A stretch of DNA of 48,315 bases, from the sequence record OR466728.1, one strand, 5' to 3'. Positions 1-48,315 of this stretch are shown here, in pieces. Source of the stretch: Escherichia phage ES. The notes under the pieces were generated by a model, which had not been told where the DNA came from, did not search any database, and was given only the letters and a program-made list of their open reading frames with translations. Both the position numbers and the translations under genes were made by a program. How positions within the stretch are numbered: position 1 is the stretch's first letter; every line of letters starts with the position of its first letter.

Positions 1-211
1 GATTAATGGGTCGTAGTTGCAAAAGTTGCACTCAAGAATTTATCGCGTCGGTTACTGCTAAGTCCTCAGAGGAAGCAGTAGCGAAAGTTAAGGTAATGTC
101 TGGTGCCGACCCGGATTACCACAAATTCCTAGTAGCTTACGTTCGTGAGCGAAAGTAAAAGAAGTTCTACTCTCTGTTTGTTTCATATCTCTCGTTGTTG
201 TTCGATACTTC

Positions 212-235
212 GCCCTCTTCTTGAGGGCTTTTTTT
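212..235 (+). terminator. rho-independent terminator
   Basis: 6-bp GC stem GCCCTC/GAGGGC, 5-nt loop, followed by 7 T. Confidence 0.55.
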
Positions 236-246
236 CGTTTGCTATA

Positions 247-255
247 TGATATAAT
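247..255 (+). promoter_or_regulatory. extended -10 promoter element (TGaTATAAT) upstream of packaging genes
   Basis: TG-n-TATAAT about 28 nt upstream of the small-terminase RBS; no clear -35. Confidence 0.35.
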
Positions 256-282
256 GCATCTCTAAACAAAGGAGGTAACAAA

Positions 283-807
283 ATGAAAGACGAAAACTTC
301 ACCAGTCAGGCGCAGGAAAAGGTCAGCTCTGGCAACTTTAAAGCCATGTACAATAAAAAGTACTCAGACATTACAACGCTAGCCAAAAACCGAAGCATGA
401 CACCCGAACAGCTATTTGAATTCGCCGTGAAATACTTCTCATGGGCTGAGGACCAGGCAATCAAGGCAATCGAGACAGCCAGCTTCCAGGGTGTGGTAAA
501 AGAGAGCCTGGTGCACAAACCACGAGTCTTCACGCTAACCGGATTCTGCCTTTACTGCGGCGTCACCCATAGCGCCATCGAGAAATGGAGGAAGTCGGCT
601 GGTTACGATGAGGTGATGGCATTCATTGATTCCGTGATTCGCGAGCAAAAGTACCAGTTAGCAGCGTCCGGCATCATTAACCCTGGCATGATTTCTAAAG
701 AGCTCGGTATCGACAAGCCGCAGGAGATTAACATCACCAGCACATCTTCAGCCAACGACGTCGATACGATGAAAGAGGCGCTCGAATCGGTTATTAGCAA
801 GTTGTAG
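283..807 (+). CDS. terminase small subunit (putative)
   Basis: 174-aa ORF, RBS AAAGGAGG 7 nt upstream, immediately upstream of large terminase; function inferred from position. Confidence 0.5.
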   Translation: MKDENFTSQAQEKVSSGNFKAMYNKKYSDITTLAKNRSMTPEQLFEFAVKYFSWAEDQAIKAIETASFQGVVKESLVHKPRVFTLTGFCLYCGVTHSAIEKWRKSAGYDEVMAFIDSVIREQKYQLAASGIINPGMISKELGIDKPQEINITSTSSANDVDTMKEALESVISKL

Positions 808-822
808 CACTTTTTGTTAAAA
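805..822 (+). promoter_or_regulatory. dyad box copy 1 (TAGCACTTTTTGTTAAAA)
   Basis: TAG is the stop codon of 283-807; GATAAT about 22 nt downstream; ATG of 875 is 70 nt downstream. Confidence 0.5.
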
Positions 823-874
823 ATAGCGAACCAATCAGTGGGATAATGGGTCACTAAATAAACAAGGAGAATAT

Positions 875-1351
875 ATGGATTGGGGTGATTTCTTCTATCT
901 TAGTGATGATTCCGTTTCTGGTATAAAGTGGAAGGTTAATAAGGGTCGGTCAATGGCTGGTGACGACGCTTTAACATCTGTTGGTAATGGATATTACAAA
1001 GGCAGACTCAACCAGAAGACAACGTACGCCCACAGGGTCGTTTACTTTCTTAACTATGGCGTAATCCCTGATGTTATAGATCATATGGATGGTAATGGGC
1101 TTAACAACTCAATAGAAAACCTAAGGGATGGCACCACAGCCAAGAATATGCAAAACAAGCTATGTAAGGGTTACAGCTACAATAAGAGGGATGACGTTTA
1201 TTATGCTCAGGTAACTACAAATGGGGTGACTAAACATGTAGGTTCTTTTGCAAGCAAGGAATTGGCTATTGCTGCTTACCTAAAGGAGAAGGAATTGCAG
1301 CATGATTTCTATAACAAAGAGAGGAAGATATGCTTGTTTGGGAAAGTATGA
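875..1351 (+). CDS. HNH homing endonuclease with AP2-like DNA-binding domain
   Basis: HNH signature YAHRVVY...IDHMDGNGLNN...NLR, then AP2-like C-terminal segment; RBS AAGGAG. Confidence 0.7.
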   Translation: MDWGDFFYLSDDSVSGIKWKVNKGRSMAGDDALTSVGNGYYKGRLNQKTTYAHRVVYFLNYGVIPDVIDHMDGNGLNNSIENLRDGTTAKNMQNKLCKGYSYNKRDDVYYAQVTTNGVTKHVGSFASKELAIAAYLKEKELQHDFYNKERKICLFGKV

Positions 1352-2892
1352 GCCAGCAGGAAAAGCTGGCTGTAAAACTTATATCAGAGAATAGTTTTGA
1401 GGGATTTTTAAGGTGCTGGTTTTCCATTACTCAGGGTGAGAGATACATCCCTAACTGGCACCACAAGTATCTTTGCAGAATCATCGATGAGATTATCGCA
1501 GGTGAGCGTAAGGACACAATCATCAACATAGCACCCGGGAGTGGGAAGACAGAGATAGCATCAATTCACTTCCCAGCCTACTCCATGGTTAAGTTGAAGA
1601 AGGTAAGGAACCTTAACATCTCGTTTGCCGACTCACTTGTTAAGCGTAACTCTAAGCGAGTGCGTGACCTGATTAAGTCGGTTGAGTTCCAGGAGTTGTG
1701 GCCCTGCAAGTTTGGCACATGTAAGGATGATGAGCTACAGATTCTGGATGAGTCTGGTAAGGTTCGGTTTGAGTCAATATCTAAGGCTGCTGGAGGCCAA
1801 ATAACCGGCGCAAGGGGTGGATATATAACGGATTCATATAGCGGAGCGGTTCTGTTAGATGATTTTGACAAACCAGCCGACATGCTTTCTGCTGTTTTTC
1901 GCGCTAACAATCACGTGATGCTAAAGAATACAATACGCTCTCGTAGGGCGAGCTCCGTAAAAGGAAAGGCGACGCCGATTATCTCTATCCAACAGCGCCT
2001 TCATGTGAATGATAGTACGTGGTTCATGATGAATGGCGGTATGGGTATTAGCTTCGACTTGATTAAGATACCGGCGCTCGTAACTGAGGATTACGTCGAA
2101 ACGCTTCCTGACTGGATTAAGCAGCAATTCATTGATGACGTTCTATCAAGCGAATATATTGAGCGTGATGGTGTTAGGTACTATAGCTATTTCCCTGGCA
2201 AGGAATCTGTTCACGACCTAGTTGCAATGTGGGATTCTGATAGCTATACATTCCTTAGCCAGTATCAGCAAGAACCAGTAGCACTTGGCGGCAACCTGAT
2301 TAACGTAGACTGGCTTCAACGCATTAGCGACACTCTGCGACCGCCAGCTAAGTACGATTACAGGTTTATGGTCCTTGATACTGCGATGACAACCAAAAGT
2401 TACAGCGACTTTAGTGTCATGCAGCTATGGGGTTATAAGGATGGGAAGATTTATCTGCTTGACCAGCGGCGCGGTAAATTTGAAGCTCCTGAGCTCGAGG
2501 CTGAGTTATTGAATTTCGAGAAGATGGCTAGGGCATCCAATCAGATAGATGGCATCCTTCGTAAAATCATCATCGAGAAGAAAGCCTCTGGTATTGGCCT
2601 GATTCAATCAGCCGGAAGGGTTATGCGAACGCCTATCGAGCCGTACGTTCCTGATAACGATAAGCTGACTCGCGTAATGAGTGCATTGCCGCAGATTAAA
2701 GCTGGTAACGTAATCCTTCCGGAGTCTGCTACTTGGCTTAATGGCTTGCTAACGGAGATTGCGGCATTCACGGCAGATGATTCACATGTTCACGATGACC
2801 AGATAGACTGTTTGACAATGGCTGTCAACCTGGTACTGAACATTGCAGAAGACCCTAAATCGAGGATGATGCGCCTCGCTGGCATCAAATAG
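1330..2892 (+). CDS. terL: terminase large subunit
   Basis: 520 aa; P-loop IAPGSGKT near N-terminus, acidic C-terminal nuclease-like half; start may be ATG 1348. Confidence 0.75.
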   Translation: MLVWESMSQQEKLAVKLISENSFEGFLRCWFSITQGERYIPNWHHKYLCRIIDEIIAGERKDTIINIAPGSGKTEIASIHFPAYSMVKLKKVRNLNISFADSLVKRNSKRVRDLIKSVEFQELWPCKFGTCKDDELQILDESGKVRFESISKAAGGQITGARGGYITDSYSGAVLLDDFDKPADMLSAVFRANNHVMLKNTIRSRRASSVKGKATPIISIQQRLHVNDSTWFMMNGGMGISFDLIKIPALVTEDYVETLPDWIKQQFIDDVLSSEYIERDGVRYYSYFPGKESVHDLVAMWDSDSYTFLSQYQQEPVALGGNLINVDWLQRISDTLRPPAKYDYRFMVLDTAMTTKSYSDFSVMQLWGYKDGKIYLLDQRRGKFEAPELEAELLNFEKMARASNQIDGILRKIIIEKKASGIGLIQSAGRVMRTPIEPYVPDNDKLTRVMSALPQIKAGNVILPESATWLNGLLTEIAAFTADDSHVHDDQIDCLTMAVNLVLNIAEDPKSRMMRLAGIK

Positions 2893-2907
2893 CACGTTTT
2901 GCTAAAG
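2890..2907 (+). promoter_or_regulatory. dyad box copy 2 (TAGCACGTTTTGCTAAAG)
   Basis: TAG is the terL stop; TATAGT about 22-23 nt downstream; ATG of 2962 is 72 nt downstream. Confidence 0.5.
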
Positions 2908-2961
2908 ACGCGCCGCCAAGGATGGCTTATAGTTACTTCACGCAAACGAGAGGAGTAAAAA

Positions 2962-3315
2962 ATGAAAGCAGTATTTAAAGGGTATAAAAAAGCTGGTTAT
3001 TTTGATTTTACCGTTGGTAAGATTTATGACTTATCAAGAACGCCTGGAAGTAATAATGAATACGTCAAAGTTAAGGATGATAAAGGCTATTTGGGCGTAA
3101 TTAATCTTAGTGTTTATGATTTCGAAGTTATAGAGCCTACCGATTTTGTCGTTAAAGGTGATAATTTTAAAGTTGAAAAGGCTGGGATTAAATACTTCAT
3201 CAACAAAGACATAGTAACTAAAGAGGCATTTTATGAAGTCAGAAGGGAGGTTCGCCAGTTAACACTTAATGGAGTGAAAACATCATCAATCAAGTTCGAA
3301 GTAAAATTCGAGTAA
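2962..3315 (+). CDS. hypothetical Lys-rich protein (AT-rich insertion)
   Basis: 117-aa ORF, RBS GAGAGGAG, AT-rich codon usage unlike flanking genes, own promoter box and terminator. Confidence 0.5.
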   Translation: MKAVFKGYKKAGYFDFTVGKIYDLSRTPGSNNEYVKVKDDKGYLGVINLSVYDFEVIEPTDFVVKGDNFKVEKAGIKYFINKDIVTKEAFYEVRREVRQLTLNGVKTSSIKFEVKFE

Positions 3316-3338
3316 CCATAAAAGCTATGCTAAACTAA

Positions 3339-3358
3339 GCCCCTAAATGGGGCTTTTT
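3339..3358 (+). terminator. rho-independent terminator
   Basis: GCCCC/GGGGC stem, TAAAT loop, 5 T. Confidence 0.55.
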
Positions 3359-3373
3359 ATTGGAGCAAATAAA

Positions 3374-4645
3374 ATGGTAAAAGCAGATTCATACGCCACG
3401 CAATTTCTTGGTGGCTCCAGTGATGGTAGCGAGATTTACGGGCACTTTGGCAACACGTATCTTACACCTCCTTTCGCTGATTCACTGTACGCATCAAACT
3501 CAATTGTACGCCGCATCGTCGACACCATACCGGAGACAGCAATCGCCGCAGGTTTCCATATCGATGGTATTGATAACGAAGGTGAATTCTGGTCCAGGTG
3601 GGATTACCTGAAGGTTAACGAGTCAATCTCTGACGCATGGTCATGGGCGAGGTTATTTGGCGGCTCTGCAATTGTGGCTATCGTTAAGGACAATCGTGCG
3701 CTAACTAGCCCGGTACGTGAAGGCGCGGAACTTGAATCACTTCGCGTTTATGAGCGTAGCCAGGTAAGAGTTCAGACTAAGGAGGAAAACCCTCGCAATG
3801 TGCGATTCGGTAAGCCATTAACGTATCGCATCACGCCAGAAGGTGGCGCCATGTTTTATGATGTGCACTACTCGCGAGTTCACATTATTGATGGCGAGAA
3901 GATTCCTAGTTCATTGCGTCGCGGTAATGACGGGTGGGGTGCTAGCGTTCTGGTTCCTGACCTGCTTGAATCAATCAAGGATTATCAGACGTGTGAGAAA
4001 CTGGCAACTCAGTTATTGCGCCGCAAGCAGCAGGCGGTGTGGAAGGCTAAAGGCCTTGCTGAACTGTGTGACGACGCGGAAGGTTTTGGTGCGGCGAGGT
4101 TGAGGCTTGCCCAGGTTGATGATAACTCTGGCGTTGGTCGCGCGATTGGTATCGACGCTGAAGCTGAAGAGTACAGCGTTCTTAACTCGGATATTGGTGG
4201 GATTGATGGATTCCTCGATAAGAAGTTCGACAGAATTGTTGCTCTGAGCGGTATCCATGAAATCATTCTCAAAGGTCGTAACGTTGGCGGGTTGTCATCA
4301 AGCCAGAATACAGCGCTAGAGACTTTCCACAAGCTAATCGACCGCAAGCGCAATGAGGAGTTACTTCCAGTGCTTGGTTTCTTAATCCCATTCATCACAA
4401 CCGAGCAGGAATGGTCAGTTGAGTTTAACCCTCTAGCTCAGGAATCGAAAAAGGACCGAGCTGAAATACTGAAGAATAACGTTGATTCAATAGCCGCCCT
4501 CATCACTAACGGCGTAATGGATGCTGATGAAGCACGAGATACCTTGCGCGCATTAGCCCCAGAGGTTAAGATTGGTGAGGGTTCGATTGCAAATGAGCAG
4601 CCCGCTCAGGAAGAATCACCAAAAGAGGAGCCTGCAATTGAATAA
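3374..4645 (+). CDS. portal protein (putative)
   Basis: 423 aa from ATG 3374 (RBS GGAG); large ORF directly after terL; call rests on gene order and size. Confidence 0.55.
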   Translation: MVKADSYATQFLGGSSDGSEIYGHFGNTYLTPPFADSLYASNSIVRRIVDTIPETAIAAGFHIDGIDNEGEFWSRWDYLKVNESISDAWSWARLFGGSAIVAIVKDNRALTSPVREGAELESLRVYERSQVRVQTKEENPRNVRFGKPLTYRITPEGGAMFYDVHYSRVHIIDGEKIPSSLRRGNDGWGASVLVPDLLESIKDYQTCEKLATQLLRRKQQAVWKAKGLAELCDDAEGFGAARLRLAQVDDNSGVGRAIGIDAEAEEYSVLNSDIGGIDGFLDKKFDRIVALSGIHEIILKGRNVGGLSSSQNTALETFHKLIDRKRNEELLPVLGFLIPFITTEQEWSVEFNPLAQESKKDRAEILKNNVDSIAALITNGVMDADEARDTLRALAPEVKIGEGSIANEQPAQEESPKEEPAIE

Positions 4646-4665
4646 TAAAGGTGAGGAGAATTGGG

Positions 4666-5781
4666 ATGTATAAGAATCGCTTTGATACAGCAACATTCAA
4701 AGCCACTATCGACGAGAACGGATTTCTCGTTGATACACCAGTAGTGGCAAGGTTGGGTGTTCAGGTTTATTACATGGAGGATGGCTCAGTCGTTCGCGAA
4801 TTCAGGCCAGCAGAAGAGGTGTTTAAAGAGGAGTCTCTAGCCAGCTATCAGGGTAAGCCAATGACTCTGGACCACGTATTCGTAAACTCTGATAACGCTA
4901 AAGATGTGGTTGTTGGCTCGGTAACTGGTAAAGCGGAGGCACTTGGCAGTACAGTTATTGCGCCAATTGTTGTTTACTCCCAAGAGGCAATCGACGAAGC
5001 TCGAGCTGGTAACGCCAAGGAATTATCCGTCGGTTACTCGGCAGTTCTTGATGAAACTCCAGGTTGGGGCGACCCGGCAACTGGTAAGTACATTCTTAGG
5101 ACTGACAACACGCAGGGTTTGGACATACCCGCTGACTGGCAAGAATTCGACGCAATACAGCGAGACATTAAGGTAAACCATTTAGCTATGGTGTTCAGTG
5201 GTAGGGCTGGAATTGCTAAGCTAAATATGGACGGGCAGCAAGAAAACCCGTATACTGACAACGTTGATTTAAATACTAAGGAAAACAAAATGACAGTTAA
5301 GATTAAGATTGACTCTGTTGAAGTTGAAGTGTCTAAAGAAGTTGCAGACCATATCTCCAAGATTAACTCTGCTGTTGAAGCGCAGAAAGCCAAGGTCGAC
5401 TCCATTGAAGCTGAGCGTGATGCGCTTAAGGCTAAAGTTGATGCAATGCCAGCAGAAATCGAGAAAGCAGTTGCTAAAGCGAAAGCAGACGCAGACGCGC
5501 TCGCAGCTTTGGTTGCTGTTGCTGCTGAAGCTGGTGTTAAAGCTGATGGCCTGGATGCTAAAGGCATTAAGGTAGCTTACGTTAAAGAAGTCTCTGGTCT
5601 TGATGTTTCTGAGAAGTCTGACGCATACATCGACGCAGCGTTCGACATTGCCAAAGAATCTGATAAAATGGCTGAAGTACGTAAAGCGACTACCGCTTCC
5701 GATAAATCTGACAAGTCCGACAAGGCTGATAATATCGCTGACCTTGACCCGCGTGCTTGCCTCAAGAAAATTAAAAAGTAA
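4666..5781 (+). CDS. prohead protease / scaffolding-like protein (putative)
   Basis: 372 aa from ATG 4666 (RBS GAGGAG); N-terminal globular domain plus Ala/Lys/Glu-rich coiled-coil C-terminus typical of scaffolds. Confidence 0.45.
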   Translation: MYKNRFDTATFKATIDENGFLVDTPVVARLGVQVYYMEDGSVVREFRPAEEVFKEESLASYQGKPMTLDHVFVNSDNAKDVVVGSVTGKAEALGSTVIAPIVVYSQEAIDEARAGNAKELSVGYSAVLDETPGWGDPATGKYILRTDNTQGLDIPADWQEFDAIQRDIKVNHLAMVFSGRAGIAKLNMDGQQENPYTDNVDLNTKENKMTVKIKIDSVEVEVSKEVADHISKINSAVEAQKAKVDSIEAERDALKAKVDAMPAEIEKAVAKAKADADALAALVAVAAEAGVKADGLDAKGIKVAYVKEVSGLDVSEKSDAYIDAAFDIAKESDKMAEVRKATTASDKSDKSDKADNIADLDPRACLKKIKK

Positions 5782-5792
5782 GGAGATAGATA

Positions 5793-6296
5793 ATGGCAAT
5801 TCGTTCTGTAGCACTGGCAGGTATGGTAGCTGATACTTCCCTGTATAATATCGATGGCGCTTGTGTAGTTGGCGGCAATGCTCAGGCTCGCATTCAGGTT
5901 GGCACAGCAGTCACTGTCACTCCAGACCCGCTAATCGATGGTCATAAAGTTGTTATCGCAGGTGCTTCAGCAACTCTTCCGGCTTACGGCGTTGTAGTTC
6001 GCTCTAGCTATGAAACTCCTGATGGCGCAGCTCGCGGCCAGGAAGCAGTTAACGTCATGAGTCATGGCCGCATCTGGATGCGCACCAGCCTGGCAGCAAA
6101 GCCAGCTTTCGGCTCTGAGGTTTTTGTAAATGGCTCTGGCGTTGCAGTCGCTGGCCCTGCTAGCGATTCAGTCTTCGCAACTGGCTGGACCTATGCTGGC
6201 GGCTTCGCTACAGCTTACACACCTGGTTTACTTCCGATTACCGAAGAACAATCCGTTGATGGCGCAATCGTAGAAGTTCAGGTTAAGCAAAAGTAA
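5793..6296 (+). CDS. Gly/Ala/Val-rich head accessory (decoration-like) protein
   Basis: 167 aa, RBS AAGGAG, between scaffold and capsid genes, followed by terminator. Confidence 0.35.
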   Translation: MAIRSVALAGMVADTSLYNIDGACVVGGNAQARIQVGTAVTVTPDPLIDGHKVVIAGASATLPAYGVVVRSSYETPDGAARGQEAVNVMSHGRIWMRTSLAAKPAFGSEVFVNGSGVAVAGPASDSVFATGWTYAGGFATAYTPGLLPITEEQSVDGAIVEVQVKQK

Positions 6297-6317
6297 AATA
6301 TCAAAGCTAAATTAAAG

Positions 6318-6337
6318 CCTCCTTCGGGAGGTTTTTT
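6318..6337 (+). terminator. rho-independent terminator
   Basis: CCTCC/GGAGG stem, TTCG loop, 6 T. Confidence 0.6.
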
Positions 6338-6390
6338 ATTGCCTTTTATCTGATAGAATGGTAATCACCACAAATAGTCAGGAGATTCAA

Positions 6391-7851
6391 ATGGAGTTAG
6401 TTGAAATCGCTTCAAATAGCTGCGAAGGACTTGAGGCAAAAGCGAAGGCTTTAATGCCATCATTTCAGCCTTATGACAGTATTATTCTGGTAGGTGACTT
6501 GCCAGTCAGGTGTTTAATGGCGTCTGGAACAGACCTAAGCATTACTGATATCAAGTTCCTAACTTTCGGTAGCCGAGCAAGGCTAATCACTGAAATTAAC
6601 AAGATGATTGCTGATGGTTGGGAGATTTTCGGCGAGCCAAAGGCTGACGCAAACAGATTTGGCACAATTATGACCAAAGGCTTTCAGGGCGCTAAGGGTA
6701 CGGCTGGTGTCGCTGGCCCGCAAGGTCCGCAGGGCGTTCAGGGTTTGCAGGGTCCAGAAGGCCCGCAAGGTCCAAAAGGTAATGATGGCGATGATGGTTC
6801 TCAAGGTGAGCGAGGACCACAAGGTCCGCAGGGTATCCGTGGCGAGCAAGGCGTTCAAGGTCCGCAGGGCATCCAGGGGCCAATCGGCTTAACTGGTGAT
6901 ACAGGTCAGCAGGGGCCAGCTGGTCCAACTGGTGCTACTGGTCCTCGTGGACCTCAAGGTGTGCAAGGTGAGGCTGGTCCTGCTGGCGCTACAGGTCTGG
7001 AATTTAAAGGCGCATGGGCTCCAGGTATCGAATACAAAGCAAACGACGCAGTGGCTTATAACGGTTCAACATGGTTTGCTGTGACTGGAAATACAGACGA
7101 GACACCAGGGACGGGAACATCATGGCAGGTAATGGCATCACAAGGTTCTCGCGGACCAGCCGGACCAGAAGGCCCGCAAGGTGATGTTGGCCCGCAAGGT
7201 GAGCAAGGAATTCAAGGACCAATCGGAGCAACTGGACCATCTGGACCTCAGGGCGCAAAAGGTGATACAGGAGACACTGGACCAGCAGGACCAGAAGGAC
7301 CACAAGGTTTAACTGGACCAGCCGGACCGCAAGGCATTCAAGGACCAGCTGGTGTTCGAGGTGCTACTGGTGCAACTGGTGTAAACGGAGCTAATGGCGC
7401 CACAGGACCGCAAGGGCCAGCTGGACCAAATGGTGATTCAGGTCTTAATTACACATATCAGAAATGGTCAAACGTAGCAAATGGCGTTGGGTATGTAACA
7501 ATCCCCGGGATGCCTAATACACAAATAGGAGTTAACAGGAATTCTGCCGGAGCAATTGTGTACACTCTCTATAGTACTGGTGGAACCGTTAGGTATCTTG
7601 ATTGGCGCGCTGAGATACCATCATATGATACAAATGCAATAACCACGGCTGCTGGCACGGCGACAACACCAAGCTCTGCTGGTGTAATAGCAACGATGAA
7701 TACCGTTTTATATAATGGGTTAAGATCAGTCAAATTTATAATTAAGGATTGGGGCGCATCAAGGATTGCTGTAATTGAATGTTACCAACACGGAAGGGCT
7801 AACTCAGACGCGAGGCCTGTTACTATCGAGATGCGCTCATTCTCTTACTAA
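6391..7851 (+). CDS. collagen-like (Gly-X-Y) repeat protein
   Basis: two long uninterrupted G-X-Y tracts (about 6679-6997 and 7141-7453) flanked by globular N- and C-terminal domains; RBS CAGGAG. Confidence 0.8.
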
Positions 7852-7876
7852 CTTCGACGCCTCAAGGAAGAGGCTA

Positions 7877-7904
7877 TTGCTACACCTGAAAACTCGTGTA
7901 TAAT
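7877..7904 (+). promoter_or_regulatory. sigma70-type promoter (TTGCTA -16 nt- TATAAT) for the capsid gene
   Basis: near-consensus -35 and perfect -10 with 16-nt spacer, 38 nt upstream of ATG 7942. Confidence 0.5.
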
Positions 7905-7941
7905 TAATCTCGTAATCTATTAACTAAAAGGAAGATACAGA

Positions 7942-8886
7942 ATGGCTATTAAGTTTGACGCTGAACAAGCGAAAATCACTGCTCACCTAGAGCAGATGGG
8001 CGTAGATAAAGCTGACGCCGCTGGCATCTGGACCGTCAAGCAACTGACACAGACCCTGAAGCGCAACTACGAGCGTGAATATACCGACAACTCTGTTGTT
8101 AATATCTTCCCGATCAGTAACGAAATCCCTGCTTCTGCTAAATACTTCGAGTACCCAGAATTCGATGGCGTTTCAATCGCTCAGATTATCGCAGACTACT
8201 CCGATGACCTGCCGCTTGTTGACGCGTTCATGACTGAGAAACAAGGTAAAGTGTTCCGCTTCGGTAACGCATTCCTGATCTCCATCGATGAAATCGCAGC
8301 TGGTGCAGCAACTGGTCAATCTCTGTCTGCTCGTAAACAGGCTCTGGCTTTTGAAGCTCACGACAACCTGCTTGACAAACTGGTATGGTTTGGCTCTGCT
8401 CCGCACGGTATTAACAGCGTATTTAATACCCCCAACGCAAGCCGCGTAACCCCGAACGCATGGGTTGATGCCGCTGCTGCTGTTAACGATATCACTCGAA
8501 TGATTGATGCTATCGAAACTAACACGCAGGGTATGCATACTGCTACTGATATCATTCTGCCAGCCTCCGCTCGCCGCTTGATGCAGCAACTGGTTCCTGG
8601 TACTACGATTAGCTATGCTCAGCTGTTCGCAACTAACAATACCAGCGTAAATATTCGCTATTTGCAGTTCCTGGACGATATTGATGGCGCTGGCACTAAA
8701 GCAGCTCTGGCGTTTGAAAAAGACCCGCTGAACATGAGTATTGAAATTCCTGAGGCAACCCACGTATTGCCGGGTCAGCCGAAAGATTTGCATTTCAAAT
8801 ACCCTGTTACTTCCAAGTCTACAGGTCTGGTTGTTTACCGACCTCTGACTCTTGCTATCATGTCTGGCATCGAAATTACCGCATAA
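7942..8886 (+). CDS. major capsid protein (putative)
   Basis: 314 aa, own strong promoter and terminator, RBS AAAGGAAG, position in head module. Confidence 0.6.
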   Translation: MAIKFDAEQAKITAHLEQMGVDKADAAGIWTVKQLTQTLKRNYEREYTDNSVVNIFPISNEIPASAKYFEYPEFDGVSIAQIIADYSDDLPLVDAFMTEKQGKVFRFGNAFLISIDEIAAGAATGQSLSARKQALAFEAHDNLLDKLVWFGSAPHGINSVFNTPNASRVTPNAWVDAAAAVNDITRMIDAIETNTQGMHTATDIILPASARRLMQQLVPGTTISYAQLFATNNTSVNIRYLQFLDDIDGAGTKAALAFEKDPLNMSIEIPEATHVLPGQPKDLHFKYPVTSKSTGLVVYRPLTLAIMSGIEITA

Positions 8887-8891
8887 TCACC

Positions 8892-8913
8892 GCCCTCTCC
8901 GGAGGGCTTTTTT
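8892..8913 (+). terminator. rho-independent terminator
   Basis: GCCCTC/GAGGGC stem, TCCG loop, 6 T. Confidence 0.6.
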
Positions 8914-8976
8914 ACGTCTGTACGAAGGCGTGTTTGTGCGATATAATTCACTCCTAAGATAACAAAGGAGATTAAA

Positions 8977-9222
8977 ATGGTACGTTTAGAACACATTGGC
9001 GCATGCTCAGTTAACTACAAGGATAAATATTACCTTCCTGGTGATATCATTGAGGCTGATGAAATCTGTACTGGCCTTAAAGCACTCATCGCTCAGGGTA
9101 TTCTTGAGATTGAAGGTGACGGTAAGACTTCAAAGCAGATCGCGTTAGAGGTTAAGGCGAAATCTAGGCGCAAAGAACCGAAGACCATTGACGAAGCTCA
9201 GACTGGTCAGGAATATAAATAA
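8977..9222 (+). CDS. hypothetical protein
   Basis: 81-aa ORF, RBS AAAGGAG, followed by hairpin plus T-run. Confidence 0.5.
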   Translation: MVRLEHIGACSVNYKDKYYLPGDIIEADEICTGLKALIAQGILEIEGDGKTSKQIALEVKAKSRRKEPKTIDEAQTGQEYK

Positions 9223-9228
9223 CCAAAT

Positions 9229-9250
9229 GGGCGCTTCGGCGTCCGTTTTT
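9229..9250 (+). terminator. rho-independent terminator
   Basis: GGGCGC/GCGTCC stem with one wobble pair, then GTTTTT. Confidence 0.4.
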
Positions 9251-9263
9251 GTATGGAGGTTTT

Positions 9264-9659
9264 ATGAACGAACAAGCATTGGCCTTTATGAGGTCACTAG
9301 TTCCAGCTTTGCGTAACGTGCAAGATGAAACGCTGGATGTATGGCTTGAACTTGCTAAACTTTACATCTGCACCAGTAAATTTGGTGATGATGCTTACAA
9401 GGCGCTTGCACTGTACACTATGCACATCGCCTTTCTTGATGGTGCGCTTAAGCAGAATGAGTCTTTGGATGATTATGGCAAGAAGGTGACTAGTTACTCC
9501 CTGAGTGGTGAATTTTCCATTAGCTATGAATCAACATCTCAATCGCAGTCAGCACTAACAGCAACTCCGTGGGGCCGACTGTACTGGAATCTTCTACGTA
9601 AGAAAGGTGGTGGATTTGGCTTAATTACGTCCACTGGGCGTGGGTGTGGTTGCCTATGA
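9264..9659 (+). CDS. head-tail connector/adaptor protein (putative)
   Basis: 131 aa from ATG 9264 (RBS GGAGG); position between capsid and tail genes. Confidence 0.35.
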   Translation: MNEQALAFMRSLVPALRNVQDETLDVWLELAKLYICTSKFGDDAYKALALYTMHIAFLDGALKQNESLDDYGKKVTSYSLSGEFSISYESTSQSQSALTATPWGRLYWNLLRKKGGGFGLITSTGRGCGCL

Positions 9660-10027
9660 ATTACTCACAAGTCGAATCATTGATGCGAACTGGCATCAAT
9701 ATCTTTAGTGATGGTGACGGAATCTTTACCATGGAAACTGGCAAAGGCGGTGTAGAAATTGTTGATGGCGTAGAAGTTCCTGTATCTGGTGGCACTGCAT
9801 TAATCAAGGGGCTGGTGAGGGGAATTAAAACCAGGGATATTGATGGTGAGTATATCCAGTTTGGTGATAAGCGAGGAATCTTTACTTCTGAAGTTCCAAT
9901 CTTACAGGGGTGCAGGATTATTGTGGACGATGAAACTTACACGGTAGTTGACCCGAGGCCAGTTAAACCAACAGGTACTGTAGTCGCATATAGGCCAATC
10001 CTAAGGAGGGTTGCTACTTATGGCTAA
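9656..10027 (+). CDS. head-tail joining protein (putative)
   Basis: 123 aa; ATGA overlap with upstream stop suggests translational coupling. Confidence 0.35.
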   Translation: MNYSQVESLMRTGINIFSDGDGIFTMETGKGGVEIVDGVEVPVSGGTALIKGLVRGIKTRDIDGEYIQFGDKRGIFTSEVPILQGCRIIVDDETYTVVDPRPVKPTGTVVAYRPILRRVATYG

Positions 10028-10463
10028 GTTTGGTGGAAACCTCGAGGTTCAGACTTTCTACAAAGACATTAACGGATGGATTGCGTTCGTTGAAGATTCC
10101 GTGAAGGATGTTGTTTATCTAACTGTTGAGAAGGCGTCTGAGGATATTGTAAAGCTATCCCCGGTTGACACAGGAAGATTTAAAGGCAACTGGCAGGTTA
10201 CTGCGAACGCCCCAGCACAACAGGCACTTATCGACAGGGATGTTGCTGGCTCAGATACAATAGCAAGGCTAAAGAGACAGGCGAGAGCTGTAGCTAATGC
10301 ACAATCTACCAAGGTAATTTTCATATCTAACGTCGTTGATTATAGCGTTCATCTTGAGTATGGTTCTTCATTGCAAGCGCCAAACGGGGTTCTTGGAGTG
10401 GTTGAGACAAGGTTAGGCAGGTATTTCTCTGAAGCGGTCGAGGAATCAAGGAGAAAACGATAA
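10020..10463 (+). CDS. tail completion / neck protein (putative)
   Basis: 147 aa from ATG 10020, RBS AAGGAGGG. Confidence 0.35.
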   Translation: MAKFGGNLEVQTFYKDINGWIAFVEDSVKDVVYLTVEKASEDIVKLSPVDTGRFKGNWQVTANAPAQQALIDRDVAGSDTIARLKRQARAVANAQSTKVIFISNVVDYSVHLEYGSSLQAPNGVLGVVETRLGRYFSEAVEESRRKR

Positions 10464-10861
10464 TGCAATATGAACTATCTTTAGCAGCAAGGAGGTTTGT
10501 AACTGATTTGGTTAAAACATTTCCAGTCAGGTATCCAATCTCCTACGAAAACGTAGCCTTTTCTCCACCAAGAAATGGTGGGATGTGGCTGAAATACGAC
10601 TATACTGAGGCTGATACAGTAACCTATAGCTTGAGTCGAAAGTGCAAATACTATGTAGGCATGGTTCAGTTATCTGTCTTTTTCTCCCCTGGTGATGGCG
10701 TTGATAAAGCGAGGAAACTAGCTAATCAATTGGCAGAATCAATGCTTGATGGTACAATGCTTGACACAGGCTACATTTATGAGGGCGGAGTAGTTCACCC
10801 GGTAGTGAAGTCAAAATCTGGCTGGTTTATTCCAGTTCGTTTCTATGTTCGTCTTGACTAA
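10463..10861 (+). CDS. tail terminator-like protein (putative)
   Basis: 132 aa, start overlaps upstream stop; last gene before major tail protein. Confidence 0.35.
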   Translation: MQYELSLAARRFVTDLVKTFPVRYPISYENVAFSPPRNGGMWLKYDYTEADTVTYSLSRKCKYYVGMVQLSVFFSPGDGVDKARKLANQLAESMLDGTMLDTGYIYEGGVVHPVVKSKSGWFIPVRFYVRLD

Positions 10862-10872
10862 AAGGAAAATAT

Positions 10873-11532
10873 ATGGCCCATCTCAGCAATGGCACCCAGG
10901 TGTTCGTAGAAGGCACCAGGGGTGATACTATCGACGTAACGGCAATTTCCAACGCTGTTACTCCTGTTTTAACTTTGTCCAGCGTGGCAGACATTGCACG
11001 CGGTGACTACCTGTTGTTTACCAGCTCTGCTTCAACTCTGCTTGCTGATAAGCAAGTTCGCGTTACCGCTGTAACTGGTTCCACTGTAACTGTTGAAGGT
11101 ATTGATACCTCCAGCACCACTAAGTTCCCTGCTGGTTTAACTGGTGAAGTGGTTAAGATTCTTAGCTGGTTTGAGGTTCCTTGCGTTCAAGACGTATCCA
11201 CTGACGGCGGCGAGCAGCAGTTCGTTAACTTCCAGTGTTTGTCCGATAACCGTGAGCAACAGATTCCAACTTACAAGTCCGCGGTAACCAACACCTATAC
11301 GTTCGCGCACGAATACACCAACCCGGTATATCCGATTCTGCGTAACTATGATGAGTCTGGCCAGGTTGTTGCAATTCGCCTGTTCGTACCTCGAGCCAGT
11401 GAAATGCGTCTTCAGTCAGGAACTATCGCTTTCAACGACACCCCGAGCATTGGTGTTAACGAAATCGAAACGGTATCCATCGCTGTTTCTATTCGCGGAA
11501 GGCTAAGTTCCGTAGCTTCTGAGCTAGCATAA
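10873..11532 (+). CDS. major tail protein (putative)
   Basis: 219 aa, RBS AAAAGGAA, followed by strong terminator, directly upstream of the chaperone/tape-measure genes. Confidence 0.55.
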   Translation: MAHLSNGTQVFVEGTRGDTIDVTAISNAVTPVLTLSSVADIARGDYLLFTSSASTLLADKQVRVTAVTGSTVTVEGIDTSSTTKFPAGLTGEVVKILSWFEVPCVQDVSTDGGEQQFVNFQCLSDNREQQIPTYKSAVTNTYTFAHEYTNPVYPILRNYDESGQVVAIRLFVPRASEMRLQSGTIAFNDTPSIGVNEIETVSIAVSIRGRLSSVASELA

Positions 11533-11539
11533 TAACCAA

Positions 11540-11559
11540 CCCTCTTCGGAGGGTTTTTT
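11540..11559 (+). terminator. rho-independent terminator
   Basis: CCCTC/GAGGG stem, TTCG loop, 6 T. Confidence 0.6.
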
Positions 11560-11564
11560 ATTGA

Positions 11565-11582
11565 TAGCACTTTTTGTTAAAG
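11565..11582 (+). promoter_or_regulatory. dyad box copy 3 (TAGCACTTTTTGTTAAAG)
   Basis: TATAGT 22 nt downstream, then CATCGAAAAG; ATG of 11641 is 76 nt downstream. Confidence 0.5.
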
Positions 11583-11640
11583 GCTAAGTCGCGGATTGCT
11601 GTATAGTTCATTCATCGAAAAGAAATGAGAGATTAATGAA

Positions 11641-11889
11641 ATGAACAACGTAAAAAACATCATCAAACTTGCCGCTGCTCTTGGTGCTTTCTACCTGGCA
11701 ATTCAGATTGTTAACCCAACTGGTAGCGCAACCGCAAACTCTGATGCAATAAAATATCAGACCAAATTCAATAGCGCATATTCATACTGTGAAAAAGTTG
11801 CTGGCGATAAAGTTAATCAGATTATGACGCATGGTCGCGAAGTGTGCACCGAAGTTGCTCACAACATTGTAAAAAACGAATCAAAGTAA
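11641..11889 (+). CDS. small exported/membrane protein (hypothetical)
   Basis: 82 aa, N-terminal hydrophobic segment LAAALGAFYLAIQIV, two Cys; own promoter box; inserted between major tail and chaperone genes. Confidence 0.5.
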   Translation: MNNVKNIIKLAAALGAFYLAIQIVNPTGSATANSDAIKYQTKFNSAYSYCEKVAGDKVNQIMTHGREVCTEVAHNIVKNESK

Positions 11890-11924
11890 TATAATAATTC
11901 AACATAAACAAAGGAGATAACGAG

Positions 11925-12239
11925 ATGGCAAAATTTAAACTTTCACTAAAGGCGCTGCCTGACTTTAAACTTCCAGTTAAGTTTCAGCTTGCGAATGGTG
12001 AAGATGCGGAAGTGGTACTGACGGTTAAGCACAAGAAATCATCCGAGTTGCAGGAGATTCTTAATCGTGAGAACTTCAGTACTAAAGAATTGATTAACGA
12101 AATCTGCTCTGATTGGGATTTAGAAGAGCCATTTAACGATGAGAACGTAGATGAGTTCACCAACCTTTTTCCGGGCGCTGTGCCATCGTTGATGGATAGC
12201 TACATGAAAGCTCTGGCAGGTCAGCGAGTAAAAAACTAA
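11925..12239 (+). CDS. tail assembly chaperone (G-like)
   Basis: 104 aa immediately upstream of tape measure; ends just after slippery A_AAA_AAC. Confidence 0.6.
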   Translation: MAKFKLSLKALPDFKLPVKFQLANGEDAEVVLTVKHKKSSELQEILNRENFSTKELINEICSDWDLEEPFNDENVDEFTNLFPGAVPSLMDSYMKALAGQRVKN

Positions 12240-12553
12240 AACGCGCAGTATACTTACAATACCAGTCACCGCCAACGGATGCTGAACTCGAAGCTATCGG
12301 AATGAAACGTTCCGATTATGAAGGTGATGAGCCTGAAGAGTTATACTTCGATGAAACAATGATGCAAAGCTGGGATGTGTACTGTGCCATGTCAACTCAA
12401 TGGCGAGTAGGGGCTTGCGGTGCCACAGGCCTTGATTATAATTGCCTTCCATTCTTGTTCAAAGTCTATAAAATAGATGATGACGAAATGGTACTTAACG
12501 ACATCAGAATACTTGAGGCTAAAGCCTTAGATATGATGAACGCCAAGAAATAG
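11925..12553 (+). CDS. tail assembly chaperone frameshift fusion (GT-like), -1 shift at 12230-12236
   Basis: heptamer A_AAA_AAC at 12230-12236; the -1 frame is open from 12236 to 12553 and joins ORF 12302-12553. Confidence 0.55.
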
Positions 12554-12576
12554 CCATCCTTCGGGGTGGCTTTTTT
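12553..12576 (+). terminator. rho-independent terminator
   Basis: GCCATCC/GGGTGGC stem with one wobble, TTCG loop, 6 T. Confidence 0.5.
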
Positions 12577-12590
12577 ATTATGGAGACAAC

Positions 12591-15563
12591 ATGGCAACTA
12601 ACGAAATTGCTGGTATCACGCTAGCCGTCGACGTAGCTCAGGTCGATAAGGGTACGCAATCCTTACAGAAATTCAGGCAAGCAAACGAGCAAGCTGCAAC
12701 AGGCATTAATAGCTTCGTCAACGCCGAACTTGTAGCCAAGACTCAAGCAAGGGACACTGCAAGGCAGCTTGAGGAGCAGCGCAAATCTTTCGCATCACTT
12801 CAGCAAGCCATAGACCCAACCGCTGCTAAATTCCTGAAGTTGCAGAAAGCAGCAACAGATTTGGACAAAGCATTTGAATCCGGGATAGTTCCTGATGATG
12901 AATTCTTCAGGCTTGGCTCTGTTATTGAAACTCAAATCAATAAGCTAAACAGGTCTAAAGCCGCTCTTAGCGAAGAAGGCAGGGCTGCACTACAGGCATC
13001 AATAGATAAAGAGAAAGCAACAACAGCAGCGCAAAAGTTCATTCAATCTCTTGAGAACGAGGCGAATGCAGCAAGCCTGACAAGGACTGAACTTCTTCAG
13101 CTTAAGGCTGCTCAGCTAGGAGTTAGTGACCAGGCTGCACCGATTATCGACAGGATTGGAAAGGCTGCCGAGGCATCTGCGGTACAATTGCAGAAGCAAA
13201 GCTCCGCTTTTGTTAAGTCTGGGCTTAGTGCCGGTCAATACAAGCAAGCAATACGACAGCTACCAGCTCAGATTACAGATATCGGAACATCTCTTGCTGG
13301 CGGCATCCCAATCTGGCTCATTGCAATTCAGCAGGGCGGTCAGATTAAGGATAGTTTTGGTGGCATTGGCAATACAGCAAGGTTTGCATTAGCAGCCATT
13401 AATCCATTAACGGCAGTTGTTGGGACTTTGGGATTGGCTCTTGGTGCTCTTGGTGTTGCAGCTTATCAGGCCGACAAGAATACTCGCGGACTAGCATCAA
13501 CGATAACACTGGTTGGCAACTCAACTATTACATCAACAGCGCAGATAAATCAGGTTGTTGATGGAATCGAGAGCTCAACGCTAGCCACGCGCGGACTTAT
13601 CCAGGAGATAGCTAACAGCCTGGTAGCAAACGGCAATCTAACGCTTACACAGATAGACAAAATAACTAAGGCAACCGCGCAGTGGGCAACTGTAACATCA
13701 ACTGACTCGAAAACTATTCTTGGGTACTTTGACCAGATTACAAAGGACCCAATTCAAGGTCTGATTGCACTCGATAAGCAGTTCAACTTCCTTCAGTCAG
13801 GGCAGTTAAAATACATTGAGAATATCAGGAAGACCGCTGGAGAAACGGAGGCTGTAACAGCAGCTACAGAGCTATTCGCTAACGTTATGGAAAACAGGCT
13901 CGCGGACGTTGCGCTAAGCCTTAACCCGCTTGAAAGTGCATGGAATAGCTTCAGGAAGTTTGTAAGTGAGATCTGGGATGATATAAGCAAAAGGACGCTT
14001 GGGGCGCTTAACTTAATAACTGACGTTGTTGCGGGTACGATTGAGCAGATAAGGTCGTTAATAAACTCCGGTGATATCCTATTAGGCGAGTTTGCAATAG
14101 CCGCAACCAAGACTCTTCAGTCAATCCCTGGACTTGGGGATTTAGGCAATGAGGCAATCGCTGAACAGCAAAAGATTGTTGATGCAGCCAAGAAGCAAAA
14201 TGAGGAGTTAGCAAAAAGCATAGCTGAGCGAGATGCTAGAATCAGGAAGGGTGAGCTTGGTTATGTTGAGAGTAACAATAACACCAACCCGAGCGGCAAC
14301 AAAACATCAACTGATAAGGAGTTCGGAGCAAGGAAGAAGGCGCTAGCTGATGAGCTTGATACAATAAAGAAAGCAAGGAGCGAGAGGAATAAGGCAGTAA
14401 AAGAAGAGAGGGATTTAACTTTATCTTATGAATCTGGTGTTCTTGCTCTTCAGGCTCAGTTAAAGGTTTTACAAGAGCACAAGACGATAAACGATGTAAT
14501 AAGTAACGAACGAAAGCAACTATTCCAGGAGGAAGCAAAGTTTGCAATACTTGAGCAAAGAAAGGCCGATGGCAGCTTAACTAAGTCCCAAGCTAAGCTA
14601 CTTGCTCAGAAGAATATCATTCTTGAACAGGCTAAACAGAAGGCTGAGCTTGGTGACCAGATTGTGCTTCAGGAGAGGTCAAACAAGTTACTTGATGACA
14701 ACCTCAAGAAGACTGTGCAGATTAAGAATGAGGCAAATAATGTTTCGCTTGCTGCTAATTTATCTGACAGGGAGAAGCAGAGGGCAAAAGAGCTTCAGGC
14801 TCTACAGTCCAATCAGGTAAACAAAGGTGGCTCTGTTGATGATACTGACTTTCAGGCTTTACTCGAAGCTAGGCGTAATTTCTATGCTCAAGAGGATGCG
14901 CTACGTGAAAACTGGCTCGCTGGTGTGCAGTCATCCTTCGCAAATTGGGCAGAGAGCGCGACAGATGCTTTCTCAATTGCTGGTGAATTAACAACTTCTG
15001 TCTTTACAGGAATTACGGAGCAGATTACTAGCCTTGTGACAACTGGCACGGCAGACTTCAGGAGTTTTACCGTTGAAATCCTGAAACAGATTGCGAAGAT
15101 TGCTACTCAGCTTCTGATTGTGAAGGCGATTGAGTCAAGCTTAAGTAGCTTTGGTGGCACTGGCGGCGCAATTGGTTCAATTGGTAGCGCTCTTGGCTTT
15201 GCTGGCGGCGGTTATACTGGTGATGGTGGGAAGTATCAACCTGCCGGAACTGTGCACCGCGGTGAGTTTGTATTCACAAAAGAAGCAACAAGCAGAATTG
15301 GCGTTAAGAATCTGTATAAGCTAATGCGAGGTTATGCAAATGGCGGTGCTGTTGGTGGGCCTTCTGGATATGCTAATGGTGGAGTTGTTGGCGGTACTAA
15401 TGTCAGTGTTGGTGGTGTGACGGTTAACGTAAGCTCTGGATTTAGTAGCGGTAATGATGCTAAGGCGATAGAATCTGGAGTCAAGGTTATCGTTGCTGAG
15501 GAAATCAGCAAGTCATTCCAGCAGGGCGGCAGAGCCTTTGCTTATCTGAGGGGTTACAACTAA
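12591..15563 (+). CDS. tail tape measure protein
   Basis: 990 aa, Ala/Gln/Lys-rich coiled-coil body, Gly-rich C-terminal region, follows the G/GT chaperones. Confidence 0.8.
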   Translation: MATNEIAGITLAVDVAQVDKGTQSLQKFRQANEQAATGINSFVNAELVAKTQARDTARQLEEQRKSFASLQQAIDPTAAKFLKLQKAATDLDKAFESGIVPDDEFFRLGSVIETQINKLNRSKAALSEEGRAALQASIDKEKATTAAQKFIQSLENEANAASLTRTELLQLKAAQLGVSDQAAPIIDRIGKAAEASAVQLQKQSSAFVKSGLSAGQYKQAIRQLPAQITDIGTSLAGGIPIWLIAIQQGGQIKDSFGGIGNTARFALAAINPLTAVVGTLGLALGALGVAAYQADKNTRGLASTITLVGNSTITSTAQINQVVDGIESSTLATRGLIQEIANSLVANGNLTLTQIDKITKATAQWATVTSTDSKTILGYFDQITKDPIQGLIALDKQFNFLQSGQLKYIENIRKTAGETEAVTAATELFANVMENRLADVALSLNPLESAWNSFRKFVSEIWDDISKRTLGALNLITDVVAGTIEQIRSLINSGDILLGEFAIAATKTLQSIPGLGDLGNEAIAEQQKIVDAAKKQNEELAKSIAERDARIRKGELGYVESNNNTNPSGNKTSTDKEFGARKKALADELDTIKKARSERNKAVKEERDLTLSYESGVLALQAQLKVLQEHKTINDVISNERKQLFQEEAKFAILEQRKADGSLTKSQAKLLAQKNIILEQAKQKAELGDQIVLQERSNKLLDDNLKKTVQIKNEANNVSLAANLSDREKQRAKELQALQSNQVNKGGSVDDTDFQALLEARRNFYAQEDALRENWLAGVQSSFANWAESATDAFSIAGELTTSVFTGITEQITSLVTTGTADFRSFTVEILKQIAKIATQLLIVKAIESSLSSFGGTGGAIGSIGSALGFAGGGYTGDGGKYQPAGTVHRGEFVFTKEATSRIGVKNLYKLMRGYANGGAVGGPSGYANGGVVGGTNVSVGGVTVNVSSGFSSGNDAKAIESGVKVIVAEEISKSFQQGGRAFAYLRGYN

Positions 15564-15594
15564 TTAACGGGGCTTCGGCCCCTAAGGATTTTAA

Positions 15595-15945
15595 ATGGCA
15601 TTGCAAACATTTAACTGGTGCTTGAACGTTCTCAACGGTGGATCATTATTTAGTAACAAGAACAACGTTAGAATTGTATCCTTTGGCAACGGCTTTGAAC
15701 AAAGGGGTACTGGAGGATACAGGACAAACAAAAGGACGTATACGGTTAGCTACGTTGGTCGTGAGTGGGAGGCAGTAATGAACTTCTGCTTTGATCACAT
15801 TGTAAAACCTTTCGCATGGACTACGCCACAGGGTGAATTAAAGCTGTTTGTTATTCAGCAGGATAGTATCAGCGTCACTCCTAGCACAAAAGAAGTCCAG
15901 ACTGTTAGCATGCAATTTACTGAAGTTTTTACTTCAATGAGTTAA
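15595..15945 (+). CDS. M: minor tail protein (lambda M-like)
   Basis: 116 aa, first gene after tape measure in a lambda-like M-L-K-I-J block. Confidence 0.6.
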   Translation: MALQTFNWCLNVLNGGSLFSNKNNVRIVSFGNGFEQRGTGGYRTNKRTYTVSYVGREWEAVMNFCFDHIVKPFAWTTPQGELKLFVIQQDSISVTPSTKEVQTVSMQFTEVFTSMS

Positions 15946-15950
15946 ACTAA

Positions 15951-15971
15951 GGCCCATAGAGGGCCTTTTTT
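15951..15971 (+). terminator. rho-independent terminator
   Basis: GGCCC/GGGCC stem, ATAGA loop, 6 T. Confidence 0.5.
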
Positions 15972-15983
15972 ATTGGAGAGAAT

Positions 15984-16739
15984 ATGGCAAGTTTAAAGTT
16001 TGAAAACCAGCTTCAATCACTTTTTCCTGGTGAAGTGGTTACGCTTATTGAGGTTGACGGAAGTAAATTCGGGGCAAGGGTTTACAGGTTTCATGGGGAG
16101 AACATCTCATACACGCCTGAAGAAATCATGCAAGCCCAAGCGTCCGGCCAGCCACTACCATCCAAGACAATCACTTTCCGTGGAGAAGAGTATGGAGCCA
16201 GGCCTTTCGGTATTAGCGGCATTAATCTTACTTCTGACGGCAAAGCAAACAAGCTCACGCTAATTTTATCAAACGTAGACCAGGCTGTTTCCGCGCTAAT
16301 ACGTCAGTATAATGGCATGGTTCAGGCTAAGGTGACAATTTGGGTTACTATCAGGGATAATATCAATGAGGACGGCAGCATTGCAGATGGTGATTATCGT
16401 AAGATGGTTTACTTTATTGAGCGCCCAAAGCAGGTTGACTACAAAACTGCCTCTTTTGAGTTATCTAGCCCAATTGATATGGATGGCATTTATATTCCAG
16501 CGAGGTTAGTCCAGTCAGTATGCTACTTCGCTTCTCGCGGCTGGTATCGCAGCGGTAACGGTTGTGATTATGCCGGGAATCGATACTTTGATAAAGACAA
16601 TAATCCGGTTGATGACCCTGGCCTGGATTTCTGCGCCGGAACTGTTGATGCATGTAAGTTAAGGTTTGGTGAAAACAACCAGCTATCATTTGGAGGTTGT
16701 GCCTCTGCCAGTTTACAAGCTAAGAATAACCAGAACTAA
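15984..16739 (+). CDS. L: minor tail protein (lambda L-like)
   Basis: 251 aa with Cys-containing C-terminal region; position in M-L-K-I-J block. Confidence 0.65.
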   Translation: MASLKFENQLQSLFPGEVVTLIEVDGSKFGARVYRFHGENISYTPEEIMQAQASGQPLPSKTITFRGEEYGARPFGISGINLTSDGKANKLTLILSNVDQAVSALIRQYNGMVQAKVTIWVTIRDNINEDGSIADGDYRKMVYFIERPKQVDYKTASFELSSPIDMDGIYIPARLVQSVCYFASRGWYRSGNGCDYAGNRYFDKDNNPVDDPGLDFCAGTVDACKLRFGENNQLSFGGCASASLQAKNNQN

Positions 16740-16749
16740 GGGGAGTAAA

Positions 16750-17508
16750 GTGCTTACACCAAAAGTTAAATTAGAAATCATGCGCCACGCAAAAGAGGAT
16801 TACCCAAACGAATGCTGCGGGGTTGTCACACAAAAGGGCATGGCCCAGAAGTATCACAGAATCACTAACGCATCAAAAGACCCCGAGAGTGAATTCATTC
16901 TTAATGCCAATGAGTATGCCGATATTGTCTTTAGTCTTGGCTACAGCGAATCAATTGTCTATATCGCTCACTCACACACCGGAGATGGAGCCACCACTCG
17001 ACCAAGCCCAGCAGATATATGCAGTTGCAATGAGTGTGAGATTCCTTATGTGATTGTTAGCTACCCTGAGGGGGATATGCGAATCCTTGAGCCTGAGGAT
17101 ATGCCGTTAGCAGGAAGGCCGTGGGGGCTTGGTAGCTTCGATTGTTGGGGGTTGATAATGGCGTTCCACGCAAAACACGGCGTTAAACTGGCTGATTACC
17201 GCGTTAATTATCCATGGTGGAACAAGGAGTATGGCGAAAATATCTATGACGAGAATTGGATTAAGGAAGGATTTGAGCTAGTAGAAACTGATGATATTCC
17301 AGTTGGCTCCATGATTATGATGCAGGTTCAAAGTGAGACGACAAACCACGCAGGAATCTACATTGGAGATAACAAGTTCCTGCATCACCTTTACGGAAAG
17401 ATGAGTAAAGTAGATACTTATAGCGATTACTGGCGCGAGCGCACGGTTCGCATTGTTCGCCACAAAGATTTACCAGAAGGAGTAAACTACAATGCAGAGA
17501 CTGATTAA
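16750..17508 (+). CDS. K: tail assembly protein K (MPN/JAB plus NlpC/P60 domains)
   Basis: JAB-like EDYPNECCGVV...HSH motif and NlpC/P60-like C-terminus; GTG start 16750 with RBS AAGGGGAG (ORF-track start 16666 overlaps L). Confidence 0.7.
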   Translation: MLTPKVKLEIMRHAKEDYPNECCGVVTQKGMAQKYHRITNASKDPESEFILNANEYADIVFSLGYSESIVYIAHSHTGDGATTRPSPADICSCNECEIPYVIVSYPEGDMRILEPEDMPLAGRPWGLGSFDCWGLIMAFHAKHGVKLADYRVNYPWWNKEYGENIYDENWIKEGFELVETDDIPVGSMIMMQVQSETTNHAGIYIGDNKFLHHLYGKMSKVDTYSDYWRERTVRIVRHKDLPEGVNYNAETD

Positions 17509-18067
17509 AATTAAACTTGGATTATCCCTCGGCAGGAAGTACGGAAAGATTCACGAACTTTGCGTTGAGTCAGTGCCCGAGGCGCTAAGGGCCCTATCTG
17601 TTAACATCCCAGCGTTCAAGGAATTTATGCAAAGCCATGCCGGGCAGAACACAAGGTTTGCAATCTTCGCGGATGGTAAGAACCTTAATGAACATCGCAT
17701 TAAAGACTTCAAGGCAGTTAAAGAGATTCGCATCATGCCAATCCCTCAGGGTCGAAAGAGTGGTGGGTTGTTCCAGACTGTTTTGGGGGCTGCACTAATA
17801 GGTGCCAGCTTCTTTCTTACTGGTGGTATTGCAACCGCTGTTCTTGGTGCTGGTATCTCACTAGCTGCTGGCGGTGTAGCTCAACTGCTTTCTCCACAGG
17901 CAGCTGGATTAAAGACACAGGAGTCAGCGCAAAACAGGGCTTCATATGCCTTTGGTTCTGCCGTAAATACTGTAGCGGCTGGTTATCCTGTGTGTTTGCC
18001 ATATGGGTACAGGTCTGTTGGTGGCTCAGTATTTAGCGCAGGCAGTTACTCAGAGGATATTAGTTAA
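17492..18067 (+). CDS. I: tail assembly protein I-like
   Basis: 191 aa between K and J, Gly/Ala-rich C-terminal hydrophobic segment. Confidence 0.55.
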   Translation: MQRLIKIKLGLSLGRKYGKIHELCVESVPEALRALSVNIPAFKEFMQSHAGQNTRFAIFADGKNLNEHRIKDFKAVKEIRIMPIPQGRKSGGLFQTVLGAALIGASFFLTGGIATAVLGAGISLAAGGVAQLLSPQAAGLKTQESAQNRASYAFGSAVNTVAAGYPVCLPYGYRSVGGSVFSAGSYSEDIS

Positions 18068-18075
18068 AAACAAAG

Positions 18076-18096
18076 CCCGCCTAGTGCGGGTTTTTT
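18076..18096 (+). terminator. rho-independent terminator
   Basis: CCCGC/GCGGG stem, 6 T. Confidence 0.55.
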
Positions 18097-18108
18097 ATTT
18101 AGTGTAGA

Positions 18109-21100
18109 ATGGCACAAATGGTCAAAACAAATACGGAGCTATGTGATATGGCACAAGATATTAAGATTTATGGGAGTAAGGGCGGTAGCCAGAAACAGAG
18201 ACAGCCTGTTGAGCAACCTGACAACCTGGTATCTGTAAACAAGGTTAAAGTACTTTTGGCGGTAGCGGATGGTGAGGTTGATAGTTCTTTTTCACTTCGT
18301 GATTTGTACCTGGCTGATGTTCCCGTTCAGAATGCAGATGGTACTTTAAACTACGAAGGAGTCACGGCTGAATTTAGGCCGGGAACTCAAGATCAGGATT
18401 ATATTCCTGGACTTGACGGTGCTAACTCGGAGGTTCAGGTTAGCCGAGAAATCACCAACAGCACTCCTTACATTATTGCCGTTAACAACAGTCAGCTATC
18501 GGCAATTAGGGTTAAGTTGTTTTGGCCAAGACTGATTAGCCAAGAAAGTAATGGCGACCTTAATGGCACTACGTGCGAGTACGCGATTGACTTATCTGTT
18601 GATGGCGCAACTTACACTGAATACACGCGCGGCGTAGCTAATGGCAAGACAACTAGCGGATACGACAGAAGTATCAGGGTTAACCTTCCAGCGGAGTTCT
18701 CTAGCGCACTGGTAAGGATTCGAAAGATTACGGCAGATTCAGAAAGTTCTACGCTGGTTAACGACATGCAAATTACGACCTATCAGGAAGTAATTGATGC
18801 TAAATTCCGCTACCCACTTACAGCGCTGGTTTACGTTGAGTTCAGTTCTGACCTCTTCCCTAACGGAATCCCGACGATTTCAATCAAGAAGAAGTGGAAG
18901 TTGATTCGCGTTCCAACTAACTACAACCCAGAGACAAGGACTTACAGCGGAACCTGGAACGGCACCTTTAAGATGGCGTATTCCAATAACCCGGCGTGGG
19001 TTCTTTACGACTTGGTGACGAATCAGCGTTACGGACTTGACCAGCGAGAGCTTGGCATTACTATTGATAAGTGGGGTCTGTATGAGGCGGCGCAATTCTG
19101 TGACCAGATGGTTCCAGATGGTAAGGGTGGAGTTGAGCCGCGCTACCTGTGTGATGTTGTCATTCAGCAGAAAGTTGAAGCATATCAGGTAATCCGTGAT
19201 ATTTGCTCTATCTTCCGTGGGCTGACATTCTATGACGGCGAGCAGATAGGGATTGTTGTCGATAAGCCGCGTCAACCATCGTACGTATTCACCAATGACA
19301 ACGTTGTTGATGGATTGTTCAACCGTACATTTGGTAGCGATAAGTCACTTTACACGGTTGCCAACGTTCAGTTTGATGACGTTGAAAACTCATACCAACA
19401 GGATGTTGAGCCAGTATTCGAGTTAGAGGCAACAAGGCGTTTTGGTTACAACCCGGTCGACCTTACAGCTATTGGATGTACTCGCAGGAGTGAGGCAAAC
19501 CGCCGCGGGCGCTGGTTATTAAAGACGAACATTCGCAGCGAGACTATTAGTTTCACTACTGGTCTGGAAGGTATGATTCCAATGATTGGTGAGGTTATTG
19601 CAGTTAATGACCAGGCATGGTCTAGCAACTACACCCTTAACCTTTCTGGTCGTATCGAGTCAGTAAGTGGGTTGCAAGTTTTTGTGCCATTTAAGATTGA
19701 TGCTACTGCTGGCGACAGGATTCTAATAAACAAGCCTGATGGAATGCCAGAGTACAGGACCATTGCATCTGTATCTGAAGATGGTATGACGCTGCAACTT
19801 AATACAGCGTTTAGCTTTACTCCTCAGCCTGACACAGTATTTGCGATTGATAAGGAAAATCTTGCTCTTCAGCAATATGTTGTGACCGGGATTCAAAAAG
19901 CAGACAGCGATGGAGACGATGCGTTCGGTTACAGCATTACGGCAGTCGAGTACGACCCGAATAAATACGACGAAATTGATTACGGCGTAAACATTCAGGA
20001 TAGGCCATCGTCAATCGTTGAACCTGACACGCTACTTGCCCCAGAAAATGTTCAGGTGAGCAGCTACAGCAAGGTTGTGCAGGGTTTATCAGTTGAAACA
20101 ATGGTAATCACCTGGGACAAAGTTCAGTACGCCAAGACTTACACGGTACAGTGGCGTAAGGAGAACGGAAACTGGATTAACGTACCGCGCACAGCAAACA
20201 CAGAAGTTGATATTGAAGGTATTTATGCTGGTATTTATCAGGTTCGCGTGAGGGCTGTTTCTGATACTGAAAACGTATCCGCATGGTCTGACATTGTTTC
20301 AGCAAGCCTAACTGGTAAAATTGGAACGCCGTCTGAGCCTACGGTAATCACAGCTTCAGATGATGAAATATTCGGCATTAGGGTTAAGTGGGGATTTCCT
20401 GAAAACTCAGCCGATACGTCATACACTGAATTGCAGCAAGTAGCCGACAATGGTGATGGTACTTACTCACCAGAGAACGCCAGTTTGTTAACGCTAGTTC
20501 CTTACCCGGGTTACGAGTATTGGCACACTACATTGCCGGCAGGAAAGGTTATCTGGTACAGGGCGCGACTGATTGACAAGATTGGTAACGTCTCACCATG
20601 GACTGATTTTGTAAGGGGTATGGCAAGCGATGATGTGTCGTCAATCATTGGTGATATTAAGGTTGATATAGAAAACTCAGATGGGTTCAAGTATCTCCAA
20701 CAGAATGCCATTGAGTCAAACGGAGCTATTCAGGCGCAAGCGGAATCAATAATTGAGAACGCCCTGGCTAATGATGGTGACGTGCGTAGAATGACGAAGG
20801 AAAACGGCAAGAGGAAGGCCGAATTTGTTCAGGCTGTGAATCTTATCGCCGATGAAGAAAGGGCTCGCGTAGAGGCTCTGACGCAGCTTAAAGCGCAGAT
20901 TGATGATGAGATTGTGGCTTCGTTGACAAGGATTGATACGGCGCTAGCGGAAGAAACGCAAGCAAGGACCACTGCGGACACTGCTTTATCTGCAAGGCTC
21001 GGTGAGAATGAAGCTGCTTTAAATGAGAAGCTGGATACTTACGTTACAGCTGATTCAATTGGTGCGCAGTACGGCATTAAGCTGGGTCTTACTTACAATG

Positions 21101-21534
21101 GGGTTGAGTACAATTCAGGGATGAGCATGGAACTAACCGGATCTGGTGGCAATGTTCGCAGTCAGGTCATATTTGATGCTAACAGGTTCGCAATCAGTAA
21201 TGGGGTTAGTTCTGGCTCCGGTCAGTGGTCATTGCCTTTCGTGGTTGAGAATAATCAGGTATTCATTCAAAGCGCAGTGATTCAGGATGGTTCAATCACT
21301 AACGCGAAGATTGGTAACCGGATTCAATCTAATAACTACGTGGCTGGTTCTCAGGGTTGGGCCATTGATAAGTCAGGCAGTGCGGAACTTAACAATGCAA
21401 CTGTAAGGGGTAGTCTGTACGCAAGTAACGGCAACTTTGCGTTTAACGGAACCAACAACACTGTTCAGATTAACAATAATGGAATTACAGTTAATTTACC
21501 GAATGGTGGAAGGGTTGTAGTTGGAGTGTGGTAA
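18109..21534 (+). CDS. J: host specificity protein J (central tail fibre / tip attachment)
   Basis: 1141 aa; segments such as VPTNYNPETRTYSGTWNGTFKMAYSNNPAWVLYDLVTNQRYG match recalled lambda J; start could be ATG 18148. Confidence 0.9.
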   Translation: MAQMVKTNTELCDMAQDIKIYGSKGGSQKQRQPVEQPDNLVSVNKVKVLLAVADGEVDSSFSLRDLYLADVPVQNADGTLNYEGVTAEFRPGTQDQDYIPGLDGANSEVQVSREITNSTPYIIAVNNSQLSAIRVKLFWPRLISQESNGDLNGTTCEYAIDLSVDGATYTEYTRGVANGKTTSGYDRSIRVNLPAEFSSALVRIRKITADSESSTLVNDMQITTYQEVIDAKFRYPLTALVYVEFSSDLFPNGIPTISIKKKWKLIRVPTNYNPETRTYSGTWNGTFKMAYSNNPAWVLYDLVTNQRYGLDQRELGITIDKWGLYEAAQFCDQMVPDGKGGVEPRYLCDVVIQQKVEAYQVIRDICSIFRGLTFYDGEQIGIVVDKPRQPSYVFTNDNVVDGLFNRTFGSDKSLYTVANVQFDDVENSYQQDVEPVFELEATRRFGYNPVDLTAIGCTRRSEANRRGRWLLKTNIRSETISFTTGLEGMIPMIGEVIAVNDQAWSSNYTLNLSGRIESVSGLQVFVPFKIDATAGDRILINKPDGMPEYRTIASVSEDGMTLQLNTAFSFTPQPDTVFAIDKENLALQQYVVTGIQKADSDGDDAFGYSITAVEYDPNKYDEIDYGVNIQDRPSSIVEPDTLLAPENVQVSSYSKVVQGLSVETMVITWDKVQYAKTYTVQWRKENGNWINVPRTANTEVDIEGIYAGIYQVRVRAVSDTENVSAWSDIVSASLTGKIGTPSEPTVITASDDEIFGIRVKWGFPENSADTSYTELQQVADNGDGTYSPENASLLTLVPYPGYEYWHTTLPAGKVIWYRARLIDKIGNVSPWTDFVRGMASDDVSSIIGDIKVDIENSDGFKYLQQNAIESNGAIQAQAESIIENALANDGDVRRMTKENGKRKAEFVQAVNLIADEERARVEALTQLKAQIDDEIVASLTRIDTALAEETQARTTADTALSARLGENEAALNEKLDTYVTADSIGAQYGIKLGLTYNGVEYNSGMSMELTGSGGNVRSQVIFDANRFAISNGVSSGSGQWSLPFVVENNQVFIQSAVIQDGSITNAKIGNRIQSNNYVAGSQGWAIDKSGSAELNNATVRGSLYASNGNFAFNGTNNTVQINNNGITVNLPNGGRVVVGVW

Positions 21535-21541
21535 ATGATTA

Positions 21542-21566
21542 GGCCCCTTTCGGGGCCTTTTCTTTT
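21542..21566. terminator. bidirectional terminator between convergent J and minus-strand genes
   Basis: GGCCCC/GGGGCC stem, TTTC loop, T-rich on plus strand. Confidence 0.55.
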
Positions 21567-22527
21567 AGTAGAAGTTTGGTATGAATGGTAGAGCCATTGA
21601 TATGTTTGTGTCGAATGGGAATTGGGCTCCCGTCTGCGTTGAGTAGTTCCCTATCACAGTGCCTGGAACTGCCCTTACGGCACCACCAGACATGCATATT
21701 CCCTTGTACCTTAAGTTGTTATACCCTCCAGTAACTCTTGTTGTAGCGCCGCACCTGAGCAGTGGGAAGAACCCTCCATTTATTGACTGGAAACCGTTAG
21801 TCATTTGTATAAAGCCACCAAGCACAAACGGTCGCCTAACGCTGGAAAAGACAATCTGTCCAGAACTATTAGACATTGTGAGTCCTGGGCCAGCTACTGG
21901 AGGGTCATTCCTGAATATCACTAACTGTACGTAAGTACTTGCTGCAACGTCATCTATGCCGCTGTAGTTTATGTTGCGGCACCAAATTGTATTACCGTCG
22001 CTCTCCAGAGAAACGTTTGGGTTATCCCATTTACCAAATGGAATCCCACTGACTGGTAGTGAGGCGGCGCCGTTAACCTGTATTCCACCAACCCATGCCG
22101 CAGACATTAACCGCGAATTGCTTGAAATTGCCAAAAAGTCAGTTGAGTTCTCAACCAGTATTCCTGGGCTTGATGAAGACGAGGCTGGGAGTATTTCAAA
22201 GCAATTTCCAGCAAAGTCAATTATACGACCTCTTGCGCCATTGAAGTCACTAAGCGTTATCCTGCCAGTTCCGTCATTTACCTTCTGGAACCCGTTCATA
22301 TAATAAACTTCAGGTACAACATCATAAGCGTCAACGTGCACAGCCTTTGTTGGAAGGCAGAATGCTGTTGATCCTGGGGACATGGTTAAACCAAAATCCC
22401 ATGATGATGCTGGCGTCGAAAGTCCATTGGTATTTATTGAGCCAGTCACAGCGGGCGCTCTTAATCCTGCCGTTATTTCCATAGGTGGCCTTCCGTCGTT
22501 GAGGTCTATCAATATACCCTGTGGCAT
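21565..22527 (-). CDS. hypothetical Gly/Asn/Ser-rich protein; candidate receptor-binding protein
   Basis: 320 aa from ATG 22527 (RBS AAGGAG); TAATG coupling with the upstream lipoprotein gene; function inferred. Confidence 0.35.
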   Translation of the reverse strand: MPQGILIDLNDGRPPMEITAGLRAPAVTGSINTNGLSTPASSWDFGLTMSPGSTAFCLPTKAVHVDAYDVVPEVYYMNGFQKVNDGTGRITLSDFNGARGRIIDFAGNCFEILPASSSSSPGILVENSTDFLAISSNSRLMSAAWVGGIQVNGAASLPVSGIPFGKWDNPNVSLESDGNTIWCRNINYSGIDDVAASTYVQLVIFRNDPPVAGPGLTMSNSSGQIVFSSVRRPFVLGGFIQMTNGFQSINGGFFPLLRCGATTRVTGGYNNLRYKGICMSGGAVRAVPGTVIGNYSTQTGAQFPFDTNISMALPFIPNFY

Positions 22528-22772
22528 TATTTCCACTCCTTAGACCCGTGATCTGCAACTGAACCGCCATAACCTCCACCAGCCTTGCTCTCAATACCAG
22601 CGTAGCGCACATCAACTTCACCAGCCGGTACAATCACGCCACCTTTCCATTTAGCCACGCATACACCGTTTGCTTTCGTTGCACACCATCCGTCAGGACG
22701 CGGAGCAGAAGAGCAACCCACCATTATGATTGCTGCTGCTGCGATGATTGAAAGTTTGATTAAGTTAGTCAT
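22527..22772 (-). CDS. lipoprotein, candidate superinfection-exclusion (Llp/Cor-like)
   Basis: 81 aa from ATG 22772 (RBS AAGGAA); signal peptide with lipobox IMVGC; small Cys-containing mature protein. Confidence 0.5.
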
Positions 22773-22833
22773 TTTCGTATTCCTTGTGAGGTTCGTTTCG
22801 ATGGAGTAATCATACATCATCTATAATCTTTGT

Positions 22834-22851
22834 CTTTAGCAATTCGTGCTA
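22834..22851 (-). promoter_or_regulatory. dyad box copy 4 (minus strand TAGCACGAATTGCTAAAG)
   Basis: on minus strand followed by TATGAT at about 22 nt and CATCGAAAC; 62 nt upstream of lipoprotein ATG. Confidence 0.5.
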
Positions 22852-22910
22852 TTGGTTACGCGTAACCGATGTAACTCGATGTATACCATATGCATCCGCG
22901 GGAAATCGTA

Positions 22911-23000
22911 TACACCTATTTACGCCTCGATACGCCATAGTTACATTAAAATATCTATATATATCAACCCTTTACTCTTATTATTATTATTATATATATT
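22911..23000. repeat. control-region repeat block 1 (copy A) with (TA)n/(TTA)n microsatellite
   Basis: about 80% identical to 43029-43121 by eye, including ATATCTATATATATCAACC..TTTACT..ATTATTATTATTAT. Confidence 0.6.
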
Positions 23001-23143
23001 ACTGTGTATATCATGTAACTACTATTCTGTAGTGTTCCGGTTATAATTTTTATATCATGTGATTTTATACAGTATTGCGAGGCACCCATACCTATGCACC
23101 ATCCGCCAAGATCGGTATACACGATATACGCACCATTTACATT

Positions 23144-23197
23144 GAGCTATAGCTGGGCTCAGGCAGTGAAAAACGTAACCAATAGAAATGTCTACAC
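23144..23197. repeat. control-region repeat block 2 (copy A)
   Basis: AGCTATAGCTGGGCT...AAAACGTAACCAAT matches 43256-43308. Confidence 0.6.
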
Positions 23198-23317
23198 GTA
23201 GTTACGGATTTATACGCGTATACTTGATTAATTAATCGGTGATACCAATTGGACTGTGTGTCTTGCGTGCGGCATCATTACATCATCGAAATCACGCAAC
23301 CAAAGAGAGATAAAGAA

Positions 23318-23512
23318 ATGCCATACTTCATCATCAAAGAGAAAAACAACGCACTGTTCGACGACTGCTACTTTGGTGGCCCGGCTGGATACACAATTCA
23401 TAAATCTGAAGCCGATCGATTCGAGACTAAGGAAGAAGCTAAGTCTATTCTGACCGGATATTTCACTGAGGAAGATTTGAAAGCCGTTAAGATTGTTAAA
23501 GTTAAGGATTGA
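23318..23512 (+). CDS. hypothetical protein
   Basis: 64 aa from ATG 23318, RBS AAAGAGAGA, preceded by CATCGAAAT element. Confidence 0.5.
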   Translation: MPYFIIKEKNNALFDDCYFGGPAGYTIHKSEADRFETKEEAKSILTGYFTEEDLKAVKIVKVKD

Positions 23513-23515
23513 ATC

Positions 23516-24487
23516 ATGACATTCAAAGTTTATTTAAATAACGAACTTAGCAACGAAGCCTATCACGAAGAGCAGGACCACATCTCTGGCTCTTCACTGG
23601 CTGAGATTCTTGCTACCTCACCAGCTAAATGGAAGTTTAAGCAGCGCAATAACTCTAGCGCAGCACTTAAGTTTGGCACACTAAGTCACTGCATGATGCT
23701 AGAGCGCGAGGTGTTTGACTCAACATACATGCGAGCTACTGACTTTGACGAAGTGGAAGGATTGATTACTAGCCAAACGGCTTTATCCGCAGCGCTTAAA
23801 AAAGTTGGAGTTTCAGGCACGTCAGGGAAGGGTTATAACGAGCTTGTAGAGATGATGTATAAGTGTGGTGAGGATTGGCCTGTTAAATGGTTAATTGAGC
23901 AGCAGGAGAGCGCTCATGCGCTAATTAGTGGCAAAGAGCTAGTTGCTGCGAAAGATTACGATAAAGTAATTCAAATGCGAGAGGTTCTAACTAATATTCC
24001 GGCATATGATTCGGTAATTAATTCACCATCAGCGCAGAAAGAACTATCAATATTTGGTGAGATTCTCGGTTGTGGTGTTAAGGTTCGTCTTGACCATGTG
24101 GATGTTGTTGATGGTATTGTCTACATTACTGACTATAAAACTACGTCAGACGCAAGCCCGAGGGGGTTTGGGAAGTCAGCTTATGACCATGGATACCTGT
24201 GCAAGATGGCACTTCAGCGAGATCTGTTTGTGAAAGCCTTTAATGAGAAACGTAAGGTTGTAGTTCGCCTTCTGGCGCAGGAGAAAACAGAGCCTTACTT
24301 ACCAATGAGCTACACTCTTACGGATGAACAGCTTAGAATTGGACGTTTACAATATTGTGAGGCACTGTCAATTTACAAGAATTGCAAGGAAACAAACATG
24401 TGGCCCGGATACTCAAACGGAGCAACGGAACAGGAGTTAATGATACCTGAATGGGTAATTAACAGTTATAAGGATATTATAAAGTGA
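23516..24487 (+). CDS. PD-(D/E)XK (RecB-family) exonuclease, recombination partner
   Basis: 323 aa; nuclease motif ...D...VYITDYKTT; located just upstream of Erf and SSB. Confidence 0.55.
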   Translation: MTFKVYLNNELSNEAYHEEQDHISGSSLAEILATSPAKWKFKQRNNSSAALKFGTLSHCMMLEREVFDSTYMRATDFDEVEGLITSQTALSAALKKVGVSGTSGKGYNELVEMMYKCGEDWPVKWLIEQQESAHALISGKELVAAKDYDKVIQMREVLTNIPAYDSVINSPSAQKELSIFGEILGCGVKVRLDHVDVVDGIVYITDYKTTSDASPRGFGKSAYDHGYLCKMALQRDLFVKAFNEKRKVVVRLLAQEKTEPYLPMSYTLTDEQLRIGRLQYCEALSIYKNCKETNMWPGYSNGATEQELMIPEWVINSYKDIIK

Positions 24488-24968
24488 TTGATAAATTTAA
24501 TGATATCTTTAGATATGATGGTGAAAAGCTGTACTATAAAAACTGGGTAAACGGTAGAAGTAAGTCTCTTGGACTAGAGGCTGGTAGCAAACAGAATGGT
24601 TACTTGAAAGTTACAATTGGCGGCAGAAATTATAAAGTTCATAGAATTATATGGGAAATGGTTAATGGTGAAATACCTGATGGAATGGAATAGATCACAT
24701 AAATCACGTAAAGGATGATAATAGGATTGAGAATCTAAGGCTGGTAACTCACAAGGAAAACTCAAGAAATAGGAAAAAGAGGTCAGATAACTCTTCAGCA
24801 ACACAGGGCGTTTCTCTGCATAAGATTACAAGGAAGTGGCAATCTTATTGCTCTGATAATGATGGAAAAATTATGTACCTTGGATTATTTGAGGATATTA
24901 ATGATGCTATTGATGCTAGGGTTAAGTTCGCCTCACAATGTGACTTCCATGAGAATCATGGTAAATAG
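24484..24968 (+). pseudogene. HNH endonuclease, frameshifted (1-nt deficit near 24689-24691)
   Basis: N-part VHRIIWEMVNGEIPDGME in frame 1 and C-part IDHINHVKDDNRIENLRLVTHKENSRN in frame 0; paralogue of intact 41210-41707. Confidence 0.6.
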
Positions 24969-24983
24969 CAATAATTGCTAAAG
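24966..24983 (+). promoter_or_regulatory. dyad box copy 5 (TAGCAATAATTGCTAAAG)
   Basis: TAG is the stop of the HNH C-terminal frame; TATCAT about 22 nt downstream; ATG of 25039 is 73 nt downstream. Confidence 0.45.
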
Positions 24984-25038
24984 ACAAATCTTATAGGTGG
25001 GGTATCATTACCCCATAGAAACTAAAGAGAGATAGGTA

Positions 25039-25689
25039 ATGAAAACTTCAGAACAAAACAAGCAGGTATTGAAAGCGTTATTTGAGGCTAAATCAAAGTT
25101 TGCAAAGGCTGAAAAGTCAAAGCAGAACTCGCACCTCAAGAACAAGTACGCGACCCTTGAAGACGTTTTGGCGGCTGTAGAGCCAGGACTCGCAGATAGC
25201 GGCCTTGTCATGTTTCAAGGCATGATTGATGATGAAGCCACAACTAGAATTAAGGTTGAAACAACTGTCTATCATGCAGAATCTGGAGAGTGGGTCAGCT
25301 TCCTGACAATCGTCCCAATCAGCAAGCAAGATGCTCAAGGTTATGGGTCATCACTTACATACGCTCGCCGTTACGCAATCACAGCGGCGTTAGGTTTAAG
25401 CCAGGCAGATGATGATGGTCAGTTAGCAGTTAAAGGCATCAACTCATTTAAGAAAGATTTAGCTAAGTGCAACACTCTTGATGACCTGCGAGATGTATAC
25501 AAAGAAGCTAAGCAGTCTCTTGATTCAGCTGGTTGGCTGGTGATTGAACCTCACATTATTGAGCGTAAGGCAGAGATTCAGGCTAATGCAACTAACGGCT
25601 TCAATCCTGCAAAACCTAAACAGGTTGCACAAAAGTCTGTTCAAGAAGAAAAAGTTGAAGTACAATCTCAAGAAATCGACACATTCTAA
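25039..25689 (+). CDS. erf: Erf-family single-strand annealing protein
   Basis: 216 aa; GYGSSLTYARRYAITAALGL core resembles the Erf signature; sits between exonuclease and SSB. Confidence 0.7.
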   Translation: MKTSEQNKQVLKALFEAKSKFAKAEKSKQNSHLKNKYATLEDVLAAVEPGLADSGLVMFQGMIDDEATTRIKVETTVYHAESGEWVSFLTIVPISKQDAQGYGSSLTYARRYAITAALGLSQADDDGQLAVKGINSFKKDLAKCNTLDDLRDVYKEAKQSLDSAGWLVIEPHIIERKAEIQANATNGFNPAKPKQVAQKSVQEEKVEVQSQEIDTF

Positions 25690-25729
25690 TTTAACGGGGC
25701 TGCGGCCCCAACATTAAGAGAGAAAGAAA

Positions 25730-26167
25730 ATGAGTCATGTAATTACTGGTGTTATCCGTCGCGCTCCGTTCACCAAAGAAGGTCAGAATGCTAACGGAAC
25801 CTGGAAAATGTATGCAGTTGATTTAAGCGAGCGCTACAAGGACAAGGATGGTCAGGTACATTACAGTAACTATCGAGCTGTCTTCTTCGCAAAAGAATCA
25901 ATGCTTGCATGGTACGATGAGGCTTTTCAGGAAGGAAAAATTGTTAGCGTAAGCTGCGAAACTCTTGCTGTAGATGTTCGTGATAAAGATGGTAAGACGT
26001 ATGTAACCATTAACATGAACAACCCGCGACTTGAGTTTAGTCAGCGCGGTGATGGTATTCAGCAACAACAGCGCCAGCAGCCACAGCAGCAACAAAGCCA
26101 ACAACCACAGCAGAACCATCAGCAACCTAAGCAGCAGCAGAACTTCGACGATGACATCCCATTCTGA
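25730..26167 (+). CDS. ssb: single-stranded DNA-binding protein
   Basis: 145 aa, Gln/Pro-rich linker and C-terminal acidic tail ending DDDIPF, as in bacterial SSB. Confidence 0.8.
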   Translation: MSHVITGVIRRAPFTKEGQNANGTWKMYAVDLSERYKDKDGQVHYSNYRAVFFAKESMLAWYDEAFQEGKIVSVSCETLAVDVRDKDGKTYVTINMNNPRLEFSQRGDGIQQQQRQQPQQQQSQQPQQNHQQPKQQQNFDDDIPF

Positions 26168-26176
26168 TAAAAGATA

Positions 26177-26199
26177 AAGCCCCTTTCGGGGCTTTTTTT
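26177..26199. terminator. bidirectional terminator
   Basis: AAGCCCC/GGGGCTT stem flanked by A-run upstream and T-run downstream, between convergent genes. Confidence 0.6.
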
Positions 26200-28732
26200 A
26201 TGCGAGAGAAACTCTTGAATTTGCAAATATCATGGCATCCCTTTGGTTATCAAACTGCACAACAAAGTAATCAGCAAGACTTAACACCATACCAGTTAGT
26301 CCATCAAGGTTGATATGCAGGTTTGCAGTGCCAGATACTGAAGCCTGAGCAACTCCAAATGTATGAACCCACTTACCGCCCTCAGTGAACACTTTCCCTA
26401 AAGATGCAGTACCAAAAATACTGATAGCACCATCTGCACCACCTTGAATCCTGTTTGCAGAGATACCCCAAACGTACCATTTGCCGGAAGTTATATTAAA
26501 GCCACCATTTATCAATTCGTACTGAGCCGCACCAGCCAATTCGTAGTATCCAGATGATTGCGAGTGTATACCCCTTGTATCAGAACCTTCACTTGCCGAC
26601 CCTGTTCCACCAAAGTTGTTCCCACCAGTACCAAAAGGCCTCCTGACTAAAACAGTTCCGGAATCGGGATTAAAAACTCGACCCTTAGTAACATATCCTC
26701 TAACAGATAAGTCAGATGTACCCGTTATCTTGGCTGTCTGTGATACCAGTGACTCAACTATAACGTTTGATGTTGAAGAGCCATTCAGGTATGCATCCTT
26801 AGCAAAAATAATACTGTTCGAATCAAGAGAGAAACTTTGATGCCCATCAGCGTTATCAAACCTGCAACCGTAAGTAACAAGGTTTGAGTTAGACAACTCA
26901 ATGTTATTAATGTAGGAGTGCTCAGCAAAGAAAACAGACGTATCAATAAGCTTCAAAACCCTTGGTAGCTCAGCACCCTCACCTACGTTAATTGCCCCAC
27001 CAGTCGCTATTGCTTCAAACCATACATTTGACAAACCACAAGGCGAGGTCGGGCAATCTCCAGGTTTATTCTTTAACCTTATACCACCTCCAGCAGAGGC
27101 CTCCATTATTGAATCCCTAATCCACCATCCACCAATCCCTCCAGCACCAGGGTTAGTTGCACTACTTGTGCTTGTCGCATCTAGCATTACTGAATATTGA
27201 GAGATTGTATCTGAGTGGTACCCGTATAAAGTGTCCGCTCCTATATGCATTTCGTCATGAGCTTTGGCTCGATACCCGTAATTCGCATTTCTAATACTTA
27301 CGTTTCTGTAGGTATTTCCAATGTTGCCAGCATTTTTCCTTATACCAACATCCAGGTCATTGAAGTAAAGCCTATCCAATACAACCCTTCCAGCATAAGG
27401 GTCATCCGGGAATTGAAAGCCGTTATTACCTTGTATTGCAGTACCTGTAAACTGCAAATCCGATAAATGCTTTTGCCTCCAGTGCGGAACCGATAGCGTT
27501 GAGGTGAGTCCGGTTTCAAAAGGTTTAACACTTATTACGGTATTATATCCAGAGCCTGATATGTTCCTGCCAGCAAAGGAGTAGTTATTACTCTCATAAG
27601 TTCCCGGGCTTATAACTACCGACCCGCCATCGCCAGCGGCTTCTATTGCTGAAGATATTGAGCCGCTATAGCTTGATGTGCTTTTTGAATCTGTATTTAA
27701 AATTGATGACACCTCACCCTTTGAGTAAACATCAAGGTTGGTTCTTGCCACGGACTTATCTGCAATGTCTGAAAGATTCAATGATTTTTGAAACGTCTCG
27801 GATTTTGAGTAAACATCAAGCAACCCCCTAACCCTTGACGCGCTTGATCCACCAGTTGCAGCATCACCGCCAGGCAAGCTTAGTACTTCCCTTACATAAA
27901 AAACCCTAGATCCAGTCGCACCAGAAATTGTGACATCTGCAATCCTAAAATTTGAGTTTGACCCAGTAGACGGAGATAACCTTAATACTTTAGCCGAATT
28001 AACACCCCTAGTTGCAATAACATCAATACAAATAGGAGTTGTTGAAACCGGAAACATTGAACTAATTTCTTTTGGGGTGTTTAACATATTCCCAGGTGTG
28101 CACTGATAACGACCTCCGGAATAAAATTGCATTGTTTGCCAATCTAAAGAGGTAAGTAATGGCGTTGTCGTGCTACCTATTCCGTGATTAGCAAAGTAAG
28201 CAACAGCCGCTGTATTTCCAGCCGCATTTATTGCTTCAACCGTCCTGTTATATGAATTTTGTGCGTTAGTGCTTGCACCAACTGCGGTCGCTGCACTTTC
28301 AGCAGCAGCAATCTGACTAGCTAACGCCTCCGCAGCTCCGGTAGTTGACTGAGTTGCCAGTTGTTCAAAACGAGGCCAATCAAAAGTATCTTGACCAATA
28401 AATTGCAGTAGACTTTCAATAGAAGTCTCTTTTGACTGGTAGTAACGCAATGTTTCCGCAACATCCTGTGCCAACCCCTGAACAGTAATTCCATCATGAG
28501 CAAGAATTGCGTAACCAGTACCAGCGGGAACAGTTTCAGAACTTGGATTATAAACATTAACCTGAGTATCGCTGATGATTTCAGAGATGGTGTAAATTTT
28601 CAGAGGGCTGGTTTTGAAAATGATAGTAGCACCTACACGAATCAGCGTAAGCGGCGCTTTCCATGTTGTACCGACACCAGTTACCTCTCCATTCGCGGCC
28701 AGTGACGCTGTTCCTAAGTCATAAATTGCCAT
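26198..28732 (-). CDS. tail fibre / tailspike-like protein
   Basis: 844 aa from ATG 28732 (RBS GGAGA; ORF-track start 28762 is GTG); Gly/Ser/Thr/Asn-rich repetitive beta-type composition. Confidence 0.5.
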   Translation of the reverse strand: MAIYDLGTASLAANGEVTGVGTTWKAPLTLIRVGATIIFKTSPLKIYTISEIISDTQVNVYNPSSETVPAGTGYAILAHDGITVQGLAQDVAETLRYYQSKETSIESLLQFIGQDTFDWPRFEQLATQSTTGAAEALASQIAAAESAATAVGASTNAQNSYNRTVEAINAAGNTAAVAYFANHGIGSTTTPLLTSLDWQTMQFYSGGRYQCTPGNMLNTPKEISSMFPVSTTPICIDVIATRGVNSAKVLRLSPSTGSNSNFRIADVTISGATGSRVFYVREVLSLPGGDAATGGSSASRVRGLLDVYSKSETFQKSLNLSDIADKSVARTNLDVYSKGEVSSILNTDSKSTSSYSGSISSAIEAAGDGGSVVISPGTYESNNYSFAGRNISGSGYNTVISVKPFETGLTSTLSVPHWRQKHLSDLQFTGTAIQGNNGFQFPDDPYAGRVVLDRLYFNDLDVGIRKNAGNIGNTYRNVSIRNANYGYRAKAHDEMHIGADTLYGYHSDTISQYSVMLDATSTSSATNPGAGGIGGWWIRDSIMEASAGGGIRLKNKPGDCPTSPCGLSNVWFEAIATGGAINVGEGAELPRVLKLIDTSVFFAEHSYINNIELSNSNLVTYGCRFDNADGHQSFSLDSNSIIFAKDAYLNGSSTSNVIVESLVSQTAKITGTSDLSVRGYVTKGRVFNPDSGTVLVRRPFGTGGNNFGGTGSASEGSDTRGIHSQSSGYYELAGAAQYELINGGFNITSGKWYVWGISANRIQGGADGAISIFGTASLGKVFTEGGKWVHTFGVAQASVSGTANLHINLDGLTGMVLSLADYFVVQFDNQRDAMIFANSRVSLA

Positions 28733-28756
28733 TGTGTAAAGTCTCCATTTGTAAAA

Positions 28757-28774
28757 TAGCACGAATTGCTAAAG
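28757..28774 (+). promoter_or_regulatory. dyad box copy 6, orphan (plus orientation between two minus-strand genes)
   Basis: exact TAGCACGAATTGCTAAAG; no plus-strand gene or good -10 downstream; overlaps 5' leader of the tail fibre gene. Confidence 0.4.
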
Positions 28775-28797
28775 TTGATTGTAGCATCTTTGAGTCA

Positions 28798-28819
28798 TAA
28801 AAAAACCTCCCTTAGGAGG
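28798..28819 (-). terminator. rho-independent terminator (minus strand) after primase
   Basis: CCTCC/GGAGG stem, CTTA loop, 8 A on plus strand (T-run on minus). Confidence 0.55.
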
Positions 28820-29743
28820 TTAGTCTAGCAATTCGCTTGCCTTGTATATTCGCTTTCTTATGCCTGACTTGAAAAAATTATCATCATTTGGCATTACCAC
28901 ATCAAGATCGCGATCGTCAGCAACGGCGAGTAAATCAAAAGCGTGGCGAGTGCAAGCGATGCGTAACTTGTATTTTCTAAGCGCGTAAGCAACCATTTCC
29001 ATGTTGTAGCTGGAGTAGCAAACAATCACGCAGCGGTTGCCAGTAGCAAGATGAACGCGAATACCATCAATCCAATTATCGACAAGATAAGCGTACTCAT
29101 CATCTTTAAGGGAGCCAATAACAGACACTGACTGTCGAGTATAATCTTTTGCAGCATAGCTAACATCTCCTTCCTCATTGATAAACATTACATTGCACAT
29201 TTCTTCTGATATGCCGTCACTATAAGCCATAAAGCACGGGACAGCATGGATTAATTCACCTGATTTTGTTCTACCAACATCAAATCCAAACTCGCTATAA
29301 ATACCCTCGTATGTACTGAGTGGAGTTGATTCTACTCTTTCCGTCCTTTCCATTATCTCCAGGCATCTTTCGTGGTCAATCTGTGCTCCCATTTTGTAGA
29401 GCTGGGCTCTTGATGCTTGCTTGTTTGCCTTGTTAACAACTTCAACCGGGATGAGGTTCAGCCACTCACCTAGAGTGTCAATACATTCACTGAATGACTC
29501 ACCCCGCATCTTCATGACCCAAATAATCCCATCACCTGACCCGCACTGGTTGCAGATAATCCCACCGTCACCATCCTCACTAACCTTGTTTGTCCAGCGA
29601 GCGCGGTCAACTCCTCCACAATAAATACATGGCTTATGCTTTTTTGTCTGGAAGAATTTTGGGTCTGCGCCGCAAATGTTTATAAGCGCCTTATCCCACA
29701 GTCCGCGCATTCTTGGTAAAACTTCTTTCTTGTCGTAGTGCAT
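28820..29743 (-). CDS. DNA primase (zinc-ribbon type, putative)
   Basis: 307 aa; N-terminal CIYCGG...CNQCG zinc-binding motif; adjacent to helicase region. Confidence 0.55.
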   Translation of the reverse strand: MHYDKKEVLPRMRGLWDKALINICGADPKFFQTKKHKPCIYCGGVDRARWTNKVSEDGDGGIICNQCGSGDGIIWVMKMRGESFSECIDTLGEWLNLIPVEVVNKANKQASRAQLYKMGAQIDHERCLEIMERTERVESTPLSTYEGIYSEFGFDVGRTKSGELIHAVPCFMAYSDGISEEMCNVMFINEEGDVSYAAKDYTRQSVSVIGSLKDDEYAYLVDNWIDGIRVHLATGNRCVIVCYSSYNMEMVAYALRKYKLRIACTRHAFDLLAVADDRDLDVVMPNDDNFFKSGIRKRIYKASELLD

Positions 29744-29764
29744 ATCAATCTACCTCTTAACAAA

Positions 29765-29795
29765 TAAAAAAGGATGTACCGATTATGGCACATCC
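29765..29795 (-). terminator. hairpin plus T-run (minus strand) after HTH gene
   Basis: GGATGT/ACATCC stem with 12-nt loop, 6 A on plus strand (T-run on minus). Confidence 0.35.
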
Positions 29796-29801
29796 AATCC
29801 T

Positions 29802-30275
29802 TTACTCTTTAGCTTTTCGTGCTGCTTCGTTAGCGGCCTTAATCTTGCGCCATGATCGACACTCTGGCTTGGTGGCTAGCTCTGCTTCAGTAACTACGCG
29901 AAGCATATGACGCTTCTTACATCGAAGTGTTAGCGGCTTACCGTTTCCGTCGAATTGCAGGTCTGGTCGGCAGAACGTAGCTCGAAATCCTTCCTTATTT
30001 CTCTTATACGCATTGTGAGCTTTCTGCGCTCCTCGAGCCGAAATCATCCCGCGATCAAACCATTGCTCTACAGTCTGGTGAGATACGTTTAACTGCTTTG
30101 CGATGTTCGCCTTTGTTCCATAGAAATCAAGAACCATCTCCAGGCGAGCACGTAGCCCAGCCTTTACCTCATCTTTCAATACGTAGTAGCCTGACGGTCG
30201 TTTGCGTTGCTTCTTGTCTTGTGTGCGTACCGTTCCGTTATTGCCGTTAATAGTTCGTTTGTCAATTTCACACAT
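29802..30275 (-). CDS. HTH DNA-binding protein (candidate transcription regulator)
   Basis: 157 aa, basic, HTH-like GTKANIAKQLNVSHQTVEQWFDRG; RBS GAGG; a dyad box overlaps its 5' region. Confidence 0.5.
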   Translation of the reverse strand: MCEIDKRTINGNNGTVRTQDKKQRKRPSGYYVLKDEVKAGLRARLEMVLDFYGTKANIAKQLNVSHQTVEQWFDRGMISARGAQKAHNAYKRNKEGFRATFCRPDLQFDGNGKPLTLRCKKRHMLRVVTEAELATKPECRSWRKIKAANEAARKAKE

Positions 30276-30288
30276 CTCATTACCTCAA

Positions 30289-30306
30289 TAGCACTTTTTG
30301 TTAAAC
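30289..30306 (+). promoter_or_regulatory. dyad box copy 7 (TAGCACTTTTTGTTAAAC) in divergent region
   Basis: TATTAT about 21-22 nt downstream; helicase ATG 83 nt downstream; 14 nt from the ATG of the divergent HTH gene. Confidence 0.5.
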
Positions 30307-30371
30307 AATAGGTTCGATAATTGATATTATACAGCAATGCAACGAACTAACAAACTGTCAGGATACTTAAA

Positions 30372-33300
30372 ATGCTTCCAGTAGAGCGCTTAGTGGCAAA
30401 CTTTGATCAAGAGAAAATCAAACAGATTCAGAAAGATTACCAGTTTGGAGACATAACTCCTTACGAATTCCAGTGTGTAACATTTGACGCAATTGGTAAG
30501 GCTATTGGTAAGTACGAGGCTCCATTCATCGCAGACCTGTCTGTATCTGCTGGTAAAACAATAATTCTTGCCATGATTGGGAAAAGAATGGAGCAACTTG
30601 GACTTCCTTATATGGTACTGTCTCGCCAGTCAGAGATTATCAGCCAGAACGCAGAGGAACTCCGTAACTTCGGTATCCGTAATAGCGTCTATTGCGCTGG
30701 ACTTAACGTTAAATCAGTTTACTACCCAACCATAGTGGCTAGTGAGGGTACAGCTGCCAATGGCCTGTTTAAGGGGCTTGGTGACTATGTTCCTGCTGTT
30801 ATCGCGATAGATGAGTGCTTAACTGGAGACACGATGATAACCACCGATTCAGGGATGATGAGGATTGATAGCGAAGACCTTATCAATCATAAAATAAAAT
30901 GCATAAACGAAAGCACTGGTGATTACTTCTATCATAAGCCAAAAAGAGTTTTTACTAATGGTGTAAGACATGTATCATCAATTAAATTAGAAAGCGGAGA
31001 GGAAATAAAATGCACGAGTACACACAAACTTTATTCGAACGGCTGCTGGGTAGGAGCGGGAAAACTTCGTATTGGGATGAATCTGTCGCTAGACGGCTCG
31101 CAGGACAAATTTACGAAAAAGCTCCTGCGTGCAAGTGTGGCTGTGGTGAAAAAGTTATGCCGCATTCAAGCAAGGGGTTAGGCGTACTTCTTAAGAACCC
31201 TTTCGATTTCTATTTGGATTACAGAACGGGGCATCATAATTCAACCGTCAACCCATCAATGGAGGTTGATGACTTTTTACATCAAAACATTCTTGCGGCA
31301 ATGGCTGGTGATGGTTGCTTGATTAAAAATACAGAAAAAGGAACGCATAGGCTATCTTGGAATATGGGAAATAAGGAGCACGCACTAAGCAAGGTTGAAA
31401 GGTTTGCAAAACTAAACCCTAGATACAGGGAGAAGAAAAACCCTGGATTTGGCGACAACTGGTTTTGCGTATCAACATCATGTACGAAAGTTCTGGATTC
31501 ATATGCTGATAAGTACGGAAATTCTAAGGATGGTTACGATATTGGAAAGATATGCAGAGAGCTTGATCCAGTTGGTTGGGCTGCTTACTTTGGTGATGAT
31601 GGTCATTGCACTGTAAGCTCAGGGAAGAGGGTTGTAGAAATCCACACCGAATCATTTAGCAGGCGTGAAGTTCAATCAGTAGTTGATGCGCTAATAGCAT
31701 TTATTGCTAATGACGGAGTTAATGTTAGAAGCTATATTGGCGGCAAGAAAAAGAGAGAGCTTTACTCAGTATCAATAACAACGAGGTCGGCACAAGATGA
31801 GTTTTTTAAGAGAATTAGTAAGCACATGGAAAATGGCGTGGAATACAAAATCAAGCAAAATTAAAGACATCTCACCCATTGGCAAGGAACTTGTTTGGGA
31901 TATAGAGATGCCTGAGCACCATAATTTCATTGCTGACGGGGTCGTGGCACATAATTGCCACATGGTGGACCATATGGATATCGTAGAAGCTGAAGAGAAT
32001 GAGGAAACATTCGAGCAGATGAGCACGAAGAAGGGTGAGATGGTCTTTAAGGATGGTGTGAATACCGGGCTTCTTGGCACTGGTCGCGCGCAATACACGT
32101 TAATCATTACCGAAATGAAGCGTCGATGCAAGGAGAAGTACGGTCGCGAACTTCGTATCTTTGGGTTAACTGGTAGCCCGTACCGTAACAACGACCACAT
32201 TGTAGTTAGTAACCCAAATGTCCGTGGATTCTGGCGCAAAACTGTAATGCAAGTGCCAACCAGCTACCTTGTTGACTTGGGGTTCGTTGTTCCTACTGTC
32301 TACGGTGAAGTTGGTGATTTGGGCTACGACCTTAGTGAGTTCACTCCTGATGGAAGTGATGGGGTTAAGGACTTCAGCAAGAAAGAAATGGATGCGATGG
32401 CTGCAAAGATTCACGAAAACCAAACGATGACACAAAAGATAATGGGATTTGCTGCTAGGTTTATGGAAACAAGGAATGCTGCATTGGTAACTTGCGCTGG
32501 CAAACAGCATTGCGAGGAGGCGGCAGCCGCACTTCCAGAAGGTGTTACTTGGGCGATAGTTACCAACTCCACTGGTGATAAGAAGCGTAGAGAGATACTT
32601 GAGAAGGCAGCCAGCGGAGAATATAAGTTCATATTTCAGATTGGTTGCCTCACAACTGGCGTAAACTGCCCCCCGTGGGATACAAGCATTATCCTGAGGA
32701 AGGTTGGTAGCATTACTCTACTCATTCAGTTGCTTGGTCGTGGTATGCGTATCCTTAAGAAGAAGCACAAAGAAGCTGGAATGGTAAAAGATGACCATGT
32801 TGTTCTTGATTTTGCCGGGACGCTTGACGATATGGCAGAACTCTACTTCGACCCAATTATAGAAGAGGTTCAGGACCAGAAGTTTAAGTCATCCAGGAAA
32901 GGGGGTGATGAACCAAGAATTTGCCCAGCATGTTCTTATGAGAATTCTCCTTTCGCACGGCGCTGTAATAATGTGATTGACGGTAAACGATGCGAGCATT
33001 TTTTTCAGTTCCGTCTTTGCGAAGATATTGAGGACCCGCAGACGAAAGTTATCGTTAAGAAAGGTTGCGGAGAGAAAAATGACGTTGCAGCAAAGAACTG
33101 CCGCTGCTGCGGAGAGATGCTGATAGACCCAAATGCAAAGCTATCTGGAAAAATGTATCGGAAAGGGGACTGGTTGAGAGTTTATGACTTCAAGATTGGG
33201 TTGACAAAAAACCAGTCAGGGATCGTTGCTTCATATGAGGTAATGGCTCATAGTGGAGATAAGTTCCGAGCTTATGAAACATTCTTCCCGGAGTCAGACC

Positions 33301-33506
33301 ATCGTGTTTGTTCTGTCAAATGGAAGGCGTTTTGCTCAACTCACATCGAGAACAGGACTGAGGCTTTTAGGATTGGCAGATTGCGTAATGCTAAAATGAT
33401 TATGACAAATGCACATCTTTTCCGTGCGCCGCTAAGGATTACGCACCGCAAGAATCAGAAGTCGCAAGATATTATCGCCAACAAATCATTTACGATGGAG
33501 GATTGA
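30372..33506 (+). CDS. SF2 DExH-box DNA helicase, interrupted by an intein (exteins 30372-30815 and 31956-33506)
   Basis: Walker A SVSAGKT; motif II DE|CH restored on excision; three track ORFs (30372, 31010, 31797) belong to one gene. Confidence 0.75.
30816..31955 (+). mobile_element. intein with LAGLIDADG homing-endonuclease domain (1140 nt, 380 codons)
   Basis: starts CLTGDTMI, block B TSTHKL, LAGLIDADG-like ILAAMAGDGCL and AAYFGDDGHC, ends NFIADGVVAHN before +1 Cys; endonuclease domain is in a different frame. Confidence 0.8.
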
Positions 33507-33507
33507 T

Positions 33508-33927
33508 ATGAAAATCACAGACAAAGGTGATTACCTCGAGTTCTATGGCGGACCGGTGAAGTCATGCCCAAAGGAAGACGATGAACAAATCTTCTGCTCT
33601 GATTGGGTGAAATACAACTATCCGCAGATTGTTTACTGGCACACGATTAACGAAAATAAAAAGAGCATTGGTCAAGCAATAAAAGACCAAGCCAAGGGGC
33701 TTCTCAAAGGTGTGTCAGACTGCTTATTTCTGATACCTGAGTCATTGCGTGGCGGTTATCCATTTGGCGCCATAGAGTTAAAGAGGGCTGGTAAAACGCA
33801 AGCAAGCCCAGTTAGCAATGAGCAAAAGTCATTCCTAAAAAGCGTAAGGGAATCAGGCGGTTTCGCAGCGGTGGCTTATGGAAGAGAGGGTTTTCTTGCG
33901 GCATTCGCAGAGATGATAAGAAAATAG
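33508..33927 (+). CDS. VRR-NUC-like nuclease (putative)
   Basis: 139 aa; ...D...IELKRAGK... PD-(D/E)XK-like core; RBS GGAGG. Confidence 0.45.
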   Translation: MKITDKGDYLEFYGGPVKSCPKEDDEQIFCSDWVKYNYPQIVYWHTINENKKSIGQAIKDQAKGLLKGVSDCLFLIPESLRGGYPFGAIELKRAGKTQASPVSNEQKSFLKSVRESGGFAAVAYGREGFLAAFAEMIRK

Positions 33928-33942
33928 CACGAATTGCTAAAG
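33925..33942 (+). promoter_or_regulatory. dyad box copy 8 (TAGCACGAATTGCTAAAG)
   Basis: TAG is the stop of 33508-33927; TATTAT 22 nt downstream, then CATCGAAAC; ATG of 34006 is 81 nt downstream. Confidence 0.55.
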
Positions 33943-34005
33943 ACGAATTGGTGAGTTGGTGTATTATCAACTCATCGAAACGAAACAAAGAGAGAGATAA
34001 ATAAA

Positions 34006-34194
34006 ATGAAAGACATTATTACTAAAGAATCCCAAAGCTACTACGCCTCATACTATGAGACAGTTAATGGTTTTAAATTTATTGATATAGAGCAAGGTGG
34101 AAACGCCGTTACGCTAACTAGCGAAAAAGATTTAAATGACATGATTTCGTTCTTAGAAAAAGTGAAAGAGCATTTAAATAGCACGAATTGCTAA
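34006..34194 (+). CDS. hypothetical protein (C-terminus NSTNC)
   Basis: 62 aa, RBS AAAGAGAGAGA; last five codons are encoded by the next dyad box. Confidence 0.5.
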   Translation: MKDIITKESQSYYASYYETVNGFKFIDIEQGGNAVTLTSEKDLNDMISFLEKVKEHLNSTNC

Positions 34195-34196
34195 AG
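34179..34196 (+). promoter_or_regulatory. dyad box copy 9 (TAGCACGAATTGCTAAAG)
   Basis: lies inside the 3' end of 34006-34194; TATAGT 22 nt downstream, CATCGAAAC; ATG of 34256 is 77 nt downstream. Confidence 0.55.
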
Positions 34197-34255
34197 AGAT
34201 TTCGCAGGGACGCGATATAGTTACTCCATCGAAACAAAACGCAGAGAGAAAGAAA

Positions 34256-34444
34256 ATGGCTACTATCTATACTGGTAAATTCTACGAATCACGCAAGACT
34301 GGTTACGAATATGAATTAGTAATTACAGATGACGGTTATGCTCTTGATGATGGTGAAGGATACGCATTTGAAGTTAGCCCAACTTACAAATATGATCTGG
34401 AAACTGTTAAAAACGAATTCGGCGAAAAATTTGATGAGGTATAA
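34256..34444 (+). CDS. hypothetical protein
   Basis: 62-aa ORF, RBS AGAGAGAAAG. Confidence 0.5.
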   Translation: MATIYTGKFYESRKTGYEYELVITDDGYALDDGEGYAFEVSPTYKYDLETVKNEFGEKFDEV

Positions 34445-34449
34445 GAGTA

Positions 34450-34671
34450 ATGGCAATTTTAACATTTGACAAACAATGGGAACTATTTCAGGCAATGGGG
34501 GTTCAGGAGCTACACAATGCTGGTTATAAAGGTAACTCATGGTTTTTAGCAGGATGCCTTGATTACAGCTTTGAAGAAGATTACTTGCGAACGGACATCG
34601 AAACATGGCGCGAACGCATGGTTGCAGACATTGCGGAAATGAAAAAAGATTGCCCGGAGGATTTTGAATAA
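34450..34671 (+). CDS. hypothetical protein
   Basis: 73-aa ORF, RBS GAGG. Confidence 0.5.
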   Translation: MAILTFDKQWELFQAMGVQELHNAGYKGNSWFLAGCLDYSFEEDYLRTDIETWRERMVADIAEMKKDCPEDFE

Positions 34672-34796
34672 TGAAAATCTTAGATAAGGAGATGTTCGAA
34701 ATTGCACAGACTTATGCAAATGAAGCAGTTAAAACCGGATCAGAATATTGTTGGATGTGTGCTAAAGAATATCTGAAAATGGCTTATGACTTATGA
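34671..34796 (+). CDS. hypothetical small protein
   Basis: 41-aa ORF below the track cut-off, tightly packed in the operon. Confidence 0.35.
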   Translation: MKILDKEMFEIAQTYANEAVKTGSEYCWMCAKEYLKMAYDL

Positions 34797-35041
34797 TAGT
34801 TGAAACCGGACGCGCCGCAGTTTGGGCGCATTGCGGAGAGGCGGGATTGCAGGATGACATCAAGAAAATATCTAAATACTTCGATATTCAAGAAATCAGC
34901 GTTGTCTACGGCGGTAAGTTTTCATATATACAAGATCGTCCAAGGAAATATGTAAGAGTTAAACCAGGTGCCAGGATTGATGTTAACGAGTTCCTTAAAT
35001 CTGAGGGATTCAAGTTTAAGATAACGAAGCATAAGGATTAA
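34793..35041 (+). CDS. hypothetical protein
   Basis: 82-aa ORF, ATGA overlap with upstream stop. Confidence 0.45.
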   Translation: MIVETGRAAVWAHCGEAGLQDDIKKISKYFDIQEISVVYGGKFSYIQDRPRKYVRVKPGARIDVNEFLKSEGFKFKITKHKD

Positions 35042-35043
35042 TC

Positions 35044-35190
35044 ATGAAGCCACACGAATATTCAGCATTGGTTAACGGGTTACTTGAGGTTTCTATAAAA
35101 TTCAAGGATACGCAGCAGTTAAGGGAGCAGCTATCACGAGAACTCTCAAGGCATGGTATTAGACCGAGTCATAAGATGGAAAAGGATTGA
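35044..35190 (+). CDS. hypothetical small protein
   Basis: 48-aa ORF below the track cut-off, fills the gap between flanking genes. Confidence 0.3.
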   Translation: MKPHEYSALVNGLLEVSIKFKDTQQLREQLSRELSRHGIRPSHKMEKD

Positions 35191-35192
35191 GC

Positions 35193-35444
35193 ATGTTGGG
35201 TTTAGATTTTCAGCCGGAGCATTACGATTTAGTATATGGTCAAAGTGGTGCGAAGTTTAGAGCGATACCTATTTCTGACTGGTTTCCTCCTGACTACGTG
35301 GATGTTAATGCGAAGACGAAGGATGGTAAATGGGTACAGATTTACTATTCCCCAGCGTGCGGGAATCTCTGCATGACAGACCTGGACCAGAAATTAGAAA
35401 TTAGTGCAGATTTAATTGATTACTGGTTGAAAGAGGTTGTATGA
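35193..35444 (+). CDS. hypothetical protein
   Basis: 83 aa from ATG 35193, RBS AAGGA. Confidence 0.45.
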   Translation: MLGLDFQPEHYDLVYGQSGAKFRAIPISDWFPPDYVDVNAKTKDGKWVQIYYSPACGNLCMTDLDQKLEISADLIDYWLKEVV

Positions 35445-35515
35445 AGTACACAGCCCTAGTAGCATTAGTACCACTGTTTAGCTTTACTATCTTATATTTT
35501 ATTGTGATGAACTAA
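35441..35515 (+). CDS. hydrophobic micro-peptide (24 aa, putative membrane)
   Basis: MKYTALVALVPLFSFTILYFIVMN; RBS AAGAGG 5 nt upstream; ATGA overlap with upstream stop. Confidence 0.3.
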   Translation: MKYTALVALVPLFSFTILYFIVMN

Positions 35516-35525
35516 GGACTTAAAA

Positions 35526-36659
35526 ATGGCAGCATCAAAGATTACAAATGAACAGCTTATCGAAGAGCTGAAAAGCGGCCTGACTAACAAGGCAATTGCA
35601 GAGAAGTACGGCATGAATATTCGCAACGTTGAGCTTCGTCGCAGTAAGTTGGCTAAGAGTGGTATTGGGCATGGTAATGAAGGTATCAAGAAGCTAGTTC
35701 CTGACGGTTATTTAGTCAAGGGCACCTCAACAATGATTGATGCGGAAGGGAATGAGAAGCTGCGTTGGGTTAAGACTTCGATTGATGCTGAGAAGCAAGA
35801 AGAGATGCTTCAGCAGATTGTTAAGGCTCTTACAGACGAGGTTCCTCGCGAGACTCCAAAGCCACTCAGTGAATCAAGCTATGAAGATACATTGAGTCTC
35901 TACCCTGTATTTGATATGCACATTGGCGCAATGGCTCACCATGCAGAGTGTGGGGAGAACTACAGTACAGAAATTGCAGAGCGAGTGCTTAACCAATACT
36001 TTGATTATGCAGTTGCTAAGGCCCCGAATTCATCAAAAGCCGTATTACTGATTGGTGGAGACTTCCTTCACTCGGATGGAATGGAAGCTGTAACTCCAAC
36101 CAGCAAGCACGTACTTGATCAAGATAGCCGTTATCATAAACTTGTCTACGTAGCTGTTCGTGCAACTCGCCGCGCCGTCAGTAAGATGCTTGACAAGCAT
36201 AAAGAGGTTGAGGTTCAGATTATACCAGGCAACCACGACCTTTCTGGGATGATTTGGCTTCGAGCTGCAATGGCTGCCTTCTACATGGATGAGCCTCGTG
36301 TAAATGTTGATGCCTCACCAGCCGCTCTTCACGTGACGGAGTTTGGTAAAACATTGTTGGGTTACTGCCATGGTCATGAATTGCGAAAGCCTGACACTCG
36401 TCTTTCAACTCTTGCGCGCGACCATCGCAAAGCATTTGGTAATGCTGAATACGTTTATACACATAGTGGCCATTATCATCATCAGACGGTTACTGAGGGT
36501 AATCTTGGAATTGATGAGTCACACGGTCAGTTGGGTGCTAAAGATGCGTACAGCGCAAACGGAGGGTATCGCTCTTATCGTCAGGCCTCAGTAATTATCT
36601 ATAGCTCAGAGTACGGTGAAGTTGGTCGATTCACTTGCCGACCTGAAATGTTTAAGTAA
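35526..36659 (+). CDS. calcineurin-like metallophosphoesterase with N-terminal HTH domain
   Basis: phosphoesterase motifs DMHIG, GGDFLHSD, PGNHD; N-terminal HTH-like LTNKAIAEKYGMNIRNV. Confidence 0.55.
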   Translation: MAASKITNEQLIEELKSGLTNKAIAEKYGMNIRNVELRRSKLAKSGIGHGNEGIKKLVPDGYLVKGTSTMIDAEGNEKLRWVKTSIDAEKQEEMLQQIVKALTDEVPRETPKPLSESSYEDTLSLYPVFDMHIGAMAHHAECGENYSTEIAERVLNQYFDYAVAKAPNSSKAVLLIGGDFLHSDGMEAVTPTSKHVLDQDSRYHKLVYVAVRATRRAVSKMLDKHKEVEVQIIPGNHDLSGMIWLRAAMAAFYMDEPRVNVDASPAALHVTEFGKTLLGYCHGHELRKPDTRLSTLARDHRKAFGNAEYVYTHSGHYHHQTVTEGNLGIDESHGQLGAKDAYSANGGYRSYRQASVIIYSSEYGEVGRFTCRPEMFK

Positions 36660-36677
36660 TAGCACTTTTTGTTAATA
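36660..36677 (+). promoter_or_regulatory. dyad box copy 10 (TAGCACTTTTTGTTAATA)
   Basis: immediately after the TAA stop of 35526-36659; ATG of 36733 is 73 nt downstream; -10 weak (CAAAAT). Confidence 0.4.
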
Positions 36678-36732
36678 AAGCCTCAAAGGATTGAGGCAAA
36701 ATGAATAAACGATAACGATATGAGGAGTTGTA

Positions 36733-37206
36733 ATGATTTACGTGTTTGATATTGATGGAACTGTTGCTAACAATGAACATAGAAGCCACCTCTTACCATC
36801 TAGTGACCTTCACTTGACTTCAAGTTGGAGTGATTACAATAGAGCCTGTTCTGGAGATTCACCGATAATCCCAATGATAAACATGATGAATGCGTTAGCT
36901 GAGTTATCGCCAGTTTACATCATGACTTCAAGAAGTGACGAAGTCGAATGTATGACGCTTGAATGGCTTCAGTATAATAATATTAATTATGATGGAATAT
37001 ATATGAGGAGTAGATTGGATAACAGAAATGACTATATCATTAAAGAGATGTGGCTAAATGATTTGTGTAATGGTGACAAAGCAAGTGTGATAATCTTTGA
37101 GGATAATCCTAATGTTATCAGTCACCTAAGGAATTGCGGATATACTGTAATGTCAGTTTGTGAATATAAAGAATTACCAAAAGACTGCGAATCTCACGGA
37201 GAATAA
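36733..37206 (+). CDS. HAD-superfamily phosphatase (polynucleotide 3'-phosphatase-like)
   Basis: motif I VFDIDGTV at N-terminus; 157 aa; RBS GAGGAG. Confidence 0.55.
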   Translation: MIYVFDIDGTVANNEHRSHLLPSSDLHLTSSWSDYNRACSGDSPIIPMINMMNALAELSPVYIMTSRSDEVECMTLEWLQYNNINYDGIYMRSRLDNRNDYIIKEMWLNDLCNGDKASVIIFEDNPNVISHLRNCGYTVMSVCEYKELPKDCESHGE

Positions 37207-37207
37207 A

Positions 37208-37762
37208 ATGAAAAAGTTAATCATCCTTAATGCACCCCCTGGTGCTGGAAAAGATACAGTTGCAGATATCATTGTTAATCTTGGAATTTGCAAGGATAAG
37301 GTTTCATTCAAGTCACCAATGTTTAATGTTGCAAAAGGAATACTATCAAGTGATGAGTTTGATGGATTTATTAATAATTACGATGACCGAGAGTACAAAG
37401 AATCACCACACGAATTTCTTGGTGGAATGACTGTTCGTGAATTTATGATTTGGATTAGCGAATCAGTTATGAAGCCAGTCTTTGGTGATGATGTTTTCGG
37501 CAAAAGGCTCACACAATCACTTGGTGATGGATGCTACATTTGTTCAGACGGTGGATTTGCGAGTGAAATCGAACCACTGATTGGCAACGGCGTTGAGGTT
37601 ACATTGATTAGGCTTCACAGGCCTGGTTATACTTTCGAAGGAGATAGTAGGTCATACCTTAGTTGCGTCTGCGCAAGAGAGATTGATGTTGATGTTATTG
37701 AAGGTGATATTAAAAGAACTACAGAAAAAGTAATTAGTGCAATCAATAGCACGAATTGCTAA
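37208..37762 (+). CDS. P-loop kinase (nucleotide or polynucleotide kinase-like)
   Basis: Walker A LNAPPGAGKDT at residues 6-16; 184 aa from ATG 37208 (RBS GGAG); ends NSTNC inside a dyad box. Confidence 0.55.
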   Translation: MKKLIILNAPPGAGKDTVADIIVNLGICKDKVSFKSPMFNVAKGILSSDEFDGFINNYDDREYKESPHEFLGGMTVREFMIWISESVMKPVFGDDVFGKRLTQSLGDGCYICSDGGFASEIEPLIGNGVEVTLIRLHRPGYTFEGDSRSYLSCVCAREIDVDVIEGDIKRTTEKVISAINSTNC

Positions 37763-37764
37763 AC
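37747..37764 (+). promoter_or_regulatory. dyad box copy 11 (TAGCACGAATTGCTAAAC)
   Basis: overlaps the last codons of 37208-37762; AATAAT about 23 nt downstream, CATCGAAAAC; ATG of 37821 is 74 nt downstream. Confidence 0.5.
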
Positions 37765-37820
37765 AATCACCTTAGAGATGCGGAATAATCAACACATCGA
37801 AAACAAGAGAGGATTCAAAA

Positions 37821-37994
37821 ATGACTAAATTATACTGCGTTAAAAACAACTCCAAGACACTGCCTTTTACCGAGAGCCAACCTTATAGCGGAGAGTCGCT
37901 TGGAGATGGTTACTACAAGATTTACGGAGACGATATGACTCACATCCTTGCGCCGATTGATGGCTCTTTGGTGGAATTTATTATCGCAGATTAA
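37821..37994 (+). CDS. hypothetical small protein
   Basis: 57-aa ORF, RBS AAGAGAGG, followed by strong terminator. Confidence 0.4.
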   Translation: MTKLYCVKNNSKTLPFTESQPYSGESLGDGYYKIYGDDMTHILAPIDGSLVEFIIAD

Positions 37995-38021
37995 CACATC
38001 AAAAACATAGATTTGCATGCG

Positions 38022-38047
38022 GGGGGCCTTTTGGCTCCCTTTTTTTT
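38022..38047 (+). terminator. rho-independent terminator
   Basis: 7-bp stem GGGGGCC/GGCTCCC with one wobble, TTTT loop, 8 T. Confidence 0.55.
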
Positions 38048-38121
38048 GCTTATAATTTGCCACCGCCTAATGTATGATATTTGCACTATGTATTGACAAA
38101 TTAGGATTTAAAGGTGATCAC

Positions 38122-38337
38122 ATGAGGGAAGTAATTAACGCCGCCACGGCATCAACCGGCGGAGCCGCTGTAACTGGTGCCGCAACTGGTCAAATGACTA
38201 TAGCAATAATCAGCCTTGTGGCTCTTGTTGTTTTCGGGCTGTGGGGAGCATATTGGAAGTTTAAGGACAGTCAGGCAATCAGGAAGGCTCTAGAGTCGGG
38301 TGATTTAAAGACAGCTATCAATATTAGGAGTAAGTAA
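38122..38337 (+). CDS. holin (putative)
   Basis: 71 aa from ATG 38122 (RBS AGGTGA); one hydrophobic TMD IAIISLVALVVFGLWGAYW and charged C-terminus; directly upstream of endolysin. Confidence 0.55.
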   Translation: MREVINAATASTGGAAVTGAATGQMTIAIISLVALVVFGLWGAYWKFKDSQAIRKALESGDLKTAINIRSK

Positions 38338-38822
38338 TGAAGCAGAAGCTGGTAATTAGTGCAGCGACGGCTGTGGCAATATACATCGCAGCGCCGATTA
38401 TTGAGCTAGTAGAAGGTGTGGAATACAAGCCTTACATGGACATTGCAGGCATTCCTACGGTTTGTTCAGGTATCACTGGTCCTGATGTGGTGTGGGGTAA
38501 AAAGTACAGTGCAAGGGAGTGCAGGAACTTACTGGAGAAACACATCCAGATTCATGGAAAGTATGTGCAGGATGCAGTAACTTACCCAATCTCTCCACAG
38601 ACAAGGGCGGCGTTAATCAGCTTTAGCTACAACGTTGGTGGCGCTGCAATGAGGAAGTCAACGGCAGTAAGGCTGATTAATCAGGGCAAGATTGAAGAGG
38701 GTTGTAATGCTCTCGCCTCCTGGAATAAAGCTCGAGTAAATGGCAAGCTAAAAGTTGTTAAAGGCCTCGTTAACAGGCGCAACGAGGAGATTAAATTATG
38801 CTTAAGTGGGGTGGGTAAATGA
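38337..38822 (+). CDS. SAR endolysin (T4-lysozyme-like)
   Basis: N-terminal weakly hydrophobic signal-anchor-release segment, then E-x8-D-x5-T catalytic triad (ELVEGVEYKPYMDIAGIPT). Confidence 0.75.
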   Translation: MKQKLVISAATAVAIYIAAPIIELVEGVEYKPYMDIAGIPTVCSGITGPDVVWGKKYSARECRNLLEKHIQIHGKYVQDAVTYPISPQTRAALISFSYNVGGAAMRKSTAVRLINQGKIEEGCNALASWNKARVNGKLKVVKGLVNRRNEEIKLCLSGVGK

Positions 38823-39205
38823 AGGCTGCGTTAATTGCTGCGGTAATTATACTTTCTGGTTGCTCGGCAACATCTGCGCTGACCGGGTTGATTGGTAGTA
38901 AGCCAGAGATTAGCGCTCAAGCAGGTGCGGAGAATAACAAGGTTGGAGTAGGGCTAACTAATAAGGTTGATTCAAGTTCCAGCGCAAAGGCTGAAGTGAA
39001 GAACTCTAAGGTTGACACTCTTGATAGTTCAAGCGGTAAAAAGACTTCTGATAACTCAATCAAGGCATCAACAATCACGGCTGAGAAGATTGAAATCACC
39101 AACAATGACTCGTCTGCAATCCCGTGGATTGGGAGTGGAATCATGTTTTGCGTCATCATCATTCTGCTCTTAATGATATTCAGGAAAAACAAAAAAGCCC
39201 CGTAA
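38819..39205 (+). CDS. unimolecular spanin (T1 gp11-like)
   Basis: N-terminal lipoprotein signal with lipobox ILSGC and C-terminal TMD GIMFCVIIILLLMIF in one 128-aa protein. Confidence 0.65.
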   Translation: MKAALIAAVIILSGCSATSALTGLIGSKPEISAQAGAENNKVGVGLTNKVDSSSSAKAEVKNSKVDTLDSSSGKKTSDNSIKASTITAEKIEITNNDSSAIPWIGSGIMFCVIIILLLMIFRKNKKAP

Positions 39206-39218
39206 TGGGGCTATTTTT
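39196..39218. terminator. bidirectional terminator between lysis cassette and minus-strand block
   Basis: AGCCCC/GGGGCT stem, A-run upstream and T-run downstream. Confidence 0.55.
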
Positions 39219-39552
39219 ATGCAAACAATTCGTCATCACTCATGTTGGCTATGTTCATCATCTCACTGACGTAATCACTGGACCTACCTTCAAGGCTCAT
39301 GAATTCAAACTGAAATGGTCGCTTAATTGAACCCTTACACCAGTACACTCCATTAACTCCATCAAGATAACCAGCCGTAAGCATTCTCGCCATAAACTCC
39401 TTCGAGCAACTTGAGGCAAAATACCTTTCATCAACCCCGGCAGCCTTGGCCATCCTTGCGCAATCCTTGTGCTTATAGATGAATCTTGCCAGGTGCTGGC
39501 GGTTGAAGTTCTTGTATCCTTCGCAGAAATTATACAGGTCGAGCAGGTACAT
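39217..39552 (-). CDS. hypothetical protein
   Basis: 111-aa ORF, overlaps the upstream minus-strand gene. Confidence 0.45.
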   Translation of the reverse strand: MYLLDLYNFCEGYKNFNRQHLARFIYKHKDCARMAKAAGVDERYFASSCSKEFMARMLTAGYLDGVNGVYWCKGSIKRPFQFEFMSLEGRSSDYVSEMMNIANMSDDELFA

Positions 39553-39555
39553 AAA

Positions 39556-41139
39556 TTACCCCAGCAATCGTGGATTAATGTAAATTTTATCACCAATCAG
39601 GCATGTGTAGTTTTTCTCATCAAGCATAGGAATCAAGTGGTCCTTAATGCGAGTCATAATTCCAGCCTGAGCTTCAAAAGGTTTAACCTTGCGTGCAGCC
39701 TCATACAACGAGCGAACACCAACAACACCTTTACCATTCTTGCCCTGCTTAATCAGGATATCAACCAGCTTGTTCATCTCGGCATTGTCACCAGCATGAC
39801 CAGCAGCACTAGCTGATGACAAATACGTCTTGCTTAGCTCGTTGAAAATCATAACTGCCTCCTGCATTGTCTCCAGTTCAATCTCTCTGGACTTCTGCGG
39901 GCTAGAGCCAGTTTGTGAGGACCAGTTACGAATAACGTGAAGTACGGAAGCGATGCGGATTGCTTGCTTATCAAACTTACCAAGAGCACCGCGCAACATT
40001 GTGTGAGAATACTTGCCACCATCACCAAGATGAGGCTCCATCTCCTGACGTGCTCGGTTAAGGTAACGCATTGATGATGCGCTTACTGTTAGCTTAACCT
40101 CTACTTCATTCATAATCTCATGAACAAGACGGAAGTAGTCCGCTTTCAGGCCGCCATCAATAGCCTCGTATGTTGAATCACCATTAGCATCAACAAATAC
40201 GCGGTCGCCAAGGAATGACTTTTCGCGCACCAGAAGGAAACGCTCAGATACACCAATACCACGCGCACCAGCATTCATAATGGCATTGATTGTTTCATCC
40301 TGAGCAATTACGGAGATGCATCCCATAGCCACAAAGCTCATGTTATTTTCTGCGTTCGCACGGGCAATTGACACATTACCTGCATCCCATGCTTTCAGCA
40401 CGAGCTCGCTGTTCGTTTTCTTAGAGCCATCACCATATGTCATACCCAACAATGAGTTGACGCTAGTTGCCTCATCCGAGATTACCGAGAAGTTACCCTG
40501 GCGGTTGTTGATTCGCGCAAGGCCTTCTGGTGTAGTATCGGAGACAGGGAATACGATATCGCACAGCTTCTCAAGTTTTTCCTCCAGGTCTTCTTTATCT
40601 TCAAACAATGAAGCCATTTCAGAAGGTGATTTCTCCTGCTTCATCTCTTTAGCCAGGGCGGACAGTTTAGCCATAATCTTTTTTCGATCACGTTTACGTA
40701 CTTCATTCAACCGCTCAGTCTCAGCAATCATTGGCGCGATTGCCAGTGAGTTAATGGCTGACTTACCAGTTGAAGGAGGCTGGCTCGTCACGACATAAAG
40801 AGATGTCGGCTGCTGGGTTCCGTGATACTCAACAGTGAAGCGCCCAAGCATTGCAGCGGACACGCAGCCCAGAAAGTGCATATAAGCAGATGACTCAGGG
40901 AACTGAACTGAGCGAGCGATGTTGGCTGACAGCTTGCCAACAATATCAATGTCATTACCGAGTGAGATTACTGGATATTTGTAATTCCCAGCATCAATCT
41001 CGACAGGTGCTTTCCAGAATGATTGAGACTGGCGATAACCATTTGCATTAATTGCTACGCGAAGTGGTGGAAGGTTGTCTGTAGCTGCAATTGCCATAAC
41101 TTGTTCAACAGATAGTTTATCTTCGTTGAAATCAAACAT
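39556..41139 (-). CDS. P-loop ATPase, replication-associated (putative)
   Basis: 527 aa; Walker-A-like VTSQPPSTGKSA; own promoter box upstream. Confidence 0.35.
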   Translation of the reverse strand: MFDFNEDKLSVEQVMAIAATDNLPPLRVAINANGYRQSQSFWKAPVEIDAGNYKYPVISLGNDIDIVGKLSANIARSVQFPESSAYMHFLGCVSAAMLGRFTVEYHGTQQPTSLYVVTSQPPSTGKSAINSLAIAPMIAETERLNEVRKRDRKKIMAKLSALAKEMKQEKSPSEMASLFEDKEDLEEKLEKLCDIVFPVSDTTPEGLARINNRQGNFSVISDEATSVNSLLGMTYGDGSKKTNSELVLKAWDAGNVSIARANAENNMSFVAMGCISVIAQDETINAIMNAGARGIGVSERFLLVREKSFLGDRVFVDANGDSTYEAIDGGLKADYFRLVHEIMNEVEVKLTVSASSMRYLNRARQEMEPHLGDGGKYSHTMLRGALGKFDKQAIRIASVLHVIRNWSSQTGSSPQKSREIELETMQEAVMIFNELSKTYLSSASAAGHAGDNAEMNKLVDILIKQGKNGKGVVGVRSLYEAARKVKPFEAQAGIMTRIKDHLIPMLDEKNYTCLIGDKIYINPRLLG

Positions 41140-41194
41140 TACTTCTCTCCGTATTGTTTCTGAGCGGATATTATATCAACAGCCGCTTATAATA

Positions 41195-41212
41195 CATTAT
41201 CAATTTGTGCTA
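41195..41212 (-). promoter_or_regulatory. dyad box copy 12 (minus strand TAGCACAAATTGATAATG)
   Basis: TAG is the stop of HNH gene 41210-41707; perfect TATAAT 22 nt downstream on minus strand; 56 nt upstream of ATG 41139. Confidence 0.5.
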
Positions 41213-41707
41213 TTTGCCATGATTTGGGTGATAACCCAGCCTCACCTCTGCAACAATTCTTGCCTCACATGCAGAGATAAAGTCATCAAAAAAACCAAGG
41301 TGAACAGTCTTTCCACCACTCTGTATTGAGGCCCTCCACTTACCTGTTCTTTTGTATATGGCGACTCCAGTTACACCACTTTTATTATCAAACCTTAATG
41401 ATGAGTTCATTGAATTCACTTTTTGGGTAACAAGCCTTAGATTTTCAATCCTATTGTCACGCCTATTTCCATTTATGTGGTCTATGAATAGACAATCAGG
41501 TATGTCTCCATTAGTCATCTCCCATATAATTCTGTGAGCCATTGTGTAGCCGATTCCCTTATTGCTAACCCTAACGTACCCGCTTGTTGTAACCTCCGTG
41601 TTAACTGGCTTATTTGCATATTTTGTATTCCAAGATTGAGTTCTATCTGACCTCTCCTTTCTGTACAAAACTGAATCTTTTATATAAAAAATTTCATTCC
41701 AGTTCAT
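41210..41707 (-). CDS. HNH homing endonuclease
   Basis: AHRIIWEMTNGDIPDCLFIDHINGNRRDNRIENLRLVTQKVN; ATG 41707 overlaps upstream stop (ATGA). Confidence 0.7.
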   Translation of the reverse strand: MNWNEIFYIKDSVLYRKERSDRTQSWNTKYANKPVNTEVTTSGYVRVSNKGIGYTMAHRIIWEMTNGDIPDCLFIDHINGNRRDNRIENLRLVTQKVNSMNSSLRFDNKSGVTGVAIYKRTGKWRASIQSGGKTVHLGFFDDFISACEARIVAEVRLGYHPNHGK

Positions 41708-42090
41708 GAGTATTTTGCTTCCATTTTGTATGTGCCACACAATGTTTTAAAGCCAACGTCATCCCTGTACAGCTGCCATGCAAAGCCACCCTCATCATAG
41801 ATGTACCCCGCTTGCTGGCCCAGTCCAGAGTGAAGGTTTACGATATATCTCTTGCCTTCTTTGAAGTCTTTCTTAACTCCTGACTTATGGTTAACATTAG
41901 TGCAGTAAAGCGTCTTCGTCTTAATGTATTTCCCACGCTCTTCAAGATTAATCCACTTGCCATTTTTCTTGATTTGCTCAAATTCAACTTCCTCAGCGAC
42001 ACCGTTAACCCACTGGTGAATCTTTTTAACGCGAGCTTTAAACAGTTTGTTATCGTTGCTAATCCAATTTTTGGTTATCGTAGTAGTCAT
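41704..42090 (-). CDS. hypothetical protein
   Basis: 128-aa ORF, RBS AGAGAG upstream of ATG 42090. Confidence 0.45.
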   Translation of the reverse strand: MTTTITKNWISNDNKLFKARVKKIHQWVNGVAEEVEFEQIKKNGKWINLEERGKYIKTKTLYCTNVNHKSGVKKDFKEGKRYIVNLHSGLGQQAGYIYDEGGFAWQLYRDDVGFKTLCGTYKMEAKYS

Positions 42091-42127
42091 TATTTTACTC
42101 TCTTCGTTGTTTCATTTCGATGAAATA

Positions 42128-42154
42128 ACTATACAGGAAAAGCCCCGAAGGGCT
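42128..42154 (-). terminator. minus-strand terminator hairpin embedded in a promoter spacer
   Basis: on minus strand AGCCC/GGGCT stem then TTTTCC, immediately followed by TATAGT. Confidence 0.45.
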
Positions 42155-42170
42155 TTAGCAATTCGTGCTA
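42153..42170 (-). promoter_or_regulatory. dyad box copy 13 (minus strand TAGCACGAATTGCTAAAG)
   Basis: overlaps the NSTNC C-terminus of the 53-aa minus ORF; TATAGT 22 nt downstream; ATG 42090 about 63 nt downstream. Confidence 0.5.
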
Positions 42171-42316
42171 TTTCGTGCCTTCTCAATCGCCTTCAGCATA
42201 ATCTCGTGAGACTCAAGCAAGTCCTCGTTGAACCAGTCTCCGCAAGGCCACCCCTTCCCACTGTAAGCGGCAACAACGCTCAAGTCGTAATAGTTAATGT
42301 CAGATGGTAGAAGCAT
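42155..42316 (-). CDS. hypothetical small protein (C-terminus NSTNC)
   Basis: 53-aa ORF, TAATG coupling with the upstream gene. Confidence 0.35.
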   Translation of the reverse strand: MLLPSDINYYDLSVVAAYSGKGWPCGDWFNEDLLESHEIMLKAIEKARNSTNC

Positions 42317-42519
42317 TATTCAGTCACCTTAAAAGTTGCAATTCCTGGGATGACTACGTAATCAAGGCATTTAAGCGCCTGGAACGTATCGTGGTTCTTG
42401 TGCGGACGATCTCCGGTAATAAGGCACATGTCATTTTTAAACTCAGTAGCGTTGTATTCAGAACCCTTATTGAAGGCATCGTTAAAGTCTTTAATTACGT
42501 TCGTGCAAATTAGCTTCAT
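42316..42519 (-). CDS. hypothetical protein
   Basis: 67 aa from ATG 42519 (RBS AAGGAA). Confidence 0.4.
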   Translation of the reverse strand: MKLICTNVIKDFNDAFNKGSEYNATEFKNDMCLITGDRPHKNHDTFQALKCLDYVVIPGIATFKVTE

Positions 42520-42530
42520 TATCTCATTCC

Positions 42531-42716
42531 TTACCAGGGTAAACATTCGTCGCAGCCGAGGCCATCGCAGCACAGATAATAATCTTCTGACTGGAATTGC
42601 TTAGCCAGGTCGATATCGATGCGTCCGCGTAAAACCATATCAGTATAGTCACTGTTCAATCCAATCAGCGCACATTCCTGCTTTAATTGCTCAAATGCTT
42701 CGTCTTTAAGTTTCAT
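42531..42716 (-). CDS. hypothetical Cys-rich small protein
   Basis: 61 aa with CCDGLGCDEC near C-terminus; RBS GAGGAGAGGG. Confidence 0.45.
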   Translation of the reverse strand: MKLKDEAFEQLKQECALIGLNSDYTDMVLRGRIDIDLAKQFQSEDYYLCCDGLGCDECLPW

Positions 42717-42769
42717 ATCCCTCTCCTCGTTGTTGATGGATTCATTATGGCCTCGTCGCCAGTTTTTGT

Positions 42770-42787
42770 CATTAGCAAAAAGTGCTA
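42770..42787 (-). promoter_or_regulatory. dyad box copy 14 (minus strand TAGCACTTTTTGCTAATG)
   Basis: perfect TAGCA-N5-TGCTA dyad; CATAAT about 22-23 nt downstream on minus; 54 nt upstream of ATG 42716. Confidence 0.5.
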
Positions 42788-42807
42788 TTCGTTGGATTTA
42801 TCTATTG

Positions 42808-42899
42808 TTGCAGCTATTGCAATGATTATCATGATTATTGCACATATAGCAATATTGCATGGAATGCAATGATGTTTTTGATTGTTGCAGAATTTGCAA
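42808..42899. promoter_or_regulatory. array of four TTGCA-N5-TGCAA palindromic sites (operator- or iteron-like)
   Basis: sites at 42808-42822, 42838-42852 (imperfect), 42855-42869, 42885-42899; spacings 30/17/30 nt. Confidence 0.55.
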
Positions 42900-43028
42900 T
42901 GATTGATGTGGGGTGAATGAATAGTGGATGAACTACCATACAAGTTGATTTTGATTCTTGCTGAGCCAATTTGGATATACACGTTATCGAAGTTATGGTG
43001 TGTATATGAGGTGCGCTTCCGAAGAATC

Positions 43029-43121
43029 ATACACGCCTACCACGCGAGATTACGCAATGGTTACATAATAATATCTATATATATCAACCTTTTACTATAT
43101 TATTATTATTATTATATATAT
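43029..43121. repeat. control-region repeat block 1 (copy B) with (TAT)n microsatellite
   Basis: matches 22911-23000. Confidence 0.6.
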
Positions 43122-43255
43122 GTATGTATATGGTGTAGATTGGTCGTATGGATGGGTCGATAGTTTTTCTATGAAAACTACTAATTTTATCTATATAGAT
43201 ACATATGCATACCCCCGGCGAATCCGCGTAAAATCTTACACAGGGTAATTACACC

Positions 43256-43308
43256 AGCTATAGCTGGGCTGAGAGGTCAAAAAGCGTAACCAATGCAGAT
43301 ATAAACAC
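43256..43308. repeat. control-region repeat block 2 (copy B)
   Basis: matches 23144-23197 (AGCTATAGCTGGGCT...GCGTAACCAAT). Confidence 0.6.
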
Positions 43309-43388
43309 AACATAACACTTGATAACGCGTATATTCATGATACCATGGTTTCATCTTAACGAAGAGCAACCAATCAGGAGTAACGAAT

Positions 43389-43910
43389 ATGTCAGAACAT
43401 AAAGAAGCAGTAAGTTTGGGTGAAATCATTCGATACATGGCGAGTCAGGCGCTCAAGTCAGAAGACAAAGTGTGCACAGTCCCTGTGACCATGATTGCTC
43501 GTCAATACTTCGGCATGAGTCGTGAGACGTTCGTATCGCTAAGTGGTGAGGAGGTTCTACCTGGTGGTGAATACCACATGCCAAAACTAAAAGCGTCATA
43601 CGTTTCAAACACCGTAAGCCGAATGCCTGAGATTAAGGCGGCTGACGTGCGCTCAAGGTTCTCACTTAGTTTTACCGACTTTGAGGGCGAGAGTGAGACA
43701 TACTGCGCATCACTTAGCCTGGTTCCTGGCGCTGTAAAATCCGGCTCAAGAAGCAAAGCAGAGCAAGAGAAGGAGGCGGCTACCATTGAAAGGTTCAAGG
43801 CTCGATTGTTGAAACTATCACCAAGCGTCGCTGGTCTTGAAGGTGATGAACTTAAGGGTGCAGTATCAATGATTAACGCATACCAGGAAATGATTAAGGA
43901 GACTAAATAG
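43389..43910 (+). CDS. hypothetical protein (first gene of early region)
   Basis: 173-aa ORF, RBS CAGGAG. Confidence 0.5.
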   Translation: MSEHKEAVSLGEIIRYMASQALKSEDKVCTVPVTMIARQYFGMSRETFVSLSGEEVLPGGEYHMPKLKASYVSNTVSRMPEIKAADVRSRFSLSFTDFEGESETYCASLSLVPGAVKSGSRSKAEQEKEAATIERFKARLLKLSPSVAGLEGDELKGAVSMINAYQEMIKETK

Positions 43911-44011
43911 TAGGTATCCTAGTAGACTACCATACCACTTTCGGTACGGTGAGGAGGAGGTTGAGGCGGCTATGGAGTTTTATCGGAAAGCTAAGTCACT
44001 CCTGAATGGAA

Positions 44012-44029
44012 ATAGCACTTTTTGCCTAA
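44012..44029 (+). promoter_or_regulatory. dyad box copy 15 (TAGCACTTTTTGCCTAAC)
   Basis: CATAAT 22 nt downstream, CATCGAAAC; ATG of 44093 is 81 nt downstream; spacer contains ATGCCA/TGGCAT hairpin. Confidence 0.5.
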
Positions 44030-44092
44030 CGCAATAATGCCATGGATGGCATAATTATCTCATCGAAACGAGAGGCACAAAGGAAAACGAAA

Positions 44093-44281
44093 ATGGCTAA
44101 GCGCATCACTAAAGAACTTAAAGTCCTGAATAAAGAAAACGTAATCACCATCCTGACAATGTTCGGATACAACGAAGAGTCAGCGATTGCAAAGGTTGAG
44201 GCTGGTTACGATGTTGCAGTACGTAGTATGCCGGAAGCAACCTCAAAAGGTATCGCCGACTTCCTGGCTACCTGCTACTGA
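44093..44281 (+). CDS. hypothetical protein
   Basis: 62 aa from ATG 44093, RBS AAAGGAAAA. Confidence 0.45.
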   Translation: MAKRITKELKVLNKENVITILTMFGYNEESAIAKVEAGYDVAVRSMPEATSKGIADFLATCY

Positions 44282-44336
44282 GTTATCTTACAAGGCATCT
44301 CGCGGGGTGCCTCAATAAGACAACTGGAGAAACAGC

Positions 44337-44522
44337 ATGAAAACTAAAATGGTACATAAGAGCGAAGTTAAGATTGGCGATACTGTTATCCATCGTGGCT
44401 ATCTTAGAACTGTAAATGCCAACACTTTTAGTAAGGATGAGTTTATGGGACTACTTCTTTGGGGCGACTCCTACCGGCTTGGGCAGGAGATGGTTGAAGT
44501 TATAATTGATGTTAAGTTTTGA
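44337..44522 (+). CDS. hypothetical protein
   Basis: 61-aa ORF, RBS GGAGA. Confidence 0.45.
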   Translation: MKTKMVHKSEVKIGDTVIHRGYLRTVNANTFSKDEFMGLLLWGDSYRLGQEMVEVIIDVKF

Positions 44523-44523
44523 A

Positions 44524-44541
44524 TAGCACAAATTGTTAAAC
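44524..44541 (+). promoter_or_regulatory. dyad box copy 16 (TAGCACAAATTGTTAAAC)
   Basis: starts 2 nt after the TGA of 44337-44522; TATAGT 22 nt downstream; ATG of 44599 is 75 nt downstream. Confidence 0.5.
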
Positions 44542-44598
44542 CTTCCGCAAGGCCATTTGATATAGTGGCCTTATTAAAGCAAAGCAAGAGAGGGTGGG

Positions 44599-44829
44599 AT
44601 GGATAGGAACAAATATGAAAGAGAGATTACTGGGCTTAATGGCGAGCGGGCTGTTGTTGATGTGTATCGCACGCTATCAGCGTTCAACGTTACAGACCCA
44701 GCATGTCAGCATGCAATCAAAAAGCTGCTCTGCATGGGTTTACGAGGTCACAAGGATGTTATCACAGACCTTGATGACGCAATAGACTCACTGAACAAGA
44801 TGAAAACTTACCTGGAACAAACGAAATGA
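44599..44829 (+). CDS. hypothetical protein
   Basis: 76-aa ORF, RBS AGAGAGGG. Confidence 0.45.
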   Translation: MDRNKYEREITGLNGERAVVDVYRTLSAFNVTDPACQHAIKKLLCMGLRGHKDVITDLDDAIDSLNKMKTYLEQTK

Positions 44830-45059
44830 TTACAATTAACCTGTCAGAGAAAGATGCAGCAATCCTTAAATCGATCATAATGAAGCCGATGTACTCTACG
44901 CTCACCTTTGAGCAGATGCGTGTCGTAAAAGAGACTAGCGCGCAAATCAACAATCAGCAGTTCGACGTATCAGACTTCGAGTCATCTCGCCAGTACGAGC
45001 AGCTAAGCGTGCAGAATGCTGGCTACCTCACTAACTGGGATAAGGCGACAAAGAGATGA
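44826..45059 (+). CDS. hypothetical protein
   Basis: 77-aa ORF, ATGA overlap with upstream stop. Confidence 0.45.
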   Translation: MITINLSEKDAAILKSIIMKPMYSTLTFEQMRVVKETSAQINNQQFDVSDFESSRQYEQLSVQNAGYLTNWDKATKR

Positions 45060-45202
45060 TTTACATTCACACTTACTATACAGGAAAGTTTAACAGCGTT
45101 AAGCACGTGCGTGTGCATGAAACATACGAATCGGCACATAGTCAGCTTAGAGTTCTTGGTGGAACAATTACAATGTGTGAAATTGTTGAAGAATACAGAT
45201 AG
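45056..45202 (+). CDS. hypothetical small protein
   Basis: 48-aa ORF, ATGA overlap; its TAG stop is the first triplet of a dyad box. Confidence 0.35.
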   Translation: MIYIHTYYTGKFNSVKHVRVHETYESAHSQLRVLGGTITMCEIVEEYR

Positions 45203-45217
45203 CACGAATTGCTAAAC
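45200..45217 (+). promoter_or_regulatory. dyad box copy 17 (TAGCACGAATTGCTAAAC)
   Basis: CATAAT 22 nt downstream, CATCGACAAC; spacer hairpin GCCGGAGTAATCCGGC; ATG of 45275 is 75 nt downstream. Confidence 0.55.
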
Positions 45218-45274
45218 AATCGCCGGAGTAATCCGGCATAATTACTACATCGACAACGAACGAGTAAATGAAGA

Positions 45275-45487
45275 ATGAAAATTAAAATTATCGACGTGAA
45301 CCACATACCAGAAGAAGGCGTTCTGACACTTGAAGAATGCGGGTTTAAGGTTGGTGACGTATTAGAAGTAACCGGTCGGTTCGGGTGTGGTAGCTTATCA
45401 GCTCGAGAGATTCGTGATACTGAGTTAGTATCAATAGGACAGATGGTTAGTTTTGAAGAAGGCGAGTACAAGGTGGTCGAAGAATGA
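45275..45487 (+). CDS. hypothetical protein
   Basis: 70-aa ORF. Confidence 0.45.
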   Translation: MKIKIIDVNHIPEEGVLTLEECGFKVGDVLEVTGRFGCGSLSAREIRDTELVSIGQMVSFEEGEYKVVEE

Positions 45488-45663
45488 AATTCCAGAAAAG
45501 TAACCCTAAGCTCCAGGCTAACAACTTCGATGGTTACACAACATTTATCATCGCCCAGGCTTTCGGTTTGCATGATGAACCTAAGGTTCATACTATCCAC
45601 TTAAATGAAGAGCAAGCTCGAGAACTGGCTTTCGAGATTCTTGATCAATTGAATAAAATTTAA
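45484..45663 (+). CDS. hypothetical small protein
   Basis: 59-aa ORF, ATGA overlap with upstream stop. Confidence 0.35.
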   Translation: MKFQKSNPKLQANNFDGYTTFIIAQAFGLHDEPKVHTIHLNEEQARELAFEILDQLNKI

Positions 45664-45673
45664 GGTTTATAAA

Positions 45674-46096
45674 ATGAAATTAAGCAAATCTCAAAGGGAA
45701 GAGTTGAAGGGCAAGTTCGGTGGTCGCTGCGCTTATTGTGGGTGTGAACTACCTGAGAAAGGCTGGCATGCTGACCATGTTGAACCGGTGCTACGTAAAT
45801 CTGAGGTATGCATGAAGGCAGCGGAGAAAGGAACTTTCAAGCTGAAGGCGACAGGTGAGTTTAATCGACCACAAGCTGATCGAATGGAAAACCTTTACCC
45901 TGCATGTGCTCCATGCAACCTCATGAAAACTTGCTATTCCCTTGAAATGTTCAGGGAACAGGTGTCTCTTCAAGTCGCTCGCGGGCGTAAGAGCAGCATG
46001 AATTTTCGCACGGCAGAGCGGTTCGGCCTCATCTCCATAGTGGAGGATCCAGTTGTTTTCTGGTTTGAGAAGTTTGAGCAAATTAACAAAATCTGA
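45674..46096 (+). CDS. HNH endonuclease (zinc-finger HNH type)
   Basis: CAYCGC...WHADHVEPV...NLYPACAPCN motif arrangement. Confidence 0.65.
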   Translation: MKLSKSQREELKGKFGGRCAYCGCELPEKGWHADHVEPVLRKSEVCMKAAEKGTFKLKATGEFNRPQADRMENLYPACAPCNLMKTCYSLEMFREQVSLQVARGRKSSMNFRTAERFGLISIVEDPVVFWFEKFEQINKI

Positions 46097-46106
46097 GGAT
46101 AGAGAA

Positions 46107-46241
46107 ATGCATACTGGGTTAATGATGGATGAAGTTCTGGTTGAAGCATTGCCATGGTTACTCTGGTCATTGGGCTTCATGATTATTTACATGATTTCAG
46201 CAGCCGTAGATGACGCTAAAAGCGATTCTAACGAACTATAA
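46107..46241 (+). CDS. small membrane protein (putative)
   Basis: 44 aa from ATG 46107 (RBS GAGGA), hydrophobic helix ALPWLLWSLGFMIIYMISAAV. Confidence 0.35.
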   Translation: MHTGLMMDEVLVEALPWLLWSLGFMIIYMISAAVDDAKSDSNEL

Positions 46242-46259
46242 TTTAAGTGAGGTGATTGC

Positions 46260-46420
46260 ATGATTAAGATCGTATACATTGGTCAGGATGATTATATGGC
46301 GCGCTTAAAGCATGGCGACGTATTCTATGCAGAGCCTAGCGAAGATGGCAATGGGTACTTCATTAAAAACAAGCACGATGAGGAGCTTTACATAGCAAAC
46401 CACGAGGCTCTTGTTTACTA
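46260..46420 (+). CDS. hypothetical small protein
   Basis: 53-aa ORF, RBS GTGAGGTG. Confidence 0.35.
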
Positions 46421-46561
46421 ATGGATAACTACGAAACACCAAGCCAGTGGGCTAAACGGATGATGGATGAGGCTAAGACTGGCGAGGTTGCCATGATGTA
46501 CTTCGAGCTGATGAATCTATGGAAGGAGCGTGAAGATAAAATAAACAGCACGAATAGCTAA
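46421..46561 (+). CDS. hypothetical small protein (C-terminus NSTNS)
   Basis: 46-aa ORF overlapping upstream stop; its 3' end is encoded by a dyad box. Confidence 0.35.
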   Translation: MDNYETPSQWAKRMMDEAKTGEVAMMYFELMNLWKEREDKINSTNS

Positions 46562-46563
46562 AC
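46546..46563 (+). promoter_or_regulatory. dyad box copy 18 (CAGCACGAATAGCTAAAC, degenerate)
   Basis: perfect TATAAT 22 nt downstream; spacer hairpin GGCA/TGCC; ATG of 46618 is 72 nt downstream. Confidence 0.45.
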
Positions 46564-46617
46564 ACCAAAGGCATGGATGCCATATAATTTATATATCAAA
46601 CAGCGAGAGGTTAGAAA

Positions 46618-46854
46618 ATGTTCGGATTAGAAGACGCATACTTTAACGCAGTCAAGCGACAGGCTGACAAGCTGAATGAAGAGTACGGCAAGCTGGGTGT
46701 AAAGAAGAAAGATGATAAGGTTGTGGCGGCACTGATTACCCAGGTTTGGGGGCCAGTTTCGACATTAATTGCTCGTGATAAGTTTGTGTGGATTGCTGGC
46801 TATCGAAAAGGTCGAGTGGGTCATGATGAGAATGGGAATAGCCTTTATGAGTAA
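46618..46854 (+). CDS. hypothetical protein
   Basis: 78-aa ORF, RBS GAGAGG. Confidence 0.45.
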   Translation: MFGLEDAYFNAVKRQADKLNEEYGKLGVKKKDDKVVAALITQVWGPVSTLIARDKFVWIAGYRKGRVGHDENGNSLYE

Positions 46855-47098
46855 AGATTTTCAGGAATTTTTAGAAAGCATAGCGATAGGTATCTTTATT
46901 GGTTTTGTGTTCATGGCGGTCCTGACGGTGGTATGATGAGTGTACTAATCTAGTGGTGGTCTAAGTATGAATGATATTATTATTGATTTAGTGTTAACTT
47001 TGATTGCTGTTGTTCTTGCTATTGCTACAGGTGCAGGGATGCTTTTACTTGTAATGAGACTTTCTTAATGGATGTTGATAAGAACAGGAGCCATATGT

Positions 47099-47290
47099 AT
47101 GAATGAAAACGACAATAACCACAAGCATCGCTACGTTTACGTGTTCACATCAAATATTAACGATTTTGACATTAAAGCGCTAAACGACAAGTACCATGAG
47201 TCAACAAAACAAAGTCTATTTGTTGGTGAAAGCTGTTCATTCTACGAGTGCAAAGATTGTGGCAAGATGCTTATAACTGAGGAGTTTTGA
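47099..47290 (+). CDS. hypothetical Cys-containing small protein
   Basis: 63 aa from ATG 47099 (RBS AGGAG); C-x4-C-x2-C near C-terminus. Confidence 0.4.
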   Translation: MNENDNNHKHRYVYVFTSNINDFDIKALNDKYHESTKQSLFVGESCSFYECKDCGKMLITEEF

Positions 47291-47487
47291 TGAATAAAAT
47301 TATTAAGAAAGGCGATGCTATCAAGTGCACAAAGGCAGTATCGGATGACTTCATGGATGGATGCGATTACCAGGTCGAAAAGGTATCGAAGACTGGCCAC
47401 GTATTCTGCTACAGCGATAATGGCGAATTGGTGAGCATTGACTACCCGTATGACCAGAATTATGGGAAATTCGAAAGAGTAAGTTGA
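47287..47487 (+). CDS. hypothetical protein
   Basis: 66-aa ORF, ATGA overlap with upstream stop. Confidence 0.4.
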   Translation: MMNKIIKKGDAIKCTKAVSDDFMDGCDYQVEKVSKTGHVFCYSDNGELVSIDYPYDQNYGKFERVS

Positions 47488-47675
47488 CACATCTAACCCT
47501 GACTGGTACATTAACAACTGTAGACAGACGAGGCCACCAAGTGGCAACGGCGCACGGAGCGCAACACAAAGTCCATAGCTCACTAAGCAGCGTATATGGC
47601 GAAATCGGTCGAGAAACTCGACGCTGGAAGCGTAACCAGCAATCCTTCAATAGCGCAATCGCTACTCAAGGATTT

Positions 47676-47751
47676 GTTCTGCTGGCGTAACAGGATAACG
47701 CAAAGACCTCCTAAGTCTTAGTTACTGGTTCGAGTCCAGTGCGGAACACCA
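47676..47751 (+). tRNA. tRNA-Arg (anticodon CCT)
   Basis: hand-folded cloverleaf: 7-bp acceptor GTTCTGC/GCGGAAC, D-arm GCGT/ACGC with GG loop, anticodon loop CTCCTAA, T-arm ACTGG-TTCGAGT-CCAGT, discriminator A, encoded CCA. Confidence 0.8.
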
Positions 47752-47782
47752 AATTAAGAAACCAATAATCCTGGGGGATTAA

Positions 47783-47995
47783 ATGAAAAAAGTAACAATC
47801 ATCGTAAAAGATATTGAAAGCGGCACTTCCCAAAAATTCAACGCAACACTTGACCGTGAACATAAATGCTTAAAGGGTGTGATTGGCGGGGTTTCAGTTA
47901 GCGCGGATATTAAAGGTTATCTCGAGCTTGAAAGAGAAATTCAAAACTATAGCAATCAGAGCGGGAAGATAAAAAATGCAGCTCTGGGATGTTAA
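47783..47995 (+). CDS. hypothetical protein
   Basis: 70-aa ORF, RBS GGGGGA; last gene before the junction with position 1. Confidence 0.45.
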   Translation: MKKVTIIVKDIESGTSQKFNATLDREHKCLKGVIGGVSVSADIKGYLELEREIQNYSNQSGKIKNAALGC

Positions 47996-48004
47996 GCTTT
48001 CAAT

Positions 48005-48160
48005 CTGCTTCCTCTGAGGACTTAGCAGTAACCGACGCGATAAATTCTTGAGTGCAACTTTTGCAACTACGACCCATTAATCGGATTGAAAGCTTAACAT
48101 CCCAGAGCTGCATTTTTTATCTTCCCGCTCTGATTGCTATAGTTTTGAATTTCTCTTTCA
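48005..48160. other. 156-nt fold-back: reverse complement of the end-to-start junction (probable assembly artefact)
   Basis: 48005-48082 is the exact reverse complement of 1-78; 48083-48160 is the reverse complement of 47929-48004 plus CC. Confidence 0.7.

Positions 48161-48315
<155 letters not shown>

Follow-up and report, generated by a model that had tools for sequence, protein, structure and literature searches.

Marbox-type promoter modules in the genome of a T1-like coliphage as candidate sites for host MarA/SoxS/Rob-family activators

The window, i.e. the whole 48,315-nt stretch of DNA analysed here (Escherichia phage ES, OR466728.1), is the genome of a T1-like coliphage of the Drexlerviridae and is 89% coding. 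An 18-nt box recurs in it, with 21 matches at three or fewer mismatches against 1.68 expected (whole window; 0/100 shuffles). A mismatch-tolerant motif scan bore out all 18 copies listed in an earlier note, the one listed at 44012 becoming 44013 once the 5' A is dropped, and added a weak copy at 31695 and two doubtful three-mismatch matches at 1909 and 29807. With its conserved 5' A, the box has the consensus ATAGCACnnWTTGYTAAA. All boxes but the weak one at 31695 lie in an intergenic gap or overlap the final codons or stop of the preceding gene, so that the proposed placement at gene boundaries, instead of at random within genes, holds with this one exception. Likewise, 18 of the 19 boxes point the same way as the next gene, whose start codon is 70-83 nt off; the sole exception is the orphan at 28757(+), between primase and tail-fibre genes. 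The earlier note gave this distance correctly for the plus-strand copies, but its 54-63 nt for the minus-strand copies is a coordinate artefact, the real distances being 71, 73, 79 and 80 nt when each box is read in its own direction and counting begins at its 5' end. The HNH gene (875) and the genes at 2962 and 11641 each carry a box, as had been noticed. The modules and associated features are listed in Table 1.

Table 1. Box modules and neighbouring features (scores in bits on the Salmonella-derived matrix; hairpin energies in kcal/mol)
Feature	Position	Strand	Sequence	Context
Marbox-type promoter module	804..847	+	ATAGCACTTTTTGTTAAAA + 19 nt + GATAAT; 16.0 bits	70 nt to ATG of HNH gene at 875; box TAG is stop codon of 283-807
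Module	2889..2933	+	ATAGCACGTTTTGCTAAAG, spacing 23, TATAGT; 16.8 bits	Gene at 2962 downstream
Module	11564..11607	+	TATAGT then CATCGAAAAG	Immediately 3' of terminator; gene at 11641 downstream
Module	22809..22852	-	GAA type, TATGAT; 17.3 bits	79 nt to lipoprotein-like gene starting 22772
Module	24965..25008	+	ATAGCAATAATTGCTAAAG, TATCAT; hairpin GGTGGGGTA/TACCCCAT around -10, -12.4	Recombinase gene at 25039 downstream
Orphan consensus marbox	28756..28774	+	No good -10	Flanked by minus-strand primase and tail-fibre genes; bidirectional terminator next; no plus-strand gene downstream; kept in T1 (34903) and Rtp (33763)
T1 gp23/Rtp52-type regulator	29802..30275	-		Single Cro-like HTH; conserved N- and C-terminal motifs
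Module	30288..30330	+	Spacing 21, TATTAT	Serves helicase operon; inside 5' UTR of divergent Cro-like regulator gene; conserved in 7/7 genomes
Near-canonical sigma70 promoter	30326..30353	-	TTGTTA-16-TATAAT	For Cro-like regulator gene; -10 overlaps helicase module's -10 on opposite strand
Weak, doubtful copy	31694..31738	+	GCATTTATTGCTAAT; 9.5 bits	Within coding sequence; 138 nt upstream of annotated helicase start
Module	33924..33967	+	GAA type, TATTAT, CATCGAAAC; 17.3 bits; hairpin GAGTTG/CAACTC brackets -10, -11.1	
Module	34178..34221	+	GAA type, TATAGT, CATCGAAAC	Gene at 34256 downstream
Degenerate module	36659..36702	+	…TTGTTAATA; poor -10 CAAAAT; spacer hairpin GCCTCAA/TTGAGGC, -10.4	Polynucleotide kinase gene at 36733 downstream
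Module	37746..37789	+	ATAGCACGAATTGCTAAAC, AATAAT; 0 mismatches to 19-mer consensus	Upstream of gene at 37821, before lysis cassette
Module	41170..41213	-	AAA type, TATAAT; hairpin AGCGG/CCGCT brackets -10, -8.6	DUF3987 helicase-like gene starting 41139 downstream
Module	42128..42171	-	GAA type, TATAGT; spacer with terminator-like hairpin GCCCttcgGGGC-TTTT	
Module	42744..42788	-	TTT type, spacing 23, CATAAT	Gene starting 42716 downstream
Module	44012..44055	+	…TTGCCTAAC, CATAAT, CATCGAAAC; spacer hairpin GCCAT/ATGGC	Gene start 44093
Module	44523..44566	+	AAA type, TATAGT; hairpin AAGGCC/GGCCTT brackets -10, -12.9	Hairpin sub-family common to T1 3536 and KP36 7254
Module	45199..45242	+	GAA type, CATAAT; spacer hairpin CCGGA/TCCGG adjoins -10, -11.9	
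Module	46545..46588	+	ACAGCACGAATAGCTAAAC, TATAAT; spacer hairpin GGCAT/ATGCC; 0 mismatches to consensus; 15.9 bits	

The TATAAT-like hexamer that the earlier note had placed about 22 nt past TTGCTA is present: TAnnnT lies 22 nt after the end of TTGnTA in 14/19 copies, and the spacing is 21 or 23 nt in 4/19. At this spacing the orphan at 28757 lacks a -10 hexamer, and the hexamer at 36660 is poor. An alignment of 97 modules from seven genomes places GCAC of the box at -47..-44 relative to the predicted start, and reveals a CATCGAAAC-like sequence downstream of the -10, with C at -1 in 60 and A at +1 in 79 modules. G-14 is found in 77 of the 97, and TGn precedes the -10 in type-A modules. The box core is A/T-rich at -43..-39 and is followed by TAAA at -36..-33. 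Canonical -35/-10 pairs are not enriched (45 versus 43.8 expected), and the box modules are without a usable -35. The rigid spacing and the absent -35 support the suggestion of a single promoter class composed of box and -10, and the box centre near -41/-42 agrees with the class II activator geometry suggested along with it.

As judged from its sequence, the box with its 5' A is the consensus marbox/soxbox/robbox of E. coli MarA, SoxS and Rob, an assignment that is new here. The published marbox definitions were applied unchanged: gcannwwntgnnaaa has 13 exact matches in the window versus 0.99 expected, and AYNGCACNNWNNRYYAAAY has 15 matches at one mismatch or fewer versus 1.2 expected. On a weight matrix built from 70 Salmonella MarA/SoxS/Rob/RamA ChIP-seq sites (consensus GCACAAATTGCTAAA), the phage boxes score about 15.9-17.3 bits (weak 31695: 9.5), while the host sites themselves reach at most 17.6 bits, with their median at 10.2 and their 90th percentile at 16.2; 17 matches of at least 13.4 bits occur in the window versus 1.85 in shuffles. 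The box at 2890 is identical at 16/19 positions to the E. coli marRAB marbox, and marbox position A1 is present in the phage (A-50 in 111/122 boxes). Marboxes are degenerate and the majority of matches in bacterial genomes are non-functional; the score and geometry of the phage boxes, however, lie far above this background.

The arrangement resembles that of host class II MarA/SoxS/Rob (RamA) promoters such as micF. Both share a 19-20-bp asymmetric consensus, with GCAC and YAAA 7 bp apart, in a forward site that overlaps a missing -35 and is accompanied by a sigma70 -10. In E. coli micF the 19-mer marbox is followed by 19 bp and TAGAAT, and in the phage by the same 19 bp and TATAGT, with GCAC at -47..-44 in both. 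The micF soxbox is centred at -41.5 and the RamA site, with forward CACT-7X-AAA, at about -41; in the cryo-EM complex of Rob and RNA polymerase at micF, Rob touches -47G and -45A. Class II promoters have no recognisable -35, and sigma R4 is displaced by the activator. Unlike these host promoters, the putative phage sites are situated on a virulent genome in about 18 copies per 48 kb, and are coupled to hairpins or terminators as well as to the conserved start/leader CATCGAAAC; nearly all score level with or above the best host sites, in contrast to the degenerate host marboxes.

A search of related T1-like genomes, as recommended in the earlier note, found the box kept across the family. The module is invariant in T1, Rtp, KP36, Rogue1, CS01 and Sazh and in more than 250 boxes in viral contigs, and an intact module is also present outside the T1 family, in RB43-group myoviruses. 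The T1-like genomes and viral contigs compared all come from phages of Enterobacteriaceae, hosts that carry MarA/SoxS/Rob regulators, and a tblastn search of seven phage genomes gave no MarA/SoxS/Rob homolog (best E = 0.28). The repeat as such has been described before in TLS, T1, Rtp and Rogue1. The accessible part of the TLS account describes a 21-nt direct repeat, aaATAGCACnnnTTGnTAAAA, which is the same element as judged by its consensus, AAA/TTT/GAA sub-groups, orientation and distance of about 76 nt to start codons. That part names a stoperator, an enhancer or an UP element as candidate roles and calls just three sigma70 promoters, but unlike the present analysis does not tie the repeat to a phased -10 or a marbox.

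The spacer or -10 carries covarying hairpins, some of which are terminators; three T1 GenBank terminator features are module hairpins. The mean MFE of the module hairpins is -8.5 kcal/mol versus -3.7 kcal/mol in shuffles (p ~1e-16), G·U outnumbers A·C in the stems by 55 to 10, and the covariation score is 0.587 versus 0.261 in shuffles (0/500). The cassettes therefore resemble the PeSL (promoter-early stem-loop) cassettes known from RB49, phi1 and further T4-like phages. Those are likewise compact, intergenic and situated before small ORFs; they pack together the stop codon of the preceding gene, a promoter, an SD and a start codon, and their stem-loop, rich in G-C and including G·T pairs, overlies the -10 or sits between it and the -35. 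PeSL stem-loops are terminators, and PeSL cassettes move between genomes; T1-type cassettes are also found in RB43, Lw1 and Miller. The promoters themselves differ: those of PeSLs combine a -35 of the sigma70 consensus with AT-rich sequence upstream, whereas here a marbox takes the place of the -35.

It is moderately probable, on this evidence, that the phage promoters are driven through a host class II activator of the MarA/SoxS/Rob family acting on the marbox. What the analysis shows is the identity of the motif, its geometry and orientation, its conservation throughout the family, the covariation of the hairpins and the absence of a phage MarA homolog; the start sites, and binding and activation by Rob/MarA/SoxS, are predicted. 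Since the box matches a MarA/SoxS/Rob site and is placed as in host class II promoters, the phage may run about 18 transcription units via the host's antibiotic/stress-response activator. Each box would open a compact promoter cassette as its upstream half, and in this cassette a 19-20-bp marbox (A-50 … A-32/-31) and an 18-19-bp free-sequence spacer would be followed by a sigma70 -10 hexamer, often after TG/G-14, a C(-1)A(+1) start within CATCGAAAC, an A-rich leader, a GAGAG-type ribosome-binding site and the ATG. The forward marbox would stand in for the -35, as in host class II promoters such as micF: a monomeric double-HTH activator would contact GCAC (-47..-44) and TAAA (-36..-33), occlude sigma region 4, touch sigma R4 and alpha-CTD, and recruit host RNA polymerase where a -10 would otherwise be the sole promoter element. 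In E. coli the reader would most plausibly be the constitutively abundant Rob, with MarA or SoxS assisting under stress; in Klebsiella and Salmonella, RamA is an additional candidate. Because such a factor would be a host protein present at infection, the earliest small genes could use box promoters. Spacer and discriminator would double as sequence-variable, covarying hairpins, read on the sense strand, that end or stabilise transcripts arriving from the upstream gene; the cassette would therefore insulate and restart transcription, as a PeSL does.

Several observations count against the marbox reading. The marbox consensus has 'n' where the phage has an invariant A-48, a base that completes a TAGCA/TGCTA pseudo-dyad which could also be read by a phage dimer. 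Orphan or reversed boxes (28757; T1, upstream of the capsid gene) are left over, and a box lies in the leader of the gene for a conserved Cro-like phage protein. G-14 and the TG before the -10 could give substantial activator-independent transcription. MarA and SoxS are scarce without stress, and Rob is largely sequestered under standard conditions, yet T1-like phages grow well in laboratory cultures.

Some of these observations would be accounted for if the box served both as a host marbox for activation and as an operator for a phage protein. The Cro-like regulator (29802-30275) is possibly a second reader or competitor of the box; such a protein would rival Rob/MarA or block RNA polymerase, leading to later early/middle shut-off in the manner of a stoperator, an analogy raised in the accessible part of the TLS account. 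This dual use is unlikely, although three features would make sense under it: the added symmetric constraint at A-48/T-36, the boxes that are orphaned or reversed and have no -10 (28757; T1 15068- and 18832-), and the box within the regulator's own leader. A simple repressor would not need strict 22-nt phasing to the -10, and the variability of the regulator's recognition helix counts here as well.

Alternatively, polymerase alone might act on an extended -10, with the box as an UP-like or alternative alpha-CTD or sigma R4 contact and the marbox likeness coincidental. G-14 and TGn, the A/T-rich core with its TAAA, and the UP elements proposed in the same part of the TLS paper are consistent with this. 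It is nevertheless rather improbable: invariant G-47, C-46, C-44 and G-38 are unlike an UP element, TTGnTA at 22 nt from the -10 is beyond reach and out of phase for sigma R4, and a chance match of 11 constrained marbox positions together with A1, orientation and the exact micF spacing is very unlikely.

A dimeric factor on the dyad, favoured in the earlier note, is not supported. The symmetry is limited to the 5-bp arms TAGCA/TGCTA, six strongly conserved positions (A-51, A-50, C-44, T-40, A-34 and A-33) are asymmetric, and the whole conservation pattern equals the non-palindromic marbox, which MarA/SoxS/Rob read as monomers. This argues for a monomeric double-HTH reader and not for a dimer. 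FNR, lambda cI at PRM and phage Mu Mor/C have sites that overlap the -35 region of promoters with a good -10 and a poor -35, and make contact with sigma R4 and alpha. At CAP class II promoters, too, a good -10 goes with a poor -35, the site overlaps the -35 region, and the activator contacts sigma R4 and alpha. The CRP, FNR and cI sites, centred near -41.5/-42, and those of Mor/C are true dyads read by dimers, in contrast to the asymmetric phage box; among the phage candidates examined, none was a cognate dimer whose recognition helix is conserved. Of the two readers put forward earlier, the product of 35526-36659 is a weak candidate, with only sub-threshold HTH matches at its N-terminus. The other is the T1 gp23 homolog (29802-30275), which could act as a dimeric Cro-like class II activator of sigma70 RNA polymerase on TAGCA-N5-TGCTA at -42. 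The pseudo-dyad with 10 bp centre-to-centre and the invariant A-48 fit such a protein, which has a Cro-like fold and is a core gene in 824 phage records; a box in its 5' UTR, facing its canonical promoter, suggests autoregulation. Its recognition helix, however, is its least conserved segment (0.52 majority frequency, 7.3 residue types per position), whereas the box is invariant even in genomes of the most divergent homologs. The right half-site varies between C and T at -37, and the module is kept in RB43-type phages (a comparison of the module alone). In addition, the earliest small genes have modules in front of them and would need to await a phage product. We therefore regard this activator as quite improbable.

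That the box acts at the RNA level in read-through transcripts, whether by folding into a small UAGCA/UGCUA hairpin or by signalling processing or antitermination, is highly improbable: C or T at -37 retains a G-C or G·U pair with G-47 and the adjacent spacer hairpins are clearly selected on the sense strand, but every other box variant changes one side only and disrupts the putative stem with no compensating change, and the phasing to the -10 is kept to ±1 nt, a precision for which an RNA signal would have no need.

The box, an 18-nt element repeated upstream of gene starts with the core TAGCAC-N3-TTGnTA, is confirmed as a real repeat, yet it was already known as an observation. A search with TAGCACNNNTTGCTAAAG at up to three mismatches gives 21 matches in the window against 1.68 expected (0/100 shuffles). 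All 18 copies listed in an earlier note made from the sequence alone were recovered, together with a weak additional copy and two doubtful matches (see the table). A TAnnnT-type hexamer is situated 22 nt after TTGnTA in 14 of 19 copies and 21 or 23 nt after it in 4, in agreement with the TATAAT-like hexamer that the note had placed at about 22 nt. The orphan box 28757 has no hexamer at about this spacing, and box 36660 has a poor one (CAAAAT). Coding sequence makes up 89% of the window, and all boxes bar the weak copy lie in gaps or over the end of the upstream gene (its last codons or its stop). As had been proposed, 18 of the 19 boxes are directed at the next gene; GCAC is promoter-distal and AAA promoter-proximal in 18/19 copies. 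The next start codon is found 70-83 nt from the box 5' end for 18 of 19 copies on either strand, and the 54-63 nt given earlier for the minus-strand copies is therefore wrong, a coordinate artefact. In a simple sigma70 scan of the window, canonical -35/-10 pairs were not in excess (45 against an expected 43.8). The segment 28000-38000 matches Escherichia phage AN_ECEAS (PP944860.1; Drexlerviridae, Braunvirinae) at 100% identity, and relative to that record the window is circularly permuted; its nearest relatives are the TR1-3, ACG-M12, Rtp and Rogue1 types.

The same element is present in the 2024 re-annotation of phage TLS as a 21-nt direct repeat, aaATAGCACnnnTTGnTAAAA, which occupies 21 sites along the direction of transcription, ~76 nt 5' of start codons, falls into AAA, TTT and GAA sub-groups, and occurs in T1, Rtp and Rogue1 too; the repeat itself was thus known. 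In TLS, the calling of sigma70 promoters yielded just three, and a stoperator, an enhancer-binding site or a UP element were named as candidate functions of the repeat. Further T1-like genome papers report canonical promoters only. T1-like phages possess no RNA polymerase or sigma factor of their own, few sigma70 promoters have been annotated in them, and since the T1 genome paper (2004) the ~20 conserved repeats in each genome have been acknowledged as puzzling, still so in 2024. Literature searches, whose reach did not include the 2004 paper, found no paper on a marbox/soxbox-phage link or on marbox phage promoters, and gave nothing relevant on transcription start sites (TSS), RNA-seq or transcriptomes of T1-like phages. 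What is new is the identity proposed for the repeat, for which a class II marbox, a binding site of the host regulators MarA, SoxS and Rob (and RamA), is the best explanation.

Written with its 5' A, the box reads A-T-A-G-C-A-C-n-W-W-T-T-G-Y-T-A-A-A. The marbox is defined as the non-palindromic 5'-gcannwwntgnnaaa-3' (PMC12052159), and the soxbox consensus is AYNGCACNNWNNRYYAAAYN, in which YAAA forms recognition element 2 (PMC2064960). With the published definitions applied unaltered, the window contains 13 exact matches to the former, where 0.99 are expected, and 15 matches to the second consensus tested, the soxbox (AYnGCACnnWnnRYYAAAY, at most one mismatch), where 1.2 are expected; almost all of them are the phage boxes. 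On a weight matrix derived from 70 Salmonella MarA/SoxS/Rob/RamA ChIP-seq sites (PMC10268841; matrix consensus GCACAAATTGCTAAA), the phage boxes score 16.0-17.3 bits; for the host sites, scored leave-one-out, the median is 10.2, the 90th percentile 16.2 and the maximum 17.6 bits. The E. coli marRAB marbox, ATGCCACGTTTTGCTAAAT, is identical to box 2890 at 16 of 19 positions. By sequence, the box element is a marbox/soxbox/robbox.

In class II Mar/Sox/Rob promoters, a forward marbox overlies the -35 position (PMC12052159) and no -35 is recognisable (PMC10268841), sigma region 4 being displaced by the activator. In the E. coli example micF, the site is centred at -41.5, or at ~-41 as forward CACT-7X-AAA, and the 19-mer marbox is followed by 19 bp and TAGAAT, a count shared by the phage modules (box, spacer, -10 hexamer, start region and leader). 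The cryo-EM structure of Rob-RNAP-micF reveals contacts of Rob with -47G and -45A of GCAC, and the phage GCAC, at -47 to -44 when numbered from the inferred TSS, takes the same register. The boxes further agree with the class II arrangement in consensus, in the non-palindromic pair GCAC and YAAA one helical turn apart, in forward orientation over -35 with a centre at ~-41 (again via the inferred TSS), and in a sigma70 -10 without a recognisable -35.

The earlier note had suggested a scan of related T1-like genomes, and T1, Rtp, KP36, Rogue1, CS01 and Sazh each proved to carry 12-24 copies, with the 22-nt phasing kept in all six. A set of 97 fixed-spacing modules was chosen by A-11 and T-7, a combination found at one fixed spacing, 22 nt. 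Of these, 81 have T-12, 77 have G-14, 60 have C-1 and 79 have A+1, after which comes TCGAAAC. For 257 exact boxes in viral contigs, the hexamer is located at 22 nt in 201, at 23 nt in 20 and at 21 nt in 11. Upstream of the box core, A-50 (111/122) and A-51 (93/122) are conserved; G-47, C-46, C-44 and G-38 are kept at 92-100%, and at -37, among 122, C is found 73 times and T 39 times. Information is maximal at A-50, AGCAC (-48 to -44), G-38 and TAAA (-36 to -33). The -35 position is occupied by TAAAGA or TAAACA, and the region upstream of it is the marbox, with its G/C positions. Transcription would begin at the A of CATCGAAAC, and the conservation of C-1/A+1 is only suggestive of such a start, 6-8 nt past the -10 hexamer.

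The earlier note had read the box as part of a promoter class, centred where class II activators bind, that may depend on a dimeric factor. The geometry of that proposal, a centre near -42 and a phased -10, is retained, whereas the dimer conflicts with asymmetric conservation. Symmetry around -42 is confined to the 5-bp arms TAGCA/TGCTA; six conserved positions are asymmetric, and strong conservation without complementarity is seen at -44/-40, -50/-34 and -51/-33, so that the conserved positions lack the two-fold symmetry needed for a dimer operator. The marbox accounts for every conserved box position except A-48, which favours a monomeric double-HTH reader over a dimer; T-40 is typical among the best host sites. 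Nor was a phage HTH found whose DNA-reading residues are conserved alongside the site, as the dimer model requires. The first candidate named in the note, the 'transcriptional regulator' encoded at 29802-30275 (T1 gp23/Rtp52; 824 phage records), has a predicted structure (pLDDT 88) in which AlphaFold and Foldseek identify a single Cro-like HTH, with Xfaso-1, N15 and P22 Cro as best PDB matches; this contradicts a double-HTH protein. Conservation in this protein is high in the N- and C-terminal motifs and lowest in the recognition helix, and the box is unaltered in phages that encode its most divergent homologs. The most distant homologs, too, occur in T1-like contigs with the same box, a family so narrow that the co-variation approach yielded only the argument from the variable recognition helix. 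The second candidate, the product of 35526-36659, shows only sub-threshold HTH matches at its N-terminus, the remainder being a metallophosphoesterase.

A tblastn search of seven phage genomes with MarA, SoxS and the Rob N-terminal domain found no homolog (best E = 0.28), and a Pfam search of ten candidate phage proteins found no AraC-type HTH. With no phage MarA-type homolog and weak phage HTH candidates, a host factor is the most economical reader and is the one predicted. Rob is constitutive, has a higher affinity for DNA than MarA or SoxS and is mostly sequestered without inducers, and RamA occurs in Klebsiella and Salmonella (PMC10268841). The hosts of box-bearing phages are all Enterobacteriaceae, and the position of modules ahead of the earliest small genes fits a pre-existing host factor. 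A phage protein, e.g. a late competitor or repressor, may read the pseudo-dyad in addition.

Readings of the box as another known element fare less well. TTGCTA as a displaced -35 is rejected, as the 22-nt spacing exceeds the reach of sigma70 and no -10 is present 17 nt downstream. A UP element, A/T-rich from -40 to -60, is ruled out by the fixed G-47, C-46, C-44 and G-38. The sigma54 -24/-12 promoter (TGGCAC-N5-TTGCW; GG and GC 10 bp apart) resembles the box TAGCAC-N3-TTGC, which has AG for GG and is 2 bp short; the phased sigma70 -10 also stands against it. Sigma28, lambda CII (TTGC-N6-TTGC), CRP/FNR, the T4 MotA box and boxA/nut are unfit in sequence or position.

The modules carry, in addition to the marbox, inverted repeats of unrelated sequence in the 19-nt spacer and the 6-nt discriminator. 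In type A hairpins the stem surrounds the -10 (e.g. GGGGTA…TATAGT TACCCC); type B hairpins are G+C-rich, adjoin the -10 and are followed by T-rich sequence. The mean folding energy of 123 modules is -8.5 kcal/mol, compared with -3.7 kcal/mol after shuffling (p about 1e-16). Stem pairs include 55 G·U but only 10 A·C, which indicates that the hairpin is selected on the sense strand as a single strand. Within a sub-family alignment, covariation is evident (paired 82.5% vs 61.7%; score 0.587 vs 0.261; 0/500 shuffles) and 6/6 stem pairs are altered on both sides; in fixed columns across the 97 modules it is diluted because hairpin positions vary. Being located 5' of the inferred start, the hairpins would belong to read-through RNA of the upstream gene, and three 'terminator' features in the T1 GenBank record are spacer hairpins. 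The initial transcribed sequence (C)ATCGAAAC is conserved at +1 to +8 of all modules (e.g. window 33973-33981), ahead of an A-rich leader; possible roles are in promoter escape or RNA 5'-end stability, or as a processing site beside the type A hairpin.

PeSL (promoter-early stem-loop) cassettes of RB49/phi1-type phages have terminator stem-loops between -35 and -10 or over the -10. The T1-type cassettes are similar in having a stem-loop in or over the promoter, with selected pairing and at matching positions, but they lack the consensus sigma70 -35 and the AT-rich upstream region of PeSL. Whole T1-type cassettes are also found 5' of a small ORF in the myoviruses RB43, RB16, Lw1 and Miller, where the stems form a compensatory series (GGGGTA/TACCCC, GGGGTA/TATCCC, GGGATA/TATCCC). 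Those of the RB43/RB16 group precede a 70-aa ORF and denV, which suggests cassette exchange between phage families. In the second myovirus cassette, a terminator is inserted between marbox and -10, giving 31 nt instead of the usual 19. Marbox promoters are not general in pseudo-T-even phages: the first 50 kb of Lw1 contain just two acquired cassettes.

The best explanation of these features is a phage cassette that copies a host class II Mar/Sox/Rob promoter and holds a terminator or stabiliser hairpin in its spacer. More broadly, we propose tentatively, and with slightly more doubt than belief, that in Drexlerviridae (T1, TLS, Rtp, Rogue1, Klebsiella weberviruses and others) most early and middle units may be under the host Mar/Sox/Rob(/RamA) regulon through near-optimal class II marboxes, with stress-tuned expression, titrated regulators and portable cassettes. 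If so, bile salts, fatty acids, salicylate, redox agents, antibiotics and other stress signals of the host would drive and tune phage expression, the regulators would be drawn off host resistance genes by replicating phage DNA, and terminator-bearing cassettes would be portable promoter units swapped even with T4-like phages. A virulent phage would then offer a clear example of the use of a host stress and antibiotic-resistance activator as main transcription factor. Such an arrangement would tie infection efficiency to antibiotic or bile exposure, of relevance, in E. coli and Klebsiella, to phage therapy and to the combination of phages with antibiotics, improve promoter annotation for >800 sequenced T1-like genomes, and provide compact, insulated, inducible promoter-terminator parts. 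The class II marbox reading makes the puzzle of the repeat approachable by simple experiments with existing reagents.

Positions of cassettes, unusual boxes and neighbouring features
Feature	Genome	Position (strand)	Remark
T1-type cassettes	Lw1	10278, 10894 (-)	conserved; also in Miller, L060
T1-type cassettes	RB43	1806, 2968	conserved
Weak additional box copy	window	31695	
Doubtful box matches	window	1909; 29807	
Orphan marbox	window	28756-28830 (marbox +; region with terminator and inverted copy)	
Orphan marbox	T1; Rtp	34903; 33763	arrangement kept
Marbox-like site, J-like gene	window	18109-18127	ATGGCACAAATGGTCAAAA, 14.9 bits
Related sequences, J-like gene	T1; Rogue1; Sazh	25022; 21765; 25412	at or just before gene start
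Reversed box, major capsid gene	T1	15068-15085 (-)	
Reversed box, major capsid gene	KP36; CS01; Sazh	15364 (-); 13242 (+); 15528 (-)	
Canonical promoter, major capsid gene	window	7877-7904	TTGCTA-16-TATAAT
Marbox-like site, end of regulator gene	window	29772-29824 (-; site with terminator hairpin)	GCACGAAAAGCTAAA, 14.5 bits
Face-to-face promoters	window	30276-30372	kept in 7/7 genomes
Regulator promoter	window	30353-30326 (-)	TTGTTA-16-TATAAT, near-canonical
Helicase-module -10	window	30325-30330	TATTAT
Helicase region	window	30372-33506	seems interrupted
Helicase-region ORF	window	30372-31181	faint Intein_splicing/HINT matches
Helicase-region ORFs	window	31010-31864; 31797-33506	

Several loci depart from the common arrangement. 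The orphan, a consensus marbox between the minus-strand primase and tail-fibre genes, is followed by a bidirectional terminator and accompanied, on the minus strand, by a partial copy in inverted orientation, …GCGAATTGCTAG; the orphan is a candidate antisense promoter, repressor site or remnant. The marbox-like site of the large tail-fibre (J-like) gene is located at its start codon. The reversed box lies ~55 nt 5' of the major capsid gene in several genera and is followed by a hairpin with CATAAT in the loop and a T-run; it is absent in the window, which has a canonical promoter instead.

The regulator gene (-) is surrounded by further features. Outside the HTH, the top conservation of its product falls in an N-terminal basic motif, DKRTINGNNGTxRG… (predicted disordered), and in a C-terminal FCRPDLxFDxNGKP…C, both of which suggest that something other than a DNA sequence is the conserved partner. 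Box 30289 is situated within the regulator's own leader (5' UTR), beside its SD, and the regulator promoter overlaps the -10 of the helicase module face to face, an arrangement that looks like a genetic switch. The marbox-like site that falls within the final codons of the regulator gene has a strong terminator hairpin after it, with CATAAT in the loop, likewise in T1, KP36, Sazh and CS01, and resembles a module with a full-terminator hairpin ahead of the primase gene. T1 and Rtp have one ~2-kb helicase gene after the box, and the apparent interruption of this region in the window may be an intein or insertion.

What the first reader, a model, noticed from the sequence alone, without database searches (positions are those of the whole stretch)
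2890..3358. AT-rich insertion with its own promoter box and terminator between terL and portal
The 117-aa Lys-rich ORF at 2962-3315 has visibly lower GC than its neighbours, is preceded by box copy 2 and followed by a terminator (3339-3358). It interrupts an otherwise tight terL-portal arrangement, as expected of a horizontally acquired, independently transcribed gene.
Basis: partly seen in the sequence, partly recalled or inferred. Interest (0 to 1): 0.45.

Follow-up and report, generated by a model that had tools for sequence, protein, structure and literature searches.

The report
Accessory gene between terminase and portal
A small, unusually AT-rich gene sits between the DNA-packaging and portal genes of a T1-like coliphage; it is a dispensable, fast-evolving add-on of unknown function, driven by the phage family's own repeated promoter box, which is an ordinary kind of phage genome mosaicism.

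Summary
The window is Escherichia phage AN_ECEAS, a T1-like phage (Drexlerviridae, Braunvirinae). The 117-aa Lys-rich ORF at 2962-3315 has the lowest GC of 76 ORFs (32.8%). A perfect copy of the repeated box lies upstream, and a hairpin plus T-run lies downstream.

The gene is accessory:
- 43 of 55 relatives have a 48-95 nt terL-portal gap.
- The closest relatives (TR1-3, CY1, Rao1) lack the box and the ORF.
- Other phages carry an HNH endonuclease gene in this slot, or an HNH gene plus this ORF.
- ORF alleles are 33-50% identical between flanks that are 71-96% identical.

However, the terminator is not the gene's own at this site. It is conserved before the portal gene across the family, including at empty sites. 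The box is the published 21-nt Drexlerviridae repeat. Here it sits 38-39 nt upstream of a -10 hexamer in 17 of 19 copies.

The protein family is confined to T1-like phages. It also occurs as the same kind of cassette between tail genes L and K. AlphaFold2 predicts an SH3-like barrel, a linker and a small beta-beta-alpha-beta domain. No function could be inferred, and I found no evidence for the database label "virion structural protein".

The parts
1330..2892 (+). terL (large terminase). Its stop codon TAG (2890-2892) lies inside the box.
   Evidence: PF17289 and phrog_38, E 1e-105. Annotated as terminase large subunit in PP944860.
2887..2909 (+). Drexlerviridae 21-nt direct-repeat box (AAATAGCACGTTTTGCTAAAGAC). 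It contains the palindrome TAGCA-N5-TGCTA.
   Evidence: Perfect match, with 20 copies against 1.7 expected. Repeat family D4. Published consensus aaATAGCACnnnTTGnTAAAA, about 76 nt upstream of start codons (PMC11447400).
2915..2926 (+). Small spacer hairpin GCCA-AGGA-TGGC between the box and the -10 hexamer.
   Evidence: Folded. Homologous positions in relatives have different stems with an NGGA loop (CGCCA/TGGCG, ACTCA/TGAGT, GCTCA/TGAGC). Function unknown.
2928..2933 (+). Predicted -10 hexamer TATAGT. Only a weak -35-like AAGACG lies 17 nt upstream.
   Evidence: 18 of 19 box copies have a -10-like hexamer (at least 4 of 6, with A2 and T6). 17 of the 19 hexamers lie 38-39 nt from the box start. 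The consensus sigma-70 scan did not call this site because the -35 is poor.
2950..2955 (+). Ribosome-binding site GAGGAG, 6 nt before the ATG.
   Evidence: Read directly from the sequence. Conserved in relatives.
2962..3315 (+). Accessory ORF of 117 aa, 13.5 kDa. Predicted SH3-like beta-barrel (aa 1-58, 2962-3135), disordered length-variable linker (aa 61-72, 3142-3177) and beta-beta-alpha-beta domain (aa 76-116, 3187-3309).
   Evidence: phrog_14592, E 9e-29. No Pfam, NCBIfam or PADLOC hit. AlphaFold2 pLDDT 82.7, and 94.2 for the C-domain alone. Family alignment.
3041..3280 (+). Hypervariable core of the ORF. DNA homology with relatives is lost here, between a conserved 5' part and a conserved last 35 nt.
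   Evidence: blastn breakpoints fall at 3037/3048 and 3280/3281 against three relatives, and at 2958/3281 against IMM-001. See also the alignment.
3328..3336 (+). Extended -10-like TGCTAAACT abutting the terminator stem. Candidate restart promoter for the portal gene.
   Evidence: An equivalent TGnTAAACT, TGTATAAT or TGTACAAT lies 2-4 nt before the hairpin in nearly all relatives. Its function is inferred only.
3337..3361 (+). Intrinsic terminator: stem 3337-3343/3349-3355, loop TAAAT, then T-run.
   Evidence: Conserved at empty sites and in distant genera, with different stems (GCCCC, GGCTGG, GGGCC).
3374..4645 (+). Portal gene. RBS GGAG at 3362-3365. The true start is 3374, not the ATG at 3347 inside the hairpin.
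   Evidence: PF06381, E 1e-66. The start is conserved in relatives.

Best explanation
The feature is a dispensable, fast-evolving accessory gene cassette. It occupies an insertion hot spot between terL and the portal gene of a Braunvirinae (T1-like) phage.

The inserted unit is about 2893-3327: the box promoter, 5'UTR, RBS and ORF.

Predicted expression (inferred from sequence, not shown):
- Host RNA polymerase starts about 7 nt after TATAGT, near 2940.
- The 21-nt box occupies roughly -35 to -55 and acts as an UP-like or activator site.
- The roughly 420-nt monocistronic mRNA ends at the hairpin and T-run at 3337-3361.
- That hairpin is the family-wide terL|portal terminator and predates the insert.
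- The portal gene is then re-initiated from the TGCTAAACT element that abuts the hairpin.

The product is a small two-domain protein: an SH3-like barrel, a flexible linker and a beta-beta-alpha-beta domain. Its termini are conserved and its core is hypervariable.

I take it to be a non-essential protein-binding factor. My rough split is:
- about 0.4 for an intracellular role in phage-host or phage-phage conflict;
- about 0.3 for a virion- or assembly-associated accessory role;
- the rest unknown.

The gene is gained, lost and swapped among T1-like phages by recombination at this junction.
For: Presence and absence:
- TR2 lacks the box and the ORF but keeps the terminator. The match spans of TR1, TR3, CY1 and Rao1 show the same roughly 430-nt gap.
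- 43 of 55 IMG/VR relatives have an empty 48-95 nt gap. Four carry this family and four carry an HNH-like gene.
- RobRod40 stacks an HNH gene and this ORF, each behind its own box.

Dispensability: the phiEB49 copy is split into a 68-aa N-domain and an out-of-frame remnant.

Mosaicism:
- ORF identity is 33-50%, against 74-95% for terL and 71-96% for the portal protein, and the two are uncorrelated.
- TR2 has a portal protein 95% identical but a terL only 81% identical, so the junction is a recombination boundary.

Composition: the ORF has the lowest GC of 76 ORFs.

Promoter: the box is far above chance. A -10 hexamer sits at a near-fixed offset in 18 of 19 copies. In the structural module, the boxes precede only small or mobile genes: the HNH gene at 804, this ORF, and an 82-aa ORF at 11564.

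Real gene: the RBS, the ORF conserved across divergent alleles and confident folds.

Cassette behaviour: a paralogue lies between tail L and tail K in AugustePiccard and TR2. It has the same type of box, 5'UTR, TGTTAAACT, hairpin and TTTTTTATTGGAG. The empty tail site in this window has only 11 nt and no hairpin.
Against: - There are no transcript or proteome data, so the promoter, the terminator and the timing are all predictions.
- RefSeq and PHROGs call the family 'virion structural protein', GenBank says 'putative minor outer capsid protein', and the gene lies in the head module. All of this favours a structural role.
- The family is known only from T1-like phages, so no outside donor is identified. 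Within Braunvirinae, gain and loss cannot be separated.
- Some alleles (Rtp-like L006 and L008) are barely AT-poor, with gap GC of 0.43.
- Homology breakpoints against TR2 are not significantly enriched at boxes (8 of 27, P = 0.19).
Confidence: 0.7

Rival explanations
1. The product is a minor virion component, as the databases say: a head decoration or a portal/connector accessory. The conserved N- and C-terminal peptides anchor it to the particle. The variable core and linker are surface-exposed and diversify.
For: - Match to phrog_14592 'virion structural protein', plus the RefSeq and GenBank labels.
- The gene is always found inside structural modules, at terL|portal or tail L|K.
- The pattern of conserved termini and a variable middle fits this model.
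Against: - I found no experimental basis for the label. Virion proteomics of Rogue1 and of the AHP24 group list only larger proteins, and those phages may lack the gene.
- No solved-structure homologue exists.
- The gene is absent from most relatives that have near-identical portal proteins.
- It is truncated in phiEB49.
- It is driven by the box type found mostly before non-structural genes.
Confidence: 0.28
2. It is an ancestral Braunvirinae gene, not an insertion. It has always sat between terL and the portal gene, evolves fast, and was lost several times. Its AT-richness reflects amino-acid composition and weak selection rather than a foreign origin.
For: - The last 35 nt of the ORF, the terminator and the start of the portal gene form one conserved block across Braunvirinae.
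- The position is fixed in 10 or more loci.
- No donor exists outside the family.
- The TR2 absence is explained by terL-side replacement.
Against: - More distant genera have the empty site, some with the box directly abutting the -10 element and hairpin. The gene was therefore gained at least once.
- The same slot holds HNH genes instead.
- A paralogous cassette sits in a second slot.
- ORF and flank identities are discordant.
- GC3 is also low (29.9%), so the AT-richness is not only an amino-acid effect.
Confidence: 0.25
3. It is a passenger of homing-endonuclease traffic. The slot is a target for free-standing HNH genes, and the ORF spreads by co-conversion with them rather than through any benefit of its own.
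For: - HNH genes occupy the same slot (L005, L016) or the adjacent position (L040, L055, RobRod40).
- This window has an HNH gene one gene upstream, at 875-1351.
- Several HNH genes end with their stop codon inside a box.
Against: - Most ORF-bearing loci have no HNH gene at this junction.
- The ORF has no nuclease motif.
- Maintained folds and conserved residues across 33-50% identical alleles imply selection on the protein.
Confidence: 0.1
4. It is a spurious ORF in an AT-rich spacer and does not encode a protein.
For: There is no Pfam or NCBIfam family, and the composition is extreme.
Against: - A strong RBS is present.
- The reading frame is kept in more than 25 divergent clusters, with 26 invariant residues in the 18-sequence alignment.
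- The AlphaFold2 models are confident.
Confidence: 0.02

Closest known systems
Phage 'morons' (extra genes between conserved genes of lambdoid and HK97-like phages; Juhala et al. 2000 and Hendrix et al. 2000, cited from my own knowledge)
   Same: An optional gene lies precisely between two conserved neighbours. Its base composition is deviant. A promoter-like element lies upstream and a terminator downstream. It is absent from close relatives.
   Different: - This is a virulent phage, so there is no lysogen in which to express it.
- The promoter is the phage's own repeated box, not an autonomous host-type promoter.
- The terminator pre-exists at the site.
- The gene family is confined to T1-like phages.
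The 21-nt intergenic direct repeat of T1-like phages (aaATAGCACnnnTTGnTAAAA; TLS re-annotation, PMC11447400)
   Same: [quoted passage not shown]
   Different: That paper leaves the function open (stoperator, enhancer site or UP element). Here 17 of 19 copies have a -10 hexamer 38-39 nt from the box start, which favours a promoter-associated element.
PHROG 14592, the RefSeq 'virion structural protein' of Guelphvirus, Rtpvirus and related phages (for example vB_EcoS_CEB_EC3a gp67, phiEB49 gp57, Jk06 JK_35P)
   Same: Full-length HMM match, E 9e-29. Same genomic position and same flanking box and terminator.
   Different: Identity is only 35-50%. This allele is basic (pI 9.1) whereas the family is acidic. 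I found no evidence that any member is in virions.
PeSL 'mobile regulatory cassettes' of T4-type phages (Arbiol et al. 2010, cited from my own knowledge)
   Same: A repeated promoter with a small stem-loop precedes small accessory ORFs. Box-gene units are stacked or missing between relatives. One family occupies two slots.
   Different: - Breakpoint enrichment at boxes is not significant here.
- No circular or recombination intermediates are known.
- The boxes also precede core replication and lysis genes.
Free-standing HNH homing endonuclease genes in intergenic slots
   Same: They use the same terL|portal slot, sit behind the same box, and are likewise patchy.
   Different: The ORF has no nuclease domain.
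Gp54 of phage Bas11 (PDB 9AXB; PMC11578894)
   Same: It is a small, non-essential beta-barrel protein of a Drexlerviridae phage, of unknown function, with SH3-like structural neighbours.

Membership tests
Moron (optional gene unit in a conserved phage gene order) | Present in some and absent from closely related genomes, at a precise point between two conserved genes | tested here: met
   TR2 alignment. Gap survey: 43 of 55 sites empty.
Moron (optional gene unit in a conserved phage gene order) | Own promoter upstream and own terminator downstream | tested here: inconclusive
   The box and -10 architecture are present, but no transcript data exist. The terminator is present but also exists at empty sites. 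At the tail L|K slot the cassette does bring a terminator.
Moron (optional gene unit in a conserved phage gene order) | Base composition different from the neighbours | tested here: met
   GC 32.8% against 46-49% in the neighbours. Lowest of 76 ORFs.
Moron (optional gene unit in a conserved phage gene order) | Expressed independently of the surrounding late operon | not testable with these tools
   Needs 5'-end mapping or an RNA-seq time course. No such data were found.
Drexlerviridae 21-nt direct repeat | Match to aaATAGCACnnnTTGnTAAAA | tested here: met
   AAATAGCACGTTTTGCTAAAG at 2887-2907. Consensus from PMC11447400.
Drexlerviridae 21-nt direct repeat | Intergenic, in the direction of transcription, about 76 nt upstream of a start codon | tested here: met
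   The box starts at 2887 and the ATG is at 2962, so 75 nt, on the same strand.
PHROG 14592 'virion structural protein' | Full-length profile match | tested here: met
   E 9.3e-29, residues 1-117 against profile positions 2-116 of 116.
PHROG 14592 'virion structural protein' | Protein physically present in virions | not testable with these tools
   The proteomics papers I could read do not list it. The Rtp and phiEB49 papers are not held.
Rho-independent terminator | GC-rich stem-loop followed by a T-run | tested here: met
   7-bp stem with 5 GC pairs, then TTTATT. -16.5 kcal/mol.
Rho-independent terminator | Conserved structure with compensating stem changes in relatives | tested here: met
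   Stems GCCCC/GGGGC, GGCTGG/CCAGCC and GGGCC/GGCCC at the same position in more than 50 loci.
SH3-like beta-barrel fold (N-terminal domain) | Significant structural match to SH3 domains | tested here: inconclusive
PeSL-like mobile regulatory cassette | Repeats coincide with insertion/deletion breakpoints more often than chance | tested here: not met
   8 of 27 window-versus-TR2 gaps have a box at a breakpoint. P = 0.19 against random intergenic placement.
Homing endonuclease | Nuclease domain (HNH, GIY-YIG or LAGLIDADG) | tested here: not met
   No Pfam or NCBIfam hit.

The most novel reading that the evidence does not exclude
The unit 'box promoter - small ORF - TGnTAAACT - hairpin - TTTTTTATTGGAG RBS' is a self-contained, mobile expression cassette of T1-like phages. 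It can be dropped between translationally adjacent structural genes, re-supplying the downstream gene's RBS. It is seen at terL|portal and at tail L|K. It carries a hypervariable two-domain binding protein that acts in phage-host or phage-phage conflict. The 21-nt repeat would then be both a promoter element and a joint for modular shuffling, comparable to T4 PeSLs.
Probability: 0.2. Interest if true: 0.55.

Novelty: new member of a known kind. Interest (0 to 1): 0.3.

Why it matters
In itself this is routine phage mosaicism: an optional gene of unknown function in a known hot-spot style of architecture.

Three things give it modest value:
- It shows that a database label ('virion structural protein' or 'minor outer capsid protein') rests on no evidence I could find. 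The family behaves like an accessory, diversifying gene.
- The near-fixed 38-39 nt spacing between the T1-type 21-nt repeat and a -10 hexamer bears on a question the TLS authors list as open, namely what the repeat does.
- The terL|portal junction of Drexlerviridae is a defined, naturally tolerated insertion site, with ready-made promoter and terminator punctuation. That could be useful for engineering T1-like phages.

Tried and rejected
Searches for a known family or function, all negative:
- Pfam, NCBIfam and PADLOC gave no hit.
- PDB sequence searches with the single protein and with the profile gave nothing below E 0.02.
- Foldseek against viral models found only family members and unannotated small barrels.
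- Rfam gave nothing at threshold in 2700-3500.

Profile search of 1.84 billion representatives: only about 26 full-length relatives. The four weak hits to large proteins are repetitive Ig-like, lectin or secreted proteins, and I dismissed them as chance or compositional matches.

DNA-binding idea (a Lys-rich, Sso7d-like barrel): rejected, because nearly all family members are acidic.

The box as a canonical sigma-70 -35 element: rejected, because TTGCTA lies 22-24 nt from the -10 hexamer.

Boxes as recombination joints: tested against TR2 and not significant. blastn alignments would in any case tend to end at conserved boxes.

Literature: I found no transcriptome of a T1-like phage. The Rtp and phiEB49 papers could not be read.
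Full report
IDENTITY AND CONTEXT. Window 2400-3900 is 100% identical to Escherichia phage AN_ECEAS (PP944860.1; Drexlerviridae, Braunvirinae), a T1-like coliphage. The local gene order is as follows:
- terS, 283-807 (PF16677)
- HNH endonuclease, 875-1351 (PF13392)
- terL, 1330-2892 (PF17289; phrog_38)
- the 117-aa ORF, 2962-3315
- portal gene, 3374-4645 (PF06381)
GenBank calls the ORF 'putative minor outer capsid protein'.

- The ORF is 117 aa with 14.5% Lys and pI 9.1.
- Its GC is 32.8% and its GC3 is 29.9%. That is the lowest of 76 non-overlapping ORFs (mean 43.1%, sd 4.2). Only 0.23% of equal-sized windows are as AT-rich.
- The neighbours have GC of 46% (terL) and 49% (portal). The profile dips to 0.34.
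- ATAGCACGTTTTGCTAA at 2889-2905 is a zero-mismatch copy of a motif with 20 matches, against 1.7 expected.
- A 7-bp GC-rich hairpin at 3337-3355 is followed by a T-run.

WHAT THE BOX IS. It is the published 21-nt direct repeat of T1-like phages, aaATAGCACnnnTTGnTAAAA.
- The TLS re-annotation (PMC11447400) finds it upstream of 18 TLS genes, about 76 nt before start codons. The authors also see it in T1, Rtp and Rogue1.
- That paper leaves its function open, suggesting a stoperator, an enhancer site or an UP element.
- In this window I lined up 19 copies. 18 of them have a -10-like hexamer, and 17 of the 19 hexamers lie 38-39 nt from the box start (14 at exactly 38).
- For this ORF the hexamer is TATAGT at 2928-2933.
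- The -35 position holds only AAAGAC-like sequence, which is why the consensus scan did not call it. The TTGCTA inside the box is 22-24 nt from the -10 hexamer, too far to serve as a -35.
- The box is therefore best read as an UP-like or activator element of a phage-typical promoter class. This is inference; no transcript data were found.
- Boxes precede genes of all classes: recombinase, helicase, polynucleotide kinase, the lysis cluster, the lipoprotein and many small ORFs.
- Inside the structural module they precede only the HNH gene (box at 804), this ORF (2889) and an 82-aa ORF (11564).

THE TERMINATOR IS NOT THE ORF'S OWN.
- The alignment with TR2 shows that TR2 lacks the box and the ORF. 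It keeps '...TGATAAACTAGCCTCTTAAATGGGGCTTTTTTATTGGAGCAAGAAAATG' between terL and the portal gene.
- Across 58 loci, a hairpin, T-run and GGAG sit immediately before the portal gene whether or not a gene is inserted. Distant genera have different stems (GGCTGG/CCAGCC, GGGCC/GGCCC), which amounts to covariation.
- Just before the hairpin almost all loci carry an extended -10-like element: TGnTAAACT in Braunvirinae, and TGTATAAT, TGTACAAT or TGTAAAAT elsewhere.
- A start about 7 nt downstream of that element would fall inside the 5' arm of the stem. Read-through RNA would then terminate while newly initiated portal RNA would not. This is a hypothesis.

THE GENE IS OPTIONAL AND THE SLOT IS A HOT SPOT. 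Of 55 IMG/VR loci found with the portal protein, analysed:
- 43 have a terL-portal gap of 48-95 nt.
- 4 carry this ORF family, including Rtp (the contig lengths point to phiEB49 and Sd1 as well).
- 4 carry an HNH-like gene.
- 2 have gaps of 140-146 nt, where the portal start was only estimated.
- 2 lack terL on the contig.

Further points:
- RobRod40 has terL - box - HNH - box - ORF - terminator - portal.
- tblastn finds the ORF in 23 phage records at 35-50% identity.
- Three metagenomic members checked also lie exactly between terL and the portal gene, as does P0028.
- phiEB49 has only a 68-aa N-domain ORF plus an out-of-frame C-terminal remnant, so the intact protein is dispensable.

MOSAICISM.
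- Protein identity of the ORF to relatives is 33-50%. The flanking terL is 74-95% identical and the portal protein 71-96%. The two measures are uncorrelated: IMM-001 and L061 have the most similar flanks (94-96%) and only 34.5% and 39% for the ORF.
- DNA homology stops at about 3037-3048 (at 2958 for IMM-001) and resumes sharply at 3280-3281 in every comparison.
- The variable part is therefore an internal core, flanked by a conserved N-terminus (MKAVFKGY...) and C-terminus (...SSIKFEVKFE).
- TR2 has a 95% identical portal protein but only an 81% identical terL. Its lack of the ORF is best explained by replacement of the left side, with a crossover in the conserved terminator region.

A SECOND SLOT.
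- A distant family member, P0039 (profile E 4.7e-6, full length), lies in phage AugustePiccard between tail genes L and K.
- That phage also has a copy at terL|portal.
- The tail copy is preceded by ATAGCACGAATTGCTAAAC...TATAGTTACTTCATCGAAACGAGAGGAG. It is followed by TGTTAAACTAG, a hairpin and TTTTTTATTGGAG before the ATG of tail K.
- TR2 has the same cassette there, with a 69-aa ORF that matches the family's N-domain (E 0.004 among about 2,300 fragments).
- The promoter and 5'UTR of the TR2 tail cassette are 77.5% identical to 2888-2967 of this window.
- In this window the L|K junction is empty: 11 nt and no hairpin. At that slot the terminator does travel with the cassette.
- The same 3' module also separates tail M and tail L here, at 15940-15985. 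These are therefore standard punctuation marks of the genome.

THE PROTEIN.
- The family is small: 18 clusters among 5.8 billion proteins, and about 26 representatives at 50% identity among 1.84 billion. All that I checked are in T1-like contexts.
- AlphaFold2 on 18 sequences (pLDDT 82.7) gives a five-stranded barrel (aa 1-58), a disordered linker (61-72, where homologues carry insertions of up to about 23 aa) and a beta-beta-alpha-beta unit (76-116). The C-domain alone has pLDDT 94.2.
- No Pfam, NCBIfam, PADLOC or PDB sequence match exists.
- Most members are acidic (pI 4.4-5.6). The AN_ECEAS allele (pI 9.1) and its 99% identical twin P0001 are the only basic ones. 'Lys-rich' is thus allele-specific, and a family-wide DNA-binding role is unlikely.
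- I found no experimental support for the 'virion structural protein' label. The Rogue1 and AHP24-group proteomes list only larger proteins, and the Rtp and phiEB49 papers are not held.

VERDICT.
- The reading 'optional, compositionally deviant gene with its own promoter' is supported.
- 'Own terminator' is not supported at this site. 'Horizontally acquired' holds only as shuffling within T1-like phages.
- The feature is a moron-like accessory cassette of unknown function, which is an ordinary kind of phage mosaicism with some tidy anatomy.
- The idea that the boxes are recombination joints was tested against TR2 and is not significant (8 of 27 gaps, P = 0.19).

Noticed in passing
window 3328-3361; L004-L058, about 60 nt upstream of the portal start: Nearly all Drexlerviridae relatives have an extended -10-like element (TGnTAAACT, TGTATAAT or TGTACAAT) 2-4 nt before the conserved terL|portal terminator hairpin. 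A start about 7 nt downstream would lie inside the stem. Read-through RNA would terminate while newly started portal RNA would not.
   Followed up: partly
window, 19 box copies (804, 2889, 11564, 22852-, 24965, 28756, 30288, 31694, 33924, 34178, 36659, 37746, 41213-, 42171-, 42788-, 44012, 44523, 45199, 46545): The published T1-type 21-nt repeat has a -10-like hexamer in 18 of 19 copies, and 17 of the 19 hexamers lie 38-39 nt from the box start. The spacer often forms a small hairpin with an NGGA or GNRA-like loop, and its stem differs between copies and between phages. This points to a promoter class with an upstream factor or UP site, and bears on a question left open in PMC11447400.
   Followed up: partly
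window 6358-7851: A 497-aa collagen-like (Gly-X-Y) ORF lies between the cement/decoration gene (5793-6296) and the major capsid gene (7942-8886). Here the window has 1737 nt with no blastn match to TR2, whose corresponding interval is only 218 nt. GenBank calls it 'putative tail fiber protein'. Rogue1 has a 57.8-kDa virion protein with GPVGP repeats (PMC3496638) that may be comparable.
   Followed up: partly
window 24940-24985 and 41190-41260 (- strand); L040 and L055 near 3950: HNH endonuclease genes end in ...HGK* with their stop codon embedded in a box (AAATAGCAC), as terL does. HNH genes and boxes are closely associated throughout these genomes.
   Followed up: no
window 44012-45220: A window-specific 1180-nt segment, holding three box-gene units, is bounded exactly by boxes at 44012 and 45199. 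TR2 has a single box at that place. A 167-nt unit between the boxes at 33924 and 34178 also looks like a tandem box-unit duplication. Overall enrichment of breakpoints at boxes was not significant (P = 0.19).
   Followed up: yes
This is either decay or a domain-only variant.
   Followed up: partly
window 22931-23197 and 43051-43308: Two AT-rich stretches about 20 kb apart share 74-75% identical segments of 87 nt and 53 nt, including TATATATAT and ATTATTATT runs. Both lie in divergent intergenic regions. They may be origin-like or regulatory regions.
   Followed up: no
PP944860.1 record ends (window 4361-4435): The GenBank record is linearised inside the portal gene, which is therefore not annotated. 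Record positions 1-75 repeat its last 75 nt. The last 40 nt of the window are not found in that record, so the window may come from a slightly different assembly.
   Followed up: partly
window 15940-15985: The module TAAACTAAG - hairpin (GGCCC/GGGCC) - TTTTTTATTGGAG - ATG also separates tail genes M and L. It is a recurring terminator-plus-RBS punctuation mark of the structural region.
   Followed up: partly

Follow-up and report, generated by a model that had tools for sequence, protein, structure and literature searches.

We found that a gene in the head module of Escherichia phage ES probably encodes an accessory head fiber. The gene lies at 6391..7851 (+ strand) of the 48,315-nucleotide stretch of DNA that was analyzed (sequence record OR466728.1; hereafter, the window). 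Its coding sequence is complete (486 codons plus a stop), and the protein has a mass of 48.9 kDa and a pI of 4.9. The start codon is the ATG at 6391: 6 nt before it, the sequence shows a ribosome-binding site, AGGAG (6380-6384, + strand). Another ATG in the same frame, at 6358, was rejected as the start because it has no ribosome-binding site. The protein has five parts, an N-terminal domain, a first collagen tract, a CBM-like knot, a second collagen tract and a C-terminal domain, and this architecture is kept in about a dozen relatives. The initial annotation had proposed a trimeric, collagen-like fiber attached to the capsid. That proposal is supported by homology of the N-terminal domain to DUF1737, by the conserved location of the gene, by a paralogue in which the collagen is exchanged for another head-fiber module, and by the presence of an orthologue in virions.

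The collagen tracts are well defined. The match to the Pfam family Collagen (PF01391) was 112.8 bits (cut-off 27.2; E 6.4e-33). Tract 1 (6679..7002, + strand; aa 97-204) contains 36 uninterrupted Gly-X-Y triplets and would be ~31 nm long as a triple helix. Tract 2 (7144..7449, + strand; aa 252-353) contains 34 uninterrupted triplets, corresponding to ~29 nm. More than 200 residues of such repeats, in two tracts separated by about 48 residues, had been noticed from the sequence at the outset; we counted 210, with Gly at each first position, and measured a spacer of 47 residues. A search of all six frames of the window for other Gly-X-Y runs of at least four triplets yielded just a poly-G artefact at the 3' end. 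Pro occupies 30 of the 70 X positions and Gln occupies 25 of the 70 Y positions, the Y positions being rich in Gln and Thr overall, and the most frequent triplet is GPQ. Pro at X, Gln at Y and an abundance of GPQ are typical of bacterial and phage collagens. Such a composition, with much Pro at X and much Gln and Thr at Y, would permit a triple helix, and from the collagen sequence we infer that the fiber would be a homotrimer.

The spacer between the tracts is a CBM5/12-like, non-collagen knot (7003..7143, + strand; aa 205-251). Its match to PF02839 is below threshold (21.2 bits, gathering score 26.2; E 2.9e-4). The knot is present in all full-length relatives, and residues G207, Y215, D219, V221 and W245 show almost no variation across the family. 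Many distant collagen proteins have a precomputed PF02839 match and an arrangement like that of the ES protein. Pfam matches to the whole protein were Collagen and CBM_5_12, with a weak match to DUF1737 besides. Word-seeded homologue searches gave one close match for the isolated N-terminal domain and no matches for the isolated C-terminal domain; the full-length query found homologues because the collagen tracts provided seed words. Matches in a Foldseek search of BFVD came solely from the protein's own family. A search for related loci seeded with P0009 returned mainly collagen-only matches and was uninformative about synteny.

We also modeled the regions on either side of the collagen with AlphaFold2. 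Globular N- and C-terminal domains had been postulated, and models were obtained for both. Judged by profile comparisons, the N-terminal domain (aa 1-96, 96 residues; pLDDT 78.6) consists of two DUF1737-like units in tandem. Unit 1 (6391..6534, + strand; aa 1-48) has a beta-alpha-beta-beta order in the model, with strands at residues 2-8, 26-33 and 39-47 and a helix at 11-21. Unit 2 (6535..6678, + strand; aa 49-96) has strands at 50-59 and 90-96 and a helix at 62-74. The family profiles of the two units matched each other in hhalign (97.8%, E 9e-13). Each also matched residues 1-60 at the N terminus of gp84, an esterase of phage phi24B (unit 1: 97.2%, E 3.5e-11; unit 2: 94.3%, E 9.5e-8). In the ES protein itself the Pfam match to DUF1737 (PF08410) is limited to aa 56-88 in unit 2 and is below threshold (14.3 bits; gathering score 24). 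Eight scanned relatives (P0008, P0015, P0123, P0125, P0131, P0134, P0173 and P0184) passed the gathering score, with 25-47 bits. The consensus of the anchor family, EGWQPYGSI..AG, corresponds to EGWQPYGSALISTAG of gp84; the motif of ES unit 1 has diverged (PSFQPYDS). All 21 complete proteins with a collagen stalk also had a two-unit anchor, and none of the single-unit DUF1737 matches had collagen; this correlation is biased because the sequences are related and were found with the tandem profile.

The relationship to gp84 is informative because the function of its DUF1737 domain is defined. According to a cryo-EM study, this domain fixes the gp84 hexamer in the depression at the center of the capsid hexons, and it is built of a helix and three antiparallel strands (aa 2-57; preprint, bioRxiv 10.64898/2026.04.10.717836). 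The presumed binding partner of the ES anchor is the ES major capsid protein (MCP). We considered kinship of the two MCPs as an argument for this partner and rejected it: sequence similarity between the phi24B MCP (PF13252) and the ES MCP (PF09950) was undetectable. Conservation of Tyr42, an anchoring residue of gp84, is not evident in the ES anchor either. Therefore, binding of the anchor to the ES hexon is an extrapolation, and attachment of the ES fiber to the capsid is put forward by analogy with gp84.

The location of the gene fits a head protein. In the window, the portal gene (3347-4645) and a DUF2213 protease/scaffold gene (4651-5781) are followed by a Phage_cement gene (5793..6296, + strand; 167 aa; PF22758, E 1.7e-21; PF23982, E 3.6e-13), the collagen-like gene and the MCP gene (7942..8886, + strand; PF09950, E 2.5e-38; PHROG 264, E 1.4e-87). 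This order, read with neighbors assigned by Pfam, bears out the location between scaffold/decoration genes and the major capsid gene given in the initial annotation. The cement gene forms the left border of the slot and is kept in all relatives read. The left edge of the cassette itself is an intrinsic terminator (6314..6338, + strand) with a 9-bp stem, a UUCG loop and a U-tract (RNA fold -12.3 kcal/mol, z = -2.4) that is conserved in relatives. The right edge is a sigma-70-type MCP promoter (TTGCTA-16-TATAAT; 7877..7904, + strand) that agrees with the consensus at 10 of 12 positions. Its -10 region, CTCGTGTATAAT, is kept in four of the five aligned phages; phiEB49 keeps only the TGTATAAT core. 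In AHP42, a terminator and a promoter are annotated at the sites matching these two elements. In Rtp, where we read the slot directly and found it empty, an identical terminator stands directly against the MCP promoter. The slot is also empty in G8, TR1-3, CY1 and Rao1, as implied by the spans of their records. The ES gene sits precisely between the terminator that follows the cement gene and the MCP promoter, as an exchangeable cassette that is probably dispensable. We searched the interval from this terminator to the start codon at 6391 and found no canonical sigma-70 promoter; therefore, the gene is presumably transcribed by read-through of the terminator or from an unrecognized promoter.

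In each of the 14 contexts that we read, the gene encoding the anchor occupied the slot between the cement and MCP genes, and none was in a tail-fiber module. The MCP gene was directly downstream in 13 of them; in the other, AHP42, one small ORF intervenes. One occupant of the slot, the paralogue P0130, has the same tandem anchor, joined in place of collagen to a head-fiber module of the phi29 type (PF11133; 35 bits, which exceeds the gathering score). In four relatives the slot contains GDSL/SGNH esterase genes. We compared the GDSL esterase in the slot of AugustePiccard and an extra ORF of DTL to the anchor with hhalign, and neither had any similarity to it.

Presence in virions was established for an orthologue. 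Rogue1 gp21 is a full-length orthologue of the ES protein (34% identity over the whole length, E 2e-59) encoded in the same slot. MALDI-MS of virions purified on CsCl identified it in a 52.7-kDa band with 59.5% peptide coverage (PMC3496638). Mass spectrometry of virions had been suggested as a check on the initial annotation, and at the level of the orthologue the result agrees with it. In AHP24-type phages, the short slot protein was not among the seven bands identified by mass spectrometry. The slot protein of phiEB49, gp53, is labeled 'virion structural protein' by RefSeq.

The C-terminal domain (7450..7848, + strand; aa 354-486) is modeled as a 10-strand beta-sandwich of 133 residues (pLDDT 91.2). 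It does not have the features of a C1q/TNF-type C-terminal jelly-roll. Its fold is generic, it is divergent between relatives, and it is also found in unrelated phages. We presume that it is both the nucleus of trimerization and the ligand-binding tip. The distal half of the protein has homologues in two other settings: JS10_0176 is encoded in the hoc locus of the T4-like phage JS10, beside Hoc-like genes, and A5-4_226 is encoded in the tail-fiber cluster of an rV5-like phage, adjoining a large tail fiber gene. We looked for the DUF1737-like anchor on both proteins; it is absent, and their N termini differ from that of the ES protein.

If the protein is on the capsid, its role could be other than adhesion. 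It is possible, but unlikely, that the fibers form a steric or electrostatic coat, acidic as the pI indicates, and that host adhesion is not their main role. Such a coat might keep particles from aggregating, reduce unproductive binding to vesicles or debris, attach to mucus or protect the capsid. T4 particles without Hoc aggregate, and decoration proteins have been suggested to act in dispersal (PMC7602432). A mucus-related role of gp84 was suggested by the authors of the phi24B study (bioRxiv 10.64898/2026.04.10.717836). The generic fold of the C-terminal domain and the sub-threshold CBM5/12 match also leave room for a coat. However, the distal module is shared horizontally with proteins of tail-fiber clusters and diverges fast, like receptor-binding tips, and the esterase genes found in the slot of four relatives may point to interaction with surface glycans.

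The fiber could instead be attached to another six- or twelve-fold ring of the virion, either at the connector or neck, as whiskers or a collar similar to T4 fibritin, or on the hexamers of the tail tube. The six DUF1737 units of a trimer would suit any 6-fold ring, the mass spectrometry of Rogue1 virions indicates presence and gives no position, and the absence of any relation between the sequences of the phi24B and ES MCPs leaves the specificity for the partner open. We consider this quite unlikely. The hexon pore of the MCP is the only partner of DUF1737 that has been defined experimentally, the gene is next to the MCP gene and does not adjoin connector or tail-tube genes in any of the 14 contexts, and the slot paralogue P0130 has a head-fiber module.

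The existing labels indicate a lateral tail fiber, with the collagen stalk on the tail tip or baseplate and the C-terminal domain as the receptor-binding tip. ES and AN_ECEAS (Drexlerviridae) are identical across the 4-kb stretch compared, and the GenBank record of AN_ECEAS has a CDS identical to ES 6391..7851 that the depositor named 'putative tail fiber protein'. PHROG 5073 covers the ES protein end to end (E 4.6e-107) and, like most collagen-containing PHROGs, is labeled tail fiber. Phage tail fibers often have collagen repeats (PMC6316719; PMC7344957), and the homologue A5-4_226 adjoins a tail fiber gene, as noted above. Labels of this sort are propagated by similarity, however, and elsewhere the same family is named 'DNA polymerase I'; in NCBI the exact protein sequence is entered under Escherichia phage ES as a hypothetical protein. 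A tail fiber gene is expected in the tail module and its product is expected to have an attachment domain, and the ES gene has neither. None of the 14 contexts places the gene in a tail module, its N-terminal domain is DUF1737-like rather than a tail-attachment domain, and Pfam found no tail-fiber N- or C-terminal domains in the protein. The tail genes of ES are elsewhere (TMP, 12591-15563) and already include a J fiber gene (18109-21534) and a lateral fiber gene (26198-28762). The anchor is also missing from A5-4_226 and JS10_0176. A tail fiber is therefore very unlikely. That the gene is a moron, or encodes a factor for assembly only, and merely sits in the head operon is hardly credible: the moron-like terminator and promoter flanks and the empty slots of several relatives would fit, but Rogue1 gp21 is in purified virions, and phiEB49 gp53 is labeled as structural.

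A head fiber with collagen repeats has a precedent. The initial annotation had stated that collagen-like proteins of phages are usually tail fibers, and this is broadly true, with a published exception on the capsid, SPP1 gp12. This protein of a Bacillus siphophage is collagen-like with Gly-X-Y repeats, binds as a trimer at the centers of the MCP hexons after expansion and is non-essential. Its gene lies between the scaffold gene (11) and the MCP gene (13), a position akin to that of the ES fiber gene. As for a protein of the gp12 type, the ES gene is in a slot before the MCP gene, and the slot is empty in relatives. The two proteins differ in size and in parts. SPP1 gp12 has 64 aa (6.6 kDa) and a short central collagen motif, and has no DUF1737 anchor, CBM-like knot or globular distal domain; the ES protein has 486 aa, 70 triplets and a tandem anchor. 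Similarity beyond Gly-X-Y is not expected because gp12 is so short and is without DUF1737.

Several other systems are instructive. Collagen-like EPcl proteins of E. coli prophages (Ghosh et al. 2012) are trimeric collagen-like stalks between non-collagen domains, as the ES protein is predicted to be. They reportedly have phage-fiber N- and C-terminal domains and are encoded in tail modules, unlike the ES fiber gene in the head module. The NanS-p-type esterase gp84 has an anchor homologous by profile to the ES units and has its payload on the exterior of the capsid. It has one DUF1737 unit, forms a hexamer and carries an esterase that is released proteolytically, whereas the ES fiber has two units per chain and a trimeric collagen payload. 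The gp84 gene is near the stx/lysis region and the ES gene is next to the MCP gene; ES is a T1-type siphophage, and phi24B is a podophage whose capsid is T=9. Phage phi29 gp8.5 (PF11133) is a trimeric, dispensable capsid fiber thought to help attachment. Unlike the ES fiber, it has a helical coiled stalk and is bound at quasi-3-fold sites via the BIG2 domain of the MCP, and there was no PF11133 match in the ES protein at E <= 0.1; among the slot proteins this module is in P0130 only. T4 Hoc and T5 pb10 are Ig-like monomers at the hexon center, dispensable and proposed to be adhesins. Our searches of the literature on collagen in Drexlerviridae and T1-like phages and on collagen in head fibers turned up no description of proteins of the ES type as head fibers. 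The ES fiber is most likely a novel architecture among phage head decoration proteins, a class that is already known.

Based on these comparisons, we suggest how the head fiber might be built and might work. Three chains would join via the C-terminal beta-sandwich. Both collagen tracts would then zip into a triple helix of ~60 nm that is broken by the knot; that collagen folds from the C to the N terminus is established (PMC11923368). The two tandem DUF1737-like units of each chain, for which homology is clear, would anchor the fiber to the capsid. A trimer would have six such units; therefore, one trimer can fill one hexon, and the 3-fold fiber would be reconciled with the 6-fold capsomer. 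The fibers would project from the capsid, and the beta-sandwich and the knot may make weak, reversible contact with surface polysaccharides, raising the odds of a productive contact by the tail. A similar role as adhesins has been proposed for T4 Hoc, T5 pb10, the head fibers of phi29 and SPP1 gp12. We infer that the fiber is a dispensable, glycan-binding adhesin.

It is conceivable, and we offer it tentatively, that all of these features belong together: a symmetry adaptor made of tandem DUF1737 units, a capsid coated with fibers, exchangeable tips and a slot for head-display cassettes. Duplication of DUF1737 may have produced an adaptor that turns a 3-fold fiber, of collagen or another trimeric type, into a ligand of the 6-fold hexon. 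If so, T1-like phages could coat all 60 hexons with ~60-nm fibers, using up to 180 chains with a mass comparable to that of the capsid shell. The capsid would then be a second, swappable receptor-binding organelle. Its tips would be exchangeable modules common to tail fibers and to Hoc-locus proteins of unrelated coliphages, and the slot from terminator to promoter would serve specifically for the recombination of head-display cassettes of the collagen or phi29 type.

The relationships of the distal half indicate that binding modules are exchanged between appendages of the head and those of the tail in unrelated coliphages. Having two anchor units in each chain is a simple proposed answer to the mismatch between a trimeric fiber and a hexameric capsomer. 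The DUF1737 capsid anchor would extend from Stx podophages to a second family of phages, with an MCP of another lineage and a new payload. The natural plug-in site, with its conserved terminator and promoter, could be used together with the anchor domain for capsid display. If the protein is a head fiber, then a widespread mis-annotation in the Drexlerviridae ('tail fiber protein', 'DNA polymerase I') would be corrected, and the corrected label would matter for predicting host range and for engineering therapeutic T1-like phages.

We found that the collagen-like gene of phage ES is an ORF at 6391-7851 (+ strand), encoding 486 aa, with an AGGAG ribosome binding site 6 nt 5' of the ATG. An alternative in-frame ATG at 6358 was rejected; there is no ribosome binding site in front of it. 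The product has 36 perfect Gly-X-Y triplets in collagen tract 1 (aa 97-204) and 34 in tract 2 (aa 252-353), 210 residues in all, and 47 residues between the tracts. It matches Pfam Collagen (E 6.4e-33). The gene order is portal, DUF2213 protease/scaffold, Phage_cement protein, collagen-like gene, and major capsid protein (MCP). The initial annotation had described two Gly-X-Y tracts with more than 200 residues between them in total, a non-collagen separator of ~48 residues, and a place between the scaffold/decoration genes and the MCP gene. Based on the ORF, the tracts, the Pfam match and the gene order, that description is confirmed as written. The NCBI entry for the identical protein reads hypothetical protein, Escherichia phage ES.

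In all frames of the window, other Gly-X-Y runs of at least four triplets came only from poly-G at the end of the record. This terminal run of G (48162-48315, ~154 nt, interrupted by one A at 48239) is almost certainly an artefact of sequencing or assembly rather than phage DNA. The window is 100% identical, in the 4-kb stretch compared, to Escherichia phage AN_ECEAS (PP944860, Drexlerviridae; Braunvirinae), a near-identical record that is 234 bp shorter.

We aligned the protein with about a dozen full-length relatives (33-71% identity). Five parts were kept across the aligned relatives: an N-domain (~96 aa), collagen tract 1, a knot (~47 aa), collagen tract 2, and a C-domain (~133 aa) that is the most divergent of the five. 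In the knot, G207, Y215, D219, V221 and W245 are nearly invariant, and the knot resembles CBM family 5/12 (Pfam E 2.9e-4, under the gathering score). Collagen rises 0.286 nm per residue, giving calculated lengths of ~31 nm for tract 1 and ~29 nm for tract 2.

Profile comparisons show that the N-domain consists of two DUF1737-like units in tandem. DUF1737 (PF08410) matched 13 of 14 family N-domains, in the first half of some members and the second half of others. Eight scanned relatives (P0008, P0015, P0123, P0125, P0131, P0134, P0173 and P0184) exceeded the gathering score; the ES protein alone was under threshold (14.3 bits vs a cut-off of 24). The family alignment was split at residue 49, and the two half profiles matched each other (hhalign 97.8%, E 9e-13). 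Each also matched residues 1-60 of phi24B gp84, half 1 at 97.2% (E 3.5e-11) and half 2 at 94.3% (E 9.5e-8), and the gp84 segment EGWQPYGSALISTAG differs little from the family consensus EGWQPYGSI..AG. A 2026 preprint (bioRxiv 10.64898/2026.04.10.717836) reports from cryo-EM that this gp84 domain, "previously annotated as DUF1737", binds the capsid: folded as one helix plus three antiparallel strands, it occupies the central pore of hexons as a hexamer, on the outer face of the capsid. The MCPs of phi24B and ES have no detectable sequence similarity and belong to different Pfam families.

An exhaustive profile search of 1.84 billion representatives gave 76 proteins, most with the domain at the extreme N-terminus and varied payloads. 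All complete hits that bear collagen have two DUF1737 units (21/21, a tally of kindred sequences retrieved with the tandem profile), and no single-unit hit has collagen. This co-occurrence is only suggestive, in favour of the 3 x 2 = 6 idea.

The gene lies in a variable slot between the cement and MCP genes, bordered by a conserved intrinsic terminator on the left (6314-6338, -12.3 kcal/mol) and a conserved MCP promoter on the right (7877-7904). In Rtp the terminator and promoter abut, with zero genes between. The slot is empty in Rtp by direct reading and, inferred from record spans, in G8, TR1-3, CY1 and Rao1. It is ~0.85 kb in phiEB49 (direct reading) and in BEK6, IMM-001 and phiA2-1 (from spans), ~1.4 kb in DTL, ~1.6 kb in ES, Rogue1 and phiKP26 (and, by span, at loci L027, L029 and L030), and ~2.3 kb in e4/1c, with two additional small ORFs. 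In AugustePiccard, L014, L028 and L031 it reaches ~2.4 to 4.4 kb, with added genes such as a GDSL/SGNH esterase. The slot is dispensable. No canonical sigma-70 promoter was found between the terminator and the start of the collagen gene (6339-6390). It is possible that the cassette is transcribed by terminator read-through or from a phage-specific promoter.

Proteins in the slot differ in what the anchor carries. phiEB49 gp53 and its DTL homologue have the same anchor (hhalign 98.6%, E 1e-15) and a non-collagen stalk. P0130 (260 aa; 4001-4783 of the T1-like metagenomic contig L031) joins a tandem DUF1737 anchor to the phi29-type head-fiber module PF11133 (35 bits, over the gathering score). 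P0130 shows a natural exchange of payload with anchor and slot unchanged; among the arguments from context, it speaks most strongly for a head fibre. The slot esterase-domain protein (~430 aa) was found in four T1-like relatives, at L006 1120-2409, L014 1384-2670, L028 1141-2418 and L031 2621-3913. In AugustePiccard its product name is 'putative head outer capsid protein', and hhalign found no DUF1737 anchor in it. The phi24B esterase is carried on the capsid, and by analogy the slot protein may also be an enzyme displayed there, through an anchor of another kind.

Virion analysis, proposed in the initial annotation, is available for an orthologue. Rogue1 gp21 (L010 2419-3864) occupies the corresponding slot and is orthologous over its full length (34% identity, E 2e-59). 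MALDI-MS of virions purified on CsCl detected it in a 52.7-kDa band with 59.5% coverage; three bands were analysed, the other two being the major head protein and the major tail protein (PMC3496638). The authors gave gp21 no function and noted that its JK06 homologue was wrongly named DNA polymerase I. They also observed that GPVGP repeats flank a segment missing from the JK06 homologue, and suspected an intein (PMC3496638). This difference is more simply explained by stalk length variation through recombination of Gly-X-Y repeats. The family is repeatedly mislabelled 'DNA polymerase I', an error that goes back to JK06, and the N-domain with the beginning of the collagen is matched by PHROG 22681, itself labelled 'DNA polymerase'. 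In AHP24-type phages, with a short slot protein, that protein was not among seven identified bands, which is absence of evidence only. AHP42-type phages have a short 157-aa version followed by a separate 124-aa ORF (gp08 and gp09 in AHP42; L011 2495-3379), possibly a split or truncated fibre gene.

As the most likely reading we favour a head fibre, a well-supported re-interpretation. The C-domain would nucleate a homotrimer, the collagen would zip C-to-N, and the trimer's six DUF1737 units would fill one hexon centre. The cement protein would occupy other capsid sites, as its Pfam family (E217 gp24 / Pam3 gp6) suggests by analogy, and would thus be compatible with a fibre at hexon centres. Fibres of ~60 nm may make weak glycan contacts that assist adsorption, as proposed for Hoc, pb10, phi29 gp8.5 and SPP1 gp12. 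A capsid coat with no adhesive role would share this location and differ in lacking those contacts. Less probably, the protein attaches to the neck or a tail-tube ring; the anchor's homologue in phi24B sits on hexons. It has also been taken for a tail fibre, but that label is propagated similarity to collagen repeats. The window has a complete and separate tail-fibre set (TMP, J and lateral fibre), and the tail-module orthologues that would have spoken for a tail fibre were not the pattern observed: the anchor-bearing gene was inside the slot in 14 of 14 contexts, directly 5' of the MCP gene in 13. A non-structural moron is the weakest alternative, given the virion-borne orthologue.

Two other ORFs were noticed. 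A 158-aa ORF (875-1351) with an HNH-like motif (HMDGNGLNNSIENL) lies between a small-terminase-like ORF (283-807) and the large terminase (1330-2892), whose start it overlaps. A 323-aa ORF (21565-22536, - strand), directly after the J fibre gene and on the opposite strand, matches PHROG 1265 (E 1.3e-129; 'membrane protein', moron/host-takeover category) and is possibly a superinfection-exclusion-type gene.

Homologues of the C-domain occur in anchor-less proteins of other phages, so the design is modular. JS10_0176 (38% identity, E 8e-24; L007 4737-5744) is in the hoc locus of a T4-like phage, adjoining two Hoc-like genes. It has a CBM-like knot, a collagen tract and the homologous C-domain behind a ~100-aa N-terminus unrelated to DUF1737, and is a candidate collagen-like head fibre for T4-like phages. 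A5-4_226 (31% identity, E 3e-19) comes from an rV5-like phage, where it adjoins a large gene for a tail fibre. The podophage protein PAS7 resembles the C-domain of the relative P0005, by eye from alignments and unscored. These sequences suggest that the anchor sets the position of the fibre and that the tip is horizontally exchanged.

Close precedents are the phi29 head fibres, T4 Hoc and T5 pb10, phi24B gp84, and SPP1 gp12. SPP1 gp12 (64 aa) forms a collagen-like trimer at the centres of hexons and is encoded between the scaffold and the MCP. In gp84 a single DUF1737 anchor carries an esterase payload. The ES protein would work like these precedents but is built differently: in this T1-type siphophage, DUF1737 units in tandem form the anchor, the stalk has two long collagen segments and a CBM-like knot, and the beta-sandwich at the tip can be swapped. 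Our literature search found no paper describing this collagen-like family as a head fibre. The protein would thus belong to a known functional class, and what is new is its construction and a testable symmetry-matching hypothesis.

Follow-up and report, generated by a model that had tools for sequence, protein, structure and literature searches.

The DNA analysed here, called the window, is a stretch of 48,315 nucleotides from Escherichia phage ES (record OR466728.1), a T1-like coliphage of the Rtp group within the Drexlerviridae, subfamily Braunvirinae. A 1.9-kb query around the gene of interest matched Escherichia phage AN_ECEAS at 100% identity across the 1.9 kb compared, and other Rtp-like coliphages at 75-92% identity. 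The local gene order is tail terminator, major tail protein, intrinsic transcription terminator, an open reading frame (ORF) of 82 amino acids (aa), tail assembly chaperone G, the chaperone T part and the tape-measure protein. The gene for the major tail (tail-tube) protein, on the + strand at 10873-11532 (PF08813, E 1e-67), is followed by an intrinsic terminator that was recovered in a terminator scan (11538-11561, +); its hairpin at 11538-11555 has a 7-bp GC-rich stem and a TTCG loop and runs into a stretch of T residues. The 82-aa coding sequence, stop codon included, occupies 11641-11889 on the + strand (PHROG 22925). Chaperone G (11925-12239, PF08748), the chaperone T part (12302-12553, DUF1799) and the tape-measure protein (12591-15563) lie beyond it. 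The original prediction had put an 82-aa protein with two cysteines between the terminator of the major tail protein gene and the chaperone genes. The two Pfam matches and the terminator scan confirm this placement, and the ORF, its two cysteines (C50 at 11788-11790 and C69 at 11845-11847) and all other elements are found at the positions it had given.

The 82-aa ORF is a real gene under purifying selection. Its start is the first possible start codon after the upstream stop, approximately 81 phage records carry it by tblastn, and all of the matches listed in that search span the full 82 residues at 50-100% identity. When compared with the orthologue in phage CY1, the gene displayed a dN/dS of 0.22 over codons 29-82 and of 0.07 over codons 1-28. 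Across 16 diverse family members 24 columns are invariant, including both cysteines, an NPT motif, the A32-N33 pair, G55 and G65. A heptad-like core series runs through A36, Y39, F43 and C50 and again through V68/C69, A73 and I76, with A46 and I61 nearly invariant. The family is small: clustering at 90% identity leaves eight clusters among the 5.8 billion proteins of one database. When 1.84 billion representative proteins were searched with a profile, a single cluster came back, the 82-aa family itself, and thus there are no distant relatives from which to borrow a function. The gene is confined to the Braunvirinae and is present in most of them. Its GC content (39.8%; 36.6% in the part encoding the mature protein) differs modestly from that of the tail-tube gene (49.1%) and of the window (44.3%). 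Dozens of deposited genomes already list the gene as a "hypothetical protein", and it is nowhere discussed beyond that label in the literature covered, with the Rtp and T1 genome papers lying outside this scope.

Directly downstream of the tail-tube terminator lies a 21-nt direct repeat of the Drexlerviridae (11562-11582, +; tgATAGCACtttTTGtTAAAg), referred to here as the box. Its core, TAGCACTTTTTGTTAA (11565-11580), begins 76 nt before the ATG at 11641. The box is a partial palindrome of the form TAGCA-N5-TG(T/C)TA, at this site TAGCA-N5-TGTTA. The copy at 11565 is the third on the + strand, after those at 805 and 2890, and the window contains six copies at up to one mismatch where shuffled sequences gave an expectation of 0.00. 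At this position the box is kept in all Braunvirinae loci. The repeat is already published: the genome paper for phage TLS described a 21-nt intergenic direct repeat, aaATAGCACnnnTTGnTAAAA, located approximately 76 nt upstream of start codons and found also in T1, Rtp and Rogue1, and its authors left the role open between a stoperator, an enhancer-binding site and an UP element (PMC11447400). The box matches the TLS repeat and agrees with it in orientation and in the ~76-nt distance to the start codon. Whereas the TLS study left the role open, the present analysis finds the repeat accompanied by a -10-like hexamer at about 21 nt and by a conserved leader. A literature search for the literal box string returned only unrelated primer sequences.

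The -10-like hexamer, TATAGT, is located at 11602-11607 (+), 21 nt past the box. We searched for such hexamers 18-24 nt past each box copy, requiring A at the second and T at the sixth position and at least five matches out of six. A match was present 20-22 nt after the box in five of the six window copies (binomial P ~1e-7) and 21-24 nt after it in 7 of 12 copies in T1 (P ~5e-9). The hexamer is followed by a conserved 5' leader, CATCGAAA(A/C)GAAATGAGAGATTAA..GAA (11613-11640, +), which includes the Shine-Dalgarno sequence GAGAG (11627-11631); a similar leader, CATCGAAACGAGAGG, follows other box copies. In an alignment of 11 Braunvirinae loci conservation covers the terminator, the box, the -10 hexamer and the leader, and the 16-nt spacer varies. 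The terminator stem-loop is invariant in these loci, and the leader is nearly so and is common to the alternative cassettes described below, up to the ATG. No stable RNA structure was predicted for the leader and 5' coding region (z = +1.4), and no Rfam match was found there.

Based on this architecture, we infer that the box and the -10 hexamer together form a promoter from which transcription would start near 11614. The fixed offset of the hexamer would put the centre of the repeat near -42, as in class II activator sites. Two other readings of the box were rejected. Taking its TTGTTA as a sigma70 -35 element would leave a spacer of 22 nt to the -10 hexamer, and a sigma54 reading (TGGCAC-N5-TTGC) is 2 nt short in spacing and has the -10 hexamer 21 nt later. 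A Cro-like helix-turn-helix protein, encoded divergently at 29802-30275 and adjoining another box copy, is a candidate for a box-binding factor. Copies of the box precede genes for an HNH endonuclease, a PHROG "virion structural protein", a helicase and a HAD-like protein, as well as small early-region ORFs. Since these include both replication-type and virion genes, the timing of expression cannot be deduced from them.

A further promoter lies at the other end of the gene. The sigma70-like sequence TTGTAA-N17-TATAAT (11867-11895, +), with 10 of 12 consensus matches, occupies the last codons and the stop codon and points at the chaperone gene. The pattern TTGCAA/TTGTAA-17-TAGAAT/TACAAT/TATAAT is kept in all loci with the 82-aa gene and is absent in loci of the rtp34 type, and phage EC3a has an annotated phiSITE promoter at the corresponding position. 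Because this promoter is embedded in the end of the ORF, part of the conservation of residues 76-82 may act at the level of DNA. The terminator scan found no terminator-like site between 11889 and 11925; further along the + strand the scan gave a weak candidate (12410-12433) and then a strong hairpin (12552-12571). Thus, the box-associated unit would also feed the chaperone genes. The original prediction had given the gene its own promoter box. The architecture of such a promoter (box, -10 hexamer and leader) is present, but the putative promoter would not be private to the gene, as there is no terminator between the ORF and the chaperone gene.

Residues 1-32 of the protein (11641-11736, +) are predicted to form a Sec signal peptide, with an n-region MNNVKNIIK, an h-region LAAALGAFYLAIQIV and a c-region NPTGSATA in which A-T-A stands before N. 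The n-region is charged (K5, K9) and is followed, within L10 to V24, by an apolar h-region of 12-15 residues with a longest apolar run of 12-13. The polar c-region consists of the helix breakers NPTG and then A30-T31-A32 ahead of N33, and neither A32 nor N33 varies among 16 sequences. Most members have A, S or T at -3 relative to the proposed cleavage, and two (P0003 and ACG-M12) have E. A free-energy sum for membrane insertion of a 19-residue apolar segment, which is crude in that scale values from the literature were applied without positional weighting, came to +3.5 to +4.4 kcal/mol for the 82-aa protein, compared with +1.8 and +6.8 for two phage lipoprotein signals and +0.5 for a true transmembrane peptide of CY1. 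Thus an N-terminal hydrophobic signal or anchor, as had been expected of this protein, is borne out by the basic n-region, the apolar h-region and the A-x-A motif before N33.

An independent program call is available for a relative. In phage MSK, SignalP 4.1 assigned signal peptides to only two genes, MSK_000011 and the Rtp45-like lipoprotein MSK_000046, and MSK_000011 was flagged by TMHMM as well; in this genome MSK_000010 encodes the major tail protein and MSK_000014 encodes the tape measure (PMC8421802). MSK carries the 82-aa gene at 57% identity. As MSK_000011 lies between MSK_000010 and MSK_000014, its gene order indicates that it is probably the orthologue of the 82-aa gene.

The signal is itself under strong constraint. 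Between two clades of the family, dN was about 0.1 for the N-terminal 28 residues vs about 0.55 for the mature part, with dS at 0.5-2. Since synonymous sites vary, the N-terminal constraint acts on the protein and not on an RNA element; constraint at the RNA level was ruled out as the cause on this synonymous variation and on the result that no RNA structure was predicted. Such N-terminal conservation is atypical of a disposable signal and would favour a retained, functional membrane segment. On balance of the sequence features, we regard cleavage after A32 as the somewhat more probable fate of the signal, which would otherwise serve as an inner-membrane tether.

Residues 33-82 (11737-11886, +) make up the mature part, a predicted basic alpha-hairpin of 50 residues with helices at 34-54 and 57-81 and a turn at G55-D56. 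The mature peptide would have a mass of 5.6 kDa and a pI of 8-9. Modelled alone with AF2, it gave the alpha-hairpin at a pLDDT of 92.1; the full-length model was mediocre (pLDDT 67), with helices at 2-23, 30-54 and 57-81. The invariant residues occupy heptad a/d positions. In our reading of the helix register, C50 and C69 would both face the core with a distance of about two helical turns between them, and an intramolecular disulfide is therefore not obviously supported. Alternatively, an intermolecular disulfide could join two chains as a dimer, or the thiols could be free and buried. Foldseek returned zero matches for the mature-domain model in the PDB and nothing below E 0.1 for the full-length model in viral and PDB libraries; a two-helix hairpin is too simple for a fold search to be informative.

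Searches for a function gave similar results. No significant match to the 82-aa protein was found in Pfam, NCBIfam or PADLOC, and among PHROGs only phrog_22925, a family of unknown function, matched it. A match to WgkB (E 0.04) was dismissed as noise, and the sole match in a PDB sequence profile search (E 0.25) was attributed to chance.

Small siphophages encode lipoproteins that block the receptor and exclude superinfecting phages, among them Cor (T1), Llp (T5) and Rtp45. These share several observed or predicted properties with the 82-aa protein: they too are small (less than 10 kDa when mature), contain cysteine, are exported to the periplasmic side and belong to virulent coliphages. Additionally, the alternative gene found at this position in Rtp-type phages encodes a lipoprotein, like Cor, Llp and Rtp45. 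In contrast to Rtp45, which has a beta-hairpin, the 82-aa protein is helical. It contains no lipobox (L-x-x-C), as its first cysteine is C50 and none lies near the end of the signal. Comparison by hhalign gave probabilities of 0.2% for T1 Cor and 0.9% for the phrog_4281 lipoprotein of the window, and T1 Cor itself matched phrog_1119 at 1e-28 in the PHROG scan. Furthermore, about 10 kb separates the gene from the locus of the receptor-binding protein (21565-22820). In that locus the receptor-binding protein (21565-22536, minus strand; phrog_1265) and its companion lipoprotein (22527-22820; lipobox IIMVGC, phrog_4281) come after the gpJ homologue. The 82-aa gene is present both in IME253, whose receptor is FepA, and in JeanPiccard, whose receptor is LptD. 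Its presence in phages with different terminal receptors indicates that it is not receptor-matched. A Cor/Llp/Rtp45-type lipoprotein was rejected on these grounds: no lipobox, no homology, distance from the receptor-binding protein and no match to the receptor.

To compare the slot across phages, we collected 30 loci around chaperone homologues and determined where the tail-tube gene ends in each. In Braunvirinae loci (tail-tube identity at least 84%) the gap is 400-520 nt, with the + strand box and a gene present. Seven loci like those of Rogue1 and JK06 (61-66% tail-tube identity) have a gap of 75-110 nt, no box and no gene. Similarly, 15 T1-like loci, including T1 (approximately 51-53% identity), have a gap of about 128 nt and no gene, and they carry the box on the other strand, 22 nt ahead of the start of the chaperone gene. 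Thus, in 22 loci of other Drexlerviridae subfamilies the tail-tube and chaperone genes are adjacent, separated by 75-130 nt with no gene between them.

Within the Braunvirinae, the occupant of the slot varies. In Rtp (rtp34), AugustePiccard, MM01 and RobRod40 the slot holds an unrelated 128-aa lipoprotein (MKAIIAIMATLLLAGC and then NSDK..., lipobox LLAGC); these four phages look closely related to each other. ACG-M12 has an 88-aa homologue with a different n-region. CY1 has an extra, unannotated ORF for a strongly hydrophobic 46-aa peptide between the box and the 82-aa gene (L002 2347-2487, phrog_16572). The same length difference of about 164 bp occurs in Rao1, TR2 and TR3, from which these phages probably carry the extra 46-aa ORF too. 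In the 11-locus alignment the cassettes diverge exactly at the ATG. Judged from these sequences, the slot is an exchange site for predicted envelope proteins (a lipoprotein, a membrane peptide and a secreted hairpin) behind an identical leader.

A gene limited to one subfamily and absent from relatives with homologous tail genes is not a universal tail component. The prediction that the protein is not a structural part of the tail is supported by its absence in those 22 loci and by the single cluster among 1.84 billion proteins; comparative genomics, proposed at the outset as a check, found no universal tail orthologues and showed the gene to be Braunvirinae-specific. The suggestion of an accessory membrane or periplasmic protein likewise gains support from the distribution, the alternative lipoprotein in the slot and the features of the putative signal peptide.

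Together these results lead us to favour, with a probability of roughly 0.55, a lineage-specific, moron-like accessory gene whose product would be a Sec-exported hairpin acting on the envelope and not a part of the tail. The variant that ranks next keeps the envelope as the site of action and has the protein remain anchored. In this alternative, which we consider possible but clearly less probable, the product would be an uncleaved bitopic inner-membrane protein (N-in, C-out) in which the segment AFYxxxQIVNPTG docks onto a host or phage membrane protein and the hairpin is a periplasmic appendage, in the manner of small membrane regulators or of exclusion proteins such as HK97 gp15 and T4 Imm. 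Such docking would fit the low dN of the first 28 residues relative to the ectodomain (0.1 vs 0.55, at a dS of 0.5-2). It would also fit the polar residues Y18 and Q22 and the NPT motif after them, which are invariant or nearly so even in ACG-M12 with its different n-region. The TMHMM call for the probable MSK orthologue and the glutamate at position -3 in two members point the same way. However, the uninterrupted apolar run is only 12-15 residues long, and the free-energy sum, crude as it is, resembles those of cleaved lipoprotein signals and not that of the CY1 peptide (+3.5 to +4.4 vs +0.5 kcal/mol). SignalP 4.1, which was designed to tell signals from anchors, calls a signal peptide; A32-N33 is invariant and the -3 residue is small in most members.

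The remaining alternatives depart further from the favoured accessory, envelope-directed hairpin, and each is improbable. The likeliest of them is a regulator of lysis timing analogous to T4 RI, in which a weakly hydrophobic, releasable N-terminal segment would be joined to a small helical periplasmic domain that binds the holin/endolysin machinery. The architecture would be similar to that of RI (an Ala/Gly-rich N-terminal segment and then a small helical periplasmic domain), but the lysis cassette (38074-39205) is about 26 kb away, no PHROG beyond the protein's own unknown-function family is matched, T1-like relatives with a similar lysis module are without the gene, and Rtp-type phages have a lipoprotein in its place. 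Still harder to defend is a protein that serves only the tails of Braunvirinae, in their assembly or structure, and whose gene is co-transcribed with those for the chaperone and the tape measure. Position within the tail gene block, the lack of a terminator before the chaperone gene and conservation in most Braunvirinae would suit such a factor, whereas the protein has an export signal although tail assembly is cytoplasmic, relatives whose tail genes are homologous do without it, and Rtp itself has a lipoprotein there instead. No virion proteomics for Braunvirinae, ACG-M12 included, was found in the literature, the MSK study assigned virion proteins by gel band sizes only (PMC8421802), and in JK06-like phages, which appear to lack the gene, seven virion proteins were identified, none from this slot. 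Finally, the ORF could be spurious or decaying in a region that only carries promoters for the chaperone operon, which we regard as the least probable explanation of all. Both ends of the ORF do overlap conserved promoter-like DNA, to which residues 1-9 and 76-82 could owe part of their conservation. Such an overlap would not account for the 82-codon length kept in the phage matches listed, for a dN/dS of about 0.2 in the central part, or for the invariant heptad core and cysteines that give a fold with a pLDDT of 92.

An accessory gene that would encode a Sec-exported hairpin has parallels in other phages. HK97 gp15 is reportedly a small inner-membrane superinfection-exclusion protein encoded beside the tape-measure gene. 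The 82-aa gene resembles a moron of this type in being an extra gene between conserved tail genes, with a promoter-like element, lower GC content and a probable envelope-targeted product, and it differs in having no terminator of its own and in belonging to a virulent and not a temperate phage. Moreover, HK97 gp15 is membrane-integral, whereas the 82-aa product looks secreted, and no similarity to annotated PHROG families was found. Two T4 proteins, Spackle and RI, are likewise small, helical and periplasmic, and each has an N-terminal export signal. The 82-aa protein would share with them its size class, an N-terminal export signal, an all-helical periplasmic domain and a virulent phage as carrier. 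In contrast, no match in sequence or fold was detected, and the 82-aa protein is a much smaller two-helix hairpin. In kind, the 82-aa protein would be a new, uncharacterised member of the small exported accessory proteins of phages.

These features suggest a model for how the gene would be expressed and how its product might act. Past the tail-tube terminator, transcription would restart at the 21-nt repeat and the -10 hexamer, as the conserved architecture implies, and the first ORF on the transcript would be translated from an unstructured, A-rich initiation region. The N-terminal signal would target the 82-aa precursor to the Sec translocon, and cleavage after A32 (or, failing this, tethering in the inner membrane) would place the 50-residue basic hairpin in the periplasm. 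There oxidation of both invariant cysteines could take place, and this possibly joins two hairpins as a dimer. The hairpin would most likely bind a component of the host envelope or of an incoming phage to the benefit of the resident phage. Entry of a superinfecting phage might then be blocked, or progeny might be shielded from debris. This effect would add to, and be independent of, that of the lipoprotein whose gene adjoins the one for the receptor-binding protein and which is specific to the receptor.

Among the small exported proteins of virulent coliphages that have been characterised, most act in exclusion or in the control of lysis. On this analogy we rank a role in superinfection exclusion or progeny protection first among individual functions, as a tentative choice that may well prove wrong. 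We also put forward, equally tentatively, the hypothesis that the hairpin is a new periplasmic effector of virulent T1-like phages that does not depend on the receptor. It might stop the DNA of competing siphophages in the periplasm or at the inner membrane during entry, or it might silence a pathway of envelope stress or defence. On this hypothesis, Braunvirinae would use the slot as a dedicated site for exchange of the hairpin, the rtp34 lipoprotein and the 46-aa peptide, all placed behind one conserved module of repeat, promoter and leader.

The gene is currently one among many uncharacterised small phage ORFs, and its practical importance is modest. T1-like phages are notorious contaminants of fermentations and laboratories and are also among the candidates for therapeutic use. 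Were its envelope target defined, a hairpin of 5.6 kDa could be put to use as a probe or as an inhibitor scaffold. For the repeat whose role was left open in the literature on T1-like phages, the fixed -10 partner provides a testable promoter model, and the slot shows cleanly, in natural genomes, how cassettes can be exchanged exactly at a start codon behind a common leader. If the protein acts on the envelope, T1-like phages would have a further layer of lytic conversion, a second one that is independent of the receptor and goes beyond lipoproteins of the Cor and Rtp45 type.

The gap between the tail-tube and chaperone genes, occupied in the window by the 82-aa gene, holds other genes in related phages. 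In Rtp (rtp34, L016 1396-1782) and AugustePiccard (L013 2837-3223) the same slot is filled by a 128-aa lipoprotein with the lipobox LLAGC, which is unrelated to the 82-aa protein and is preceded by an identical leader. Close homologues of this lipoprotein, which is without functional annotation, were found only in Rtp, RobRod40, MM01 and AugustePiccard, while BEK12A and BEK26 gave weak matches at 26% identity. In CY1, a very hydrophobic 46-aa ORF (MILIGMLTAFFYYATGLTFWVSLGAAIGTYFVSALLALIVRALRNR; L002 2347-2487), unannotated and assigned to phrog_16572, sits as an insertion between the repeat and the 82-aa gene. This ORF is absent from the window, and the lengths of the matches suggest that Rao1, TR2 and TR3 carry a similar insertion.

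The gap contains no gene in 15 T1-like loci (L038-L052). There the 21-nt repeat lies on the opposite strand (about 1563-1578), 22 nt 5' of the chaperone start codon, and in T1 itself the reversed copy is at L011 18834-18849 (minus strand). The sole -10 associated with the reversed repeat of the T1-like loci is a weak TAAGAT, directed back into the tail-tube terminator.

Copies of this 21-nt Drexlerviridae repeat occur on the plus strand of the window at 805, 2890, 11565, 30289, 36660 and 44013, together with weaker copies at 31695 and 44524 and one copy on the minus strand at 42787. A -10-like hexamer is found about 21 nt 3' of the repeat in five of six window copies (P about 1e-7) and in 7 of the 12 T1 copies (P about 5e-9), and the conserved leader CATCGAAACGAGAGG comes after the repeat and hexamer. 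The repeat also includes a partial palindrome, TAGCA-N5-TGYTA, centered near -42, a position like that of a class II activator site. The function of the repeat was left as an open question in the TLS paper that describes it (PMC11447400).

Other genes in the window are likewise preceded by the repeat. The copy at 805 lies upstream of an HNH homing-type endonuclease (875-1351; phrog_99, E 3e-43). Another precedes a 117-aa ORF (2962-3315; phrog_14592, 'virion structural protein'; GC 32.8%) flanked by the large terminase gene and the portal gene. In T1 nothing but a terminator stands between that pair, and the ORF may be one more inserted cassette.

The canonical host-recognition locus is placed after the gpJ homologue (21565-22820, minus strand). 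It encodes a 323-aa receptor-binding protein (phrog_1265) and a small lipoprotein with the lipobox IIMVGC (phrog_4281), presumably an exclusion protein of the Rtp45 type.

Separately, the helicase gene contains an intein (30372-33506). One half of its splicing domain closes ORF 30372-31181 and the other opens ORF 31797-33506. These two ORFs are in the same reading frame, which differs from that of the LAGLIDADG endonuclease domain (31010-31864). The arrangement reflects decay or frameshifting of the intein, or else a sequencing error.

A gene for a Cro-like HTH protein (29802-30275, minus strand) directly adjoins the repeat copy at 30289 in divergent orientation. Based on position in the T1 gene map, this protein is homologous to the 'transcriptional regulator' of T1, and it is a candidate for a factor that binds the 21-nt repeat.

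Follow-up and report, generated by a model that had tools for sequence, protein, structure and literature searches.

A highly probable site of programmed -1 ribosomal frameshifting in the gene for the tail assembly chaperone of a T1-like Escherichia phage

In phage lambda, the overlapping reading frames G and T are joined by a -1 slip that takes place shortly before G ends and gives rise to the minor fusion protein GT. There, G binds the tape measure protein and T binds the tube protein, with a ratio of about 30:1 (PMC5009743, summarising Levin, Hendrix and Casjens 1993; Xu, Hendrix and Duda 2004, 2013, 2014). Among T1-like phages, the tape measure chaperones of Stevie and Solomon were described in the genome announcements as having a "conserved translational frameshift", while the frameshifts mentioned in the LAPAZ paper concern a host mutation and not the chaperone. 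Joined coding sequences with ribosomal slippage have been annotated at the orthologous site in T1, TLS (as tfmS) and OzMSK, all of these annotations being non-experimental. In T1 (AY216660) the short product CPTT1_038 spans 18872..19189 and CPTT1_039, termed "tape measure chaperone, frameshift product", spans 18872..19506, with the heptamer located at 19180. An experimental demonstration of GT in a T1-like phage was not found in our literature searches.

Frameshifting on A-runs is also known from Escherichia coli itself. In dnaX, an upstream Shine-Dalgarno-like element and a downstream hairpin accompany a shift of high efficiency. The heptamer A_AAA_AAC is a low-efficiency motif in E. coli, because the re-pairing from AAC to AAA in the A site is poorly tolerated (PMC4066793). 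It is, however, among those motifs which give more than 0.10% frameshifting without any stimulators (PMC4066793).

In this study, a stretch of 48,315 nucleotides from Escherichia phage ES (OR466728.1), in the following called the window, was analysed computationally. Over the region compared, its identity to Escherichia phage AN_ECEAS (PP944860.1; Drexlerviridae, Braunvirinae) amounts to 100%. From its sequence and that of its relatives it appears highly probable that the tail assembly chaperone gene of this T1-like siphophage contains a programmed -1 ribosomal frameshift site. A previous sequence-only reading had placed an AAAAAAC slip site at 12230-12236, and both the sequence and the phase of the open reading frame 11925-12239 bear this out. 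The 3' end of this frame, which encodes 104 amino acids, reads ...CGA GTA AAA AAC TAA. As position 12230 is the third base of the codon GTA, the heptamer lies in the canonical phase A_AAA_AAC. The final two sense codons of G are AAA and AAC, immediately followed by the stop codon at 12237-12239, so that the earlier placement of the heptamer two codons before the stop is correct for the AAA codon. The -1 frame, which had been described as open from 12236 to 12553 and as merging with the open reading frame 12302-12553, does so indeed, yet its opening begins further upstream: after a TAG at 12197-12199 it is open from 12200 up to the stop codon at 12551-12553. Position 12236 shares its frame with the ATG at 12302, which is 66 nt away. 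All features of the locus are compiled in Table 1.

Table 1. Positions of the features at the chaperone locus and in the apparently split helicase region of the window.
Feature	Position	Strand	Remarks
Major tail (tube) protein gene	10873..11532	+	Pfam Phage_tail_3, E 1.4e-67
G, tail assembly (tape measure) chaperone, 104 aa	11925..12239	+	From the list of open reading frames; PF08748 Phage_TAC_4, E 1.1e-32, full length
GT, predicted 209-aa frameshift fusion	11925..12553	+	Conceptual translation; G residues 1-104 plus 105 residues of T
Overlap	12200..12239	+	13 codons; sole stretch in which a -1 shift from G would enter the open T frame
Slippery heptamer A_AAA_AAC	12230..12236	+	In phase with G; found unchanged at this place in 58 of 97 distinct relatives, T1 and TLS among them
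G stop codon TAA	12237..12239	+	Directly 3' of the heptamer; overlaps the first -1 codons CTA AAA (Leu-Lys)
T segment, 105 codons plus stop, -1 frame	12236..12553	+	PF08809 DUF1799, E 1.7e-14; C-terminal half of the predicted GT
Linker, 22 codons of the -1 frame, LKRAVYLQYQSPPTDAELEAIG	12236..12301	+	Predicted to be expressible only by frameshift
Terminator-like hairpin with T-run	12552..12581	+	Between the T stop codon and the start of the tape measure gene
Tape measure protein gene	12591..15563	+	Pfam TMP_2, E 1.4e-48; Tape_meas_lam_C, E 2.7e-19
ORF1, helicase N-part and N-intein (intein part about 120 aa)	30372-31181	+	Frame 0 stops at 31181
ORF2, free-standing LAGLIDADG endonuclease, -1 frame	31157(31010)-31864	+	Probable start ATG 31157
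ORF3, 41-aa C-intein fused to the remaining helicase	31833(31797)-33506	+	Frame 0 reopens; conserved Met 31833

When the plus strand frames of at least 80 aa were scanned, in-phase XXXYYYZ motifs occurred at a background rate of 0.0034 per codon. About 0.04 such motifs would be expected by chance in an overlap of 13 codons, and the overlap does contain a single one, the heptamer at 12230. This heptamer is also the only one in the window which lies in phase, no more than 15 codons from the end of its frame, and in front of a -1 extension of at least 50 aa.

Standard decoding of the upstream frame yields G. With 113.2 bits for Phage_TAC_4 (gathering cut-off 21.1) and 54.2 bits for DUF1799 (cut-off 26), the Pfam scores of G and T are well above the respective thresholds, and no other Pfam matches were obtained for either of them at E-values up to 0.1. 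Both segments furthermore align to one and the same protein family of fusion length, phrog_17368 (213 positions), in which G covers the positions 1-107 and T the positions 109-211 (T: E 6e-50). A search of a PDB copy (E up to 1) did not reveal a solved structure for any sequence relative of GT. The G/T locus is flanked by the tail tube gene and the tape measure gene, with an extra open reading frame of 82 aa (11641-11889) in front of G. The gene location, the -1 overlap lacking a conserved start of T, the in-phase X_XXY_YYZ motif and the coding selection acting on both frames are those of the G/GT class as defined by Xu, Hendrix and Duda 2004. The idea that the locus encodes the conserved G/GT pair of long-tailed phages is supported by the two Pfam families, by the position of the locus, by the -1 relation in 95 of 97 relatives, by the frame switch described below and by the annotations of T1, TLS and OzMSK.

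Several further observations were made in the vicinity of the chaperone genes. A second terminator-like GC hairpin with a T-run is present at 11538-11565 (+), directly after the tail tube gene, and together with the hairpin at 12552-12581 it brackets the chaperone unit. A promoter-like arrangement, TTGTAA-17-TATAAT, is found at 11867-11895 just upstream of G. The 82-aa frame on the plus strand belongs to phrog_22925, has no Pfam match and exhibits a hydrophobic N-terminal stretch, IIKLAAALGAFYLAIQIV. Homologues of it were detected solely in those loci that resemble the window most (G at least 67% identical), with the exception of the locus L006, whereas T1, TLS, Webervirus and other clades yielded none. 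The window contains a single detectable tRNA gene, a tRNA-Arg with the anticodon CCT (47676-47751, +). As only this tRNA-Arg(CCT) was found, an altered decoding of Lys or Asn codons by a phage-encoded tRNA was rejected as an explanation.

A tblastn search with the conceptual fusion protein yielded 912 phage records covering at least 80% of it, and in all such matches listed the alignment consisted of two pieces in two frames. For a closer comparison, annotated relatives and 88 IMG/VR loci were combined, resulting in 97 distinct G-T regions. T is located in the -1 frame in 95 of them. The complete heptamer A_AAA_AAC, directly followed by TAA, is present in 58 of the 97 regions, whose G proteins are between 30 and 98% identical to that of the window. 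In another 33 regions the -1 architecture is intact and a bare tetramer A_AAR occupies the same position. These comprise 27 regions with A_AAA_GTY and TAA, the type of the Webervirus phages PKP126 and NJS2, five with A_AAG_GTC and TAA, the type of the Rogunavirus phiKP26, and one with A_AAA_ATC and TAA; Tunavirus ISF001 is also among the relatives of the tetramer type. Four distant relatives (Pseudomonas, Ralstonia and Xanthomonas phages and a faecal contig) contain G_GGA_AAY at the same place. The frame relation is broken in merely two of the 97 regions, those of phage 2725-N35 and of one IMG/VR locus. In phage 2725-N35 (MN840485.1, locus 1940-1986) five A residues replace the six at the slip site; G therefore overruns its normal end by about 15 out-of-frame codons, and T leaves the -1 frame. 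Either the homopolymer was misread in sequencing or the indel is real.

Among 20 sequences compared in detail, positions 1-3 of the heptamer as well as the TAA are invariant, while the codon which provides position 1 varies between Val (GTA), Ala (GCA) and Glu (GAA). The TAA following the slip site is invariant in all Drexlerviridae-type relatives. Two other in-phase copies of GTAAAAAAC, at 11650-11658 and 11869-11877, both inside the 82-aa frame, provide a control. In relatives these read GTT AAA AAC or GCA AAA GAA AAC, i.e., their A-runs are not conserved, and the -1 frames at 11650 and 11869 close after 18 and 5 codons, respectively. Three in-phase copies of GTAAAAAAC (11650, 11869 and 12228) within 600 nt, against 0.39 expected per strand, could point to recoding at multiple sites, but this idea was discarded as the first two are not conserved; on the evidence of the relatives, they are chance Val-Lys-Asn codons. 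Given its conservation in relatives, the slip site at the end of G goes far beyond what chance would produce. One could nevertheless argue that the heptamer merely consists of chance A-rich Lys-Asn codons and that T is a decaying, unexpressed remnant. AAAAAAC indeed occurs seven times on the plus strand, with about six occurrences expected from the base composition, and T is not annotated in PP944860.1. However, purifying selection acts on T across relatives in which the identity of G to that of the window is no more than 30-98%, and positions 1-3 of the heptamer are invariant, whereas the two control copies do vary at the corresponding synonymous site. Decay is thus exceedingly improbable.

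The selection on both frames can be followed across the slip site. In the 44 nt before the heptamer, the mean pairwise variability at the three codon positions of the G frame amounts to 0.25/0.19/0.65. In the 63 nt past the stop codon of G, the corresponding values for the -1 frame are 0.29/0.21/0.54, and further downstream they are 0.16/0.20/0.57. As the high variability of third positions changes its frame at the heptamer, purifying selection switches frames exactly there. The translation of the -1 frame starts with L-[KR]-[RK]-A-V-Y-L in nearly all Drexlerviridae and is conserved from its first codon. Lack of conservation of the downstream frame had been named in advance as one part of what would refute frameshifting; the frame turned out to be conserved in relatives from the first -1 codon onwards.

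Alternatively, T could be produced without any recoding, as a separate 83-aa protein starting from the ATG at 12302, in which case the overlap with G would be incidental. Such an ATG does exist, the corresponding form (12302-12553) has been annotated in close relatives ("TfmS" in CY1 and IMM-001), and the annotators of OzMSK recorded an "independent RBS" for the downstream part. This scenario is nonetheless very unlikely. The 22 codons in front of the ATG show conservation at the protein level and the codon periodicity of the -1 frame, and in the window no ATG, GTG or TTG is present in this frame between 12236 and 12302. A conserved linker without a start codon cannot be expressed by independent initiation. 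Moreover, T1, TLS, tonnikala, Ec_L1, PKP126 and phiES15 have a Leu, Phe or Ser codon in place of the ATG, which corresponds to Met23 of the T segment, and the annotated starts of T differ among relatives. No Shine-Dalgarno sequence precedes the ATG at 12302 (-1.8 kcal/mol, compared with -8.7 kcal/mol for the start of G). Finally, a start at 12302 offers no reason for 95 of 97 relatives to have retained the slip motif together with the -1 relation. Independent initiation at 12302 was therefore rejected as the main route, but it may occur in addition to frameshifting.

The same GT protein could in principle also result from transcriptional slippage, i.e., from an mRNA into which RNA polymerase has inserted an extra A at the run of six. 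A homopolymeric A-run is a substrate for polymerase slippage, an insertion of one nucleotide causes the same change of frame, and the five A residues in phage 2725-N35 indicate that the run is prone to indels at some level, be it sequencing or replication. On the other hand, productive slippage by bacterial RNA polymerase needs about eight to nine or more A or T residues, for which a run of six is too short. Furthermore, the 33 of 97 relatives with only four A residues, or three followed by G, retain the layout of G with T in the -1 frame, which fits with tRNA-Lys slipping on A_AAR and not with polymerase stuttering. The motif used by the distant relatives, G_GGA_AAY, is likewise a ribosomal one. 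Transcriptional slippage is consequently considered highly improbable.

Ribosomal frameshifting at the heptamer, which remains the preferred explanation, would proceed as follows. Most ribosomes would read 11925-12239, terminate at the TAA and release the 104-aa G. A minority would slip backwards by one base on the A-run at 12230-12236, take CTA at 12236 as the next codon and read on to 12553, thereby producing the 209-aa GT. Two modes of slippage are conceivable. A tandem slip of tRNA-Lys and tRNA-Asn on A_AAA_AAC would result in a VKN-LKR junction (...ALAGQRVKNLKRAVYLQYQSPPTD), while a slip of tRNA-Lys alone on A_AAA would result in a VKK-LKR junction (...ALAGQRVKKLKRAVYLQYQSPPTD). As one third of the relatives do not contain the second half of the heptamer, the tandem slip cannot be the mechanism of the entire family. 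These relatives keep only A_AAR, so that the core shared by the family would be the slippage of tRNA-Lys(UUU). Indeed, the invariant element across Drexlerviridae is not the heptamer but the tetramer A_AAR, one codon away from the invariant TAA, which suggests that slippage of tRNA-Lys alone is the common denominator in these phages. It is possible, although rather doubtful, that the whole family including this phage shifts by tRNA-Lys(UUU) alone, without RNA structure and with a VKK-LKR junction, AAC being a neutral or modulating second codon. If this were true, the family would represent a large and easily manipulated natural series for minimal unstimulated -1 frameshifting and for the tuning of the GT:G ratio.

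A downstream stimulatory structure, for which the sequence-only reading had suggested to look, was recovered neither by folding nor from the consensus of relatives. The predicted folds of 12237-12330 and 12237-12290 are no better than those of shuffled sequences (z-scores of -1.09 and -0.68, respectively), and RNAalifold returned 0 pairs for the region downstream of the slip site in 12 relatives. As an upstream Shine-Dalgarno-like stimulator, GCAGGT was considered and rejected: its anti-Shine-Dalgarno pairing of -6.7 kcal/mol falls into the 14th percentile of the background, and the values in relatives (-3.2 to -6.0 kcal/mol) show that it is not conserved. With neither a downstream structure nor an upstream Shine-Dalgarno-like element detectable, the site differs from stimulated -1 frameshift sites of the dnaX or IS3 type. 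RNA structure would not be needed for the slip in the proposed mechanism; in E. coli the motif is by its nature a weak one and would probably act at the per-cent level or below. That no stimulator was found agrees with the literature on A_AAA_AAC. A low yield is also what a G/GT system needs (lambda ratio of about 30:1, PMC5009743). By analogy to lambda, the G part of both G and GT would coat the tape measure protein, and the T part of the rare GT would recruit the tail tube protein. A low and fixed GT:G ratio would then be set by decoding and not by transcription.

The genome-wide scan for heptamers additionally flagged an in-phase G_GGA_AAA at 31058-31064, in the overlap of the first helicase frame with an endonuclease frame. 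As a recoding site this motif was rejected. The Pectobacterium homologue has not kept its Gly-Lys codons, so that the motif is probably due to chance, and the overlap of the reading frames is explained by an arrangement of a split intein and a homing endonuclease. The T1 helicase aligns in one frame to 30375-30818 and 31914-33503, with an insert of 1,095 nt in between which is located in the DExH box. The intein junctions are canonical (...AIDE|CLTGDT... and ...VVAHN|CHMV...). On the separate reading frames, the intein models TIGR01445 (33 bits, cut-off 24.5) and TIGR01443 (25.1 bits, cut-off 15.6) score above their curated cut-offs, and the concatenated intein halves match Pfam Intein_splicing from end to end (50.2 bits, cut-off 35.8). 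All close Drexlerviridae relatives are without the 1,095-nt insert. The identical layout of three frames (0/-1/0) is found in the Pectobacterium phages Abuela, Ymer, Koroua, Sabo and Amona at 44-56% protein identity, and its presence in these five phages argues against a sequencing error. The DNA helicase gene (30372-33506) thus appears to be a "fractured gene", and we infer from its sequence that the helicase is trans-spliced. The arrangement matches the "fractured gene" of Dassa et al. 2009 (PMC2677866), but the endonuclease is of the LAGLIDADG type in the window and of the GIY-YIG or Vsr-like type in that study (PMC2677866). In PP944860.1 the first helicase piece is labeled "hypothetical protein", the second has no label and the third is labeled "DNA helicase".

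Concerning the chaperone genes, G is annotated in PP944860.1 as "tail assembly chaperone", and the region from 12240 to 12590 (7880-8230 in that record) is without any feature. Many relatives carry G and T as "hypothetical protein" or under the incorrect name "tail length tape measure protein", a label used by PHROG and RefSeq. As T1, TLS and OzMSK carry joined coding sequences at the site, the feature is already known for the family. The predicted frameshift is hence an ordinary and strongly conserved feature, missing only from this phage's own record. What is modestly new is that putative slip sites of the heptamer and the tetramer type interchange at one fixed position across the family. 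The practical value of these findings lies chiefly in annotation, and the G/GT paradigm is otherwise unchanged. Lambda cannot assemble its tails without the GT fusion, and a correct gene model therefore matters for the engineering or production of this phage. By the same analogy, tail assembly would be expected to be lost if the A-run were codon-optimised or recoded synonymously.

Compared with known systems, the locus has the same architecture and presumed logic as G and GT of lambda: two overlapping frames are located between the genes for the tail tube and the tape measure, and slippage by -1 shortly before G ends leads to a minor fusion in lambda and would do so in the window. However, gpG and gpT of lambda belong to families other than Phage_TAC_4 and DUF1799, and their slip site, G_GGA_AAG, is a strong motif in E. 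coli, whereas A_AAA_AAC in the window is a weak one. The function of the lambda pair has been proven experimentally, while that of the pair in the window is predicted. The gamma and tau forms of E. coli dnaX also depend on tRNA-Lys(UUU) slipping back by one base within an A-run (PMC5009743). There, however, the motif is A_AAA_AAG (PMC5009743) and not A_AAA_AAC, stimulators of the dnaX type are both undetectable at the site in the window, and the shifted product is the shorter form in dnaX but would be the longer one here. The identical heptamer A_AAA_AAC is used in the same host by InsAB' of IS1, for which a -1 shift of low efficiency without an established stimulator has been proven (PMC4066793). 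The proteins of IS1 are unrelated, and the shift limits transposase in IS1, while in the window it would set the ratio of the chaperones.

The closest counterparts are the T1 chaperones and tfmA/tfmS of TLS, which are orthologous to the pair described here, as they share the Pfam families, the locus, A_AAA_AAC with the following TAA and the -1 relation. G of the window is 46% identical to that of T1 and 54% identical to that of TLS, and T is 56-68% identical. Unlike T1 and TLS, the clade of the window carries the extra 82-aa reading frame before G and an ATG at codon 23 of T. In T1, a rho-independent terminator has been annotated after T (19508-19527), at the place equivalent to that of the terminator-like hairpin in the window.
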